This document shows positions 1 to 64,000 of a stretch of 64,000 nucleotides of DNA, in pieces. A program made the translations under genes and the position numbers. The stretch covers positions 18,147-82,146 of the forward strand of contig CAWDFQ010000011.1 of the NCBI GenBank assembly GCA_963801625.1, given 5' to 3'. The notes beneath the pieces are model-generated. The model saw only the letters and a program-made list of their open reading frames with translations. It was not told where the DNA came from and searched no databases. The stretch is from an uncultured delta proteobacterium. Its GTDB lineage: Bacteria; Myxococcota_A; UBA9160; PR03. Numbering within the stretch: the stretch's first letter is position 1; each line of letters opens with the position of its first letter.

Positions 1-126
1 GGCCTGCTGATGGCGGGTCTATGGATCTGGCGGAAGGACTTGTTGAGCTGCGTCGTCGCCCACGCAACGACGAACGCGACGCTGGCGCTGTGGGTTCGCC
101 ACAGTGGCCAATGGAGCCTCTGGTGA
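1..126 (+). CDS. 3' end of CPBP/CAAX prenyl protease-related membrane protein (partial)
   Basis: Frame 1 reads GLLMAGLWIWRKDLLSCVVAHATTNATLALWVRHSGQWSLW*; AHxxxN motif and W-x-L-W end typical of CAAX protease-related proteins. Confidence 0.7.
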   Translation, partial: GLLMAGLWIWRKDLLSCVVAHATTNATLALWVRHSGQWSLW

Positions 127-159
127 GCCCCCGGTTCGGTCGATAACAGTTTGACAATA

Positions 160-187
160 TTGACGTATCCCTGAACTCGGATACGGT
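160..187 (+). promoter_or_regulatory. Putative sigma70 promoter of metH with overlapping palindrome
   Basis: TTGACG(160-165)-N16-TACGGT(182-187); inverted repeat CGTATCC(164-170)-N8-GGATACG(179-185); a second TTGACA at 151-156. Confidence 0.45.
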
Positions 188-216
188 GATGAATCAATCG
201 GACGGGAGGAACCTCG

Positions 217-3896
<3,680 letters not shown>

Positions 3897-3900
<4 letters not shown>

Positions 3901-4620
3901 CCCGCGCGCTGGTGTTCGTCACCGGCGGTTCGAGCGGGATCGGCCGCGCGATGATCGACACGCTGCCCTTCCCCGATGCACGCGTTCTCAACTTCGCGCG
4001 GCGCAGCGCGCCTGGGAGCGAGCACGTCGCCGTGGATCTCGCAGACCCGGCGCAGTGGCAACGCGTGGCGGCCGTGTTCGAGTCTGCGCTGCGCGACTTC
4101 GCGGGCGACCGCGTCGTGTTCGTACACGCCGCCGGCACGCTCACGCCGATCCGTTTCGCGGGCGAAGGCGGCGCCGCCGACTACCAGCGCAACGTGCTGC
4201 TCAACTCCGCCGCGCCGCAAGTGCTCGGCGACGCCTTGCTGCGCGCGCTGCGCGCGACGGACGCCCCGGCCGACCTGCTCTTCATCGGCTCGGGTGCCTC
4301 GAAGTCGGTCTATGAAGGCTGGTCGGGATACTGCGCCGGCAAGGCTGCCGTCGATCACTGGACGCGCACGGTGGGCGCCGAGCAGGCGCGCCGCGGCGCG
4401 CGGCGCCGGATCCTGTGCGTGGCGCCCGGCGTGGTCGCGACCCCGATGCAGGAGGAGATCCGCGACGACGCCGCCGCGCGATTTCCCGGAGGTCGCACGC
4501 TTCCTCGCTCTGCACGGCGGCGGCGCGCTGCGCGATCCCGTCGCCGTCGCGCGCGAGTTGTGGGCCGTCCTCGATCGCGACCTGCCCAACGGTTCCGTTC
4601 TCGACATCCGCAGCGGCTGA
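3897..4620 (+). CDS. Short-chain dehydrogenase/reductase (sepiapterin/benzil reductase-like), frameshift near 4465
   Basis: TGGSSGIG Rossmann motif, YCAGK catalytic motif, [10 protein letters not shown]; GTG start overlaps the metH stop. Confidence 0.85.
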
Positions 4621-4647
4621 CACTGTTCCGCGACGCTGGCGCGAGGC

Positions 4648-5868
4648 TCAACTCCACAGGCCGGGTTCGCGGGCGCGGTCCGCGGCAAAGCCAGGGAGGA
4701 CGACGTTCGGGTCGGCGACCCCCAGGTGACGGCGCAAGACTTCGGCGAAGACGTCGCGGAAGTCGGTGGTCACGGCGAGGTCGCGGCCCTCGAAGAGATT
4801 CTCGGGTGCGAGGCCGGGCCACTGGCGGTCCTTGGTCAGGACGCGACCACCATGCACGCCGCCGCCGAGCGCGAACATCACGCTCCCGTGGCCATGGTCC
4901 GCGCCACCGCCGCCGTTCTCGGCGGCGGTTCGGCCGAACTCGGTCATGACGAGCGTCAGCGTACGCGACGCGTCGGCACCGAGATCCTGCTGGAAGGCTG
5001 CGAGTGCGCCGGCGAGCGTGCCCGCGATGGCCGGCATCCCGCCGTTGGCGTCGACGTGGTGATCGAAGCCGTTCAGATCGACCGTGAGCGCCCGCACGCC
5101 GACTGGCGACTTGATCAGTGCAGCGACATCGCGCAGCGAACGCGCAAAGTCCGTGTCCGGGTAGATCACCGGGGTCTCGCGCGGAACGGAGGCGACGACT
5201 GCCGCGGCCGCGAACATCTCTTCGGAGGCCTGGCTCAAGCGCCGATCGGGCCACGCATCGAAGATCGCCTGCCATGCCGAGACGCGCTCGGTGATCAGGA
5301 ATTTGCCGGGCTGGAAGGTATCGAGCGAGACGAGCGAGATCGTCTCGGCGCTACCTGCCAGGGCGAGCGTCTTGCTCGAACCGACTGACACGCCGGTGAA
5401 CTTGCCCGTCACGCTCTGGGTGGCGAGATAACGGTTGAGCCAGCCCGTCGTGACGCCATGCGCGCCGGGCGCCGCGGTCTCGATGGCGTCCTGCGCCGCG
5501 AAGTGCGAACGCGTCGGGTCGGGACTGCCGACCGCATGCAGAATGGCCAGTGAACCGTTCTGGTACAGCGGTCGGAGCGGCGCGAGCGACGGGTGCAGCG
5601 CGTAGAAGCCACCGATGTCGAGCGTGTCGCTCGGCGAGAGCTGGATCGTGGGCCGCAATGCGGCGTAATCAGGGTCGCCGTGGGGCACCACCAGCGAGAG
5701 GCCGTCGGCGCCGCCACGCAGGAAGATCGAGACGACGACGGGCTCGGTGCCGACGGCGCGACCCGGCCGGGCCCACACGGACGGCACGGCGAGCGCAACG
5801 AGCGTGGTGCCCGCGCCGCGGAGGAACTCGCGCCGGGAGAAGCGCGGTCGACGATCCTGGTTTCGCAT
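4648..5868 (-). CDS. DUF1501 family Tat-exported protein
   Basis: SRREFL twin-arginine signal, [35 protein letters not shown]. Confidence 0.9.
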
Positions 5869-5879
5869 GCGCGATTCCT

Positions 5880-7309
5880 TCAGTGGTACTGGAACTCGGG
5901 GCTCGACAACACGAGTCCCGCCGTCTCGACCGCGCGAATATCCGGCGGGAGCACGGCGAGCCACTCCGCGTAGTCCACGATTGGTTGCAGGGTTCCACTG
6001 CTCAGGCGGGACAATGCCAACCGGGCCTTGATGCGGCCGATCAGTTCGAACGAAGGCTCCGAGCCGCTGACGTCCAGGTCGAGGCCTGCCGCCCTCGCGC
6101 GCCCCGCGGTGAGCCACACGAACTCCAAGCGGCTCAGCAGAGCGCCCGAGGCCAGCCATTGGGCGGAGTTCTCGGAATAGCCGCGCGGATCGCCCGCGTT
6201 GTAGGGAAGTTCGCCGAGCAGCCATAGATAGCTGCGGTAGAACCCGACGTCGTCCTGGATCTCGAGACGCAGGGCGCGGATCGTGCTCGCGATCAGCACC
6301 AGCGGTCGCTTCAGCTTCGTGCGCGGCGGTCGCGAGAGGAACGCATCAGAGAGCAGGATCGTGCGCATGACTTCACGCAGATCGCCGCGGGTGCGCAGGA
6401 AGGTGTCGGTCGCGGCATCGACGAGCGCCTGGGCGGATTCTCGTCGACGAAGCGACGAACCAGCTTTCTCGCGATTTGCGCCGCCGTGCTCGGATGCGCC
6501 GCGAGGTAGGCGAGCGCGCGACGGCCGTCGTCCTCTCCGCCATTGGCTCCGATCGCGAGCCCCATCACCTGCTTCGGGCCCTTGTCGTGAAGGCCGTCGA
6601 TGTAGGTGAACCCGTCCGGCTCTTCGAAGTCGACGCTCCAGCCCGTCAAGCAGCGCGCCAGCGCGATCACGTCCTGCTGCGTGTAACCGGCGTCGACACC
6701 GACCGTGTGCAGCTCGAGCAGCTCGCGCGCGTAGTTCTCGTTGATGCCCCGTTCCACGCCGCCGATGACCACGCCATCGCGGACGTTCTCCATGTTGTTC
6801 AGGTAGATCGCCATCGCCGGCGAGCGCGCCACCGCGACGAGCATGTCCTCGAAACGGCCGAGCACATGCGCGCGGATCACGTCGCGTTCGTAGGATCCGA
6901 CGGTGATGCCGTCGTTGCGGACGTGGAAATGGTTGAACCAGAAGTCGCTGAGGATCGCCTCGAGCTGCCGCTTCGAATACGCGGCGCGCAGGATCTTGGC
7001 GTCCATCGACTCCAGCATCGGGGCGTCGAGCGCGATCGTCTGGATGCTGGCGATGTCGGCAAGCGACATCCCCACCGTCGGGTAGGACGCGAGGCGCGCC
7101 TCGAAGGCCGAGTCGTCGATCGACGTGGGATCGAGCTGTTCTTCGATGAACGCCCGTGCGCCGATCTCGCGGATCCGACGCGTGTCCTCGGGCGACGGCC
7201 CATAGGCGATGCGGTCGAGTAGCGGACGAGGATCGATCCGGTCCGGTCCGATGCACGACGCGGACAGCGCCAGCGCGATCGCCGCGAGCAGGAACGGAGA
7301 TCGTCGCAT
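5880..7309 (-). CDS. DUF1800 family protein (lipoprotein-like signal), frameshift near 6430
   Basis: FWFNHF, SPAMAIYLNN, NENYARELLELHTVG, C-terminal SPEFQYH; LALSASC lipobox-like N-terminus; canonical partner of DUF1501. Confidence 0.9.
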
Positions 7310-7494
7310 GCGCCCCCCACGGGAGCATCATCGACCCGCCGCGGCTCTCATTGAGGGGAAAACCCTTCGCCGTAGGTCGCTGCGCGAGTACAAGAGGGAA
7401 TTTGCGTGGCAAGCGCTGAGCATCTTGCGTCGGCGCTTCCGCCGCTCGAACACGCCGCTCACCCCTCTTCGCGCGCGCTCGCCTGCTGGGATTC

Positions 7495-8301
7495 TCAGCG
7501 ACCCTTGAACTCGTCCATCGAGGCATTCACGCCGAGGAAGCTGGCGAGCCAGTCGAAGGCGCCGACCGGGAGGACGCGCAGCAGCGGGAGCAGGCGGACG
7601 GCGGGCGGCATCAATAGCCGGCGCTTGTCGCGCTGGATGCAGTCGACGATGCGCGCGGCGACCTCGTTTTCGTCGAGGATCGGCAGCAGCCACGGAAACC
7701 GCGACTTCACGCCGCGGAACATGCCGGTGTCGATGTAGTACGGGCAGACGACCGTGGTCTGGATGCTCGGCGCGATCTGGCGCAGCTCGGCGCGCAGCGA
7801 CTCGTCGAAGCCCATCGCCGCCCACTTGCTGGCGGCGTAGTCGGAGAGCTTCGCGACGCCGACCAGCGCCGACGCCGAGGCGATCGTGACGATGTGCCCG
7901 CGGCGCTGCTCGATCATCTGCGGCAGGAACGCCTTCGTCGCCCAGAAGAGGCTCAGCGTGTTGATCGCGAAGGTGGCCTCGATCTTCTCGTCGGGGAGCT
8001 CGAGGAGGCTGCGACCGCTGACCACGCCGGCGTTGTTGATCAGGATGTCCACGGCGCCCGCCGCGGCCGTCGTCGCCGCGGCGACGCGGTAGACGTCCTC
8101 GCGTTTCGCCACGTCGCAGCGGAAGCCGCGCGCCGGCTCCGGTCCGGACGCGAGCTCGGCGACCACCTTGTCGAGCTTCTCGCGGTCGATGTCCCAGACG
8201 CTGATGCGGCCGCCGCGCGCCGCCAGCTCGAGGGCCATCAGGCGGCCGATCCCGCTCGCGCCACCCGTTATCAGGATGTGCCGCCCCGCGATCTCGCTCA
8301 T
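7495..8301 (-). CDS. SDR oxidoreductase (retinol/17beta-HSD11-like)
   Basis: TGGASGIG, INNAGVV, YAASK, CPYYIDTGMF. Confidence 0.9.
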   Translation of the reverse strand: MSEIAGRHILITGGASGIGRLMALELAARGGRISVWDIDREKLDKVVAELASGPEPARGFRCDVAKREDVYRVAAATTAAAGAVDILINNAGVVSGRSLLELPDEKIEATFAINTLSLFWATKAFLPQMIEQRRGHIVTIASASALVGVAKLSDYAASKWAAMGFDESLRAELRQIAPSIQTTVVCPYYIDTGMFRGVKSRFPWLLPILDENEVAARIVDCIQRDKRRLLMPPAVRLLPLLRVLPVGAFDWLASFLGVNASMDEFKGR

Positions 8302-8340
8302 CTGACGCTCCTTCCCCGGACTCGCACCGAGCGTCCGCGC

Positions 8341-8604
8341 TCAGCCGCCCGCCGCGGCCTTCACGAACGCGACGGTGTCGCCGTCGCGAACGGGCGTCTT
8401 CATGCCGCGCTTGTAGTTCACGAGCACGCCGTTCACCGCCACCGCGGCGACGCGCGTGAGCTCGTCGTAGCGCGCGGGCGCGCCGGCGAAGCGTTCGCGC
8501 GTCATGCGCAGCACGTCGGCGACCGTCTGCGCGCCCTCGAACTCGAGGCGCTGCGCGCCGAGTTCTTTCGCCATCGCATATGTGAGCTGCACCGAGACGG
8601 GCAT
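8341..8604 (-). CDS. MoaD/ThiS family sulfur carrier
   Basis: ~87 aa ubiquitin-like protein ending in AAGG; directly downstream of AOR. Confidence 0.85.
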   Translation of the reverse strand: MPVSVQLTYAMAKELGAQRLEFEGAQTVADVLRMTRERFAGAPARYDELTRVAAVAVNGVLVNYKRGMKTPVRDGDTVAFVKAAAGG

Positions 8605-8612
8605 CGTTCCTC

Positions 8613-10499
8613 CTAGACCCGCACCTGCAGTTTGTCGAGGGTGCGGCGCAGCGGCACGCCGTCCACACTCCAACCGCGCTTCTTGTAGTAGCGCGGCAAC
8701 AGCAGGTGCAGCGGATGGCCCGAGTCCATGCCCGGGAAGGTCGATTCATGGAGGATGCGCGGCGGCAGCGTGTCGTCCGCCCCGGTGAGTCCTTCGCGCA
8801 GGTTGTAGATGCGCTCGAGGTTGAAGATGCGCGCGCCGATCTCCTGGAGGTGCCCCGACGAGAAGGTCGTGCCGGTGATGTAGGTGAGCCACTTCTCGAA
8901 CCAGAGCATCGGCTTGCCCTTGATCCCCATCGCCCCGCGCAGCACTGCGCCCGGCAGGTTCTCGAAGGCGAACGCGAGCGCGCGATACTTGAACGAGCTC
9001 GGATTCATTTCGTGCACCGCTTTGGGGATCATCCCGTAGGTGGTGAAGATGCACAGCACCATCGAGTTGATCGCGCACGCGATGTTCTGCTGCATGATCG
9101 GGATGTCGGCCTTGAGCTTCAGGTTCTGCGGGTTGATGGTGAGCGGGCCGACCGACTCCATGTACATGCTCGCGCCCTGCACGTGGCAGCCGCCGCGGTT
9201 GGTGGTGGCGTACTCGACGCCCTGGGCGAACGAGCCGCGCGGGTCGTAGGCCGAGAGCTCGAGGCCCTTCACGTGCATCGCGAAGTCGTTGCCGCCGTAC
9301 TTCGCCGCGAGCCGCTTGGTGCCGTCGGCCAGCTCGGCGCCGAGCCCGCGGCGATGGCCGATGTCCTGGATCAGCTCGGTCACGCCGGCCTGTTCGCCGA
9401 AATGGAGCTTCGCGTCGAGCATGCCGCGCTCGACCAGTTCCATCGCGAACGACAGCGTCGCACCGAGGCTGATCGTGTCCATGCCGAGGTCGTCGGCGTG
9501 GTAGTTCCACTCGGCCACCTTCTTGATGTCGCCGATTTCGAGATTCGATCCCATCAGCGCGAGCGTCTCGTACTCGGGGCCCTTCACGATGCCGACGCCT
9601 TCCACCTCTACGTCACGCCCGCAGGTGACGGGGCAGTGGATGCAGCTCGTCTTCACGCCCTTCAGCCCGTGGTCTTCCAGAAACTCGCCGGAGAGGTCCA
9701 TCGCCCGCTCGAAGTGGCCCTTCTGGAAGTTCCGCGTCGGGAGGATGTTGCGGCCGTTGGTGGTGTTGACGATCCCGCCGGTGCCGAAACGCTTCATGCT
9801 CTCGCCGAGCACCGGATGGTCTTCGAAGAGCTTGCGCACCTCTTTGGTGTATGCCTTGAACTTCTCGGGATCCTCCATGTCGAGCTTGCGCGATCCGCGC
9901 ACCGAGACCGCCTTCAGCAGCTTCGATCCCATCACCGCGCCGACGCCCGTTCGGCCCGCGATGCGCTCGTTGCTCACGATGCCCGCGAAGAGCACCAGGT
10001 TTTCGCCCGCCGGCCCGATCACCGCATGCTGGTGTTTGCGCGACAGAAGCTTCTGGGTGGCGTAGGTGCCCTTGCCCCAGAGATCGCCGGCGTCGAGAAA
10101 CTCGACGGCGTCCCGGTCGCCGTCGATCTCGAGGCGCAGCGGCCGTTCCGCGCGATCCTTGACGATCAGGATGTCGATGCCGGCCTTCTTCATGCCCAGC
10201 GCGAAGGAGCCGCCGCAGGTCGCGTTGCCGATGCCACCGGTGAGGGGGCTCTTGCAGATCACCGCGAAGCGATTCGACTGGGGCGCAACCGAGCCGTTGA
10301 GCGGCCCGGTCGCGAAGATCAGCAGGTTCTCCGGACCGAGCGGATCGATGCCGGCGGGCGTGCGGTCGTAGAGCAGGCGCGTCCCATAGCCCTTGCCCCC
10401 GATGTAGAGGCGCGCCGTTTCCTCGTCGAGCGGCGCGAAGAAGAAGCTGCGCGCTCGGAGATCGACCTCGAGGACGCGGCCGGCGTAACCCTTGATCAT
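8613..10499 (-). CDS. aor: Aldehyde ferredoxin oxidoreductase family (W/Mo pterin enzyme)
   Basis: GYAGRVLEVDL, KSPLTG, GRTGVGAVMGSKLLKAV, CIHCPVTC, GPEYET, DDLGMDTIS, RGGCH. Confidence 0.93.
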   Translation of the reverse strand: MIKGYAGRVLEVDLRARSFFFAPLDEETARLYIGGKGYGTRLLYDRTPAGIDPLGPENLLIFATGPLNGSVAPQSNRFAVICKSPLTGGIGNATCGGSFALGMKKAGIDILIVKDRAERPLRLEIDGDRDAVEFLDAGDLWGKGTYATQKLLSRKHQHAVIGPAGENLVLFAGIVSNERIAGRTGVGAVMGSKLLKAVSVRGSRKLDMEDPEKFKAYTKEVRKLFEDHPVLGESMKRFGTGGIVNTTNGRNILPTRNFQKGHFERAMDLSGEFLEDHGLKGVKTSCIHCPVTCGRDVEVEGVGIVKGPEYETLALMGSNLEIGDIKKVAEWNYHADDLGMDTISLGATLSFAMELVERGMLDAKLHFGEQAGVTELIQDIGHRRGLGAELADGTKRLAAKYGGNDFAMHVKGLELSAYDPRGSFAQGVEYATTNRGGCHVQGASMYMESVGPLTINPQNLKLKADIPIMQQNIACAINSMVLCIFTTYGMIPKAVHEMNPSSFKYRALAFAFENLPGAVLRGAMGIKGKPMLWFEKWLTYITGTTFSSGHLQEIGARIFNLERIYNLREGLTGADDTLPPRILHESTFPGMDSGHPLHLLLPRYYKKRGWSVDGVPLRRTLDKLQVRV

Positions 10500-10587
10500 G
10501 GAACGGCTCCCGGGTGCGGATCGCCGGCGAAGATGGCGGTCGGGGGCCGGCGCGGCAAGCGCTGCCGGCCGCTGCGCCGCGGCGCGT

Positions 10588-11196
10588 TCATGGCGCGTTC
10601 TCGGCGCACCACTTCGCGACTTCGTCGAGCACGCGGGTCACCGCCCGGTTGGCGGCGACGACGCCGCCGTACGGATCGTCGGACGCGGCGGCCTCGACGG
10701 CTTCGAAGGTCGAATCCGCGAGCACGCGGCGCGCGCCGGGGTCGAGGAGCCGCGCCCGGAGCGTGAAGCGCAACTGACTCGGGTGCGCGCTGAACTCCTG
10801 CTGGAGCACGACCACCTCGGTCTCGAGACGCAGCGGCGCAGCGACGCGCTCACCGCTCTGCACCGCGTCGAAGCGCCCTCCCCGTTCGAGGGCATCCGCG
10901 AGCAGCGGGGCGAGCATCCGCGCGGGAGCATCCACCCATTGGTGTCGGGCGAAGAACTGGAGTTCATGGGGCCGCGTCACGTACGCCATGCGAGGTCCGT
11001 CGAAGCCGGGTCGCGCCCCGGGTGGCGCGACCTCGATCGTCCGTGCGGCGACGCCGTGCGAGGGCGCGCTCTCGGGAGGCGGCGCGAGGGCGAAGAGGCT
11101 CGGCGGCGCCGCTCCCGGGGACGCGAGCAGCGCGCAACCCCCGAGCGCGAGAACGAGCAGCGCGAGCGGCGCGAGTGTCGGCAGCAAAGGCTTCAC
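10588..11196 (-). CDS. ABC-type transport auxiliary lipoprotein (PqiC-like)
   Basis: Lipobox LGGC, FARHQWVDAPARML; last gene of the Mla-type operon. Confidence 0.85.
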   Translation of the reverse strand: MKPLLPTLAPLALLVLALGGCALLASPGAAPPSLFALAPPPESAPSHGVAARTIEVAPPGARPGFDGPRMAYVTRPHELQFFARHQWVDAPARMLAPLLADALERGGRFDAVQSGERVAAPLRLETEVVVLQQEFSAHPSQLRFTLRARLLDPGARRVLADSTFEAVEAAASDDPYGGVVAANRAVTRVLDEVAKWCAENAP

Positions 11197-11206
11197 TTCG
11201 ATCCTC

Positions 11207-12112
11207 TCACTCTCCGGGCCCGGGCGGCGTCGGCTGCCGCCCCACCAGGAGTGCATTGGGACTGCGCTCGAGTTGCTGCGCCAGCTGTTCGAGCGAGCCC
11301 GTGGCCGCACGCGCATCGGCGAGCAGCCGCTGCAACGCCGGCAGCGTGTCGGTGCGGAACTGTTGCACGCCGCCCGTCGCGTCGCTCGCCGTCGCGCGCA
11401 ACGCCTCGGCCGCGCGGCCGAGGGCGTCCGCGCTGCGACCGACCTGCCTCGTGAACTCCGGTAGTTGCGCACTCGCGCGGGCGCTGTTCTCCAGCGTTCG
11501 CGCCGCATCGGCCAGCGCCGCGTCGATCACCTGCGAGCGCCCGGCGATCGTGTGCACGACGGTGTCGAGGTCGCGGGCCGTGCGCTGCAGCGCCGTGCGC
11601 GTTTCCACGTCGAAGAGCTGGTTGACGCTCTGCGCCGCGCGCGAAAGATCGGCGACGAGCGCGGTCACCTGCGTGTCGAGCCTCCGGAACAGCGAGGGTC
11701 GCGTCGCGATCACGGGGAATTCGCCGGGCCGCGCTGGCGCTAGCAGAGGCGACTCCTTCGAACCGCCCTCGAGATCGAGAAAGGCGATCCCGGTGAGGCC
11801 CTGCACGCTGAGCACCGCCACGGTGTCCTGCTTGATCGGGACGCCGTGCTCGATCGCGAGCACCAGCCGGACGTTCTGTGGATCCTCGGGATCGAGTTCG
11901 ATCTCGCGCACCGCCCCCACCTCGACGCCCTTGTACTTGACCGGCGCCTGGCGGTTGAGGCCCGACACCGACTCGTTCGGGTAGGCCAGGTAGGTGTCGT
12001 AGTCCTTGCGGGTCGTTCCTCCTGCGGAGATCCACAGCACGCCCGCAACGATCGCGACCGACAGCGTCAGCACGAAGGCGCCGACGAGCGCGAAGTTCAC
12101 TTTGGTTTCCAT
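11207..12112 (-). CDS. mlaD: MlaD/MCE-family protein
   Basis: N-terminal TM, SVSGL..APVKYKGVEVGAV, QGLTG, helical C-terminal extension. Confidence 0.88.
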   Translation of the reverse strand: METKVNFALVGAFVLTLSVAIVAGVLWISAGGTTRKDYDTYLAYPNESVSGLNRQAPVKYKGVEVGAVREIELDPEDPQNVRLVLAIEHGVPIKQDTVAVLSVQGLTGIAFLDLEGGSKESPLLAPARPGEFPVIATRPSLFRRLDTQVTALVADLSRAAQSVNQLFDVETRTALQRTARDLDTVVHTIAGRSQVIDAALADAARTLENSARASAQLPEFTRQVGRSADALGRAAEALRATASDATGGVQQFRTDTLPALQRLLADARAATGSLEQLAQQLERSPNALLVGRQPTPPGPGE

Positions 12113-12891
12113 GCTTGCTCCCAGGCCCCTCGGCCGCGCGCTCCATGGAAGTATTCCCGCACCAGCGGCTCCTCCGTGGTCGAGAGCGCTTGCATCGTGC
12201 CGACGCCAGCGATCCGCCCGGCAACCATGAAAGCGACACGATCCGCCACGCGCCAGAGTAGATCGAGATCGTGGGTCACCATGAAGATCGTGAGGCCGAG
12301 CAGTTCCTTCAGGTGCTTCACCAACTCGTCGAAGCCGCCGGCGCTGAGCGGATCGAGTCCGGCGGTCGGCTCGTCGAGGAAGAGCAGCTTCGGATCGAGC
12401 GCGATCGCCCGCGCCAGCGCCGCGCGCTTGCGCATGCCTCCCGAGAGCTCCGCCGGATACTTCGGTCCGGCGCTCGGCGGCAGTCCCGTGAGCGCGATCT
12501 TCAGGGCGGCGATCTCGTCGATCAGGCGGTCGCCGAGCCGCGTGTGCTCGCGAAGCGGCAGTCCGACGTTTTCGCTCACCGTGAGCGAGCTGAACAGCGC
12601 GCCACGCTCGAACAGGACGCCCCAGTTCCGCCGCAGTGGCAGCGCGTGCTCGTCGTCGAGCCCCACGACGTCGCGTCCCAGCACGCGGATCGAGCCGGCG
12701 TCCGGCTGCTGCAGCAGGATGATCTCGCGCAGCAGCGTGGACTTTCCGCAGCCGCTCGCCCCCGCGAGCGCGAAGATCTCGCCATCGCGCACCTCGAGGT
12801 TCACGCCGTCGTGTACGACCGCGTCGCCGAAACGCGTGCGCAGGTCGCGTACCTCGATGACCGGTTCGGCTGCGTGGCTCGTCGCGGTCAT
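12097..12891 (-). CDS. mlaF: MlaF-type ABC ATPase
   Basis: GASGCGKS, LSGGMRKRAALARA, FLDEPTAGLDP. Confidence 0.9.
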   Translation of the reverse strand: MTATSHAAEPVIEVRDLRTRFGDAVVHDGVNLEVRDGEIFALAGASGCGKSTLLREIILLQQPDAGSIRVLGRDVVGLDDEHALPLRRNWGVLFERGALFSSLTVSENVGLPLREHTRLGDRLIDEIAALKIALTGLPPSAGPKYPAELSGGMRKRAALARAIALDPKLLFLDEPTAGLDPLSAGGFDELVKHLKELLGLTIFMVTHDLDLLWRVADRVAFMVAGRIAGVGTMQALSTTEEPLVREYFHGARGRGAWEQAWKPK

Positions 12892-12892
12892 C

Positions 12893-14047
12893 TCAGATCC
12901 CGAGGTAGTTGAAGACGACGGAGAACAGCGAGTCGGCCACGATCACCAGGAAGATCGACTGCACCACGCTGATCGTCGTGCGGCGCCCGACGCTCTCCGC
13001 GTCGCCGGTCACCTGGAATCCCTGGAAGCATCCGACCACCGCAATGATCGCGGCAAAGACCGGAGCCTTGCCGATGCCCACCAGGAAATCCGAGAGGAGC
13101 AGCGCGTATTGGAGGCGATCGACGAAGTCCGGGTAGCTCACGCCGAGTTCGCTCTTCGCCATCACCATGCCGCCCGCGACGCCGAGCATGTCCGCATACA
13201 CGGTGAGCAGTGGCAACGCGATCACGAGCGCGAGGATCTTCGGCAGCACGAGCAGCTCGAGCGGAGCAATGCCCACCGTGCGCAGCGCGTCGATCTCCTC
13301 GGTGACCTTCATCGTCCCGATCTGCGCGGCGTAGGCGGATCCCGAGCGCCCGGCGACAATGATCGCCGTGAGCAGGGGAGAGAGCTCCCGCAACATGGCC
13401 AGACCCACGAGGTCCACCACGAAGATGTTGGCGCCGTAGCGGCGGAACTGCGTCGCGCCCTGGTAGGAAATCACGATGCCCATCAGGAAGCAGAGCAGCC
13501 CGGTGATCGGCAGCGCGTCGAAGCCCGCCGTGCGGACGTTGTAGAGCACCGTCTTCCAGCGGATCCGCGCCGGTTGGGAAGCCGAGCGGAAGGCCGAGCG
13601 CGCGACTTCACCGATGAACGCGAGCGTCTCGAAGAGCTGGCGCCCCGCGTCCCAGGCGAATACGCCGATCCGCTCCAGAAGCGGCGCCGCTGCTGCGCTC
13701 GCCGCACCCGCCGTCCCGACGCCGGTCGCCTCGACCATCTCGAGCAGCGCCCTGTGCTCGGGGCGGAGCCCGTGCAGCGAGACGCGAACTCCGTCGCGCT
13801 CGGTTGTTCGGAGCAGTCGCCATACCAGCCACGCACCCGCCGTGTCCATCGCGGTCACGGCGGCGCCGTCGAGTTCGATCGCTGCGCCCCGGGGCCAGAC
13901 GGCGTGCGCGAGCCGATCCTCGAGCCGCGCGATGCGGCCGACCGTCCATGCGCCGACGCAGCGCACGCCGCCCTCCGTGACTTCGACGTGAGCGTCCGCG
14001 TCCGGTGCCGCAGTCGATCGCGGCGGCAGATGGTCTCCGATCGCCAC
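12893..14047 (-). CDS. mlaE: MlaE permease with N-terminal STAS domain
   Basis: MDTAGA STAS motif; RELSPLLTAIIVAGRSGSAYAAQIGTMKVTEEIDAL. Confidence 0.92.
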   Translation of the reverse strand: MAIGDHLPPRSTAAPDADAHVEVTEGGVRCVGAWTVGRIARLEDRLAHAVWPRGAAIELDGAAVTAMDTAGAWLVWRLLRTTERDGVRVSLHGLRPEHRALLEMVEATGVGTAGAASAAAAPLLERIGVFAWDAGRQLFETLAFIGEVARSAFRSASQPARIRWKTVLYNVRTAGFDALPITGLLCFLMGIVISYQGATQFRRYGANIFVVDLVGLAMLRELSPLLTAIIVAGRSGSAYAAQIGTMKVTEEIDALRTVGIAPLELLVLPKILALVIALPLLTVYADMLGVAGGMVMAKSELGVSYPDFVDRLQYALLLSDFLVGIGKAPVFAAIIAVVGCFQGFQVTGDAESVGRRTTISVVQSIFLVIVADSLFSVVFNYLGI

Positions 14048-14193
14048 GCGCGAAGCCTAGCCGGGATTGCCAGCCGCGGTGTGCGCGCAGCAAGCTTGTT
14101 CCCGCAGCTGTGCCCCGCCGATCGAAGCGACCAGATCGCCGGATCGCGGCGTGCTACATGCTGATGGCGCCCCCACCCACCAGGAGTCCTCGC

Positions 14194-15442
14194 ATGTCCG
14201 AAGAGAAACGCCGGGTGCTCGAGCTCGCCGAGCGATACGTGTGTCCCGGCCGCGTGCGCACCTTCCGGGCGCTCGGCGTCGACCTCGTGATCGGGCGGCG
14301 CGAGGGCTACCGCATCTGGGATCTCGACGGCCGCGAGCTGATCGACCTCCACCTGAACGGCGGCGTCTTCAACCTCGGCCATCGCAACCCCGAGCTGATC
14401 GCGACGCTCAAGGGTGCACTCGACACGCTCGACGTCGGCAACCACCACTTCCCGAGCGCCGCGCGCGCCGAACTCGGCGAGGCGCTGGCGCGGCTCACGC
14501 CCGGCGACCTGCAGTACTCGGTGTTCGCGAGCGGCGGCGGCGAGGCGATCGACCTCGCGCTCAAGACGGCGCGCCACGCGACGAAGCGACGCAAGATCGT
14601 CTCGATCGCGAAGGGCTACCACGGCCACACCGGCCTGGCGCTCGCGGCCGGCGACGAACGCTTCTCGCGCATGTTCCTCTCCGAGGGCCCGCCGGGCGAG
14701 TTCGTGCAGGTGCCGTGGAACGATCTCGACGCGATGGCGTCCGCGCTGTCCGGCGACGACGTGGCGGCCGTCGTGCTCGAGACGATTCCCGCGACGCTGG
14801 GCTTCCCGCTGCCGGCCCCCGGCTACCTGGCGCGCGTCAAGGCTCTGTGCAAGCAGCACGGCGCGCTCTACGTCGCCGACGAGGTGCAGACCGGCCTCGG
14901 TCGCACCGGCACGCTGTGGGCCGTCGAGCAGCACGACGTCGAGCCGGACATCCTCGTCACCGGCAAGGGTCTCTCGGGCGGGCTCTACCCGATCGCCGCG
15001 ACGGTGCTGTCGCGACGCGTCGCCGGCTGGCTCGACGAGGACGGCTGGGGCCACGTCTCGACCTTCGGCGGCGCCGAGGTCGGCTGTCGCGTGGCGCAGC
15101 GCGTGCTCGAGATCACGACGCGGCCCGCCGTCGATCGCGAACGTGAAGGAGGCGTCGCAGCATCTGGGCGACGGGCTCGAGGCGATCCGTCGCCGCCACC
15201 CCGAGTGGTTCGTCGAGATCCGCCGCGCGGGTCTGGTGATGGGGCTGCGCTTCGCGGATCCGCAGGGCGCGATGCGGATGACGCGCGCGCTCTACGAGTC
15301 GGGCCTGTGGGCGATGTTCGCCGCCTACGATCCGTCCGTGTTGCAGTTCAAGCCGGGCCTGCTCGTGGATGCGGCGCTCTGCGACGAGATGCTGGCGCGC
15401 TTCGAGGCCGGCGTGGAGCGCTGCCGGGCCTCGCTGGCTTGA
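14194..15442 (+). CDS. Class III PLP aminotransferase-fold enzyme (putrescine/acetylornithine-like), frameshift near 15135
   Basis: NLGHRNP, GYHGHT, ADEVQTGLGRTG, TGKGLSGG (PLP Lys), STFGG. Confidence 0.9.
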
Positions 15443-16418
15443 ACGAACCCGACGTCCTCGCGCGCTTCGAAGCGCAGCTCGATCCCGCGCGGCCCGAGGC
15501 CGCGCCGGGCGTGGCGATCATCGGCTACGGCGAAGTCTCGACGGTGTTTGCGCTGGCGGAGCTGCCGGGGCGCGTGTGCAAGCGCATGGCCGGCTTCCGC
15601 GACGGGGAGGCCGCCGCAGCACTACACCGGAGTCGTTCGGCGCTACCTCGAGTTCCTCGAAGCCGAGGGCGTCCGCGTCGTCGAGACCGCGATCGTGCCG
15701 CTCGAGCGGCGCGGCCGCACGCCGGTGGTCTACCTGGTCCAGCCACGACTCGCTGCGGAGGGGCTCGGCAACCATCTGCTCCGCTGCGCCGACGACGCCC
15801 GGCTGCGGGCCTGCCTCGACGCCGTCCTCGCGCCGCATCGGCCGGCTGCTGCGCTCCAACCGCGCGCGCCGCGATGGTCGCAGCGTAACCGTCGACGCGC
15901 AGCTCTCGAACTGGCATTTCGGAGCGGCCGAACGCGACGTCGGCGATCCCGTGCTGATCGACATGGGCACGCCGTTCATGCGCAAGGACGGCGCCGACGA
16001 GATCGGTGTCGAGTTGTTCCTGGCGCCGGTGCCGCCCGGCGTCCGCGCGTTCTACCGGCGCGCGCGCGCCGTCGAGCGCTACCTCGATGCCTTCTTCGAC
16101 GCCCGCAGCCTGCTCGTGGACGCGGTCGCCAACTTCCACAAGGAGGGGCGGCCCGACCGCATTGGGTTGGCGCTCGAGCGCGTGAACCGCTGGCTCGCGG
16201 AAGACGTGCCCGATCTCTGCGCTCGCCCGATCCGGGCGGAAGACGTGGATCGCTACTACCGGAGCGACGCGAAGACGCTCGAACTCTACCTGCGCGCGCG
16301 GCGTCTCGATCGCTTCGTGCGCACACGACTGCTGCGCCAGCGCTACGACTTCATCCTGCCCGGTGCGATCCGCCGCTCGACGCCGCGTGCTGGCGGCGGT
16401 TCACGAACCAGTAGATGA
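15439..16418 (+). CDS. Kinase-like hypothetical protein (resembles DUF6206), frameshifts near 15615 and 15835
   Basis: GYGEVSTV Gly-rich loop, VCKRM lysine, DAQLSNW catalytic-loop-like, LIDMGTP DFG-like; TTG start overlaps the aminotransferase stop. Confidence 0.6.
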
Positions 16419-17263
16419 CCGCAAAGCTCACCAGCAGCGTGGTGCCGAGCGCCGCGCCGAAGGGCCAGTTGCGGGCGTTCCCCTTGAACTGGTTCTCGAT
16501 GATGTTGCCGATCATGTCGACGCGACCGCCGCCGAGGATGTCGTTCACCGCGTAGATGCCGAGCGACGGCACGAAGACGAGCAATACGCCCGCTGCGATG
16601 CCCGGCGCCGTGAGCGGAACGATCACGCGCGAGAACGCGCGAACGGGTCCGGCACCGAGGTCGAGCGCAGCCTCGACGAGCGCGCCATCGAGCTTTTCGA
16701 CGCTCGAGTAGATCGGCAGGATCATGAATGGCAGGAATGTGTAGACGAGGCCGAGCACGACGGCGCCGGGCGTGTAGAGCATCTCGAACGGCTCGCCGAT
16801 CAACTGCAGTTGCAGCGCAATCGAGTTCAGCAGCCCCTGGCTCTTCAGGATCGTCACCCAGGCATAGGTGCGGATCAGGAAGCTGGTCCAGAACGGCACC
16901 ATCACCGCCATCAGCAGCGCGTTGCGGAGCTTCTCGTCGGAGCGCCCGATCAGGTAGGCGACCGGGTATCCCATCGCGAGGCAGAGGAGCGTGGTGATCG
17001 TCGCGTAGCCGATCGAGCGGATCACGATCTGCATGTACACGGGGTCGAGCACGCCCGCGTAGTTCTCGAGCGTGAAGCCGATCACCACCCCGCCGAGCGT
17101 TCCGCGGTGGGCGAAGCTGTAGACCAGCATGATCGCCGCGGGCGCCACCACGAAGGCGAACGCCCACGCGATCAGCGGCGACAGCAGCAGCCAGCCGATC
17201 CGGCCGGGCTCCCGCCGCGAGCCGCCGCCCGCCTCGGTCGATGACGGTGGTCGTGACCGCCAC
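16351..17263 (-). CDS. potB: Polyamine ABC permease PotB (frameshift near 5' end)
   Basis: PFWTSFLIRTYAW, EAALDLGA, NWPFGAAL. Confidence 0.9.
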
Positions 17264-18313
17264 CTACGGACCGCTCTTCGCCTTCAGGTCGGTGACGAGC
17301 TTGTCGACGTCCGCCGCGAGCGGGCCGATGTCACGGAACGTCGAGAGCTTCGGATTGCCGGGCGGGTAGCTCGCGGCGTTGGCGCGCTCCTCGGGCGTCA
17401 GCAGCTTGCGCGCCTCGATGTTCGGATTCGTGTACGGGAACTCCTCCGAGATCTTGCGGCTCACTTCCGGGCGCAGGATGTAGTCGATGAACTTGTGCGC
17501 GGCCTCGACGTGCGGGGCGCCCTTCGGGATCGCCATGTTGTCGATGAACATGTGCGCGCCTTCCTTCGGCAGCACGTACGCGAACTTCCCCGGCTGTTCC
17601 TTGATCAGGATCGCGGCCTCGCCCGACCACACCACGCCGAGATCGACGTCGCCGTTGAGCAGCGGCGTCTTCGGGCTGTCCGAGTCGTAGACCTTCACGA
17701 GCGGCAGCCACGTCGCGAGGATCGGGCGCACCTTCTCGAGGTTCTCCTTCGTGACGCCGTCGGGCCCGATGCCCTGCGTGGCGAGTCCCCACGTCACGAT
17801 CTCGAGCGAGTCGTCGAGGATCACGATGCGGCCCTTGTGCTTGTCCTGGAACACGTCGCCGAAGCCGGTCACGGGATCCTTCACCTTCTCGGTGTTGATG
17901 ACGATGCCGACCGTCCCCTGCATGTAGGGCACGCTGTACTTGAGTTCGGGATCGTGCGGCTGGTCCCAGTACTCCTTCCCGATGTTCTTCAGGTTCGGGA
18001 GCTTGGCGTGGTCGAGCGGGATCGAGCTGGTTCTCCTTCACGAGCGCCTCGATCACGTACTCGGAGGGCTGGATCAGGTCGTAGCTCGCCGCGCCCGACA
18101 TCAACTTCGCGAGCATCTCTTCGTTGGACGCGTAGCTCTCGTAGTTGACCTGGATCCCCGTCTCCTTGGTGAAGCCGTCGAGCACGGACTGCGGCACGTA
18201 CTCCGACCAGGCGAACAGGTTGAGCTCCTCGGCGGCGACTGCCGGGCATCGGCGCGACCAGACCCAACGCCAGCGCGAGAGCCACGAGCATGCGAGTTGC
18301 CGAAGCGAATCAT
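17264..18313 (-). CDS. potD: Spermidine/putrescine ABC substrate-binding protein (frameshifts)
   Basis: LNLFAWSEY, FTKETGIQVNY, SNEEM, WSGEA, PKEGAHMFIDNMAIP. Confidence 0.9.
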
Positions 18314-18330
18314 GAGTTCTCCTCCCGATT

Positions 18331-19107
18331 TCATGGATTGCGACGCCGTACCACTTCGGTGATGAGCAGCTGCGACCACGGTCAACGACGATGAACACCG
18401 TCGAGATCGCATTGAGCGACGGGTCGAGTCCCTTCTTCACGCGCCCGAAGATCTCGAGCGGCAGCGTCCGCGTGCCCGCGCTGGCCGTGAAGTAGGTGAC
18501 GATCAGTTCGTCGAGCGAGAGCGTGAACGACATCAGCCCGCCCGAGACGATCGCGGGCATCAGGTAGGGCACCAGCACCTTCGTGAAGGCCTGCAGCGGC
18601 GTCGCGCCGAGATCGAGCGCCGCTTCCTCGAGGGCGGGATCGAGTCCGGCGAGGCGGGCCTGGACGGAGGCCATCACGAACGGGAAGCAGAAGGTCACGT
18701 GCGAGATCACGATCGTCGTGTAGCCGAGCTGGAGCCCGATCGTCACGAACAGGATCAGCAGGCTCACGCCGAGGATCACTTCCGGGACGATCATCGGAAG
18801 GAACGCGAGCGTCTCGAGCACCGAAGCCGCCCGGTAGCGGTAGCGATACAGCAGCCAGGCCCCGGCGGTTCCGAGCACGAGGGAGATCAGCGTGGTGAAG
18901 ACCGCGACGATCAGGCTGTTCTGCGAGCGCGCGGACCAGCACCGTGTCGCGCCAGAGCGAGCCGTACCAATCGAGCGTGAAGCCGGTCCACACGATGTTG
19001 AGCTTCGATTGGTTGAAGGAGAACAGCACGAGCACGGCGATCGGGAGATAGAAGAAGAGCAGCACGAATCCCGTCCAGACGCCGAGCAGCCGCGTGACGA
19101 GTTTCAT
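18331..19107 (-). CDS. potC: Polyamine ABC permease PotC (frameshifts)
   Basis: YLPIAVLVLFSFN, FTLDWY, EEAALDLGA, FTLSLDE, TLPLEIF. Confidence 0.9.
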
Positions 19108-19134
19108 CGTCGCGGTCCCGCGTCGACGCGGCGC

Positions 19135-20056
19135 CTAGCGGTATACGCTCTGCGCCGCATCGAATGTCCCCACGTGCACGTCCACCACCTTCGAAACGTC
19201 GGGCGTGTAGCCGCCCGCGAGCACCCAGGCGAGCGGCAGCCCCTCCCTCCGCGCCCAGGCGAAGACGAAGCGGTCGCGCTCGCGAAGATCGTCGTGGTCG
19301 AGGTCGAGCGGCGAGTAGGGATCTTCGCGGTACGGGTCGGCGCCGGCCTGGTAGAGCACGAGGTCCGGTCGGCCGACTGCGAGAAGTGTCGGCGATGCCG
19401 CGCTCGAGCGCCGCGAGCAGCACCGCGCGACCGCTGCCGTTCGGCAGCGCGAACGAAACGTGGTTCGGGCCGTCGACGTGCCGCACGGTCTCGACGTCGC
19501 GGTACGGCTTGTTCTGCCAGTAGTCGTTGCCGTAGATCGAGCAGTTGGCGAGCCACGGCCGCGTGGCGCACAGCGACGCGGTGCCGTTGCCGTAGTGCAG
19601 GTCGAGGTCGAGCACCGCGACGCGATCGACGCGGCCCGCCGCGCGCAGCGCTTCGGCCGCCACGACGAGTCCGTTGAAGGTGCAGAATCCTTCGCCGTGG
19701 TCTGCGTGCGAGTGGTGGAAGCCGCTCGCGAGCGCCGCGGCGACGCCGTCGTCGAGCGCGCGCGTCGCCGCGGCCAGCGCAGCGCCGTTCGTCAGCAGCA
19801 CCGAGGGCCACAGCGCGGGCGACCACGGGAACTTCTGCGACTCGGCGAGCGCACGCGGCTCGCCGCTACGGACCGCCTCGACGTACGCGAAACTGTGGAC
19901 GCGAAGCAGGTCGGCGACCGCGACCGGCGACGGCGCCTCGACGCGGACGCCGGCGCGACCCGCGAGCGCGTCGGCGACCAGCTGGAACTTCCGCATCGGC
20001 ATCACGTGGTCGCCGATCGGCGCCGCGAAGCCCGGGTCGTGGTAGGCCGTGATCAC
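19135..20056 (-). CDS. Histone deacetylase family Zn-dependent amidohydrolase (frameshift near 19390)
   Basis: SGFHHS, GFCTFN, DLDLHYGNGT, GADPY, AGGY motifs. Confidence 0.9.
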
Positions 20057-20938
20057 GCGGTGGGAGGTAGCAGCCGGAACGGGGCCGGGCGACCCGTCCA
20101 CACCGCTGCCGCTGCGCGCAACGGCTCGAGTGCCGCGGCGGGCACGTGCACGCCGTACACCGCGTAGATCGCGTCGACCACCGCGCGGAGTTCCGACGCG
20201 GGCATCGTGGTCTCGGACTCGCGACCGACCCGGCGCACGACGAGTCCCAGAGAAACCGGCCGCGGCGCATCGCCCGCCAGCAGCTCGGGCGGGCGGAAGT
20301 CGGGCTGGGCGTACGGAGCGGCCGCAGGATCGACCAGCCGGAAACCTGCGCGCTCGTACGAGCGCAAGCCGCGCCATGCGCGCCTCGTGACTTGCAGGGC
20401 CATCCACTTCGGATCTTCCCGGCTCGACCGCGTCGCGCATCTCCATCTCCGCGACGAGTACGACGGGCGCGTCCAGCGCGCAGCGCGCCGCGGCTGCGCA
20501 GCGTCGCGCGGTCTGCAGCGGCAGCGAGCGCAACCAGGCGACCAGTCCCGTGCCGCGCTGCGCGGGCTCGACGAGCGCGTGCGACAGGTGCACCACGATG
20601 GGTCCCGCGAGCGCCCTGCCATCAGCGCCCAACCGCACGACCGCCGTGTGGTCGCGGATCGCCGCGACGCCACCGCTGCGCCGCAGCACGAGCAGCTCGT
20701 AGGCCAACGCGGCCGCGCCGATCGGCTGCGCGGGGTCCCACGCGAGCCGCTCGCGGATCACCGCGCGCCGCTCCATCTCGCCGAGTGCGCCGAACTCGCC
20801 CCACAGCCGCTCGTAGGCCGGAGCGAAGTCGGGGTCGTCGGGTCCGATGACCCGCCGCACGCGCAGGTCGGACCAGTCGGACGCGCCTACCAAGCGGTCG
20901 CCCGGAGCGAGATCTTCGGTGATCAGTGTGAGATCCAT
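20053..20938 (-). CDS. Hypothetical GNAT-like protein (paralog of 24026..25204), frameshift near 20365
   Basis: HLSHALVEPAQRGTG acyl-CoA motif-A-like, YERAGF motif-B-like, PYAQPDFR. Confidence 0.6.
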
Positions 20939-21014
20939 TCCCAGACATCCCTAGCAATCCACCCCGCGCGTTGCTCGCTGGCGACTTCGCGCGAGCCGTG
21001 CTGTAGTCGCTCCC

Positions 21015-22352
21015 ATGAGCGTTTTCGACGTGACCGCGCTGCGTCGACTCGACCAGGCGCACCTGCTGCATCCCTTCACCGATCACCGCGCGATGCACCA
21101 GGGCGGCACCCATCTGATCCGCTCGGCGAAGGGCTCGACTGTGATCGACGAGACGGGCCGCGAGCTGATCGACGGGCTGGCCGGCCTGTGGTGCGTGAAC
21201 GTCGGCTACGGGCGCGACGAGATCGCCAATGCGGTGGCCGAGCAGATGCGCGCCGTCGCGTTCTATCCGTCGTTCTTCAACACCACCACCGAGCCGACGA
21301 TCCGGCTGTCGGCGAAGCTCGCCGAGCACGCGCCGCCGAACCTCCAGCACACCCTCTTCAGCAACTCGGGCTCGGAGGCGAACGAAACCGCGCTGAAGCT
21401 GATCCGCGCCTATTGGAAGCTGCGCGGCAAGCGCGAGAAGACGAAGCTGCTGTCACGCACCTTCGCGTATCACGGCGTGAGCATCGCGACCACGAGCCTG
21501 ACGGGCCTTGCGTCCTGCACCGAACCCTTCGACCTGCCGCTGCCCGGATTCCTGTACGTGCCGGGTCCGTATTCGTACGGGAGCGGCAAGAGTCCCGAGG
21601 AGTACGGCGCCTGGTGTCTAGCCGAGACCGAGCGCACGATCGAGCGCGAGGGCGCGGGCACGATCGCGGCGATCTTCGTCGAACCGGTGCAGGGGGCCGG
21701 CGGCGTGATCGTGCCGCCCGCCGGCTACTTGTCGGCGCTCCGCGAGCTGTGTCGCCGCAACGAGATCCTGTTCGTCGCGGATGAAGTGATCACCGGCTTC
21801 GGGCGGCTCGGCGCGTGGTTCGCGTCGGTGCTGTGGAATCTCGAGCCGGACCTGATGACCACCGCGAAGGGCATCACCAGCGGCTACCTGCCGCTCGGCG
21901 CCACGATGGTGAGTCGGGAGATCGCCACGATCTTCGAGTCCAGTGGCTACCTCGCGCATGGCTTCACCTACACGGGCCACCCGACCACCTGCGCCGCCGC
22001 GCTCGCGAATCTCGCCATCATCGAGCGCGAGGGTCTCGTCGAGCGCGTGCGCGACGACGTCGGTCCGCGCTTCCAGGCGGCGCTGCGCAAGCTCGCAGAT
22101 CACCCGCTCGTCGCGGAGGTGCGCGGCTTCGGACTGATCGGGGCGCTCGAGCTCCGCGCCCCGCGCAGCGGGCCCAACGCCGGCGCCGCGCCGAACACGC
22201 TCGGGGGCGCCGTCCACGGCTTGGCGCGCGAAGAGGGCGTGATCGTGCGCGGGATCCGCGATCTGGTCGCGCTCGCGCCGCCCCTCGTCGTGACGCACGA
22301 CGAACTCGACCGCCTCTTCGCCGCCCTCACGCGCGCGCTCGACCGGCTGTAG
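21015..22352 (+). CDS. Class III aminotransferase, SpuC-like putrescine/omega-amine:pyruvate transaminase
   Basis: LHPFT, GLWCVNVGYG, SGSEANET, YHG, DEVITGFGRLG, TAKGITSGY, HGFTYTGHP. Confidence 0.9.
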   Translation: MSVFDVTALRRLDQAHLLHPFTDHRAMHQGGTHLIRSAKGSTVIDETGRELIDGLAGLWCVNVGYGRDEIANAVAEQMRAVAFYPSFFNTTTEPTIRLSAKLAEHAPPNLQHTLFSNSGSEANETALKLIRAYWKLRGKREKTKLLSRTFAYHGVSIATTSLTGLASCTEPFDLPLPGFLYVPGPYSYGSGKSPEEYGAWCLAETERTIEREGAGTIAAIFVEPVQGAGGVIVPPAGYLSALRELCRRNEILFVADEVITGFGRLGAWFASVLWNLEPDLMTTAKGITSGYLPLGATMVSREIATIFESSGYLAHGFTYTGHPTTCAAALANLAIIEREGLVERVRDDVGPRFQAALRKLADHPLVAEVRGFGLIGALELRAPRSGPNAGAAPNTLGGAVHGLAREEGVIVRGIRDLVALAPPLVVTHDELDRLFAALTRALDRL

Positions 22353-22416
22353 GAGCCTGACTCGTCGAGGGCTGTCGAGCCTGGGCCCGATGCGCGCCCC
22401 TCCGTTCCGGCTCTGG

Positions 22417-22590
22417 ATCGTTGCTGTGAGGCGCGCGGGCGGTGGACCCGTCCGAAACGTCCTCGGCGGACGGGCGCCAGCGGCTTCACGGCGAAACTTG
22501 GCAGGCGGCCTCGAAGCGCCGACGCGAAGCCGCGACGCCTGTCCGCCGAGGACGTTTCGGACGAACGTCACGCCCCCGCGCTCCACGCGT
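22417..22590. repeat. Palindromic intergenic element, copy 1
   Basis: Perfect 23-bp inverted repeat 22449-22471 / 22541-22563; both ends match 43494-43797 in reverse orientation; lies between convergent genes. Confidence 0.85.
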
Positions 22591-22635
22591 CGGCTTCCGA
22601 TCCGACGGGATCCATCTTGGTCAGTCTCCCACCCG

Positions 22636-23967
22636 CTAACCCTGCTTGCGGGGCGAGCGGCCCGTCAAGCGCGTGTAGGCCTGATAGCCGAGCCAGCGGA
22701 GCGGCTCGGGCGGCAGCGGCAGCAGGCGCTTCTGGTAGAACGGAAGGTCGCGCCAGGCCTCGTGGTTGCCGTCGTAGAGATCGGCGAGGACGCGTCCGGC
22801 GAGCAACGCGAGTGCGACACCGTGTCCGCTGTAGCCGAGCGCATGATAGACGTTGCGATGCGCGCCACCGACGCCCATCGAGCAGATCCGGTCGAACGTG
22901 ATGGCGAGCAGGCCGGCCCAGCGATGCGCGATCGGCGTTCGGGCGAGCGCCGGGAAGTAGCGCGCCAGGGCGCGCTGCATGAAACGCGAGGCAGTGTCGC
23001 CCGCCCGCACGTCGATCGCGGCCGCGCCCCCGAACCGGTATGTGTAGGCGGGATTCCCGCCGCCGCCAAAGAGCAGTCTCCCGCCTGGGGTGCGGCAGGC
23101 GTAGGCGATGCGGTCCAGGTCGTCGGTGAAGCCGTCCCAACTGCCCCAGCCGATGCTCGACCACTGCTCGTCGGCGAGCGGTGCGGTGGCGAGCACGTGC
23201 GAGTGGAGTGGCAGGATCTCGCGGCGGAAGAAGCCGAGCGCGGGCGTATCGGCGTTGGTCGCCAGCACGATCGCGCGCGCGCGAACCTCGCCGCCCGGCG
23301 TCTCGACCACCACCTCCGCGCCCGGCCACACGCGCCGAGCGGGTGTGTCTTCGTAGAGCATCACGCCGGCGGCTTGCAGCACCGGCCGCATCGACTGCAG
23401 CAGTGCGAAGCCGTTGAGGCGCCCGGCCAGCGGATCGAGGATCGCCCCGCGCGCTCGCTCGATCGCGAGCGCGCGCGCCGGGAGGAACTCGGCGGCGATC
23501 CCGGCGCGCTGCAACGCTTCCACGTTGGCATGCGCCTGCTCGGCCCGCTGCGGATCGGTGTAGACCTCGAGACAGCCCTGACGCCGGAACGTTCCCGGCG
23601 GCGCATAGCGCCCGGCGAGCTGCTCCGCGAGGTCGATGCCGAGCTGTGTCACGGCATGGATGCGCTGCAGGGCCTCCGGCGTCTCCGCCGAGACACCGTT
23701 GATCCAGTGCAGGACCTGGCCGCCATTGCGACCACTTGCGCCGTGGCCCAGCACGCGGGCTTCGAGCAAGGCGATTCGCAGCTCGGGATGGCGCTGGCGC
23801 AAGTGCCATGCAGTCGAGACGCCGGTGAAGCCACCGCCGATGATGGCGATGTCTGCGGAGAGCCGTGACGCTAATCTCGGGGTCGGCCGCGGAGCCTCGC
23901 TCTCCGCGACCCAAACACTCTGCGTGATCCCCAAGGCCTGGTGCCGGTCGAGCCGCTGATCCGTCAT
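22636..23967 (-). CDS. FAD-dependent amine oxidoreductase (PuuB/DadA family)
   Basis: IIGGGFTG, GASGRNGG, LATNA, GYSGHGV. Confidence 0.88.
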   Translation of the reverse strand: MTDQRLDRHQALGITQSVWVAESEAPRPTPRLASRLSADIAIIGGGFTGVSTAWHLRQRHPELRIALLEARVLGHGASGRNGGQVLHWINGVSAETPEALQRIHAVTQLGIDLAEQLAGRYAPPGTFRRQGCLEVYTDPQRAEQAHANVEALQRAGIAAEFLPARALAIERARGAILDPLAGRLNGFALLQSMRPVLQAAGVMLYEDTPARRVWPGAEVVVETPGGEVRARAIVLATNADTPALGFFRREILPLHSHVLATAPLADEQWSSIGWGSWDGFTDDLDRIAYACRTPGGRLLFGGGGNPAYTYRFGGAAAIDVRAGDTASRFMQRALARYFPALARTPIAHRWAGLLAITFDRICSMGVGGAHRNVYHALGYSGHGVALALLAGRVLADLYDGNHEAWRDLPFYQKRLLPLPPEPLRWLGYQAYTRLTGRSPRKQG

Positions 23968-24025
23968 GTCTCCGGCCGCTCCGGTACTCGGCTCTACGGG
24001 CTTCGCGCTCGGAGTCGAGGTTTCC

Positions 24026-25204
24026 ATGCCGCTCGGCACCCACGTCCGCCTCTGCTTGAAAGATCTCTACGCGCAGGACGTCGTCGAGATGATCGAACGC
24101 GAGACCCGAAGATACGACGTCGAAGCGATCGAGCACCCCGACCATCCCGATTTCAAGCAAGCCTTCGAGATTCTCTGGGGCGCGTTCGGCGCGGCGGGTG
24201 AGATGGAGCCCGAGTCGGTGATCCGGAAGATGCTGCTCGACGACGCGACGATCCCGCTCTCGTCCGGCACCTACGCCCGTTATTTCCTGCTCGTCGCGCG
24301 CGACCGCGCCAGCGGCCAGATCCGCGGCGTTCGCGACGGTCGCGTGCTGGTGAATCCGGCCTACAGCCCGGATCTGTGCCTGGTCTATCTGTCGCACATC
24401 TTCATGCTGCCCGAGGCGCGCGGGACGGTGCTCACCTACTGGCTCCGCATCGCGCCCCTCGACCTCGCGGTGAGCTATCTCCACTTGCTTCACCAACGCG
24501 GCGCCATCGCGCTGCCCGACGCGAACGCTCCGGGCCGCTACTTCGGTATGCGCGTCGACCTCGCGGCCGAAGTCGAGTTCTTCAGCCCCGACGACAAGCT
24601 CTCGCTCCAGCGCATCTTGTTCTACGGAAGGGGTGGTTTCGACGTCATCGATCCCCGACACTTCCCCTACCGGCAGCCGGACTTCCGGGATCCCGAACTG
24701 ATCGCGCAATCCGGTGACCGGCCGGTTCCGTTCATGCTGCTGCTGCGACGCGTCGGTCGCGAGCGAGAAGCGCGACTTCCGATCGGCGAGGCGAAAGCGG
24801 TGATGCAGCTTCTCTACGACGACTTCGCCGTCTTCTGCGAGCCGAAGAACCTGGTCAGCAGCCTCGACGTGGTGCTGAGCCGGCTCGAGGAGCGCCGTGC
24901 GAGCGGCAAGGAAGACGTGGCGCTGCTGCCGCTTCCGACCGGCGCGCACGATCTCAAGCGGCTCCGGCCGCTGTTCCGCTACGACGTCTACCGCCGTCAC
25001 TACGGCGCGTCGCTGGCGACGGACGCGTATCTCCGGAGCGGCATCGCCGAGACGCTGGCCGCGAACCCGCACTGGCTCGATGAGAGGCTCGCCGAGATTG
25101 CTGCGGACCTGGCGAAGACCCCGCGCTGGGTCTATGCGAGCCGCGACAAGGGCTTCGACCCCGAGGCGCCAGCCGCGTCGACTGGCGATGGGGGCACGGT
25201 TTGA
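24026..25204 (+). CDS. Hypothetical GNAT-like protein (paralog of 20053..20938)
   Basis: YLSHIFMLPEARGT, FYGRGGF, PYRQPDFR; intact ORF. Confidence 0.6.
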   Translation: MPLGTHVRLCLKDLYAQDVVEMIERETRRYDVEAIEHPDHPDFKQAFEILWGAFGAAGEMEPESVIRKMLLDDATIPLSSGTYARYFLLVARDRASGQIRGVRDGRVLVNPAYSPDLCLVYLSHIFMLPEARGTVLTYWLRIAPLDLAVSYLHLLHQRGAIALPDANAPGRYFGMRVDLAAEVEFFSPDDKLSLQRILFYGRGGFDVIDPRHFPYRQPDFRDPELIAQSGDRPVPFMLLLRRVGREREARLPIGEAKAVMQLLYDDFAVFCEPKNLVSSLDVVLSRLEERRASGKEDVALLPLPTGAHDLKRLRPLFRYDVYRRHYGASLATDAYLRSGIAETLAANPHWLDERLAEIAADLAKTPRWVYASRDKGFDPEAPAASTGDGGTV

Positions 25205-26318
25205 GCCAGGGTCTGGAACCCGGGCAGAGGCAGTGCCCGTCATCTCGCTGGAGCGGATCGGCCGGCGCTTTGGCGACTTCGTCGCCGTTCACGACATCAG
25301 CTTCGAGATCCGCCGCGGCGAGTTCTTCTCGATGCTCGGCCCCTCCGGCTGCGGCAAGACGACGCTGCTGCGCATGATCGCCGGCTTCGAAGACGTCACG
25401 AGCGGCGTGCTGCGGCTGGACGGCGAGAACGTCGCCGGGGTCCCGCCCTACCGGCGCTCCGTCAACACCGTCTTCCAGAACTACGCGCTGTTTCCGCATC
25501 TCTCGGTCTTCGACAACGTCGCCTTCGGGCCGCGCATCCGCACCCAGCAGCGCGGCGAGATCGACCGCCGCGTGCGCGAGATGCTGGACATCGTGCGTCT
25601 CGGCGACTTCGCTTCGCGCAAGCCGAGCCAGCTCTCGGGTGGCCAGCGCCAACGCGTCGCGCTCGCGCGTGCCCTCGTGAACGATCCGAGTGCGCTGTTG
25701 CTCGACGAACCGCTCTCGGCGCTCGACCTCGATCTGCGCCGCCAGATGCAGCTCGAGCTCAAGCGCATCCAGCGCGACGTCGGCATCACCTTCGTGTTCG
25801 TGACGCACGATCAGGAAGAGGCGCTCACGATGTCCGACCGCATCGCGGTGGTGCGCAGCGGACGACTCGAGCAGGTCGGCACGCCCGAAGAGATCTACGA
25901 AGCGCCGGCCTCGGCGTTCGTGGCGCGTTTCATCGGCAGCGCGAACCTGATCCCGGTGACGGTCGAGAAGACCGCGAACAGCCGTGCGACGCTCTGCCTG
26001 CCCGGCGGGCGTCGCGGTGAAGTGCCGACCGGAGGTCGCAGCTTCGACGCAGGGACGCCGGCGCTCTTGATGATCCGGCCCGAGCGCCTGGAACTCGCCG
26101 CGAGCGAGCCGCCGCCCGAAGTGCTCGCGCTGCCCGTCACCTGTACCGACATGGTCTTCCAGGGAGCGATGCGGCGCTGCGCGCTGCGCGACCCGTCCGG
26201 CGGCGAGCTGATCGACTATCTCGAGGCGTCGCGCCAGGCTCCCGACGTGGTGCCCGGCGCCTCGCTGTGGGTCAGCTGGCAACCAGACGCCGCGCGCCTG
26301 CTCCATCCGGACGACTGA
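25188..26318 (+). CDS. potA: Polyamine ABC ATPase
   Basis: GPSGCGKTT, TVFQNYALFPH, LSGGQRQR, THDQEEA, C-terminal TOBE-like domain. Confidence 0.92.
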   Translation: MGARFEPGSGTRAEAVPVISLERIGRRFGDFVAVHDISFEIRRGEFFSMLGPSGCGKTTLLRMIAGFEDVTSGVLRLDGENVAGVPPYRRSVNTVFQNYALFPHLSVFDNVAFGPRIRTQQRGEIDRRVREMLDIVRLGDFASRKPSQLSGGQRQRVALARALVNDPSALLLDEPLSALDLDLRRQMQLELKRIQRDVGITFVFVTHDQEEALTMSDRIAVVRSGRLEQVGTPEEIYEAPASAFVARFIGSANLIPVTVEKTANSRATLCLPGGRRGEVPTGGRSFDAGTPALLMIRPERLELAASEPPPEVLALPVTCTDMVFQGAMRRCALRDPSGGELIDYLEASRQAPDVVPGASLWVSWQPDAARLLHPDD

Positions 26319-26335
26319 ACGCAGCGAACTCCGCT

Positions 26336-27336
26336 CTACTCGTCGCTGCCCCAGGCGTTGAAGTTGTAGATGACCTCGGCGCCGATCACGACCTGGTTGT
26401 CGCTGAACCCGCTCGAATGCTCGAAGAACTCGCCGTCGCTGGTGTCCTTCTTGGTGATGTCGTCGTAGCGGACTTCGCCGCGGATCTTCAGGTGGTCGGT
26501 GAGCAGGTGGTCGAGCGTCGCGGTGATGCCCCATACGCTGATGTCGGTCAGCGCGAGGGTCCTGCCGTCGGGGCCGCGGATGTCGCCGTTCGGATCGAAG
26601 CCGACGAAGCCGAAGAAGTTGTCGGAGTCGGTCGCGTACTCGGCGCGGAGCGCGAGGCTGGTCCGGTCGGTGAACGAGTTCTTGCTGGACGCCGTTTGCT
26701 CGTTGCCCCAAATGCCGTTCAAGCCGATCGACAGCAAGTCGTTCTCCCAGCCGACGTGGCCAAGAATCGACTTCGACTCGTTGTTGTCGGGGTCGTTCGC
26801 GAGGTATCCGTTCACGGCGCCGAGCTTCGCGTCGAAGCCCGAGTCGCCGAAGCTGTTTTCGGCGATCACGCCGATGTGGTCGAGGGGGAGATGTAGAGGC
26901 CCGAATCGTCGCGGATTTCGCGGTTGCCGATGCGGCCGAGCAGTTCGGCGGTCAGCCCGTACGCCACCTCGAGGCGGAATCCGGCCCGATTCTCTTCGCC
27001 GATCTCGCGCTCCAGATCGATCCACGCCGCCTGGAACGCGAAGCTGTTGGAGTCGGAGTGGAGCGGGTAGAACGCGTCGTTGAGGCCGGCGTTGGTCCCG
27101 TCCATGCCGCCGTTGCGGCCGGCGGTGGGACCATTGACGTTCCAGAGGTAGCTGGCCTACAGCGAGCCGCTGATGGCGATCTGACCGAGGAAACCGGGCA
27201 GACCGCTGCTCGCACCGCGCGTCTCGGCGATCCCGGCCTGCTCGATCAACTGCGATTGCGCGGCCGTCGCCAGCGACGGGGCTGCGAAGATCAACCCTGC
27301 GAGCACCGCGCTCGAGACGATCCACTTTGGAGTCAT
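26336..27336 (-). pseudogene. Outer-membrane beta-barrel porin (BBP2-like), frameshifted and apparently internally deleted
   Basis: Signal peptide, GFRLEVAYG, DNNESKS, LALRAEY, KIRGEVRYD, GAEVIYNF; split across three frames. Confidence 0.6.
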
Positions 27337-27457
27337 GTCGATCCCCCGCCTGCTCCCACCGCGGACCGGGCTCCTGCCCCGTTGCGGCCGGGAGAAGCTC
27401 GAACCGGCGGCGCAACATCGATCGGATGCAGGAAATTCGCGCCGACAAACGGTTCCG

Positions 27458-28447
27458 CTACCAAGGATTTCCGCCGGACGGAGCGGGCCGGTTCGGGCCG
27501 GAGGGACCGCTGCCGCGCTCGCCTCGCGCGTAGCTCTCGAGTCGCGCGCGGAGACCGACGCCGTCGCGCTGCTGGAGCCAGGCACGGCGCTCGGATTCCG
27601 CGAAGAGTTCACCGGCCGTCCAGTAGCGGAACAACTGCTTGAGGCGCGCGAGGATTCCGCCAGCGGGGAACTGGGCGCGCGTGCGCATCGCGTCGGCGTA
27701 GTCGAGCAGGAAGCGAGCCGCCTCGCCGCGCGACACGCGTGCGCCGCAGAAGATCCACGGATTGGCGAGCGCACCGCGTCCGACCATCGCGAACGCGCAG
27801 CCGGTTTCGTCGCGCATGCGCTGCAAGTCGGCGTGCGTCTTCACACTGCCATTGCCGCACACCGGAATCGAGACCGCGGCGACCGCGCGCGCGATGCGCG
27901 TCCAGTCGACCTCGTCCTGATAGGCCTCGGCGCGCGTGCGGCAGTGCACCGTCAGCAGCGCGGCGCCGCCCGCTTCCGCGGCGCGCGCGAGTTCCTCGAC
28001 GCGGCTCGCGTCGCCGACGCCGGCGCGAATCTTTGCGGTCACCGGCGTCGTCGGCAGCGCCAGCGCGACGGCGCGCACGACGCGCTCGATTGCCGCGGGA
28101 TCGTCGAGCAACGCCGAACCCGCGCAACCGCGGAGCGCGCCCTTCGCCGGGCAACCGAAGTTGAGGTCGATGAGCGGCGCGCCGCATTCCACCGCGTTCT
28201 GCGCCGTGGCGGCGAGCTTGGCGAGATCCGACCCCATCAGCTGCAACCCGACGGGCGCCTCGAAGCGCTGCGGTCCCAGATGGCGCTGCAACACATGATG
28301 GGGCGTCGGCGCTTCGGAAACGCGCACGAATTCGGTGAACGCGCCGCCGAGCGCCGTCGCCGCGTTGCGGGCGAGCACGAGGTCGCGGAAGCACGGCTCG
28401 GTGACACCCTCCATCGGCGCGAGAAGGAACGGAGCGGTGAACGGCAA
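27458..28447 (-). CDS. dus: tRNA-dihydrouridine synthase
   Basis: LAPMEGVT, DLNFGCP, TAKIRAG, VHCRT, MVGRGALANPW. Confidence 0.93.
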   Translation of the reverse strand: MPFTAPFLLAPMEGVTEPCFRDLVLARNAATALGGAFTEFVRVSEAPTPHHVLQRHLGPQRFEAPVGLQLMGSDLAKLAATAQNAVECGAPLIDLNFGCPAKGALRGCAGSALLDDPAAIERVVRAVALALPTTPVTAKIRAGVGDASRVEELARAAEAGGAALLTVHCRTRAEAYQDEVDWTRIARAVAAVSIPVCGNGSVKTHADLQRMRDETGCAFAMVGRGALANPWIFCGARVSRGEAARFLLDYADAMRTRAQFPAGGILARLKQLFRYWTAGELFAESERRAWLQQRDGVGLRARLESYARGERGSGPSGPNRPAPSGGNPW

Positions 28448-28493
28448 CGGGCTGCGCGGAACGCCGTCTCGTTCGAGCGTCGCTGTCGCCAGA

Positions 28494-29360
28494 TCAGCCG
28501 CCCAGCCGCGATGCGATCCGGCGCAGCAGGCGCTGGATCGGGTAGCGCTCCGGATCGGCGGCCTGCACCGCGCGCAGCTCGCCGATCTGTGTCTCGACCG
28601 CGGTCTGCACTTCGCGCCGCAGCGCGAAGCAGGCTTCGCGATCTTCGTGACGCCCGCCGAAGTGCTGCGTGTCGATCGGCGCGCCGAACAGGAAGTACTG
28701 CCGTTCGAGGCGCGGCAGACCCACGGGACCCGCGCCGCGCGTCAGCGGCGGCAGCAGCTCGCCGTTCCGGAACCAGGCCTGTGTCGTCACGCCGAGTACG
28801 CGCAGCAGGTCGCCCACCGGCGAGCGCAGGATGTCCTCCGCGTCGGCGACGATCTCGAACATCTCCTCCACGCCGACCGACGCGAACGGGACGATCGGAA
28901 CGCCGTACTGGATCGCGAGTCGCGCGAAGCCGATGCGCTCCTTCCAGATCAGCTGGTACTTCTCGCTCTTGCGCTTCATGACTTCGCGGCCGCCGCCCGG
29001 AAACACCAGCACCGCTTCGCCGCGTTCGAAGAGCTGCGCGCAGTTCTCGCGGGTGCCGCGCACGCCACCGAACCGGTGCACCAGGTCGCGCCAGATCGGC
29101 AGGTCGAAGTGGACGTGATCTCCGAGTCCGCGCACCAGGCGACCGGTCTTCTCGTAGAGTTCGAGCCCGAGCATCGGAATGTCGAGGACACCGTAGACCG
29201 TGTGGTTGCCCGTGAGCAGGACCGCTCCCGCGAGCGGAACGTGCTCGATGCCGATCGCGACGGGACTCAGCAGCCGGCGCAGCGGCGTCGCGATTCGCAG
29301 CACTTCGTCCATCGGGAGCGGCTCGAAGTCGATCGTCTCTGCGCGGGGCGTCTCGGGCAT
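28494..29360 (-). CDS. Lysophospholipid/diacylglycerol acyltransferase family
   Basis: GNHTVYGVLD (HxxxxD-like), VFPGGGRE, GFARLA. Confidence 0.87.
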   Translation of the reverse strand: MPETPRAETIDFEPLPMDEVLRIATPLRRLLSPVAIGIEHVPLAGAVLLTGNHTVYGVLDIPMLGLELYEKTGRLVRGLGDHVHFDLPIWRDLVHRFGGVRGTRENCAQLFERGEAVLVFPGGGREVMKRKSEKYQLIWKERIGFARLAIQYGVPIVPFASVGVEEMFEIVADAEDILRSPVGDLLRVLGVTTQAWFRNGELLPPLTRGAGPVGLPRLERQYFLFGAPIDTQHFGGRHEDREACFALRREVQTAVETQIGELRAVQAADPERYPIQRLLRRIASRLGG

Positions 29361-29790
29361 CGCGCACTACGGTAGCCGCGCCCCGATCGACGACACGGGT
29401 TCGTCCGGTCGTCGCCCGACCGCATGAGCGCCCCCGGGCCTGAGACCGGGATTCGAATTTCGCTTCGCTGCGGTGCGGATCCCGTCACGGGATGCCAGGG
29501 CTAAGCGGGGACGCGCCGCGATTCTCGGATCGGAGTTCGACACGGCCGGGTGCGCCCGGCCGGGATCGAAGTCGATGCGCTGCGTCGCAGCGCCAGCACT
29601 GGGAACAGCTACGCTTGCCGCGAGTCTGCTGTGGACGCAGGGTTCGAGTGGCGGAGAACACGTGAACAAGCCGGTTCGAGCCATCGCTCCCTCGCGGTCC
29701 CTTCGCCATCCTCGATACGGCCCTGCCGGAATCGGCTCTGGCTCGCCCGCGTGCTTCTTCGGCACGCTAAGCGGCGAGGCGCCGTAGCGC

Positions 29791-31026
29791 GTGATCGCAG
29801 TTCGCAAGCGCGCCCTCGTCGTCGCGCTGGTGCTCGCGCTGGCGGGCGCCGGCGTGCTGGTGTGGCGTCTCGCGACAATGCGCGGCGACGCAGCCCAGGA
29901 GACAGCGGAGCAGCAGATGGCGGCGCAGCTCGCGGCGCTCGGTTACGTGGACGAGGTGACCGAGGAGCTCGATCCGTCGCGCAGCGGTGTGGTGCACCAC
30001 GACGCCTCCCGCGCCTCGCCGGGCGTGAACGTCTACTGCTCGGTGCACGGCGACCGCGTCCACTTCCTCGACATGGAGGGCCGCGAGTTGCACACGATCG
30101 CGCTCTCGGATGCCGGCGAGGGCGCGGACTGCATGCTCGAGCCGTATGGCGAACGCTCCTTTCTCGCACTCACCCAGCCGAGGCTCAGGCTCCTCGACTT
30201 CGATTCGCACGTGGTATGGACGAGCGAAGAGGGGCCGCACCACGACGTTGCGGTGGACGCCGAGGGTCGGATCTGGACTCTGCTCCAACTCGACGGCCTG
30301 TTGCGCGAGAAGGGGCATGCGTTGCCCATCGTGGACCATTCTCTGGCCCGCCTCGGCCCGGGCGGTCAGGTGGAGTGGCAGCTCCGCCTGTCGGAGCTCT
30401 TCGGGCACGCCGTGCCCGAACCGCGCCTGGCTCGCATGGAGCAGATCCTCAGGGAATCGGGGCAGTCCTCGCCGGCCTACATCGAGGCGAGCGACGTCTT
30501 CCATTTCAACACCGTCGAGGTGCTCGACCGCGATCTGCCCGTGGCGCGCCGGGGTGACATCTTGCTGTGTGCGCGAGAACTCGACCTCGTGGTGATCGTG
30601 GATCCAGAGACGCGCGCCGTGGTCTGGAGCTGGGGCCCGGGCAGACTCGACGGGCCCCACCATCCGTCGCTGCTCCCGAGCGGCAATCTGCTGATCTTCG
30701 ACAACGGCGCCCGGCGCGGCTGGTCGCGGCTCATCGAAGTCGAGCCGTCCACGGGCAACATCGTGTGGAGGTATCGAGGCCATCCGCCGCCGAGCTTCTC
30801 GAGCCCCGTGCGCGGCGGCGCCCAGGCGCTGCCCAACGGGAACGTGCTCGTCACCGAGAGCACGCGCGGACGCGTCTTCGAGGTGACCCGCGACGGCGCG
30901 ATCGTCTGGACCTTCCTGAACCCCGATTTCGAGGAGAAGACGCGGCAGCAGATCTACCGGATGCAGCGCGTGTCGCTCGAGCGCTACGCCGCATGGGCCG
31001 GATCCGCCAATCGATCGACCCCGTAG
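29791..31026 (+). CDS. Arylsulfotransferase (ASST)-like beta-propeller protein
   Basis: N-terminal TM, LAALGYV, HHDV, HFNTV, HHPSLL, FDNG, GGAQALPNGNVLVTES. Confidence 0.8.
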   Translation: MIAVRKRALVVALVLALAGAGVLVWRLATMRGDAAQETAEQQMAAQLAALGYVDEVTEELDPSRSGVVHHDASRASPGVNVYCSVHGDRVHFLDMEGRELHTIALSDAGEGADCMLEPYGERSFLALTQPRLRLLDFDSHVVWTSEEGPHHDVAVDAEGRIWTLLQLDGLLREKGHALPIVDHSLARLGPGGQVEWQLRLSELFGHAVPEPRLARMEQILRESGQSSPAYIEASDVFHFNTVEVLDRDLPVARRGDILLCARELDLVVIVDPETRAVVWSWGPGRLDGPHHPSLLPSGNLLIFDNGARRGWSRLIEVEPSTGNIVWRYRGHPPPSFSSPVRGGAQALPNGNVLVTESTRGRVFEVTRDGAIVWTFLNPDFEEKTRQQIYRMQRVSLERYAAWAGSANRSTP

Positions 31027-31031
31027 CCGAG
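30994..31031 (+). repeat. 38-bp direct repeat, left copy
   Basis: TGGGCCGGATCCGCCAATCGATCGACCCCGTAGCCGAG, identical to 41630-41667; contains the ASST stop codon. Confidence 0.95.
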
Positions 31032-31195
31032 CGGCCGAAGGCCAGCAGGGACGGACTCGTACCCACATCCCCGGTTCCAAGCATCGGGGTCCGCGGCGAG
31101 TCGAGATTCGGACGACGCCGCCTGGTGCAATCCACAGCACTTCGCCGACCGGGAAATCAACTCCGCCATTTCGATGCGCCTTGGGGGAGCGCTGC

Positions 31196-32866
31196 CTACG
31201 AACCCGCATCCGCCAGCGGAGGCGGCGCGGTCCAGGGGCGACTTCCGGGAAGCGGGTCCTTGACTTCGTAGAGCACGTTCTTTCCGTACGCTTCGACGAG
31301 TCGCAGGCGTGTCGACGCGTGCAGCGCCAGGAATTCGGGTCGATCGTCGAGCACGACGTAGCCGAGCGGAATGGCGTTCAGGTAGCGCTCGACCCACGCC
31401 GGTTCCTGCAGGTCGCTCGGGATCTTCACGCCGGCGTTGCCGCACGACAGATAGAACTCCCACGGATCTGGAGAGGCGACGACGGCGTCGCGCTCCACCC
31501 TACCGCACAACGCGCGCCACGGATCCGCGAGCGACCGCACCGGATGCTCCACCGATCTGCGGTAGGCCCGCCAGTCGGAGGGGGCCGCGCGCAGCCAGCC
31601 CTTCCAGTTGTCGAAGCCCGCCAAGACCAGAAGCACCGCGAGCGGCAGCGCCCTGGCTCCGCTGCCGAGGCGGCGAATCCACGGCTGTGGCGCGGCCCTC
31701 GAGCGATCGCGAAGGCCCTGCCCGAGGTCGCCCATCGAGGCGCACGCGAGGAACCAGAAGCCCACCGCACTCGGGAGCGGATAGCGAAGAGAAGAGAAGC
31801 CAATGGTCACGACGAGCGTGCTCGCGAGCAGCAACAGCCCCGCACAGGCCGCGAAGATGCGCTCCGGCTGTCTTCGGTGCCGCAACAGGGAGTAGACCAG
31901 CGCCGGAGCAGCGAACCAGCCGAGGTGGAGGTAGGCGCCGTCGACGAAGAACTCTTGTGCCAGCATCCGCACGTTGCTCTCGAAGGCGACCGCCACCTGC
32001 GGCGCGCTCGCTGCGAGCGCCCGCCAACCGCGGTATTCCCACTGATACCGGCGCAGCGCTTCCCAATCCAACTCGAACATGACACCGTAGTGTGCGTATG
32101 GAAAGAGACCTGTCGCCGCCCAGTGAGAGGCGATGGCGGCTGCGACGAGCGCGAGGAACGCCAACAGGAACGTCCACCACGGCCCGGTCCGCAGCGACCT
32201 TCGGCATCCCAGTTCGATCCCGCTGGCGATGAGCACTGCCGGAGCGAGCACTGCGAGATTCGGTCGCGTGAGCCACCCGACGAACGCCACGAAGGCGAGC
32301 GTCAGCGCTCGCGCGTGGGAGGCATGGAAGCCTCGATACAGCCCAATCACGAGCAGCACGACACCGCTCGCCGTTGCCTCGCTCATGAGCTGCTGAGACG
32401 CCAGCACCCAGACGTACGACCAGCTGATCGCGATCGCGAACGCGACGGCGGCGGCCCCAGTCATGGCTCGCCGAGCCACCCACACCCCCGACGCACCCAC
32501 GAGGCTCGCCCAGACGATGTGCGCCACGCGAAGCTCGGTCAGGTTCGCGCCGAGCGCGAGGGGACCTGTCAGCAGAACCGGGAGCGCAACAGGCCGGACG
32601 GCCAGCGCCGGGATGGGTACGTGGACATCCGCCAGGTAGCTCGTCCACATCAACGGATCGACGAGGCCTTGCCCGTTTACGAGGTTCCACGCGATCGCAA
32701 CGTATTCCACTGCGTCGCGCCAGAGGGGCCAGCCGGCGAGCACCCGCGGCAGCGCGAGGACGATGCTTCCGGCAGCGACGAGGATGAATGCGAGAGCAGC
32801 GCGCTTCCTCGAGAGAAGATCAACCCGATCGCTCCTCGGGCACGCTCGCGGCGAGTCTGCATTCAT
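31196..32866 (-). CDS. Polytopic membrane protein, GT-C (ArnT/PMT-like) glycosyltransferase
   Basis: DAVEYVAIAWNL after TM1, RPVALP, MSEA, LTRPN, LRY; many TM segments. Confidence 0.7.
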   Translation of the reverse strand: MNADSPRACPRSDRVDLLSRKRAALAFILVAAGSIVLALPRVLAGWPLWRDAVEYVAIAWNLVNGQGLVDPLMWTSYLADVHVPIPALAVRPVALPVLLTGPLALGANLTELRVAHIVWASLVGASGVWVARRAMTGAAAVAFAIAISWSYVWVLASQQLMSEATASGVVLLVIGLYRGFHASHARALTLAFVAFVGWLTRPNLAVLAPAVLIASGIELGCRRSLRTGPWWTFLLAFLALVAAAIASHWAATGLFPYAHYGVMFELDWEALRRYQWEYRGWRALAASAPQVAVAFESNVRMLAQEFFVDGAYLHLGWFAAPALVYSLLRHRRQPERIFAACAGLLLLASTLVVTIGFSSLRYPLPSAVGFWFLACASMGDLGQGLRDRSRAAPQPWIRRLGSGARALPLAVLLVLAGFDNWKGWLRAAPSDWRAYRRSVEHPVRSLADPWRALCGRVERDAVVASPDPWEFYLSCGNAGVKIPSDLQEPAWVERYLNAIPLGYVVLDDRPEFLALHASTRLRLVEAYGKNVLYEVKDPLPGSRPWTAPPPLADAGS

Positions 32867-33117
32867 GCGCGGCGAAAGTAGCAGGACAGCTCCGCCCGGA
32901 GAGCGGAGTCTCGTCAACGTCAGGTAGAAATGTCGGAGGCTCTGCAAAGTGGAAACGTCCGGGACGGACGTCCGATCTGCGACGCCGGGCGATGCCACTG
33001 GGCGACCGCGGATCGCACTCAACGGATGTCGACCGCCCGAGTCGCCGCCGGTTCCTGTAGACTCTCTTGCCGAGCACAGAGTAGAGCCCGCCGCACGCCA
33101 GCCAGGAAGCATCCGCG

Positions 33118-34014
33118 ATGTCGAGCGAGTTCCCGCAGACCGCTTTGCTCAGCACCCAGGGAGGAAACGCCTGCCCGGTGTGCAGCGCGCCGAGCGTGCC
33201 GCGGATCGATCTCATCGCCTACCGGCTCTTCGAGTGTTCCCACTGCGGTAGCTGGTCGAGCGACGCGCTTGCGCGCGCGGCCTCCACCTCCTTCGATCCG
33301 GTCCACTACTTCGAGAATGCGCAGATGGACGAGGACAAGTGGGAATCGTTGCTCGAACGTCTCGAGACGGAAGGCAGATCCCTTCGCCGCGCACTCGACG
33401 TCGGCTGCGGAACCGGCGCCTACCTGCGCTTTCTCGGCCGCCGCCTGCCCGGCGCGGAGCGGGTCGGGATCGAGCTCGACGCCGAGCGCGCTGCGCAGGC
33501 GCGCAGCGCGAATCCCGATGCCCGGATTCTCGTCGGCGATGCGCTCGAAACCCTCACCGCCGTCGAACCCCCCTTCGATCTCATCACGCTCTGGGATGTA
33601 TTCGAGCATGTCCCGGAGCCCGCGCGTCTGCTCCAGAAGATGGCGGCGCTGCTCGCGCCGACGGGGACGATCTACCTCCAGACGATTCACGAGCGAAGCC
33701 TGGTTCCCGCGCTCGGCCGCCTCGCCTATCGGCTGACCGGCGGTCGCGTGAAGGCGCCGGCGCGACGCACTCACGATGCACACCATCTGGTGTTCTTCAC
33801 CCGCGCCGGCTTGCAGACGATGGCGGCGCGGGCGGGTCTCGGGATCCGGGAGCTCTGGTTCGATCGGCTCGCACACGCGCGCATGGACGGCCATCCGCTC
33901 GTGACGGCAGCGACCTCGTTGCTGCTCGCCGCCGAGAACGCGCTCGGCAACGGTCTCTTCGTGAACCTGCTGCTCGAGCCAGCGACGACGGCTACGCGAG
34001 CGCCGGGCGCCTAG
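33118..34014 (+). CDS. Class I SAM methyltransferase with N-terminal Zn ribbon
   Basis: CPVC...CSHC, LDVGCGTG, WDVFEHVPEP. Confidence 0.85.
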   Translation: MSSEFPQTALLSTQGGNACPVCSAPSVPRIDLIAYRLFECSHCGSWSSDALARAASTSFDPVHYFENAQMDEDKWESLLERLETEGRSLRRALDVGCGTGAYLRFLGRRLPGAERVGIELDAERAAQARSANPDARILVGDALETLTAVEPPFDLITLWDVFEHVPEPARLLQKMAALLAPTGTIYLQTIHERSLVPALGRLAYRLTGGRVKAPARRTHDAHHLVFFTRAGLQTMAARAGLGIRELWFDRLAHARMDGHPLVTAATSLLLAAENALGNGLFVNLLLEPATTATRAPGA

Positions 34015-34687
34015 CGCGCACCAGCAAGTTCTTGCCGACTCGTCCGCCCAACAATGAATCGAGTCGCCGGCTCAGCGGGAACACCGCCCTGTCGTAGAGC
34101 CGCACCGCGCGCGGGTCGAGCAGGCCCTCGCGATCGCCGAAGAGGCGGTACCAGAGTCCGGCCGCGAAGCCGATCGAGTCCACGTACGAGGCCGCCTCGA
34201 CCTGGAATCCGGCGTCGCCGAGCGCGTCGAGCAGCGCCGGCTTGCGGTAGCGGCGGACGTGTCCCACCCGCTCGTCGTTCGCCGAGTACAGGATCTGGAA
34301 GGCGGGCACGTAGAGGAAGAGCCGCCCGCCCGGCTCGAGGCGCTGGTAGATCGCGGCCAGGATTCCGCGGTCGTCCGCGATGTGCTCGAGCACGTTGATG
34401 GAGTAGATGCCGTCGAAGCGCAGATCGCCCACGGCTTCGAGGCTCGCGTGGCTCGTGATGCCGTGGCTCTGGATCCGCTCGCGCAGGGCGGGATCGGGCT
34501 CGACGGCGTGGACGGCTCGGCGCTGTTCGTACAGCGCACGCGAGAAGCGACCATTGCCGGCGCCGAAGTCGAGCACGCGCTCTGTGCCGTGACTCCAGGC
34601 GAGCAGCTCGTCGATGAGAAAGCGGTTGTAGTTGACCGCCTCCTCCATCACCTCGATCAGGTCGGGTGCTTCAAACGGTCGGTCCAT
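33992..34687 (-). CDS. Class I SAM methyltransferase
   Basis: LDFGAGNG, NVLEHIADD, GHVRRY. Confidence 0.87.
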   Translation of the reverse strand: MDRPFEAPDLIEVMEEAVNYNRFLIDELLAWSHGTERVLDFGAGNGRFSRALYEQRRAVHAVEPDPALRERIQSHGITSHASLEAVGDLRFDGIYSINVLEHIADDRGILAAIYQRLEPGGRLFLYVPAFQILYSANDERVGHVRRYRKPALLDALGDAGFQVEAASYVDSIGFAAGLWYRLFGDREGLLDPRAVRLYDRAVFPLSRRLDSLLGGRVGKNLLVRARRPALA

Positions 34688-35627
34688 TGGGACGTTTCTG
34701 GTCGAGCGCGCGTTTCCACAGCTCGATCGACTCCTGGTGCAGCTTCGAGATGGTGTCGAGGACGAGCCCTGCGGAGAGGCAGATCATGGAGAGAATCCCC
34801 AGGCCCGCGGCAAGGATTGCGCGCGGCACGTGCAGCACGTAGCGCGTGTCCAGATAGTCGCGAATTGGGGCACTGCCGACCAGCAGCGAGGCCAGCGCCA
34901 GCAGGCCGGCGAGACCCGAGAAGAAGAGCAGTGGCTTGTAGTCCTTGAAGATCAGGACGATGCACTTGAGGATCAAGAGACCGTCGCTCCAGGTGCTGAG
35001 CTTCGAGAGGCTGCCTTCGGGACGGCGGCCGTACTCGACCGGCATCTCCGCCCAGGCGAGCCGCTTGGTGAGGCACTGGAGCGTCATCTCGGTCTCGACC
35101 TCGAAGCCGCCCGTGCGCAGCCGCACCAGATCGACGAAGCGGCGCGAGAGCACCCGATAGCCGGAGAGCACGTCGGCGAAGCGGGTGCGAAACAGCGTCG
35201 AGATGGTGCCACTGATCACGAGGTTGCCGATCCGGTGGAACGGCCGGAACGAATCCTCGTCGTGCTCATCGAGACGGCTCGCGACGAGCATGTCGAGCTC
35301 GTCGCGTCGGAAGCGCTCGAGCATCTTGGGGGCCGCGGCCGCCGAGTAGGTGCCGTCGCCATCGACCAGGATGTAGACATCGGCGTCGACCGCGTTCGAC
35401 ATGTGCTGGAGGACATGGCCCTTGCCCTGCATGGGCGAACGGACCACGCGCGCACCGGCGCGCGCCGCAATCTGCCCGGTGCCGTCCGTGGAATTGTTGT
35501 CGAACACGTAGATCGCGGCGCCCGGAAGCTCGCGCATGAAGTCCTGGACGACCCGTTCGATCGTCGGAGCCTCGTTGAAGCAGGGGATCACGACGGCGAC
35601 GCGCGGAGCGGCGGCAGGCGTCTCCAT
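34671..35627 (-). CDS. GT2 polyprenyl-phosphate glycosyltransferase (DPM1/GtrB-like)
   Basis: IPCFNE, DNNSTDGT, DGDGTY, DVLSGYR, two C-terminal TMs. Confidence 0.88.
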   Translation of the reverse strand: METPAAAPRVAVVIPCFNEAPTIERVVQDFMRELPGAAIYVFDNNSTDGTGQIAARAGARVVRSPMQGKGHVLQHMSNAVDADVYILVDGDGTYSAAAAPKMLERFRRDELDMLVASRLDEHDEDSFRPFHRIGNLVISGTISTLFRTRFADVLSGYRVLSRRFVDLVRLRTGGFEVETEMTLQCLTKRLAWAEMPVEYGRRPEGSLSKLSTWSDGLLILKCIVLIFKDYKPLLFFSGLAGLLALASLLVGSAPIRDYLDTRYVLHVPRAILAAGLGILSMICLSAGLVLDTISKLHQESIELWKRALDQKRPNGPTV

Positions 35628-35719
35628 TGCGGACCTCCCTCGGCTGTCGTTCGCCGAAATGGTTAGTTCAGCGGCTCGGGGTGGGGTTGGTCAAGCGCAA
35701 GACGAAGCCGGTGGCTCTC

Positions 35720-36100
35720 ATGTGGGACTCGTCAACGCTCACCATGGACCCAAGAACCCGCTTCTACCCCTATGATGCTCATGCTCTGGTCGAGACCATC
35801 GACGACAGCCCGTTGATGCGTCTCGCCCGCCGCTTGCACCCGCGTTGGGAAGGGGACGATGTGCTGAACTGCTTCCGCTGCGCCGACCTCGCAGGCAGCG
35901 TCGGCCGATACGGCTTCACGGTGCGCGACGGCGCGCGGTTCAACTGGATCTACTGGGCGTGGGAGCTGCTTCCGCTCGCGTTTCGCCCGTTCGAGTTGTT
36001 CACTCCGCTCGCGATCGAACGCGAGTCCGCCCTGAGTCTACCCTTCGCTCGCTGGGGGGCGCACCGCTGGCTCGTGGCGGAGAGGAGCGGAGCGTCATGA
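35720..36100 (+). pseudogene. Probable C-terminal remnant of a methyltransferase
   Basis: ETIDDSPLMRLARR...YGFTV...WLVAER resembles the second half of class I MTases; no GxGxG SAM motif upstream; stop overlaps the next start. Confidence 0.4.
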
Positions 36101-36702
36101 CCCGACCCGACCCGCCCAATCCGACTTCGGCAATCGCCCAGATCCGGCGCCTGGCTGGGACGGTGTCGTTCCACGAGGCCTTCGTCATCTATCTCGACGA
36201 GTGGGTGGGAGCCATCCTGCGTCCGATCCCCAGTCTCGTCGGTGCGACGCTCCGCTGGGCCTACTGTCGGCTCGTGTTCGCGCGCCTCGACGGCTTCTGC
36301 TTCATCCGGCCCGGTGCCCGCATCAGCTATTCGTATGGCATCGTCGCGGGCCGCAATCTGCACGTGAATGGAGGCGCCTCGATCGATGCCCGTGGTGGCC
36401 TGATCGTGGGCGACAACGTGCTGATCGGTCCCAACGCGGTGCTCCTCACCTCGCAGCACCATTGGTCGGATCCGTCCCTGCCGATCGTCGTCCAAGGCCA
36501 CCAGATGGCGCCCACCAGGATCGGTGACGACGTGTGGATCGGTGCCAACGCCGTGATCCTGCCCGGTGTCACGGTCGCCTCCGGCACCGTGGTCGGAGCC
36601 GGAGCAGTGGTCACCAAGGACACCGAGCCATACTCGATCGTCGCCGGCATTCCGGCCCGTGCCGTCGGCTCGCGTCCCGGACCTGCCGGCATCGCTCCGT
36701 GA
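36097..36702 (+). CDS. Hexapeptide-repeat (LbH) sugar O-acetyltransferase
   Basis: IGDDVWIGANAVILPGVTV, GAGAVVTKD, GIPAR. Confidence 0.9.
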   Translation: MTRPDPPNPTSAIAQIRRLAGTVSFHEAFVIYLDEWVGAILRPIPSLVGATLRWAYCRLVFARLDGFCFIRPGARISYSYGIVAGRNLHVNGGASIDARGGLIVGDNVLIGPNAVLLTSQHHWSDPSLPIVVQGHQMAPTRIGDDVWIGANAVILPGVTVASGTVVGAGAVVTKDTEPYSIVAGIPARAVGSRPGPAGIAP

Positions 36703-36722
36703 CCGCGTCGAGTGCGAGGCAG

Positions 36723-38258
36723 ATGCGCACCCTTCGTTGGTGGTTCCTTCTCGCGGTCGCGTTTCTCCTCTTCTCCGGCGTCTACAGCCAACGCGCGCCC
36801 TGCGGCTACTGGATGAATACAATTTTCGGTCACGACGCCTGGCTCGAGAACGACCCCGGCGCCTACTACCTCGCGTCGGCGCACGAACTCGAGTGGCGCC
36901 AGACACCGCTCTACGTCGGACACCCCGGCGCGACGCTCACCCCGCTCCTGCTCGGTGTCCAGTCGATGCTCTATGCGCTCGAAGCACCAGCGGGCACCTC
37001 GTTCACCCGCTTCACGGCGCAGAATCTTCCCCAGGTCTTTCTGCTCTCGAAGCTCTTGATGACGATCCTGCACCTCGTCTCTTTCGCTGCGCTCTACGCA
37101 CTCTCGAAGGAGCTGCTGCGCGACACGCGCGCAGCAGCGTTCGCGGTGCTCGGCTACGCCACGTCGTTTCCGGTTCTCTACTTCCTATCTCGCATCTCGG
37201 TCGAGCCGCTGATGGTGACGTTCTTCGCGGTCGCGTTCCTCGCCGTGTGGCGGTGCCAGGATCGACTGGCGGAGGGGCGCGTCCGCGCCGCGCTCGTGTA
37301 CGTGGCAATCGCCGCGTTCGCCGCCATTTCCGGGCTGGCGACGAAGCTCGTGTTCCTCGGACCGCTGCCCTTCTTTCTGCTGCTCCATATCTTGATGAGC
37401 AGTGGCCGCGAAGCCTGGCGCACGCGCATTGGCGCACTGTGCGTCTTCGCCGCCGTCGGCCTGGCTGCCTTCCTCGCCTATTCGCAGATCATCGATTGGG
37501 GGGCCTTCTCCCACCAGTGGACCAAGATCGCGACGCGCGAGGTCCCCGAGCGGGCGCCGACGGTCTACGATTTCCTGCCTGGTTTCGGTTCGGGCCGGAT
37601 CTTCCTGCTCGCCGAGCTCGGGTTCGGGGCACTTGCCGCAATCGGGTGGGTGCGCTTCCTGCTCACCCATCGGAACAGCTCCGGTCGCGCGCTCTGGCTG
37701 TCCGCGTACTCGGGATACGCGCTGCTGGTCTTCGTGTATCGAGTGGCGCGTGAAGGCACCTTCCTTCCGTTCCACTACTTCTTCGTCACGCAGGCTTTCC
37801 TGTCGGTATTCTTCGGGTTCTTCACGGCGGAGCTCTGGCGACGCCTGCGCATGCCATCCTCGGGATGGCGCACTGCGATCGCCGGGCTCGCGTGGCTGCT
37901 GCTCCTCCACGGTGTCGGCGCCTGGGCGGTGGTCGACGCACGGCGCTACGACGCGGCCGCGTTCGAAGACAACCGATCCGCCTTGACCCTCGTGGCGCAG
38001 CTAGGCCCGTCGGACCGGATCGCGATCGAGGTGGCGCCGGGAGCCGCCGCGCAGGCGATGGACAACCTGAATAGCTTGCACGGAATCACGTTCCCCTTCT
38101 TCTGGTCCAAGCGACGCTCCGCGCTCGGCGACGAGTTCGCCTCGTTGTTCGTCCCGATCTCGCAGGGTGCAATTCCGGAACAGAAACCACGGACGCCCGC
38201 CCCAGCGCTCGGCGGGAATCTCGTAGTCGTGGGTCCTTCTCAGGGCGGGCGACGCTGA
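36723..38258 (+). CDS. Polytopic membrane protein, putative GT-C glycosyltransferase
   Basis: NDPGAYY, GHPG motif in first loop, SVEP, ATK; about 12 hydrophobic segments. Confidence 0.6.
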   Translation: MRTLRWWFLLAVAFLLFSGVYSQRAPCGYWMNTIFGHDAWLENDPGAYYLASAHELEWRQTPLYVGHPGATLTPLLLGVQSMLYALEAPAGTSFTRFTAQNLPQVFLLSKLLMTILHLVSFAALYALSKELLRDTRAAAFAVLGYATSFPVLYFLSRISVEPLMVTFFAVAFLAVWRCQDRLAEGRVRAALVYVAIAAFAAISGLATKLVFLGPLPFFLLLHILMSSGREAWRTRIGALCVFAAVGLAAFLAYSQIIDWGAFSHQWTKIATREVPERAPTVYDFLPGFGSGRIFLLAELGFGALAAIGWVRFLLTHRNSSGRALWLSAYSGYALLVFVYRVAREGTFLPFHYFFVTQAFLSVFFGFFTAELWRRLRMPSSGWRTAIAGLAWLLLLHGVGAWAVVDARRYDAAAFEDNRSALTLVAQLGPSDRIAIEVAPGAAAQAMDNLNSLHGITFPFFWSKRRSALGDEFASLFVPISQGAIPEQKPRTPAPALGGNLVVVGPSQGGRR

Positions 38259-38355
38259 GGCGCTGCTTGAAGTCGACGCCGGCGCTCGAGTACCGTCCCA
38301 CCTGCTGCGAGACGGCGCCCGGGGACACGTCCGCCGGATTGCGAGGAGCCGCTTT

Positions 38356-39381
38356 GTGAGTCGATCGATTCCGTTGGATTCGCGCATCTTCATCGCCGGG
38401 CATCGCGGCTTGGTCGGCTCGGCGATCGTGCGGCGGCTCACGGCAGAGGGCTTCACGAACCTGCTCGTGGTCGGGCGCGAGCAGCTCGACCTGCGTGACC
38501 AGGCGGCGGTGAACTACTGGTTCCGCGCCAACCGCCCTGAGTACGTGTTCCTGGTCGCTGGCACGGTCGGCGGCATCCTTCCGAATTCGAAGCTCCCGGC
38601 CGACTTCATCTACGACAACCTGATGATCCACGCGACGGTGGTCGATGCGGCCCATACCTACGCGGTCGAGAAGCTGCTCTACCTGGGGAGCTCCTGCATC
38701 TACCCGCGCGAGGCGCCACAGCCGATGAAGGAGGAGTACCTGCTCTCGGGTCCGCTCGAGCCGACCAACGAGTCGTATGCGATCGCCAAGATCGCAGGGA
38801 TCAAGCTGTGCGCCGCATACCACAAGCAGTACGGCTGCAACTTCATCTCCGGGATGCCGACCAATCTGTACGGGCCGTATGACAACTTCGACCTCGAGAC
38901 GTCTCACGTGCTTCCTGCCTTGATCCGCAAGTTCTACGAAGCGAAGCTCCGCGGCGAGAGGCAGGTGACGATCTGGGGAACCGGTACGCCGCGCCGCGAG
39001 TTCATGCACGTGGACGACGTCGCGGACTGCTGCCTCTTCCTGATGCGGAACTACGACGACGTGCCCCACGTGAACATTGGAACCGGCGAAGACTGCAGCA
39101 CCCGCGAGCTCGCCGAACTCGTCCGCGACTGTGTCCATCCGCGCGCCGAGCTCGTCTTCGACACCACGAAGCCCGATGGAATGCCCCGGAAACTGCTCGA
39201 CGTGAGCCGCCTCCACGGCCTCGGCTGGAGCAGCCGGATCGCGCTGCCCGACGGCGTCGCTCAGACCTGTGATTGGTTTGCAGCGAACTACGAGGCGGCG
39301 CTCGCAGGCTCGCGGGCTCTGCTTGGTCGCGGCGGACCGCACGCCGAACCCGAGGTCCGCGCCGTTTCGCCGCGGGCCTGA
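38356..39381 (+). CDS. fcl: GDP-L-fucose synthase
   Basis: AGHRGLVGSA, VGGI, GSSCIYP, YAIAK, PTNLYGP, WGTGTPRREF, KPDGMPRK. Confidence 0.95.
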   Translation: MSRSIPLDSRIFIAGHRGLVGSAIVRRLTAEGFTNLLVVGREQLDLRDQAAVNYWFRANRPEYVFLVAGTVGGILPNSKLPADFIYDNLMIHATVVDAAHTYAVEKLLYLGSSCIYPREAPQPMKEEYLLSGPLEPTNESYAIAKIAGIKLCAAYHKQYGCNFISGMPTNLYGPYDNFDLETSHVLPALIRKFYEAKLRGERQVTIWGTGTPRREFMHVDDVADCCLFLMRNYDDVPHVNIGTGEDCSTRELAELVRDCVHPRAELVFDTTKPDGMPRKLLDVSRLHGLGWSSRIALPDGVAQTCDWFAANYEAALAGSRALLGRGGPHAEPEVRAVSPRA

Positions 39382-39395
39382 GCAGCGCCACTTCG

Positions 39396-40142
39396 ATGGA
39401 GAGCGGCGCGTGGCTCGACGATCCCGCCCGGGTCGCTGAGATCCGGCGGCGGATCCAGGGCAAAGCCGCGCTACGCCTCTGGTATCGCGAGTGCTACGAG
39501 AAATACGCGGCGTGCGTCCGGCGCTGCCCGAGCGAGGGGCTGATCCTCGAGATCGGATCCGGGGCAGGCTTCGTGAAGGAGCTGCTGCCGGAAGCGATCA
39601 CCTCCGACGTCCTCGCCTATCCCGGCGTCGATCGCGTCATCGACGCGACGCGGCTGCCCTTCGACGACGGCGCCCTGCGCGCGATCCTGATGCTGAACGT
39701 CTTCCACCACATCGCCGATGCAGGAGCGTTCCTCGCGGAGGCCGAACGTTGCCTGATGGTCGGCGGGCGCCTCTTCCTGGTGGACCAGCACGTGGGTTGG
39801 ATCAGCGGGCCGCTGCTCGCGCACGGCCATCATGAGCCCTTCGATGCCGAGACGCGCGATTGGCGCTTCGAGTCGCATGGGCCGCTCGTGTCCGCGAACG
39901 GAGCGCTTGCCTGGATCGTGTTCCAGCGGGACCGTGCGCTCCTCGAGCGGCTGCACCCAAGACTCCGGCTCGAGTGCTACAGCCCCCATACACCCCTTCG
40001 CTACTTCCTGTCGGGTGGACTCAAGTCCTGGTCGCTGCTGACCCGGTTTGCATTCCCGCTCGCGACTGTGGTCGACGCGGCATTGACCCGGCTCTCGCCC
40101 CAGTTCGGGAGCTTCGTCGACATCGAGCTGGTCCGAAGCTGA
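39396..40142 (+). CDS. Class I SAM methyltransferase
   Basis: LEIGSGAG, DATRLPF, NVFHH. Confidence 0.85.
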   Translation: MESGAWLDDPARVAEIRRRIQGKAALRLWYRECYEKYAACVRRCPSEGLILEIGSGAGFVKELLPEAITSDVLAYPGVDRVIDATRLPFDDGALRAILMLNVFHHIADAGAFLAEAERCLMVGGRLFLVDQHVGWISGPLLAHGHHEPFDAETRDWRFESHGPLVSANGALAWIVFQRDRALLERLHPRLRLECYSPHTPLRYFLSGGLKSWSLLTRFAFPLATVVDAALTRLSPQFGSFVDIELVRS

Positions 40143-40154
40143 GGCTCTGGGATC

Positions 40155-41498
40155 TCAGAGCCTCGAGATCTTGAGACGCAATACCGCAATTGCCGTCATC
40201 TTCAGCAGCTCCCAGCCATGTCGGAAGCGGTGAATCTGAGTGGTGCCGAAAGTGCGGTCGCGATAGCGGATCGGGACGTCGATGATGCCGAGCCCCAGCA
40301 CGGCCGCGGGGAAGAGCAGCTCGAAGTCGCCGAACGGATCGAAGTCCCCGAAGTCTTCGCGCCAGCGCCGGAAGCGCTCGTAGTCGCTTCGAGCGAAGAG
40401 CTTCGTGCCGCAGAGCACATCCGTCAGCCGCGCCCCCATGATCCAGCTGAGCGTCTTGGTGAAGAACAGATTCCCGAGCACGTTGAGCGCGCGCATCGCC
40501 TTGCCCTCCATCGGGTACACCAGTCGGCTCCCATTGATCAGGTCGGCGTCGCCGCGGCAGTAGGCATCGTAAAAGCGGGGCAGCAGCTCCGGGGGCATGG
40601 TCAGATCGGCGTCGAGGATCGTGAGGAGGTCTCCCGTGGCGTGCGAGAACCCCAGGCGGACGGCGTCCGCCTTGCCCACGCCGGTCTGCTGGAGAGCCTT
40701 GCAGACGATTCGTCCTTCAACGTTCTCGATGACGCGTTGGATCTCCTCCCACGTCCCGTCGGTGGAGTGTCCTTCGACGAAGACGACCTCGAGACGGGCG
40801 CCTTCGAAGCCGGGCAGACGCTGCAACGCCGGCTCGATGTTGCCTCGCTCGTTGCGCGCCGGGATCACGATGCTGAGCGAGGGGCGTTCGAGGGACGGAG
40901 CGATCGGCCGCAGGAAGAGGATGTCGATGAGTGCGAAGTTGCGCACCAGGGGCAGCGAGGAGACGAGGCGGTCGAGCAGCGTCCCGATCCCGAGCAGTGC
41001 GAACGGAAAGTAGGCCGCCGGGCGCTCGCGAACGATCTCGAAGCCCGAAAGCCTGGCGATGCTCGTCAGGACCGCGCGCGTAATGAAGGTGGTGGGAACC
41101 TCGCCCTCGCGCAGGCCCAGGCGATGGGTGAGCGAAAAAAGCCAGCGGAAGTACGGGTTGTAACAGACGGCCAGCACCCGCGAGGTCCGCGAGAGTCGCG
41201 GCTCGAGCTTCATCAGCAGTTTCTGGATGTCGAAGTCGTAGTTGAAGTTCCCATAGAGGAGAACGGCGGAGCGCTGCTCTCGGTCTTCTGAAAAGTCGGG
41301 TGGATCCTGACCCGCCGCGACCATCTCCTTTTGCGGACAGTCGATGGCCTCGAGCAGCTCGCCGTGATCCGACGCGTGCGGGGCCCACTGCACGAGGCGG
41401 TCGTAGTAACGCGTGGCCGTGGAGACCTCGGCGGCGATCTGACGGACGAAGTGGTGAGTAGAGAGTCGCCAGCGCATCGGAACGTCGTACACCTCCAA
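40155..41498 (-). CDS. GT2 glycosyltransferase with degenerate methyltransferase-like N-terminus
   Basis: IPARNERGNI, EGHSTDGT, DADLT, DVLCGTK, DPFGDFELL. Confidence 0.87.
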   Translation of the reverse strand: MEVYDVPMRWRLSTHHFVRQIAAEVSTATRYYDRLVQWAPHASDHGELLEAIDCPQKEMVAAGQDPPDFSEDREQRSAVLLYGNFNYDFDIQKLLMKLEPRLSRTSRVLAVCYNPYFRWLFSLTHRLGLREGEVPTTFITRAVLTSIARLSGFEIVRERPAAYFPFALLGIGTLLDRLVSSLPLVRNFALIDILFLRPIAPSLERPSLSIVIPARNERGNIEPALQRLPGFEGARLEVVFVEGHSTDGTWEEIQRVIENVEGRIVCKALQQTGVGKADAVRLGFSHATGDLLTILDADLTMPPELLPRFYDAYCRGDADLINGSRLVYPMEGKAMRALNVLGNLFFTKTLSWIMGARLTDVLCGTKLFARSDYERFRRWREDFGDFDPFGDFELLFPAAVLGLGIIDVPIRYRDRTFGTTQIHRFRHGWELLKMTAIAVLRLKISRL

Positions 41499-41629
41499 AA
41501 GTCAGTCCGTGGAAGGAAGCTCCCGCGCGATCGGATCGCCGTCGTCCAACAGCAGGCGGCGGGTCAGCGTCGCTCCAGAGACTCCAGAGCATAGGGGTAC
41601 GAGCGGGATCTCTGGGTCGACAGGGAGCG

Positions 41630-41667
41630 TGGGCCGGATCCGCCAATCGATCGACCCCGTAGCCGAG
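41630..41667 (+). repeat. 38-bp direct repeat, right copy
   Basis: Identical to 30994-31031; supplies the putative -35 of TCGACC-N17-TAGCTT ahead of the HAD gene. Confidence 0.95.
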
Positions 41668-41686
41668 ACCGTCTAGCTTGCTCTCC

Positions 41687-42322
41687 GTGGCGCAGCTGAA
41701 CGCGGTGATCTTCGACCTGGGCGGAGTCGTGATGGGTTCCCCCCTGCACGCGATCGCGGCCTACGAGCGCGCCACTGCAATTCCGTCGGGCTTCGTGAAT
41801 CGCCACGTCGTCGCGAACGGCGCGGCGGGCGCCTGGTCGCGACTCGAGCGCGGCGAAGTCTCGCTCGACGCGTTCTATCCGCTCTTCGACGCGGAGTGCG
41901 CGGCAGCGGGACACGCGCTCTCGGCGCGCGCCATGATGGAACACATCGCGATGGCAGCGCAGCCACGCCCGCGCATGCTGGCCGCGATCCGCAGCATCCG
42001 CGCGCGCGGCCTGCGCACCGCGGCGCTCACCAACAACTGGATCGGCGACGGAGGCGATCGGCGCGGCTGGCTCGGTGAGGTCTTCGAAGTCGTGGTCGAG
42101 TCGGCCCTCGAAGGGCTCCGCAAGCCCGATCCGCGCATCTACCGGATCGCGCTCGAGCGCCTCGGTGTCACCGCAGCCGAGACCGTCTTTCTGGACGACA
42201 TCGGCCGCAACCTGAAGCCCGCGCGCGAACTGGGCATGACCACGATCAAGGTCGAAAGCGAGGTGCAGGCACTCGGCGATCTGGCGCAGGCGCTCGGTTT
42301 CGCACTCGACGAAGCGCCGTGA
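41687..42322 (+). CDS. HAD family phosphatase (epoxide hydrolase N-terminal/ACAD10-like)
   Basis: FDLGGV, LTNNW, RKPDPRIY, FLDDIGRNL. Confidence 0.88.
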   Translation: MAQLNAVIFDLGGVVMGSPLHAIAAYERATAIPSGFVNRHVVANGAAGAWSRLERGEVSLDAFYPLFDAECAAAGHALSARAMMEHIAMAAQPRPRMLAAIRSIRARGLRTAALTNNWIGDGGDRRGWLGEVFEVVVESALEGLRKPDPRIYRIALERLGVTAAETVFLDDIGRNLKPARELGMTTIKVESEVQALGDLAQALGFALDEAP

Positions 42323-42350
42323 GCGCACCGCCCGCAGGCCATCGTGGACT

Positions 42351-42379
42351 GTGCAAATCCCGAGTCATTCCCCTATGTT
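42351..42379 (+). promoter_or_regulatory. Possible sigma70 promoter of asd
   Basis: GTGCAA-N17-TATGTT. Confidence 0.3.
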
Positions 42380-42407
42380 CGGCCCGCTTTCTGAACCGGG
42401 GACGAGA

Positions 42408-43421
42408 ATGTCGGGACTACACGTGGCGATCGCCGGCGCGACCGGCGCCGTGGGTGCGGAATTCCTGCGCCTGTTCGAAAAACGCGGCTATCCGATCCGG
42501 AAGCTCTCGCTGCTCGCGAGCAAGCGGAGCGTCGGCAAGACACTGCGCTTCCGCGGCGAGGAGATTCCGGTCGCGGAGCTGACGCCCGACTCCTTCGCGG
42601 GCGTCGAGCAGGCCTTCTTCAGCGCAGGCGCCAGCCAGAGCAAGACCTTCGCAGCCGCGGCGACCGCTGCGGGCGCGATCGTGATCGATAACTCCAGCGC
42701 CTTCCGCTACGTCGACGGCATCCCGCTGGTGATCCCCGAGATCAACCCGGACGACGCCTTCACACACGAGGGCGTCATCGCGAATCCGAACTGCACGACG
42801 ATCGTCGCGCTGATGGCGACCGGTCCGCTGCACCGCGCCTTCGGTCTGCGGCGCGCGGTGATGTCGAGCTATCAGGCGATCAGCGGTGCCGGTGCCCGAG
42901 CGATGGCGGAACTCGAGCGACAGGTCCACGACTGGGTCGCGGGGCGCCCGCTCGAAGTGAAGCAGCAGCCGAAGCAGATCGCCTTCAACGTGATCCCGCG
43001 CATCGACGCCGTGCAGGACAACTTCTACACGAAGGAAGAGATGAAGTTCCTCTGGGAAGGCAGGAAGATCCTCCACCACCCTGCCCTGCTCGCCACCGCC
43101 ACCTGCGTGCGCGTGCCGGTGTTCCGCTCGCACGCCGTGTCGCTGAACCTCGAGTTCGAGAAGCCCGTGACGCGGCAGACCGCGCTCGACGTGCTGAACA
43201 AGGCCGCCGGCCTGCAAGTGCACGACGACCCCGCGTCCGAGATCTACCCGACACCGCTCGAGACCAGCGAACAGGACGACGTCTTCGTCGGCCGCGTGCG
43301 CGAGGACATCTCGGTGCCGGATGGCCGAGGCCTCGCGCTCTGGGTGGTCGGCGACCAGCTCGCGAAGGGCGCGGCGCTGAACGCCGTGCAGATCGGCGAA
43401 CTGCTGCTGCGCGGGAAGTGA
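42408..43421 (+). CDS. asd: Aspartate-semialdehyde dehydrogenase
   Basis: GATGAVG, DNSSAFR, NPNCTT, YQAISGAG, TCVRVPV, KGAALNAVQI. Confidence 0.96.
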   Translation: MSGLHVAIAGATGAVGAEFLRLFEKRGYPIRKLSLLASKRSVGKTLRFRGEEIPVAELTPDSFAGVEQAFFSAGASQSKTFAAAATAAGAIVIDNSSAFRYVDGIPLVIPEINPDDAFTHEGVIANPNCTTIVALMATGPLHRAFGLRRAVMSSYQAISGAGARAMAELERQVHDWVAGRPLEVKQQPKQIAFNVIPRIDAVQDNFYTKEEMKFLWEGRKILHHPALLATATCVRVPVFRSHAVSLNLEFEKPVTRQTALDVLNKAAGLQVHDDPASEIYPTPLETSEQDDVFVGRVREDISVPDGRGLALWVVGDQLAKGAALNAVQIGELLLRGK

Positions 43422-43493
43422 CGCCCCCCAGCGCGCCGACCTTCGCTCCGGCTCGCAGCCTGCCACACGACCGATTGGATTTCTCAGAATCTT

Positions 43494-43797
43494 ACGCGTG
43501 AGGCGCGGGGGCGTGACGTTCGTCCAGAACGTCCTCGGCGGACGAACGATTGCAGCTTCGCGGCGAGCGCTGGTAACCGCCTGCTGGCCTGATGACCGGA
43601 GGGCTTCGCGGGTTCTGGCCGAACGCCCCGCCCCCGCTACTAGCCATTCTCTCCAGAGGGCGTGTGCCAAGCGCGGGCGGTGAACTCGGCCGAAACAATC
43701 CGCAGGCGGTTACCAGCGCTCGCCGCGAAGCCGCCGCTGCACGTCCGCCGAGGACGTTTCGGCCGAGTTCACCGCCCGCGCGCCTCGCAGCAACGAT
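43494..43797. repeat. Palindromic intergenic element, copy 2 (expanded)
   Basis: Perfect inverted repeats 43555-43584/43702-43731 (30 bp), 43528-43544/43742-43758 (17 bp), 43671-43696/43756-43781 (26 bp); between convergent genes. Confidence 0.85.
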
Positions 43798-43841
43798 GCA
43801 AGGCCGGTGCGGCGCGAGGGGCGCACGCAGCGGCCAGAGGG

Positions 43842-44549
43842 TCAGGCCGAGTCCGGGATCCGGTACTCGGTGAGGGGGTGCGACTCGACGCGCTCGATAT
43901 CGAGAAAGGCCCGCACGCTCGCGATCATACGGGCGAGGTTCTCACGCATCTTGTGCGGATCGCCGCCAGCCTTGTACCAGAGCATCGGATTGGTGACGGC
44001 CTCGACCGGGAAGCCCTCCTCGACGATCCCGCGCCAGGGCGGCGCATCCGGCGTGAGCGCGCGCACCACGACGTTGCGCACGTAGAGGTAGGTGCACTGG
44101 ATCTCGAGCGCGAGGGGCGAGTGCTTGTCGTGCCAGATCGCGATCCACTCCTCGAACGACAGGCGTTCGGGCTTCTCGAGCAGCGCGAGCAGCGTGGTGC
44201 CCGGCGTGCGTTCGCCCGGCGCACCGACGTGCGTGGTGTTGGGCAGCACGACCGACTCCGTGACGAGATAACCGGCGAGGCGCGAGGTGTGTGCGCGCAA
44301 CACCGCTTCGATCGCCGGGTGCGCGTCGACGCAATCGAGCCAGAGCGAGACGACTCCCGCGATCGGCTCGCCCTCGCGCGTGATGCGCGCCTTTTGCAGC
44401 GCCTCGGCATGCTCGTCGGCGACGAGCATGGTGATCCGCGTCGCGCCGCGCGCGCGCAGCGCGGGCACCGCGTCGCGCAGCAACGCGTCGCGGAACGTCG
44501 ATCCCGAGACGTTCGCCGGCTTCCAGACCACGTAACAGAGCTTCTCCAC
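43842..44549 (-). CDS. EthD-like dimeric alpha/beta barrel protein
   Basis: GYLVTES, W...H..LA, YVRNVVVR, GIVEEGFP. Confidence 0.7.
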   Translation of the reverse strand: MEKLCYVVWKPANVSGSTFRDALLRDAVPALRARGATRITMLVADEHAEALQKARITREGEPIAGVVSLWLDCVDAHPAIEAVLRAHTSRLAGYLVTESVVLPNTTHVGAPGERTPGTTLLALLEKPERLSFEEWIAIWHDKHSPLALEIQCTYLYVRNVVVRALTPDAPPWRGIVEEGFPVEAVTNPMLWYKAGGDPHKMRENLARMIASVRAFLDIERVESHPLTEYRIPDSA

Positions 44550-44578
44550 GCGGCGCCTCCGTGCTGCTGCGCTTCACT

Positions 44579-44886
44579 CTAGCCGAGCGGAAGCTCGAGG
44601 CGTCGCTTGAGATTCGCGAGCAGCGTCTGCTGGGCGCGGATCGCCTCGCGTTCGACGAAACGGCGCAGCACGAGCGGACAGTGGATCCTCACCGACTCGC
44701 GCACACGCGTCGCAGCTCGCGTTCCACGGCTTCGAAGGCGCGCACTCCCGCTGCCGCCGGCAGCTCGCGGACCTCGGTGAGCAGCGGTTGCAAGCCGAGG
44801 AAGCGCGCAGGCTCCGAAAGCTCTGCGAAGACGCGATCGCGCGGCGCCGCGATCGCGATCTCGCGCTCGAAGCGACAGGTCGCCAC
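44579..44886 (-). pseudogene. SRPBCC (START-like) protein, short and frame-broken
   Basis: IAIAAPRDRVFAELSEP N-terminus and LLANLKRRLE C-terminus in different frames, only ~100 codons in total. Confidence 0.5.
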
Positions 44887-44891
44887 GCAAC

Positions 44892-45734
44892 TCAGCCGAG
44901 CTGCTGCACCACGCTGCGGTAGTGGTCGAGAATCGGCAGCACCTTCTCGCGCGGTTCGGACGGAACACCGAAGATCGCGCGGGTGATGCCGCCGTCGCGC
45001 AGGCGCGCCAGCAGATCGCGATCGGGCGGGCAGTAGTAGATCGAGACTTCGATCGAAGCGGGATCGCGCCCCGCCGCTTCCGCCAGCTTGCGCAGCTCGG
45101 GCATGCGCGCGAGGGCGCCCTCCGGATCGCCGACCGGAAGCCAGCCGTCGCCGTAGCGGATCGCGCGCTTCGCCGCGCCCGGGAATCCGCCGCCGACGTG
45201 GATCGGCGGATGCGGCTTCTGAACCGGCTTCGGCCACGCGAAGATCGGATCGAAGTTCACGAACTCGCCGTGATACGCGGCCTGCTCTTCGCTCCAGATC
45301 GCCTTCATCGCCTCGACGCGTTCGCGCAGGATCCGGAAGCGCTTCTCGGAGCGCGTGCCGTGGTTCTCCATCTCCTCGGCGTTCCAGCCGCCCCCGATGC
45401 CGAATAGGAAGCGGCCCTGCGAGAGCTGGTCGAGCGACGCGACCTGCTTGGCGGTCTGGATCGGATCGCGCTGGATCAGCAGACACACGCCGGTAGCGAG
45501 CTTCAGCGTGCGCGTGACGCTCGCGGCGCTGGCGAGCGCGACGAACGGATCCATCGCTTCGTAGTAGATCTTCGGCAGCTCCCCGCCGCCCGGGTAAGGC
45601 GTCCGTCGGCTCACCGGAATGTGCGAATGCTCGGCGACCCAGATCGACTCGAAGCCGCGCTCCTCGGCGGCGACGGCGAGATCGGAAAAGCGCATCGAGG
45701 AGTCGGTCGAGAACGTGCAGAGTCCGACGTGCAT
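44892..45734 (-). CDS. LLM class (putatively F420-dependent) oxidoreductase
   Basis: GFESIWVAEHSH, DPFVAL, GRFLFGIGGGWN, PKPVQKPHPPI, YGDGWLP. Confidence 0.9.
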   Translation of the reverse strand: MHVGLCTFSTDSSMRFSDLAVAAEERGFESIWVAEHSHIPVSRRTPYPGGGELPKIYYEAMDPFVALASAASVTRTLKLATGVCLLIQRDPIQTAKQVASLDQLSQGRFLFGIGGGWNAEEMENHGTRSEKRFRILRERVEAMKAIWSEEQAAYHGEFVNFDPIFAWPKPVQKPHPPIHVGGGFPGAAKRAIRYGDGWLPVGDPEGALARMPELRKLAEAAGRDPASIEVSIYYCPPDRDLLARLRDGGITRAIFGVPSEPREKVLPILDHYRSVVQQLG

Positions 45735-45824
45735 GGAGGCTCTCCTTGGCGGGCTGCGAAGCTACCCATAGCCTGTCGCGGAACCGGTAGCATGCGCCGA
45801 TACGATACGGAGAGTGGAGGGTGC

Positions 45825-46478
45825 ATGGGCGAGCTCGATGCGCTGTTCGCGAACAACCGGGCCTGGGCGCACGCCATGAAGCAATCCGACGCCGGGTTCT
45901 TCGAGCGGCTTTCGCGTCAACAGGCCCCGCAATTCCTCTGGATCGGTTGTTCCGACAGCCGCGTGCCCGCCAACCAGATCGTCGGCCTCGCGCCGGGCGA
46001 GTTGTTCGTGCAGCGCAACGTCGCGAATCTCGCCGTCCACACCGATCTGAATTTCCTCTCGGTGTTGCAATTCGCGGTGGACGTGCTCGGCGTCCGTCAC
46101 GCAATCGTCTGCGGTCACTACGGTTGCGGCGGCGTCGGCGCGGCCGCGCGCGGCGACCGGCTCGGTCTGATCGACAATTGGCTGCGCCACGTCCGCGACG
46201 TCTGCGAGAAGCACGCGGCGCCGCTGGCCGCAATTTGCGACGAGAAGAAGCGCATCGACCGGCTCTGCGAGCTGAACGCGATCGAGCAGGCGTGGAACGT
46301 CAGCCAGACCACCGTGGTCCTCGACGCCTGGAAGCGCGGGCGCGATCTCAGCGTGCACGCCTGGGTCTACGGCATCGGGGACGGCCTGCTGCGCGATCTC
46401 GACTGCTCGATCGCGAATCCCCACGAAGCCCCGCTTCGCCATGCCGCTGCGCTGCGAGCGCTCGGCGCCAATCCCTGA
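45825..46478 (+). CDS. can: Beta-class carbonic anhydrase
   Basis: IGCSDSRVP, RNVAN, CGHYGCGG. Confidence 0.95.
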   Translation: MGELDALFANNRAWAHAMKQSDAGFFERLSRQQAPQFLWIGCSDSRVPANQIVGLAPGELFVQRNVANLAVHTDLNFLSVLQFAVDVLGVRHAIVCGHYGCGGVGAAARGDRLGLIDNWLRHVRDVCEKHAAPLAAICDEKKRIDRLCELNAIEQAWNVSQTTVVLDAWKRGRDLSVHAWVYGIGDGLLRDLDCSIANPHEAPLRHAAALRALGANP

Positions 46479-46501
46479 TCCGCCAACCACTGTTTCCCAT
46501 C

Positions 46502-46517
46502 TGGCACGCGCGCTGCA
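46502..46517 (+). promoter_or_regulatory. sigma54 -24/-12 promoter of the hydrogenase operon
   Basis: TGGCACGCGCGCTGCA (GG-N10-GC), 50 nt before the ATG. Confidence 0.75.
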
Positions 46518-46566
46518 AAGATTGCTTCACGACTTGCACGCTTCGGTGGGACGCGGAAGGTGGGAC

Positions 46567-47745
46567 ATGAGTGACGTTTCCTGGGGCGGCGTGACACAGC
46601 CTTCGGCGGGAGACCGCGAGGCGCCGCCCGCACACTGGTTGCCGCGCGCGCAACTACAACGTCTGCTCGATGCGCTGCTCGCTCGCGGCTACCGCGTGCT
46701 CGGTCCCGTGGTACGCGACGCGGCGCTGCACTTCGACGAGCTGAAGTCGATCGACGGAGCTGCCGGTCGGCTGGCGCGACGAGCAGGGACCGGGCCGCTA
46801 CCGGCTCGCGCAGACCGACGGCCGCACGTGTTCGGCGTCGTGAATGGACCGGGCGGCATCAAGCGCCACGTCTTCGCGCCGCGTGAGCCGCTGCTCCAGA
46901 TCGAGATGGACGGCCCCGGCCAGGGCTTCCGCGCGCGAGCGGATCTCCCCGAGCCGCCGCGCAGCCGCGCTGCTCGGCGTGCGCGGCTGCGACCTCGCCG
47001 GCCTCGCGGTGCAGGACCGCATCTTCCTGCACGACCGCTTTCCCGATCCGCACTACGCCGCGCGCCGCGCGGGATTGCTGCTGGTCGCGGTCGGCTGCAC
47101 GCGCGCGGTCGACACCTGCTTCTGCGCGTCGATGGGACACCGGACCCGGCGCCGACGCGGCCGACTACGACGTCGCGCTGACCGAAGCTGGACGGACGGC
47201 TTCGTCGCGCGCACCGGCAGCGACGCGGGGCGCGATCTGCTGGCCGCGCTCGCCCTCGGGCGCGCGGCGCGACGCCGTGCTCGGCCGCGAGCGCGATGCC
47301 TACGCAGCCTGCGCCGCCGGATGCAGCGCAGCGCTCCCGCGCGAAGCGCTGCGCGACCTGCTCTACGCGAACCTCTACCACCCGCGCTTCGACGCAGTCG
47401 CGGCGCGCTGCCTCTCGTGCGCCAACTGCACGATGGTGTGCCCCACCTGCTTCTGTCACGACGTGCGCGACGAGCCGTCGCTCGACGGCGCCGTCGAGTG
47501 TCCGCGTGCGCGACTGGGACTCGTGCTTCAACCCCGAGCACGCCCAGGTGCACGGCTCGAACTTCCGGCCGCACGTCCGCGAGCGCTACCGCCAGTGGCT
47601 GGTCCACAAGCTCGCGAGCTGGGTCGACCAGTTCGGCGCCTCGGGCTGCGTCGGCTGCGGCCGCTGCATCAGCTGGTGTCCAGTCGGCATCGACCTGACC
47701 GAGGAGGTGGCGGCGATCGCGGCGACGCCGGGAGCGATGTCGTGA
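46567..47745 (+). CDS. hydB: Group 3b hydrogenase Fe-S subunit beta (multiple frameshifts)
   Basis: [49 protein letters not shown]. Confidence 0.85.
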
Positions 47746-48600
47746 CCGCGCGCGCCGTGCAGGCGCCGCCGATCGCGATGCTCCCGGAGCCGGCGGTGAT
47801 CGTCGACGAAGCGCTCCTTCGGGCCGCGAGATCCACGCCTACCGTCTGCGCCTGCTCGATCCGACCGCGCGCCCGCGCTTCGACTTCCTGCCGGGCCAGT
47901 TCAACATGGTCTACGCGCCGGGCGTCGGCGAAGTGGCGATCTCGATCTCGTCGGACCCGGACGAGGAAGACCTCGAGCACACGATCCGCATCGTCGGCCG
48001 CACGACGCGGGTGATCGACGGCCTCGAGGCCGGGCGACGTGGTCGGGCTGCGCGGTCCCTACGGCAACGGTTGGCCGCTGCGCGAGGCGCGCTTCAAGGA
48101 CCTGCTGGTCGTGACCGGCGGACTCGGCTGCGCGCCGGTGACGGGCGCGATCGACTACGTGTTCCGGCGCCGCGCGAGCTACGGACACGTCACCATCCTG
48201 CACGGCGTGAAGAAGGCCGCCGACCTCGTGCACCACTCGCGCTTCGAGGCCTGGCGGCGCGAGCCCAACACCACCGTGCTACTCACCGCCGACCAGCCCG
48301 ACCGCGCCTGGCGCGACCGCAGCGGCGTCGTGACGGAGCTCTTCGAGGAGGTGGAGATCGACGCCCGGCCGCACCGTCGTCCTGATGTGCGGACCCGAGG
48401 TGATGATGCGCTACGCGATCCGCATCCTGCGCGCGCGCGGCGTCCCCGACGATCGGATCTTCCTGTCGCTCGAGCGCAACATGAAGTGCGCGGTGGGGCT
48501 CTGCGGACACTGCCAGCTCGGACCCGAGTTCGTCTGCAAGGACGGCCCGATCTTTCCGCTCGCGCAGGTCGAGCGCTTCTTCGGAGTGCGCGGGCTGTGA
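47742..48600 (+). CDS. hydG: Group 3b hydrogenase FAD/NAD(P)-binding subunit gamma (frameshifts)
   Basis: [46 protein letters not shown]. Confidence 0.85.
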
Positions 48601-49390
48601 CGGCCAGAAGCCGAAGCTCGCCGTCTTCAAGTTCGCCTCGTGCGACGGCTGCCAGCTCCAGCTGCTGAACCTCGAGGACGAGCTGCTTGCGCTGGCCGAG
48701 CGCGTCGAGATCGCGCATTTCCTGGAGGCGTCGAGCCGCGTCGAGCGACGGACCCTGGGACGTGGCGCTCGTCGAGGGCAGCGTCACGACGGCGCACGAC
48801 GCCGAGCGCATCCGCGAGATCCGCGAGCGAGCCGAAGTTCCTGGTCACGATCGGCGCCTGTGCGACCAGCGGCGGCATCCAGGCGCTGCGCAACGTTGCG
48901 GACGTCGAGGCTGGAAGCGGCAGCGTCTACCCGCACCCGGAGTGGATCCGAGACGCTCGCCACCTCGACGCCGATCTCCGAGCACGTGCACGTCGACGCC
49001 GAGATCCAGGGCTGCCCGGTGGACAAGCGAGCCAGGTGCTGCGCGTGCTGGTGCGCCTGCTGCTCGGCGCGCACCCCGGACCTGCCGGTCGCGAGCGTGT
49101 GCATCGAGTGCAAGCGGCGCGGCGACGACCTGCGTGCTGGTCGTCGCGCGGCGATTCCCTGCCTGGGCCCGGTGACGCGAGCCGGCTGCGGCGCGATCTG
49201 CCCGAGCCCTGGGACGCGATTGCTACGGCTGCTTCGGGCCCGCGGCGGACGCGAATCCGGCGTCGCTGGTGAGACACTTCGAGGCCGTCGGGCCTGTCGC
49301 GCGGCGATGCGCTCCGGCGCCTGCGCCACATCAACGGCTGGCGCCGCGAGTTCCGCGACGCTCGCCGAGGCTCTGGAGAGCGAGGCGTGA
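48597..49390 (+). CDS. hydD: Group 3b hydrogenase small subunit delta (frameshifts)
   Basis: KFASCDGCQ, VEGSVTT, GACATSGG, GCP, VCIECK, CLGPVTRAGCGAICP, CYGCFG. Confidence 0.85.
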
Positions 49391-50707
49391 CTGAGACGCC
49401 GCACGCATCGACGTCGGGGCGCTCGCGCGCGTCGAAGGCGAAGGCGCTCTGCACCTGCGCGTCGGAGAGCGACCGCGTCGTCGACCTGCGCCTCGAGATC
49501 TACGAACCGCCGCGCTTCTTCGAGGCCTTCGTGCGCGGCCGCCGCGCCGAGCGAGCTGCCCGACCTGCTGTCGCGCATCTGCGGCATCTGTCCGGTGGCG
49601 TATCAGATGAGCGCGGTGCACGCGATCGAGGCGGCCTGGGGCGTCGAGCTGCACCCGCAGGTGCGCGCGCTCCGGCGGCTCTACTACGCCGGCGAGTGGA
49701 TCGAGAGCCACCTGCTCCACATGATCTTCCTCGACGCGCCGGACTTCCTGCGCCTCGACGACGCGCATCGAGATCGCGCGCCTGCACCGTCACCGAAGTC
49801 GAGCGTGCGCTGCGGCTGCGCAAACTCGGCAACCGCATCCTGATCCTGCTCGGCGGCCGTTCGGTGAACCCCGTCGGCGTGAAGATCGGCGGCTTCCACC
49901 GCATTCCGACGCGGCTCGGAACTCGCAGAACTGGGCGACGAACTGCGGCGCGCGCGCGGCGAAGCCGAGGCGCTGCTGCGCTGGTTCGCCACGCTGCCGG
50001 TGCCGTGCGCGCCCGCAGGACATCGAGCTGGTCGCGCTGCGGCATCCGAGCGAGTACCCGATGAATGAGGGGCGCATCGTCTCCTCGAAGGGCGTCGACG
50101 CGGCCGTCGCCGGAATGGGAGGCGACCTTCGAGGAAGTCCAGGTACCGCACTCGACGGCACTGCACGCACGGCTGCGTCGCGACGGCGGTTCGTATCTCG
50201 TCGGGCCGCTCGCGCGCGTGACGCTGAACTCCGACCGCCTCTCTCACAGCGCGACGGCGGCGCGCGCGGCGCTCGCGCATCGCTTTGCCACGCCCGACCC
50301 CGCGTCGTCGGTGTTCGCGCGCGGCATCGAAGTGCTGCAGGCGATCGACGAGGCGATTGCCGCGATCGAGCGCTTCGAGCCGTTCCCCGCGCAACCCGAG
50401 CCGGCGCCCCGCGCGGGCATCGGACACGGCGCGACCGAAGCGCCGCGCGGGCTGCTCTACATCGCGGTGGAGACCGATGCGGCAGGCGATCGTGCGCGAC
50501 CTCCGCATCGTGCCGCCCACCTCGCAGAACCAGGCGCAGATCGAGGCCGATCTGCGCGCGCTGGCGCCGGCGATCCTCGCGCTTCCCGAAGACGAGGCGC
50601 GCCGCGCCTGCGAGGCGGCGATCCGCGACTACGACCCCTGCATCTCGTGCGCGACGCATTTCCTCACCCTCACGATCGAAAGGAGCGAAGCATGCGCGTC
50701 CACGTGA
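49387..50707 (+). CDS. hydA: Group 3b NiFe hydrogenase large subunit alpha (frameshifts)
   Basis: ARVEGEG, EPPRFFE, L1 RICGICP, EAPRG, PPTSQN, L2 DPCISCATH plus short cleavable tail. Confidence 0.88.
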
Positions 50708-51156
50708 TCGGCGTCGGCAGCGCCTTCGGCGACGACGCGGCCGGCCTCGCCGTGGCCGAGCTGCTGGGGCGGCGCGCGCTGCCCGAGCAGATCACGGTTG
50801 TGCGCTGCGAGCGACCGATGCCCGATCTGCTCGACGCGCTCGACGAAGTCGAGGGCATCGTGCTCATCGACGCGACCCGAAGCGGGGCCCCGATCGGCAG
50901 CGTGCGTCACCTGCGCGCCGGCGAAGTCACGCGCGCGAAGGCCACGTCGTCGCACGGCTTCGGCGTGGCGAGCGCGCTGCTGCTGGCGCAGACGCTGGGG
51001 TGTCGCGCCGCTCGCGTGGAGTGGATCGGAATCGAGGCGGGTCCCCGTCGCTGGGGCGATCCACTCAGCGCGGCGGTCGAAGGCGCGCTCCCCGAGGCGG
51101 CCGCGCTCGCACTCAGGCTCGCCCGTGAAATCGCGGGCTTGGACGCAAGGAGGTGA
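50692..51156 (+). CDS. Hydrogenase maturation endopeptidase
   Basis: [22 protein letters not shown]. Confidence 0.85.
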   Translation: MRVHVIGVGSAFGDDAAGLAVAELLGRRALPEQITVVRCERPMPDLLDALDEVEGIVLIDATRSGAPIGSVRHLRAGEVTRAKATSSHGFGVASALLLAQTLGCRAARVEWIGIEAGPRRWGDPLSAAVEGALPEAAALALRLAREIAGLDARR

Positions 51157-51260
51157 TGCGATGCGGGCGGCGAGGCCCTACCGCCCGCCGCTGACTCTCG
51201 CGGAGCGATACGCCGCGCGCCTCCCTGGAGAATCGCGTGGCGTTTCCCTATCGATTCGGG

Positions 51261-52280
51261 ATGGCTGAGCCCACGCTGCATTTCGCTTCGACGCGCGATG
51301 GATGGCGCCTCGCGTTGCACCATCGTCCGCCCTCCCGAGGCGATCACGGCACGCCGGTGATCCTCTGTCACGGGATGGGCTCGAACCGCTTCAACATGGA
51401 CGGCCCGGGCCGCGCGAGTCTGGCCCGCCACTTGAGCGATTCGGGTTACGACGTCTGGGTGCTCGAGCTGCGGGGTGCTGGGAAGTCGCGCCGCCGGCTG
51501 CGCGTTCCGCCGGTGCCCTGGTCGTGGACCTTCGAGGACTACGTCCAGCACGACGTCCCGGCCGCGCTGCATCTGGTGCGCGAATCGACCGGTCACTCCC
51601 GCCTGCTCTGGGTCGGTCACTCGCTCGGCGGCATGATCGCCTACGCCAGTCTCATGACACCCGCGGCGGAGTCGTTCGCGGGCGTCGTCACGCTCGGCTC
51701 GCCCGGCATGACCGATGTCGGCCACGAGGCGATCGACCGCTGGATCCGACTGCGGCGCCTGCTGAAGTTCGCGCCCGCGCGGATTCCGTCGCGGCTCTTC
51801 GCGTGGACGGCGGCGCCCTTCGCGGGCCTGATCGCCTCCAGCTTCAGCAACGTGGTGCGCGACTGGTTCTGGCATCCGGACAACATCGATCTCTCGACCG
51901 TCCGCTTCATGATGCGCAATGGCGTCGAAGATCTGCCGCGCGCGTTGATGGTGGAGTTCGCGCGCTGGTACGAGGCGAAGCGGATGAGTGACCGCTACGC
52001 GCTGTTTGCCTTCGGAGACCACCTGGAGCGCATCAAGGTGCCGATCCTGGTGATCGCCGGCTCACGCGATCGCCTGACGCCGCCCACCGATCTCGAGCGC
52101 CTGGTCGAACGCCTCGGCTCGAGCGACAAGACCTACTTCTTGGCTGGGCACGCGTCCGGACTGGCACACGCCTACAGCCACGTCGACCTGGTGCTCGGAC
52201 GCCATGCGCCGGACGAGATCTACCCGGTCGTGACGGAGTGGCTCGACTCCCACAAACCAGTGGCGGCGCGCGCCCGCTGA
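51261..52280 (+). CDS. Alpha/beta hydrolase (Ser nucleophile)
   Basis: CHGMGSN, ELRGAG, GHSLGG, D and HVDL catalytic-like residues. Confidence 0.85.
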   Translation: MAEPTLHFASTRDGWRLALHHRPPSRGDHGTPVILCHGMGSNRFNMDGPGRASLARHLSDSGYDVWVLELRGAGKSRRRLRVPPVPWSWTFEDYVQHDVPAALHLVRESTGHSRLLWVGHSLGGMIAYASLMTPAAESFAGVVTLGSPGMTDVGHEAIDRWIRLRRLLKFAPARIPSRLFAWTAAPFAGLIASSFSNVVRDWFWHPDNIDLSTVRFMMRNGVEDLPRALMVEFARWYEAKRMSDRYALFAFGDHLERIKVPILVIAGSRDRLTPPTDLERLVERLGSSDKTYFLAGHASGLAHAYSHVDLVLGRHAPDEIYPVVTEWLDSHKPVAARAR

Positions 52281-52286
52281 CGGGCT

Positions 52287-53063
52287 TCAGCCTTCGGGAG
52301 CGGCGCTCATCAGTTTCGCCAGCGCGTCGGGCTGGAGCAGGACCATCCGCTGGCGCCGGCGGGTGACCAGACCTTCCTTGCCGAGTTCACCGAGCGCCTG
52401 ATTGACGGTCTGGCGCGTGGCGCCCACCAGCGTTGCGAGTTCTGCCTGTGTGATCGGAATGTCGATCACGACGAGATCGCCGTCGCGTCGCCCGAAACTC
52501 CGCGCGAGCTCGGAGAGCATGCGCGCGACGCGGATCCGCACCGAGTGGAACACGAGGTCCTCGACGCGCGCCTCGACGCGCTTCAAGCGTTCGCCCATCT
52601 GCTGCGCGATCGCGAGGACGAGTGAGGGCCGCGACGCCATCAGACGCTGAAACGGTTCGCGCGCAATCCTCCAAACCAGGGACGCCTGAACGGCCTGCGC
52701 GAAGCTCTCGCGCGGATAATCGCCGAAGGCCAGCAGCTCGCCGAATACTTCCCCCGGCGCCACGTAGCCGAAGCTCGTCTCGCAACCCGCCTCCGACACG
52801 CGATAGACGCGTGCCAGTCCCGTCTCGACCAGGTACACCGACTCCGGATTCGCAGTCGGTGCGAAGATCAGCTCGCCGACGGCGTAACGCTTCGAGAAGC
52901 CAGAGCGCTGCAGTAACTGGATGGCCGTGGATCCCAGTTCGCGCAGCCAATCGATGCGCCGCAGCGAAGAAATCTCGACGTGATCCACTCCCACGCCCGC
53001 CTCGGCGTGCGCCTGCGCTCCATTCGTCCGGACCCGCTCCTGAATCATCGGTTGGCTCTGCAA
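52287..53063 (-). CDS. Crp/Fnr family transcriptional regulator
   Basis: cNMP-like domain (GEVFGE), HTH ITQAELATLVGATRQTVN; AGGAGG RBS before TTG start. Confidence 0.92.
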   Translation of the reverse strand: MQSQPMIQERVRTNGAQAHAEAGVGVDHVEISSLRRIDWLRELGSTAIQLLQRSGFSKRYAVGELIFAPTANPESVYLVETGLARVYRVSEAGCETSFGYVAPGEVFGELLAFGDYPRESFAQAVQASLVWRIAREPFQRLMASRPSLVLAIAQQMGERLKRVEARVEDLVFHSVRIRVARMLSELARSFGRRDGDLVVIDIPITQAELATLVGATRQTVNQALGELGKEGLVTRRRQRMVLLQPDALAKLMSAAPEG

Positions 53064-53113
53064 AGTCGACCTCCTGGTCTTGCGGTATCACATCGGCGCG
53101 CACGCCATCGGTA

Positions 53114-53129
53114 AGCAACTGCCATGCCG
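53114..53129 (-). promoter_or_regulatory. sigma54 -24/-12 promoter of the Crp/Fnr gene
   Basis: CGGCATGGCAGTTGCT on the minus strand. Confidence 0.75.
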
Positions 53130-53246
53130 CGCTGCGGATGCAGCAGAACGCGCGAGCTGAGACGGATTGACTCAGTCGGGCGAACAGCGCGGGGCGTCGC
53201 GTCTCCCCCACTGACCCGTGGCTGCCGCTCTCCGGCTGCGAGCGAC

Positions 53247-53262
53247 CGGCACGTCGCGTGCA
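53247..53262 (+). promoter_or_regulatory. sigma54 -24/-12 promoter of CBS gene 1
   Basis: CGGCACGTCGCGTGCA, followed by GGAGG RBS. Confidence 0.7.
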
Positions 53263-53289
53263 CCGTTCCCACTCGAGGGAGGACCCTTG

Positions 53290-53721
53290 ATGCCGCTCGC
53301 TTCGATTCCCGTCTCGCGGATCATGCGCACGGAGTTCGCGTCGTTGCGCGAGACGGATCGTCTGGACCTGGCCGATCAGATCATGAAGCTCGGCCGCGTG
53401 CGGCATCTGCCGGTGCTCGACCCGGATGGCCGAATCATCGGCATCGTGTCGAATCGCGACTTGCTCTCGGCGTCGCTGACCAACGTGCTCGATTTCGAGC
53501 GCGAGCAACGCCAGGGCTTCCTGCGCTCGGTGGACGTCGCGGAGGTGATGACGCGCGAAGTCGAGACGATCGCTCCCGATGCGCCGCTCGCCGCTGCTGC
53601 CAGCCGGCTCGTCGCGCATCGCATCGGATGTCTGCCGATCGTGGGCGACGACCGCGTGATGGTCGGACTCGTCACCGAGACTGATCTGCTGGCCGCTGCC
53701 TTCCTGGGGACTGCCGAGTAG
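53290..53721 (+). CDS. Tandem CBS-domain protein
   Basis: VRHLPV...GIVSNRDL; IGCLPIV...GLVTETDLL. Confidence 0.92.
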   Translation: MPLASIPVSRIMRTEFASLRETDRLDLADQIMKLGRVRHLPVLDPDGRIIGIVSNRDLLSASLTNVLDFEREQRQGFLRSVDVAEVMTREVETIAPDAPLAAAASRLVAHRIGCLPIVGDDRVMVGLVTETDLLAAAFLGTAE

Positions 53722-53917
53722 GCGCGAGCACGACGTCGGATTCGTTCGCGTCGGCTTCGCCCTCCACCTCGGGCGCGTGATCGTCGTCCAGGAAATGACG
53801 CGCGGCCGGGCCGTCCCAATCGTCGAAGTCGCCGCGCGAAACCGCGCGCACGACGAGCGCGAGCAGGCCCCCGGCGAACAGCAGGCTCACGGGGATCGTG
53901 ATCCAGAGAAAACTCAT
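53672..53917 (-). CDS. ccoS: cbb3 oxidase assembly protein CcoS
   Basis: MSFLWITIPVSL, GDFDD, position after ccoI. Confidence 0.8.
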   Translation of the reverse strand: MSFLWITIPVSLLFAGGLLALVVRAVSRGDFDDWDGPAARHFLDDDHAPEVEGEADANESDVVLAPTRQSPGRQRPADQSR

Positions 53918-56131
53918 CGCGGCGGCCTCCAAGCCAGCAGCCGGACCGCGTTTCCGGTCACCACCAGCGACGACAGGCTCATCGCGATCGCCGCCGGCAG
54001 CGGATCGAGCGCGCCGAACGCGGCAAGAGGTACCGCGACGACGTTGTAGAGCACGGCGAACGCGAGGTTCTCACGCACGCGGCGCAGCGTCGCGCGTGCC
54101 AGGCCGACGGCGTCGGCGAGCGCGCCGAGGCGCGGCGCGCGCACCACCACGTCGGCGGCGTGGATCGCGACGTCGGCGCCACGTCCCATCGCGAAACCGA
54201 CGTCGGCGGCGGCCAGCGCGGCGGCGTCGTTGATGCCGTCGCCGGCCATCAGCACAGCGTGGCCGGCGGCGCGGACGCGCTGCACATGCTCGACCTTCTG
54301 CTCGGGACGCATGCCGGCGTAGCGCTCCTCGATCCCGGCCCGCGAGGCCGCCATCGCGACGGCGTCGGCGTGGTCGCCCGACACGAGCGTCGACCGAGAG
54401 TCCCAACTTGCGCAGACGCGCGACGGCGTCCCGCGCGTCCGGCCGCGGCGGATCGCCGAGCGAGACGACGCCGAGGACCCGCTCGGCCTCGGCGACGAAA
54501 GCCAACGAGGCACCCTGCGCGCCGAGCTGGCGCGCGGCTTCGTCCAGATCGCGATCGATCGCGACGCCGCACTCCGCAAGCAGCTCTCGCGATCCGACGA
54601 CTCCGCGGCCCGCCGCGTCGACGGCCACGACGCCGCGACCCGGCAGCGCGCTCCGCCCGCCGCGCGCGACCGGTGCGGCGAGCCCGCGCCGCTCGAGCTC
54701 GCGCGCGAAGCGCTTCGGCGACCGGATGCGTCGACGCGCCCTCGATCGCGACGGCGCTGCGCGAGGACGTCGGCGTCGTCGAAGCCGCCGGCGGCGAGCG
54801 ACGCGCTCGACGGCGAGGCGTCCCGTCGAGAGCGTGCCGGTCTTGTCGAGCAGCACGGCGGTCACAGCGGCGCAGCGCTCGATCGCCTCGCCGCTCTTCA
54901 CGAGCACGCCGAAGCGAGCGCCGCGCGTCCGATCGCGGCCGTCACCGCCGCTGGCGTCGCGAGGCCCAGCGCGCACGGGCAGGCGACGATCAGCACCGCC
55001 GCGCGGTCATCGCGACCTCGAGCGGCGTCGCTCCCGCGCAGCGGCCAGCCGAGCGCCGTCAGCGCGGTCACAGCGAGCACCGCCGGGGCGAAGACGGCTG
55101 CGACGCGGTCGGCCATGCTGCTGGATCTGCGGTCGTTCGAGCTGCGCGCGCTCGAGCAGCGACGCGAGCCGCGCGAGCGTTCCGTGGCCTGCGCCGCGCA
55201 TGCACGTCGACTTCGACTTCCGCCAGCACGTTGCGGCTGCCGCCCGTCACGCAGTCGCCGCAGCTACGCGCGACCGGAGCGACTCGCCGGTGAGCAGCGA
55301 CTCGTCCACCTCGGTGGCGCCGCAGCGCGATCGCGCCGTCGGCCGGAAACGCCTGGCCGGGCGCGACCACCACGCGATCGCCGGGCTCGAGCGCGCTCGC
55401 CGGGAACTTCCTCGACGACGTCGCCGCGGCGGCGCAGGGCCGTCGCGGGCGCCAGCGCCGCGAGCTGCTCGACGGCGCGCGAGGCGCGCGCGCGCGCGCC
55501 GCGCTCGAGCGTGCGGCCGAGCAGGATCAGGAACACGATCATCGCCGCCGAGTCGAGGAAGACGTGCGTGACGCCTTCCAGCGTGCCCGCCAGGCTCGCG
55601 GCGAAGGCGGTGCCGATCCCGAGCGCAACGGGCAGGTCGATGGTGATCTCGCCGCGGCGCAGCCCCGCCCAGGCGCCGCGCCAGAACGGCGCCGCACACC
55701 AGAGTCACCGCCGGCAGCGAGAGCGCGAGCCCGAGCCAGCGCAGCGCCGTTGCGGTCGCCGGGATCGATGCCCTGGTAGGTGCCGAGGTAGAGGCCCGAC
55801 CGAGATCATCATCACGTTGGCGGCGAGGAAGGCGGCGACGAGCAGGCGCACGAGCGCGCTGCGCGCCTCGCGCGTCGCCGGCCGCTCGAGCGCGTCGAGG
55901 TCGTAGGGCGTCGCCTCGTAGCCGAGCGCGCGCACGCGCGCGACGAGCGCTGCGACGTCCACGCGCGCCGGGTCGAAGCGCACGCAGCGCGCGGTGCGTG
56001 GTGTGGTTGACGCTGCGCCTCGCCGACGCCCGGCGACGCGCGCAGGCTCGCGCTCGACGCGCGCGACGCAGCCGGCGCAGCGCAGTCCGTCGAGGAAGAG
56101 GCCGGTCTCGGCGGGCAGCGGCTGCGCTCAT
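53914..56131 (-). CDS. ccoI: Cu-transporting P1B ATPase CcoI/FixI (heavily frameshifted)
   Basis: HMA CAGC, DESLLTGES, ACPCALGLATP, DKTGT, GDGINDA, MSLSSLVV. Confidence 0.85.
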
Positions 56132-56619
56132 GGCATCCACGCGCGCGAGCGGCGCTCGACCCGTGCGCCGTCGCGCTCGGCGCGCACCATGAGCGACCAG
56201 CGCCCCGTGACGCGGCAGCGCGACGTCGACCGGTACCCGTCGCCCGACGGATACGCGAACTCGGCGTCGTAGCCGCCCTCGGCGGGACGCTCGCGCCGCA
56301 CCGACAGGCGATCGGCGTCGAGCGGCCGCGCCGTCGGCGCCGAGCAGACGCGGCGATCGCGCGCGCGCCATCCGCGTGGCAGCTGCGCGTGTTCAGCGTC
56401 GAGCGTCCAGCCTGAGCGCGCGCGCTCGCTTCGGCAGCGCGACGTCGTCGGCGAAGTGCGAGGCCCGCCTGGAACGAATCGGCGACCACCGCGTCGGATC
56501 GGGATTGCGCGCAGCGATCCGGTAGAAGCCGAGCGAGGTGCCGATCATCGCTGCCAGCATGCGCCACCAGCGCGATCGGCCAGGGCTCGAGCGACTCCGG
56601 CGACTAGCCTAGTCGGCAT
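56128..56619 (-). CDS. ccoH: FixH/CcoH-like protein (frameshifted; boundaries approximate)
   Basis: PWPIAL..MIGTSLGFY TM, GRWSL motif; position between ccoG and ccoI. Confidence 0.55.
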
Positions 56620-57966
56620 GCTCGTGCTCCTCGTGATGCGTCGCGTCGGTCGCGCTGCGCGGGCGCCACGAAGCGTCGAGTCGCGCGCGACGCTGCCTGC
56701 CGGGCGCTCGGTGTCTCGAGCACGAAGCGGATCGGCGTGCCGTCCTCGTCCTCAGCCGTCGCGATCGGGCGACGCGAGCACGAACACGCTCGCGCTCACG
56801 TCGCCGGTCGCTGGGATCGGCAGCGGATTCACGCCGGCGACGAGCTCGAAGCTCGCCGGCGCCTCGATGCCGATCCGGTAGACGCGCTCGCTGCGGTCGC
56901 GATTCTGGACGTGCAGCGTGTAGGCGTTGCCGATGCGGCCGTCGGCGCATGCGCTGGTACAGCGACGTGCGGTTGCGCTCGACCTCGAGCGCAAGCGGTG
57001 CGCGAGCGCACGAGCGCGGCGCGAAGCCGAGCACGCGACTGCGAGCGAGCAGCACGCCGTAGATCGACCACGCGCGGCCGCAGCAGACGCGTGCGCCGGC
57101 CCTCGAGCGAGGCGAGCGAGCGGTACCCGATCAGGTCCGGCGGCCGTCCGATGCGCTCCATCACGCCGTCGCAGGCGTCGATGCACTGGGTGCAGCCGAT
57201 GCACTCGAGCTGGAGGCCCTTGCGGATGTCGATGTCGGTCGGGCACACGGCGACGCAGAGCCCGCAGTCGACGCAGTCGCCGCCCTTGCGTTCGCCGCGC
57301 TCTTGCCGCGCGGCTCGCCGCGCTCCGGGTCGTAGGCGACGACGAGCGAGTCGCCGTCGAGGAGCACGCTCTGGAAGCGCGCGTACGGGCACAGGTACTT
57401 GCAGAAGGTCTGGCGGACCAGCGCGAAGTCGAGCGTAGCAGAGCGCCGTCGCCGGCGACCCAGAAGCCCATCGATGCGCCCGCGAGATCGCCGTCGCGCA
57501 GCGCACCGATCAGCTCGTAAGGCGAACGGAAGTAGCCGACCAGGTGGAGCCCGACGATCGCCGAGACTGCGATCCACGCAACCTGCGTCGCGACGCGGCG
57601 CCACAGCGCGACATGACGCGGCGGGCCCGTCCGCGTCCAGCCCTGGATCCGGCGCGCGATCGCCGCGTAGACGTCGGTAAACACCGTCTGGGGACACGCC
57701 CAGCCGCACCAGAGCCGTCCCGCGAGCGCAGTGAAGAAGAAGAGCGCGAGGGTGAGGCCCGCGAGGATCAGCCAGAGGAAAAACAGCTCCTGCGGGAAGA
57801 TCACCAGCCCGAACACGTGGAACTTGCGATGGGGGATGTCGAGCAGGACGAGCGGCTCGCCACGAACGCGAACCCAGGGAACCACGAAGAGAATCGCGAT
57901 CAGGATCGTGTTGGCGGCCGAGCGCAGCCGGCGGAAGCGACCTTCGACGGGGCGTGCAGAAAGCAC
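56609..57966 (-). CDS. ccoG: cbb3 accessory protein CcoG/FixG (frameshifted; 3' end uncertain)
   Basis: GRFRRLR, GRLWCGWACPQTVF, CKYLCPYARFQ, CVDCGLCVAVCP, CIGCTQCIDAC. Confidence 0.88.
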
Positions 57967-57985
57967 GGAGTGGTTCCCCGCCCGC

Positions 57986-58593
57986 TCAGGAGCCGGGCGC
58001 TGGCGCGACCGGCGGAACCGCGACCGGCGTCGAACCCGCGGGCGGGACGTAGTCCGGCGCACCGAGCCCCGGCTGCTGCGACTTCGGCAGCGTCTCGAGA
58101 TACGCGAGCGCCTTCCAGATCTTCTCGCGAGCCGAGCTGCGATTCCCACGCGGGCATTCCCCCCGGCCGTCCCTTCGTGACGGTCAAGAATAGATCGGCG
58201 TCGGCGTGGCCGTACTTCCAGTACGGGTCGACGAGGCTCGGGCCGACCAGCCCCGACGCATCGGGCTTGTGGCAGGCTGCGCAGATCGTCGTGAAGATCT
58301 GTTGGCCGTCGGCGATCGCCGCTGCGTTGCCGCGATACGGGTTGGTGGTCGGAATTGGGGGCGCCGTCGCCTGGATGAGCGCCTTGGTCTGCGCGACCTG
58401 CTCGGCGTACTGCTTCGTCCTGTGACCAGCCGCTGCGCGTGTAGTACGGGATGTAGACCAACGCGAACACGACGGTGCCGAAGAACGTCCACCACCACCA
58501 CGACGGGATCGGGTTGTCTTCCTCGCCGATTCCGTCGCGGAGGGCTTCGTCGCTCCGCGGCAGTTCGGCGATCTCGGCGCAATCTGCGCTCAT
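57986..58593 (-). CDS. ccoP: cbb3 oxidase subunit III CcoP, mono-heme (frameshifts)
   Basis: DGIGEEDNPIPSWW, single CAACH, GPSL, GMPAW. Confidence 0.85.
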
Positions 58594-58731
58594 TCGTCGT
58601 CGTCCTCCAGCATGCGCCGCGCGGGTTCCTCGAGGCGCTCCTTGCGCTTTCCGGCAGAACGCCCACACCGCGATGCCGCAATCACGATCGCGAGGATCGC
58701 GAGTCGGGCGAGCTTGTAGAGACCGATCCAT
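58590..58731 (-). CDS. ccoQ: cbb3 oxidase subunit CcoQ (frameshifts)
   Basis: Short TM ...GIAVWAF then RLEEPARRMLEDD; position between ccoO and ccoP. Confidence 0.65.
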
Positions 58732-58737
58732 TCCTCG

Positions 58738-59457
58738 CTAGTCATCGGCCCGGCCCTCGCTCCCGCACCCGCCGCCGCCTCCCGCCACCGGAGGTCGGTG
58801 CCGAGCCGCTGGAGGTACGCGATCAGCGCGATCGTCTCGCTGCGCGCTTCGCCGTCGCTGAAAGCGCCTGCCCGTCCTTGCGCAACGCGGCGGCCACGCG
58901 CTCCGCCTGGGCGCGGGCGTCCTCGCGCGGCGTTCTGGATCTCGCGTCGTCGTAGCGGTGACCGAGGTCGCGCAGCACTTCGAGCTTGCGCTGGTCAGCG
59001 AGAGATCGAGCGGCGACTCGATCAGGAAGGCGTAGGGCGGCATGATCGAACGCGGCTCGATCTCGCGCGGATTGCGGAGATGGATCCAGTGCCACGAGTC
59101 GGGGTACTTGCCGCCGACGCGCGAGAGATCCGGACCTGTCCGCCGCGATCCGTAGAGGAAGGGCCGGTCGTAGATGCCCTCTCCCGGCATCGTGAACGGT
59201 CCGTAGCGATCGGTCTCGGCCTTGAACGGGCGGATCATCTGGCTGTGGCAGTTGTTGCAGCCTTCGCGGATGTAGAGATCGCGTCCTTCCAGTTCGAGCG
59301 CCGAGTAGGGCTTGACGCCGTCGATCGGGTCGATCGTGCCCTGCAGGAAGTACGGAGGCACCAGCTCGACGAGTCCGCCGACCATGACCGTGAGCAGCGT
59401 CAGCACGGTGAACGTGACGCCCTTCGCTTCGAGGGGTCGATGCCAGTCCCACGCCAT
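58738..59457 (-). CDS. ccoO: cbb3 oxidase subunit II CcoO (3' frameshifts)
   Basis: GRDLYIREGCNNCHSQMIRP, GSRRTGPDL, SIMPPY, ALIAYLQRLG. Confidence 0.93.
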   Translation of the reverse strand: MAWDWHRPLEAKGVTFTVLTLLTVMVGGLVELVPPYFLQGTIDPIDGVKPYSALELEGRDLYIREGCNNCHSQMIRPFKAETDRYGPFTMPGEGIYDRPFLYGSRRTGPDLSRVGGKYPDSWHWIHLRNPREIEPRSIMPPYAFLIESPLDLSLTSASSKCCATSVTATTTRDPERRARTPAPRRSAWPPRCARTGRRFQRRRSAQRDDRADRVPPAARHRPPVAGGGGGCGSEGRADD

Positions 59458-59461
59458 GGCG

Positions 59462-60907
59462 CTAGCGCCCCCCCGCGACGGGCACGGCGCCGGTCGGCAG
59501 ACCCGCGGGTACGCCAGCGCTGCCCTGCCGGATCGTCATTGCGACGTTGTAGAACATCAGCAACGCGCCGGAGAGGAACAGCGCTCCGCCGGCGGCGCGA
59601 ATCCAGTCGTAGATGTGAATCGCCGCAACGCTCTCGATGAACGTGTAGGCAAGACTCCCATCCGGGTTCACGGCGCGCCACATCAGTCCCTGGGTGATGC
59701 CCGAGACCCACATCGACGTCACGTAGGTCACCAGTCCGAGCGTTGCGATCCAGAAATGCAGTTCCGCGAGACGCTGGCTGTACAGCTGCGTGTGCCAGAG
59801 CCGCGGGATCATGTAGTAGAGCGCCCCGAAACAGGTGAGTGCCACCCAGCCGAGCGCGCCCGAGTGCACGTGACCGATCGTCCAGTTCGTGAAGTGGGAA
59901 AGCGAGTTCACCGTCTTCACGGCCATCATCGGCCCTTCGAAGGTGCTCATGCCGTAGAAGGTGATGCCGACTGCGAACAGTTTGAGGATCGGATCGGTGC
60001 GCACCTTGTCCCAGGCGCCGCGTAGGGTGAGCAGCCCGTTCAGCATGCCGCCCCACGAAGGTAGGATCAGCATCACGGAGAATCCGGTGGCGAGCGTCTG
60101 CGTCCAGTCGGGCAGTGGCGAGTAGATCAGGTGATGCGGTCCCGCCCACATATAGAGGAAGATCAGCGACCAGAAGTGCACGATCGAGAGCCGATGCGAG
60201 AAGATCGGGCGCCCGGCCTGCTTGGGCAGGAAGTAGTACATCATGCCCAGGATCGGCGTAGTCAGCAGGAAGCCGACGGCGTTGTGGCCGTACCACCATT
60301 GGATGTTGGCGTCGTACAGCCCTGCGTAGATCGAGTACGACTTCATCCACGACACCGGCCGCTCGAGACTATTGAAGATGTGCAGCAGCCCGATGCTGAG
60401 GATCGTCGCGATCCAGAACCAGATCGCGACGTACATGCCCTTTTCCTTGCGGCGCGCGATGGTGCCGAAGAAGTTGACCGCGTAGACCACCCAGACGACC
60501 GCGATCGCGATGTCGATCGGCCACTCGAGTTCGGCGTACTCCTTCGAGGTGGTCTTGCCGAGCAGCAAGCTCACCGCCGCGGCGACGATGACGGCGTTCC
60601 AACCCCAGAGATTGATCCGTGACAAGGTGTCGGAGAACATGCGCACGCGACACAGGCGTTGGACGCCGTAGTAGCTACTGGCGAACACCGTGCCGAGCGT
60701 GAAGCCGAAGATGACCGCGTTGGTATGCAGCGGGCGGATGCGCCCGAAGCTCAGATAAGGCGGAAGATTGAACGCGGGCGCGGCGAGTTGGAGCGCGGCG
60801 AACAGACCGACGATCATCCCGATCACGCCCCACACGAGCGCGGAAATCGCGAAGCCGCGAACGACGTTCATGTCGTACTCGCTTCGCGTTACAGCAGGGC
60901 TCGGCAC
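59462..60907 (-). CDS. ccoN: cbb3 oxidase catalytic subunit I CcoN
   Basis: [45 protein letters not shown]; AGGAGG RBS before GTG. Confidence 0.97.
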
Positions 60908-60944
60908 AGTACCCCCTCCTAGATTGGACGTCCTCACGCCCGGC

Positions 60945-60960
60945 CGCAGCCTCGATGCCA
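60945..60960 (-). promoter_or_regulatory. sigma54 -24/-12 promoter of the cco operon
   Basis: TGGCATCGAGGCTGCG on the minus strand, 38 nt before the ccoN start. Confidence 0.7.
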
Positions 60961-60999
60961 GCGAACCGGGGTGCCCGAATCGTTGACGTTTGCGTGGAT

Positions 61000-61117
61000 C
61001 GTGTCGGCTCGCCACAGGTCACGGCGTGCTGTGCCCTCGCGCCTCATCCTCTGCCGATTCCACCGGATGCGACAGAGGACCGCACGTCGACCGGAACTGC
61101 TGAGCACGCAGGCCACA
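61000..61117. promoter_or_regulatory. Array of four putative enhancer (UAS) sites
   Basis: 17-mers CGTGTC-N5-GCCACA (61000), TGTGCC-N5-GCCTCA (61030), TGCGAC-N5-ACCGCA (61068), TGAGCA-N5-GCCACA (61101). Confidence 0.5.
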
Positions 61118-61377
61118 GCCGGCCCCTCACACGCTGCCCCGGCGCAAACCTTACTCCACTCGAGAACGCGGAACGGCGCTTGCCGCGCGGCCGCGCGGGA
61201 GGTGAATCTCGACGACGCCGGCAGCATCCCGATCGGCGCTGCCTACGAGGCGCCCCACACGCATCGCCGCGATGTACTCGAGCAACGCGCCGCGGTGAAC
61301 GTCACGGTCGAATTCTGAGGCTGAACTGAGACCGAGTTCCGCGGCTCTCCAGCGGGAGTCACGCGCGCGCCGGGGCT

Positions 61378-62664
61378 ATGTTCGGCGCCATGAAGGAAGA
61401 GCTCGAGGAACGGCTTGCCTTCCTCGTCTTGACGGAGACGGACAGGGCCCTGCTTGCAGGGCTCGGTCCCCTCCTCGAGCGACACGCCGAGCGTTTCGTC
61501 TCTTCGTTCTACCGCCATCTGTTGTCTTTTGAAGGCACGCGGCACCTGCTCAGCGATCCAGCCGTGAAGGACCGGGTGCTCGCCAAGCAGCGCGAGTATC
61601 TGCTCTCGCTCGCTTCGCCGGCTCTCGACGACCGCTACATCGCGGACCGCATTCGGATTGGCGAAGTGCACCAGCGCGTCGGGCTCGACCCGGGCTGGTA
61701 TCTCGGAGCCTATTCGCTCTTTTTCTCCCTGCTGGCTCCCGTGATCAGCGAGGCGTTTCGCGGCGATCCCGAGCGCGTGTCCCAGACGCTCGCGGCGCTC
61801 GTCAAGATCCTGATGCTCGATGCGCAACTCGCGGTCGAGGCCTACAACGAGCGCCGCGACCGCGTCCTCGAACACCTGAACCGCGAACTGTCGGAAGCGA
61901 GCCGCAGTCTCGCGCGCGAGCACAGCCTCACCGAGCACGAGCTTCGCGAGACCGAATTGCGAGCACGAGCCGCCGAGAGCCTCGCCTCGGTTGCGACACT
62001 CGTGGCGGGCCTGGCGCACGAGATCGGCACGCCGATGGGCGTGATTCGCGGTCACGCGGAGGCGCTGGAGTCAGCCGTCCAGGGCGAGAAGGCGCAATGG
62101 CGCGCCCGCACGATCCGAGACCAGATCGATCGCATCTCGGCCATCATCCAATCGCTGCTGAACATCGCGCGGCCCCGGAAGGCGGTGCCCGTCGCCGTCG
62201 ATCTCGTGGAGGTCGTCGACACGGCGATCGCCTTCCTGTCGGAGAAGCTCGGGCGCCGCGAAGTGACGGTGGAACGCCAGTATTCGGAGACGCCCACTGT
62301 AAGAGGCGATTCCGACAAGCTGCAGCAGCTCTTCTTGAATCTCTTTCTCAACGCGATCGACGCGATGCCAGAGGGAGGGCGGCTGCTCATCGGCATCCGG
62401 ATCAGCGCGGCGCGCGAGATCGAGATCACCGTCTCCGACACCGGTACCGGAATCGCCGCCGAAGACCTCCCGCACGTCTTCACGCCGTTCTTCACGACCA
62501 AGCCGGCGGGACACGGCAGCGGACTGGGACTCGTGGTTGCGCAGGGCATCGTCGTCGATCACGGCGGCCAGCTCGACGTGACGAGCGACGTCGATTGCGG
62601 GACGACCTTCACGATCCGGCTTCCGCTCGGCTCTCAGGCGGGGGCAGCGCTCGACGGTGCGTAG
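61378..62664 (+). CDS. Globin-coupled sensor histidine kinase
   Basis: Sensor globin domain (SFYRHL Tyr B10, RIGEVHQRVGL His F8), AHEIGTP H-box, NAIDA, DTGTGI, FFTTK, GSGLGL; no TM. Confidence 0.92.
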   Translation: MFGAMKEELEERLAFLVLTETDRALLAGLGPLLERHAERFVSSFYRHLLSFEGTRHLLSDPAVKDRVLAKQREYLLSLASPALDDRYIADRIRIGEVHQRVGLDPGWYLGAYSLFFSLLAPVISEAFRGDPERVSQTLAALVKILMLDAQLAVEAYNERRDRVLEHLNRELSEASRSLAREHSLTEHELRETELRARAAESLASVATLVAGLAHEIGTPMGVIRGHAEALESAVQGEKAQWRARTIRDQIDRISAIIQSLLNIARPRKAVPVAVDLVEVVDTAIAFLSEKLGRREVTVERQYSETPTVRGDSDKLQQLFLNLFLNAIDAMPEGGRLLIGIRISAAREIEITVSDTGTGIAAEDLPHVFTPFFTTKPAGHGSGLGLVVAQGIVVDHGGQLDVTSDVDCGTTFTIRLPLGSQAGAALDGA

Positions 62665-63071
62665 GCGAGCCGCAACAGGTCGCTCTCCACCACGAGACCG
62701 ACCATCAGCAGGCGATCTCCCTCGGCTTCGACCACCGGCAGGCAGCCCAGGTGTTTCTCCACCATCCGGCGCGCGACTTCGATGAGCGGCTCGCTGGGTG
62801 TCGCAGTGAGCGGTGTACGGTCCATCACCTCCACGACGGGGAGGCGCGCGAGCAGGTCCTTCACGAGTTCGAGAGGATGCTCGAGAACGGTCTCGAGCGC
62901 GGTCCGCAGCAGACTTTGATGCCAGAGCACGCCGACCAGCGCGTCGTCGGAGATCACCGGTACCTGGCGGATGCCGGCGACACGCATCAGCAACTCGGCT
63001 TCGTAGAGGCTCAGCTGCGGTGACGCGGAAATCCAGTGTCGTCGCATCACCGTGGCGATCGGCCGATCCAA
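62634..63071 (-). CDS. Tandem CBS-domain protein
   Basis: IRQVPV...GVL; LGCLPVV...GLVVESDLL; GAAAGG RBS before TTG at 63071 (start uncertain). Confidence 0.85.
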   Translation of the reverse strand: MDRPIATVMRRHWISASPQLSLYEAELLMRVAGIRQVPVISDDALVGVLWHQSLLRTALETVLEHPLELVKDLLARLPVVEVMDRTPLTATPSEPLIEVARRMVEKHLGCLPVVEAEGDRLLMVGLVVESDLLRLAYAPSSAAPA

Positions 63072-63119
63072 TCGGGCCTTTCGAATGGCTCTCGCTATCT
63101 CGGGCATGCCAGGAGGTGA

Positions 63120-63135
63120 TGCAGGCCCCATGCCA
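63120..63135 (-). promoter_or_regulatory. sigma54 -24/-12 promoter of CBS gene 2
   Basis: TGGCATGGGGCCTGCA on the minus strand. Confidence 0.7.
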
Positions 63136-63264
63136 AGAAGATTGCGGGCGCAAGGCTGCGCATTACGAGACCTCTTGACACCCACTGAGACTCGGCGCCA
63201 CAGTCGGCCGACCCAGATGTGCCCTGCGGCGCCGCTCCAGTGGTCGCCATGAACCTGGGACCGC

Positions 63265-63280
63265 TGGCACGCAACGTGCG
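63265..63280 (+). promoter_or_regulatory. sigma54 -24/-12 promoter of the response regulator
   Basis: TGGCACGCAACGTGCG. Confidence 0.65.
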
Positions 63281-63295
63281 AAAAGACTGGGAGTC

Positions 63296-64000
63296 ATGGC
63301 CAGTCCGCGCTCGATCCTCGTAGTCGACGACGATTCCGCAATGCGGGAGATGGTGGTGTCGTTGCTCGAAGACCAGGGGATTCACGCGCTCGCTGCCGCC
63401 AGCACCGACGAGGCTCTCGAACGGCTCAGCGAATTCGACTGCGACGTCGTGCTCTCCGACATCCGCATGCCCGGCAAGACCGGCATCGACCTGGTCGGGC
63501 AGATCCGCGGGCTGCGGCCCGACGACGCCGGTCGTGCTGATGACCGCCTTCGGCAGCATCGACTCGGCCGTCGAGGCGATGCACGCCGGCGCCTTCGACT
63601 ACGTGACCAAGCCCTTCAAGCGCGACGCCCTGCTCGTCACGCTGGACCGCGCCTTCGAGCACCGTGCGCTCGAGGAGGAGAACCGGAGGCTGCGACGCGC
63701 CGTCGATCAGACCTCGTCGTTCGGCGATCTGATCGGCCACAGCCCCGCGATGCGCGAGATCTTCGCGCTGGTGCGCAAGATCGCCGACGGTCACTCGAGC
63801 GTGCTGATCACCGGCGAGAGCGGCACCGGCAAGGAGGTCGTCGCGCGCACGATCCATTTCTCGGGCGCACGCGCGGCGCGCTCGTTCGTGCCGATCAACT
63901 GCACGGCGATCCCGGAAGGACTGCTCGAGAGCGAACTCTTCGGCCACGTGCGCGGCGCGTTCACCGGAGCGCACGTCACGAAGCGCGGTCTCTTCGAGCA
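63296..64000 (+). CDS. NtrC-family sigma54-dependent response regulator (partial; frameshift near 63525)
   Basis: LVVDDD, SDIRMPG, TAFG, KPF receiver motifs; GESGTGKE Walker A; ESELFGH; GAFTGA. Confidence 0.95.
   Translation, partial: MASPRSILVVDDDSAMREMVVSLLEDQGIHALAAASTDEALERLSEFDCDVVLSDIRMPGKTGIDLVGQIRGLRPDDAGRADDRLRQHRLGRRGDARRRLRLRDQALQARRPARHAGPRLRAPCARGGEPEAATRRRSDLVVRRSDRPQPRDARDLRAGAQDRRRSLERADHRRERHRQGGRRAHDPFLGRTRGALVRADQLHGDPGRTARERTLRPRARRVHRSARHEARSLRA

Follow-up and report, generated by a model that had tools for sequence, protein, structure and literature searches.

A candidate two-component oxygen circuit with predicted sigma54 promoters, built on a globin-coupled kinase, in an uncultured Myxococcota lineage

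Introduction

As proteins, globin-coupled kinases have been studied in depth, and the only output network found for one of them in the literature searched is the four-component Nmp relay of Myxococcus xanthus (M. xanthus) (PMC6211767, 2018; PMC11841059, 2025). NmpRSTU starts with a globin-coupled kinase and has a sigma54 regulon that was defined by experiment; under hypoxia, NmpR activates cbb3, CBS and USP genes as well as its own operon from sigma54 promoters (PMC11841059). The initial annotation of the DNA described here knew of no defined regulon for globin-coupled kinases, a statement that NmpRSTU makes out of date (PMC6211767, PMC11841059). The known partner of AfGcHK, from Anaeromyxobacter sp. 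Fw109-5, is a double-receiver protein (PMC6211767). The likeness to NmpR and NmpU drawn below rests on published descriptions rather than on M. xanthus sequences.

The FixLJ-FixK cascade of rhizobia features a heme kinase, a response regulator and a Crp/Fnr-type second tier, and ends at the cbb3 genes. FixL senses through a heme-binding PAS domain, FixJ does not belong to the sigma54 activators, and fixNOQP is transcribed from sigma70 promoters that depend on FixK. Mycobacterial DosRST consists of heme kinases with GAF sensor domains and a NarL/LuxR-type regulator, and sigma54 is not involved. The DosR hypoxia set includes USPs, the CBS-pair protein Hrp1 and a Balon homologue (in part PMC10901736).

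The locus analyzed here lies in a 64,000-nt stretch of DNA (the window) and reads as a simpler form of the oxygen circuit already described in M. xanthus. As in NmpRSTU, from the same phylum, a protoglobin histidine kinase stands at the top, an NtrC-like regulator at the bottom and sigma54 promoters follow; the regulon here, as predicted from promoters and a palindrome, likewise comprises a cbb3 cluster, a CBS-domain gene, USP genes and the regulator's own operon. It extends beyond that of NmpRSTU to a FixK-like regulator and a Balon-like gene, and no NmpRSTU-type link to hemN, hemerythrin or pilR was found for this locus. The locus shares a heme kinase, a regulator, a Crp/Fnr-type gene and cbb3 oxidase genes with FixLJ-FixK; however, ccoN has a sigma54 site and no FNR/FixK box was found upstream of it. 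The likeness to DosRST is in cargo only, the sensor domains and regulator type being unrelated. The analogy to DosR or FixLJ made in the initial annotation fits the cargo, which includes cbb3 oxidase with its maturation genes, two CBS-pair proteins, USPs, the FixK-like regulator and, elsewhere in the genome, the Balon-like factor. Judged from the sequence, the locus is probably a self-contained two-component oxygen circuit of this uncultured lineage, in which a globin kinase would act through an activator on targets marked by the palindrome and a sigma54 site.

The globin-coupled kinase and the NtrC-type activator

The two regulatory genes are:

61378..62664, plus strand: globin-coupled histidine kinase (protoglobin, HisKA and HATPase_c, from domain matches)
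63296..64000, plus strand, continuing to about 64721 past the window: NtrC-type response regulator (REC, AAA+ with GAFTGA, HTH_8)

The kinase is the sole protoglobin gene found in the genome and carries the domains expected from the initial annotation, with scores of 124.8 (Protoglobin), 46.8 (HisKA) and 97.1 bits (HATPase_c). All 21 sequences compared keep residues Y45, H98 and H214, which align with solved sensor globins; from the AfGcHK and HemAT literature, we take them to be the distal Tyr, the proximal His and the phospho-accepting His. AfGcHK has the same three domains and matching Tyr and proximal His positions, but its globin is only distantly similar (47.6 bits, below Geobacter sensor globin at 58.6 and HemAT at 58.4), and the kinase here adjoins a sigma54 activator instead of a double-receiver protein. 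By similarity, the kinase core comes nearest to AtoS/ZraS; the regulator comes nearest to AtoC/NtrC/ZraR and scores under the equivalog cut-offs that NCBIfam sets for these three. The GAFTGA motif that had been noted is present in the window translation of the activator, although the gene is split there by a 1-nt insertion near 63524. The ortholog in relative G001 has Response_reg, Sigma54_activat and HTH_8 in 473 amino acids. Two USP genes follow the activator beyond the window.

The kinase and activator occur in one locus in all 20 fetched loci and are neighbors within ~700 nt in 18 of them. Neither NmpT, the double receiver, nor NmpS, the hybrid kinase inverter, accompanies them in these loci or on the 88-kb contig C11; at E<1e-4, the search of these sequences gave no further kinase core and no further receiver. 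An Nmp-like relay with unlinked parts, in which a hybrid kinase encoded elsewhere feeds the activator as NmpS does in M. xanthus, is unlikely. NmpRSTU is the only characterized relative (PMC6211767), and the search for REC-HisKA hybrids covered the 20 loci and one contig of an assembly that is 65% complete, which leaves some room for such a relay. The conserved adjacency of the pair and the lack of an extra kinase or receiver in the 20 loci argue against it, as does the AtoS/ZraS type of the kinase core, which partners NtrC-family regulators. Among 40 hand-picked protoglobin loci across the phylum, 24 show direct kinase-activator adjacency, as against 2 to 4 with Nmp-like insertions, which also favors a direct pair.

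The sigma54-type promoter sites

The -24/-12 sites, the first six of them motif matches, are:

46502..46516, plus strand: sigma54-type -24/-12 site of hydB, TGGCACGCGCGCTGC
53115..53129, minus strand: sigma54-type site of crp/fnr, CGGCATGGCAGTTGC
53247..53261, plus strand: sigma54-type site of CBS1
60946..60960, minus strand: sigma54-type site of ccoN
63121..63135, minus strand: sigma54-type site of CBS2
63265..63279, plus strand: sigma54-type site of the activator operon
61169..61184, plus strand: weak seventh GG-N10-GC site facing the kinase gene, CGGAACGGCGCTTGCC, of uncertain status

The initial annotation had described six YGGCAY-N6-TGC elements next to transcription-unit starts, and all six were recovered at their positions. 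They are the only matches in the whole window, every one is intergenic and co-oriented with the next gene, and GG and GC are exactly 10 nt apart in 6/6. The distance from GC to the start codon is 50 nt for hydB, 51 for crp/fnr, 28 for CBS1, 38 for ccoN, 13 for CBS2 and 16 for the activator, a range of 13–51 nt. The weak seventh site has TGGAAC versions in relatives G001 and G005, and positions 61142-61294 around it are swapped for 10 other letters in contigs of runs X1 and X2.

The motif count by itself is poor support for promoters; the shuffle mean is 3.3, and six or more matches arose in 13 of 100 shuffles. The clustering is more telling. The genome holds 235 matches in 4.78 Mb, and all six sites fall within the final 17.5 kb of the window, where 0.86 are expected (Poisson P(>=6) = 2.7e-4); only one 17.5-kb stretch elsewhere in the genome has at least six. 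The sites were also scored against genome background by matches out of the 11 positions of the sigma54 promoter consensus, TGGCAC-N5-TTGCA. The scores of 10 (hydB), 9 (CBS1, CBS2 and activator) and 8 (crp and ccoN) lie near this consensus; however, 8/11 is reached by 3133 sites genome-wide, so the crp and ccoN sites depend on context rather than on score.

Conservation upstream of orthologs, a check proposed in the initial annotation, holds at most of the promoters. The site is kept on the activator side in 16/20 loci, at CBS2 in 12/12 loci having this gene, at CBS1 in 10/11 loci with an ortholog and at ccoN in 14/17 genomes with ccoN, and a similar site is present in the 4/4 loci that hold a crp ortholog. 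The three genomes whose ccoN has no sigma54-like site (G019, G024 and G033) each have a kinase or protoglobin match. Conservation is lowest at hydB, with 5/15 relatives' loci. Sigma54 itself is encoded in the genome (Sigma54_DBD at C6:131103-131580), with rpoN split over two frames. A scan of 60850-63350 with the sigma70 consensus, which may not fit promoters of Myxococcota, gave no match, and Rfam gave no match at gathering score in 44000-64000. No RNA sequencing run contained the stretch, a result that speaks neither for nor against expression.

These elements could be chance matches in GC-rich intergenic DNA that belong to no sigma54 regulon, as the window count within the shuffle range and the two 8/11 scores would allow. 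This is very improbable, given that all six are intergenic, co-oriented and clustered, and that they are kept at orthologs across an order while neighboring intergenic DNA diverges. Position, clustering and ortholog conservation in this uncultured Myxococcota order make it credible that the six sites are sigma54 promoters.

The candidate enhancer palindrome

A 17-bp palindrome, TGWGRC-N5-GYCWCA, lies 37-81 bp upstream of 5/6 promoters and is absent upstream of hydB. The copies, given with no strand, are:

53158..53174: candidate enhancer palindrome common to the divergent crp and CBS1 promoters, TGAGACGGATTGACTCA
61000-61016 and 61030-61046: a pair of candidate enhancer palindromes, 30 bp apart, preceding the ccoN promoter
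63186..63202: candidate enhancer palindrome common to the CBS2 and activator promoters, TGAGACTCGGCGCCACA

Strong copies number only 23 in the 4.78-Mb genome; 7 are beside sigma54-like sites, and 3 of these 7 are at this locus. Of 75 promoter-upstream regions, 45 have a best palindrome score of ~10 or more, where shuffles predict 5.8; this contrast inflates the support because the orthologous regions are not independent and the motif was derived by eye from the very related sequences later scored. Loci outside the motif-defining set also carry the palindrome, namely upstream of ccoN in 11/17 genomes and upstream of the unlinked Balon-like gene in 8/13. The latter gene has a sigma54 site upstream in 10/13 genomes, and in G012, G031 and G036 it shares the kinase's contig, at a distance of 4-12 kb from the gene for the kinase or the activator. 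The other sigma54 cluster in the genome, on contig C2, has 9 sigma54-like sites and no palindrome copy (best score 8.8). A palindrome-like sequence at 46582 (score 10) was not counted, as it falls in conserved coding sequence of hydB, past the promoter.

The NmpR site, GCGCA-N5-TGCGC, differs in its letters from the palindrome here. With up to 2 mismatches, it occurs once in 690 nt of upstream DNA, which is background for a contig with 3.4 per kb.

It is conceivable, but improbable, that the promoters are real while the palindrome is bound by another protein, such as the local Crp/Fnr-type regulator, or that several activators serve them and the proximity of the kinase pair is incidental. The TGTG...CACA pattern resembles CRP-type half-sites, the genome has ~27 activator genes, and ATTGAC is likewise enriched in the promoter-upstream regions. 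NtrC-type activators usually use two or more enhancer sites, and the one clear palindrome found at most promoters counts against an activator enhancer. However, CRP/FNR sites have an even layout, and the palindrome is of odd length with an N5 spacer, a design shared with the NmpR site (PMC11841059). Its place ~40-80 bp upstream of the -24 element is the usual one for an enhancer. It is also present in the activator's own promoter, where the spacing from 63186-63202 is kept at 66-76 bp in relatives, and it accompanies the kinase/activator pair across the order, including loci without a crp gene.

Genes behind the predicted promoters

The genes that follow the sites are:

46567..51156, plus strand: hydB-hydG-hydD-hydA (sulfhydrogenase-like, group 3b-type NiFe hydrogenase) and HycI-type protease, from partial Pfam matches and intact G001 orthologs
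52287..53063, minus strand: Crp/Fnr-family regulator, FixK/Crp-like
53290..53721, plus strand: CBS-pair protein 1
53767..60907, minus strand: ccoN-ccoO-(small ORF)-ccoG-ccoH-ccoI-ccoS operon, cbb3 oxidase and maturation genes
62634..63107, minus strand: CBS-pair protein 2

The ccoN product passes TIGR00780 (675.5 vs a cut-off of 583.15) and ccoG passes TIGR02745 (407.3 vs 316.7). FixO, FixH, E1-E2 ATPase with HMA, and FixS domains were also found in the operon; no separate full-length CcoP was seen in it, and only a FixP_N stretch is present at the CcoG N-terminus. The TTGAT-N4-ATCAA box, reported missing at ccoN in the initial annotation, is indeed absent at up to 2 mismatches between ccoN and the kinase gene. 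The Crp/Fnr protein is devoid of the FNR-type N-terminal Cys cluster and has a single Cys, inside a nucleotide-binding-like domain.

The hydrogenase had been counted as a regulon member. Its promoter is of the sigma54 type, but the 330 bp upstream of hydB show no palindrome, either in the window or in any of the 5 relatives that have a hydB sigma54 site, and this promoter probably answers to some other activator. Conserved synteny and the palindrome common to 5/6 promoters support a kinase-activator pair that sits amid its own predicted sigma54 promoters, including one at the activator operon that would provide autoregulation.

Several genes are broken in the assembly. The hyd genes have many frame hops in the window and intact orthologs in G001; ccoN is intact, and ccoO, ccoG, ccoH and ccoI have hops. 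Together these genes contain at least 22 hops, and coding quality this low is shared by only 2.3% of 3-kb windows across the genome. In short-read contigs that come from 3-4 runs in 2 studies, 1-nt indels stand at the listed hop places (12 listed, with 113 more beyond the listing). Decay of the regulon in this strain, suggested by the dense hops, was set aside because of these indels, because splits also affect rpoN and a translation GTPase, and because the assembly, of 15 contigs, scores 65% complete. The frameshifts appear to stem from assembly errors in the cco and hydrogenase genes and in the activator alike; the short-read backing comes from the listed hop places, among which the activator position was not seen. 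The short-read contigs differ from the window by ~2% at other positions and may come from a sister strain, and real frameshifts in this strain are possible on that account.

Proposed mechanism and oxygen polarity

In the proposed circuit, the cytoplasmic heme-globin histidine kinase would pass phosphate directly to the adjoining NtrC-type activator. The activator would bind TGWGRC-N5-GYCWCA, centered ~40-80 bp upstream of the start of the -24/-12 promoter, and open sigma54 RNA polymerase complexes there. Predicted targets are the ccoNOGHIS operon (cbb3 oxidase and assembly genes), the two CBS-pair proteins, the FixK-like Crp/Fnr regulator as a possible second tier of control, and the activator's own operon with the two USP genes, which would provide positive feedback. 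Elsewhere in the genome, the Balon-like aeRF1-type protein, a tandem USP and a PEP-utilizing enzyme fragment are candidate targets.

The cargo favors, if only moderately, a regulon that is switched on under scarce oxygen. With no inverter, either the kinase would then have to work in the deoxygenated state or a phosphatase in the oxygenated state. The opposite sign is a less probable alternative, yet one to be taken seriously; here, the kinase would be active with oxygen bound, and exposure of a mostly anaerobic organism to air would call up a high-affinity oxidase and protective proteins as an 'oxygen has arrived' programme. PMC11841059 and PMC6211767 report activity of AfGcHK and NmpU with oxygen bound or with heme, no inverter gene is present in the 20 loci or on the contig, and a direct pair of that polarity would thus turn the regulon on in air. 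On the other hand, hypoxia induces USP, CBS-pair and Balon-like genes in the systems studied for them (PMC11841059, PMC10901736), and by bits the globin domain is nearer to Geobacter sensor globin and HemAT than to AfGcHK, so that polarity may not transfer.

Implications

The locus is a minimal predicted version of such a network, with one kinase, one activator, one candidate enhancer and few targets. It places a cbb3 operon behind a predicted sigma54 promoter, instead of FNR/FixK boxes, across an order of soil bacteria, and through its predicted targets it would connect oxygen sensing, beyond the actinobacteria, with USPs, CBS proteins and a Balon-like ribosome factor. Since the direct pair is the commonest arrangement among the hand-picked phylum loci (24/40), the Nmp relay may be the exception. 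A more tentative suggestion, which we hold as possible and not as the expected outcome, is that the direct pair of globin kinase and sigma54 activator is the hypoxic-dormancy circuit commonly found in Myxococcota, perhaps the ancestral one, whose content converges on that of DosR and from which NmpRSTU was derived by insertion of a relay. In this scheme the direct-pair kinases would be active when deoxygenated, a polarity opposite to that of AfGcHK and NmpU because there is no inverter. If this is true, the presence or absence of the relay would predict the sign of the heme sensor.

Genes of the region

The window corresponds to contig C11:18147-82146. The source genome comprises 4.78 Mb in 15 contigs with 69% GC, and the assembly has a completeness score of 65%. 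The genes between 45.8 and 64 kb were assigned by Pfam and NCBIfam searches of the window and of a genus-mate with cleaner sequence (G001).

Gene order at 45.8-64 kb
beta-carbonic anhydrase
hydBGDA, sulfhydrogenase-like (group 3b-type) NiFe hydrogenase
HycI-type protease
alpha/beta hydrolase
Crp/Fnr-family regulator, minus strand
CBS-pair protein 1 (CBS1)
ccoN-O-(small ORF)-G-H-I-S, minus strand
protoglobin-HisKA-HATPase kinase
CBS-pair protein 2 (CBS2), minus strand
NtrC-type response regulator (activator), at the end of the window; two USP genes follow just past it

The G001 locus (L033, 8100-13900) has ~5.7 kb extra between the HycI-type protease and hydrolase genes, corresponding to window 51156-51237. 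This segment includes a HypF maturation gene and is absent at that place in the window genome.

The hyd and ccoOGHI genes contain at least 22 frame hops in the window, and compared with three relatives the activator gene has one extra nucleotide near 63524. The 1-nt hops are dense at 46567-50064 (hydBGDA), 53767-59457 (ccoO/G/H/I) and near 63524 (activator); the neighbouring ccoN, kinase, crp and hydrolase genes are intact. We read the hops as consensus errors. Strain-specific decay may lie behind them instead, because patches that code as poorly are rare in the genome (2.3% of 3-kb windows). However, short-read contigs from sequencing runs X1-X3, and partly X4 (two studies), have 1-nt indels at a listed set of places, several of which coincide with frame hops (e.g., 49463, 49549, and 50007), and the rpoN and translation GTPase genes of this genome are likewise split, which argues for consensus errors.

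The proposed signalling pair

The genome has no protoglobin gene other than the kinase, whose residues Y45, H98, and H214 do not vary among 21 sequences. Its globin domain scored lower with AfGcHK (47.6 bits) than with HemAT (58.4 bits) and a Geobacter sensor globin (58.6 bits). In its catalytic core the kinase most resembles ZraS and AtoS; the regulator most resembles AtoC, NtrC, and ZraR, with scores below the equivalog cut-offs. No further kinase core or receiver was found at E<1e-4 in 20 loci or on the whole contig.

Of the 151 genomes sampled from the phylum, 88 carry protoglobin genes. The layouts of 40 protoglobin loci, hand-picked rather than random (frames of ~310-690 aa favoured, families spread), were assigned by a scripted rule.

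Layouts of the 40 hand-picked protoglobin loci
kinase immediately next to a REC-AAA+ activator: 24
extra kinase or receiver genes between kinase and activator: 2
extra kinase/receiver genes nearby, activator further off: 3 (two of these, L182 and L198, are nmpU-T-S-like by eye)
kinase lacking both an activator within 2.5 kb and any other receiver/kinase nearby: 2
no adjacent kinase core: 9

Sigma54-type promoter sites

The initial annotation described six YGGCAY-N6-TGC sites, and all six were confirmed where it had placed them. Each is intergenic, has the orientation of the next gene, and lies 13-51 nt from the start codon. The number of sites is unremarkable: shuffled sequences averaged 3.3, and six was reached in 13 of 100 shuffles. 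Genome-wide there are 235 matches (4.78 Mb). In the 17.5 kb that contain all six sites 0.86 are expected, and only one other stretch of the genome reaches at least six per 17.5 kb. It is the placement of the sites that is remarkable; the count alone is not. The genome has rpoN and ~27 activator genes. The other stretch (contig C2, 39400-57300) holds nine sites in 17.5 kb, mostly before small genes, and is probably another sigma54 regulon.

Twenty relatives within the order provided the locus for comparison, and orthologs were mapped by tblastn. The intergenic DNA flanking the -24/-12 sites is otherwise poorly conserved.

Upstream -24/-12 sites by gene
activator: 16 of 20 loci, with the start codon 14-18 nt away (table read by eye)
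CBS2: 12 of the 12 loci having CBS2
CBS1: 10 of 11 loci
crp side: 4 of 4 loci
ccoN: 14 of 17 genomes
hydB: 5 of 15 relatives

The -12 elements of CBS2 and the activator lie 13 and 16 nt from their start codons (63107-63135 and 63265-63298), and a short spacing of 14-18 nt is kept in relatives. The predicted messages would therefore be almost leaderless, with no room for a ribosome-binding site. For the six sites, in order along the window, transcription would be predicted to begin near 46528, 53103, 53273, 60934, 63109 and 63291. A 153-nt stretch of the ccoN-kinase spacer (61142-61294), which contains a weak seventh GG-N10-GC site, is variable: the X1 and X2 contigs have 10 other letters in place of the whole stretch, and the spacer is ~700 nt longer in G001.

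A candidate enhancer and the extent of the predicted regulon

Word enrichment in promoter-upstream DNA yielded TGTGRC, GYCACA, and ATTGAC, from which the 17-bp palindrome TGWGRC-N5-GYCWCA was reached by inspection. Of 75 upstream regions, 45 had a best palindrome score of ~10 or more, compared with 5.8 expected from shuffles, and these figures overstate independence since the palindrome was defined from related sequences. It is also present at ccoN loci that had no part in the motif definition. Its centre lies at preferred distances of ~47-88 bp from where the -24 element begins.

Palindromes at the window locus
interval between the promoters of crp and CBS1: 53158
ahead of the ccoN promoter: 61000 and 61030
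interval between the promoters of CBS2 and the activator: 63186

The palindrome was not found within 330 bp upstream of hydB, either in the window or in the five relatives with a hydB sigma54 site. The hydrogenase, which had been counted as a member in the initial annotation, is therefore left out of the proposed regulon.

Genome-wide there are 23 strong copies, seven of which are beside sigma54-like sites. The palindrome is absent at the nine sigma54-like sites of the C2 cluster (39-57 kb; best score 8.8). Another strong match in the window, TGTGGCGTCTCGCGACA at 29861-29877 (score 11), lies just inside a gene's start and has no sigma54-like site nearby. Outside the window, intergenic copies by sigma54-like sites precede three genes. 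One is a baeRF family 3 gene (contig C1, 11952-13172), the product of which bears a distant resemblance to Balon-type ribosome hibernation factors (69 bits with NCBIfam, under the cut-off). Of 13 genomes compared, 10 have a sigma54 site before this Balon-like gene and 8 have the palindrome there. In three relatives (G012, G031, and G036) the gene shares a contig with the kinase and is 4-12 kb away from the gene of the kinase or of the activator. Mycobacterial Balon homologues are induced by hypoxia and are near Hrp1 (PMC10901736). The other two are a tandem-USP gene (C2, 327864-329096) and a PPDK_N fragment (contig C9, 3027-3861), where the palindrome is 69-83 bp upstream of weak sigma54-like sites; on these sequence features both are possible further members.

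Comparison with NmpRSTU

In M. xanthus NmpRSTU, the signal starts at the protoglobin kinase NmpU and reaches the NtrC-like NmpR by way of the hybrid kinase NmpS, an inverter, with NmpT acting as a sink (PMC6211767). According to PMC11841059, NmpR binds GCGCA-N5-TGCGC and activates sigma54 promoters. The targets given there are a CBS-led operon containing nmpR, nmpUTS, a USP gene, a P-type ATPase gene with cbb3 genes, hemN with a hemerythrin gene, and pilR; expression of mxan_4236, the first gene of the CBS-led operon, goes up under hypoxia. The statement that no regulon is defined for globin-coupled kinases is thus outdated (PMC6211767, PMC11841059). The window locus has the same logic and much of the same cargo; however, it is without the relay, and the NmpR-type site GCGCA-N5-TGCGC is not present there.

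The cargo, which comprises a high-affinity oxidase, USPs, CBS-pair proteins, and a Balon-like factor, points to a programme that is active when oxygen is low. As there is no inverter, low-oxygen activity would require a kinase sign opposite to that of AfGcHK and NmpU, or phosphatase-based control; the programme may instead be switched on by oxygen.

The observation of the six sites is upheld and gains further support. The proposed oxygen-sensing circuit with autoregulation is plausible, and the initial interpretation is partly supported, without its hydrogenase membership and its novelty claim. No paper on a direct pair of globin kinase and sigma54 activator was found in a partial coverage of the literature. 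The proposed circuit is a simpler version of the one known from M. xanthus.
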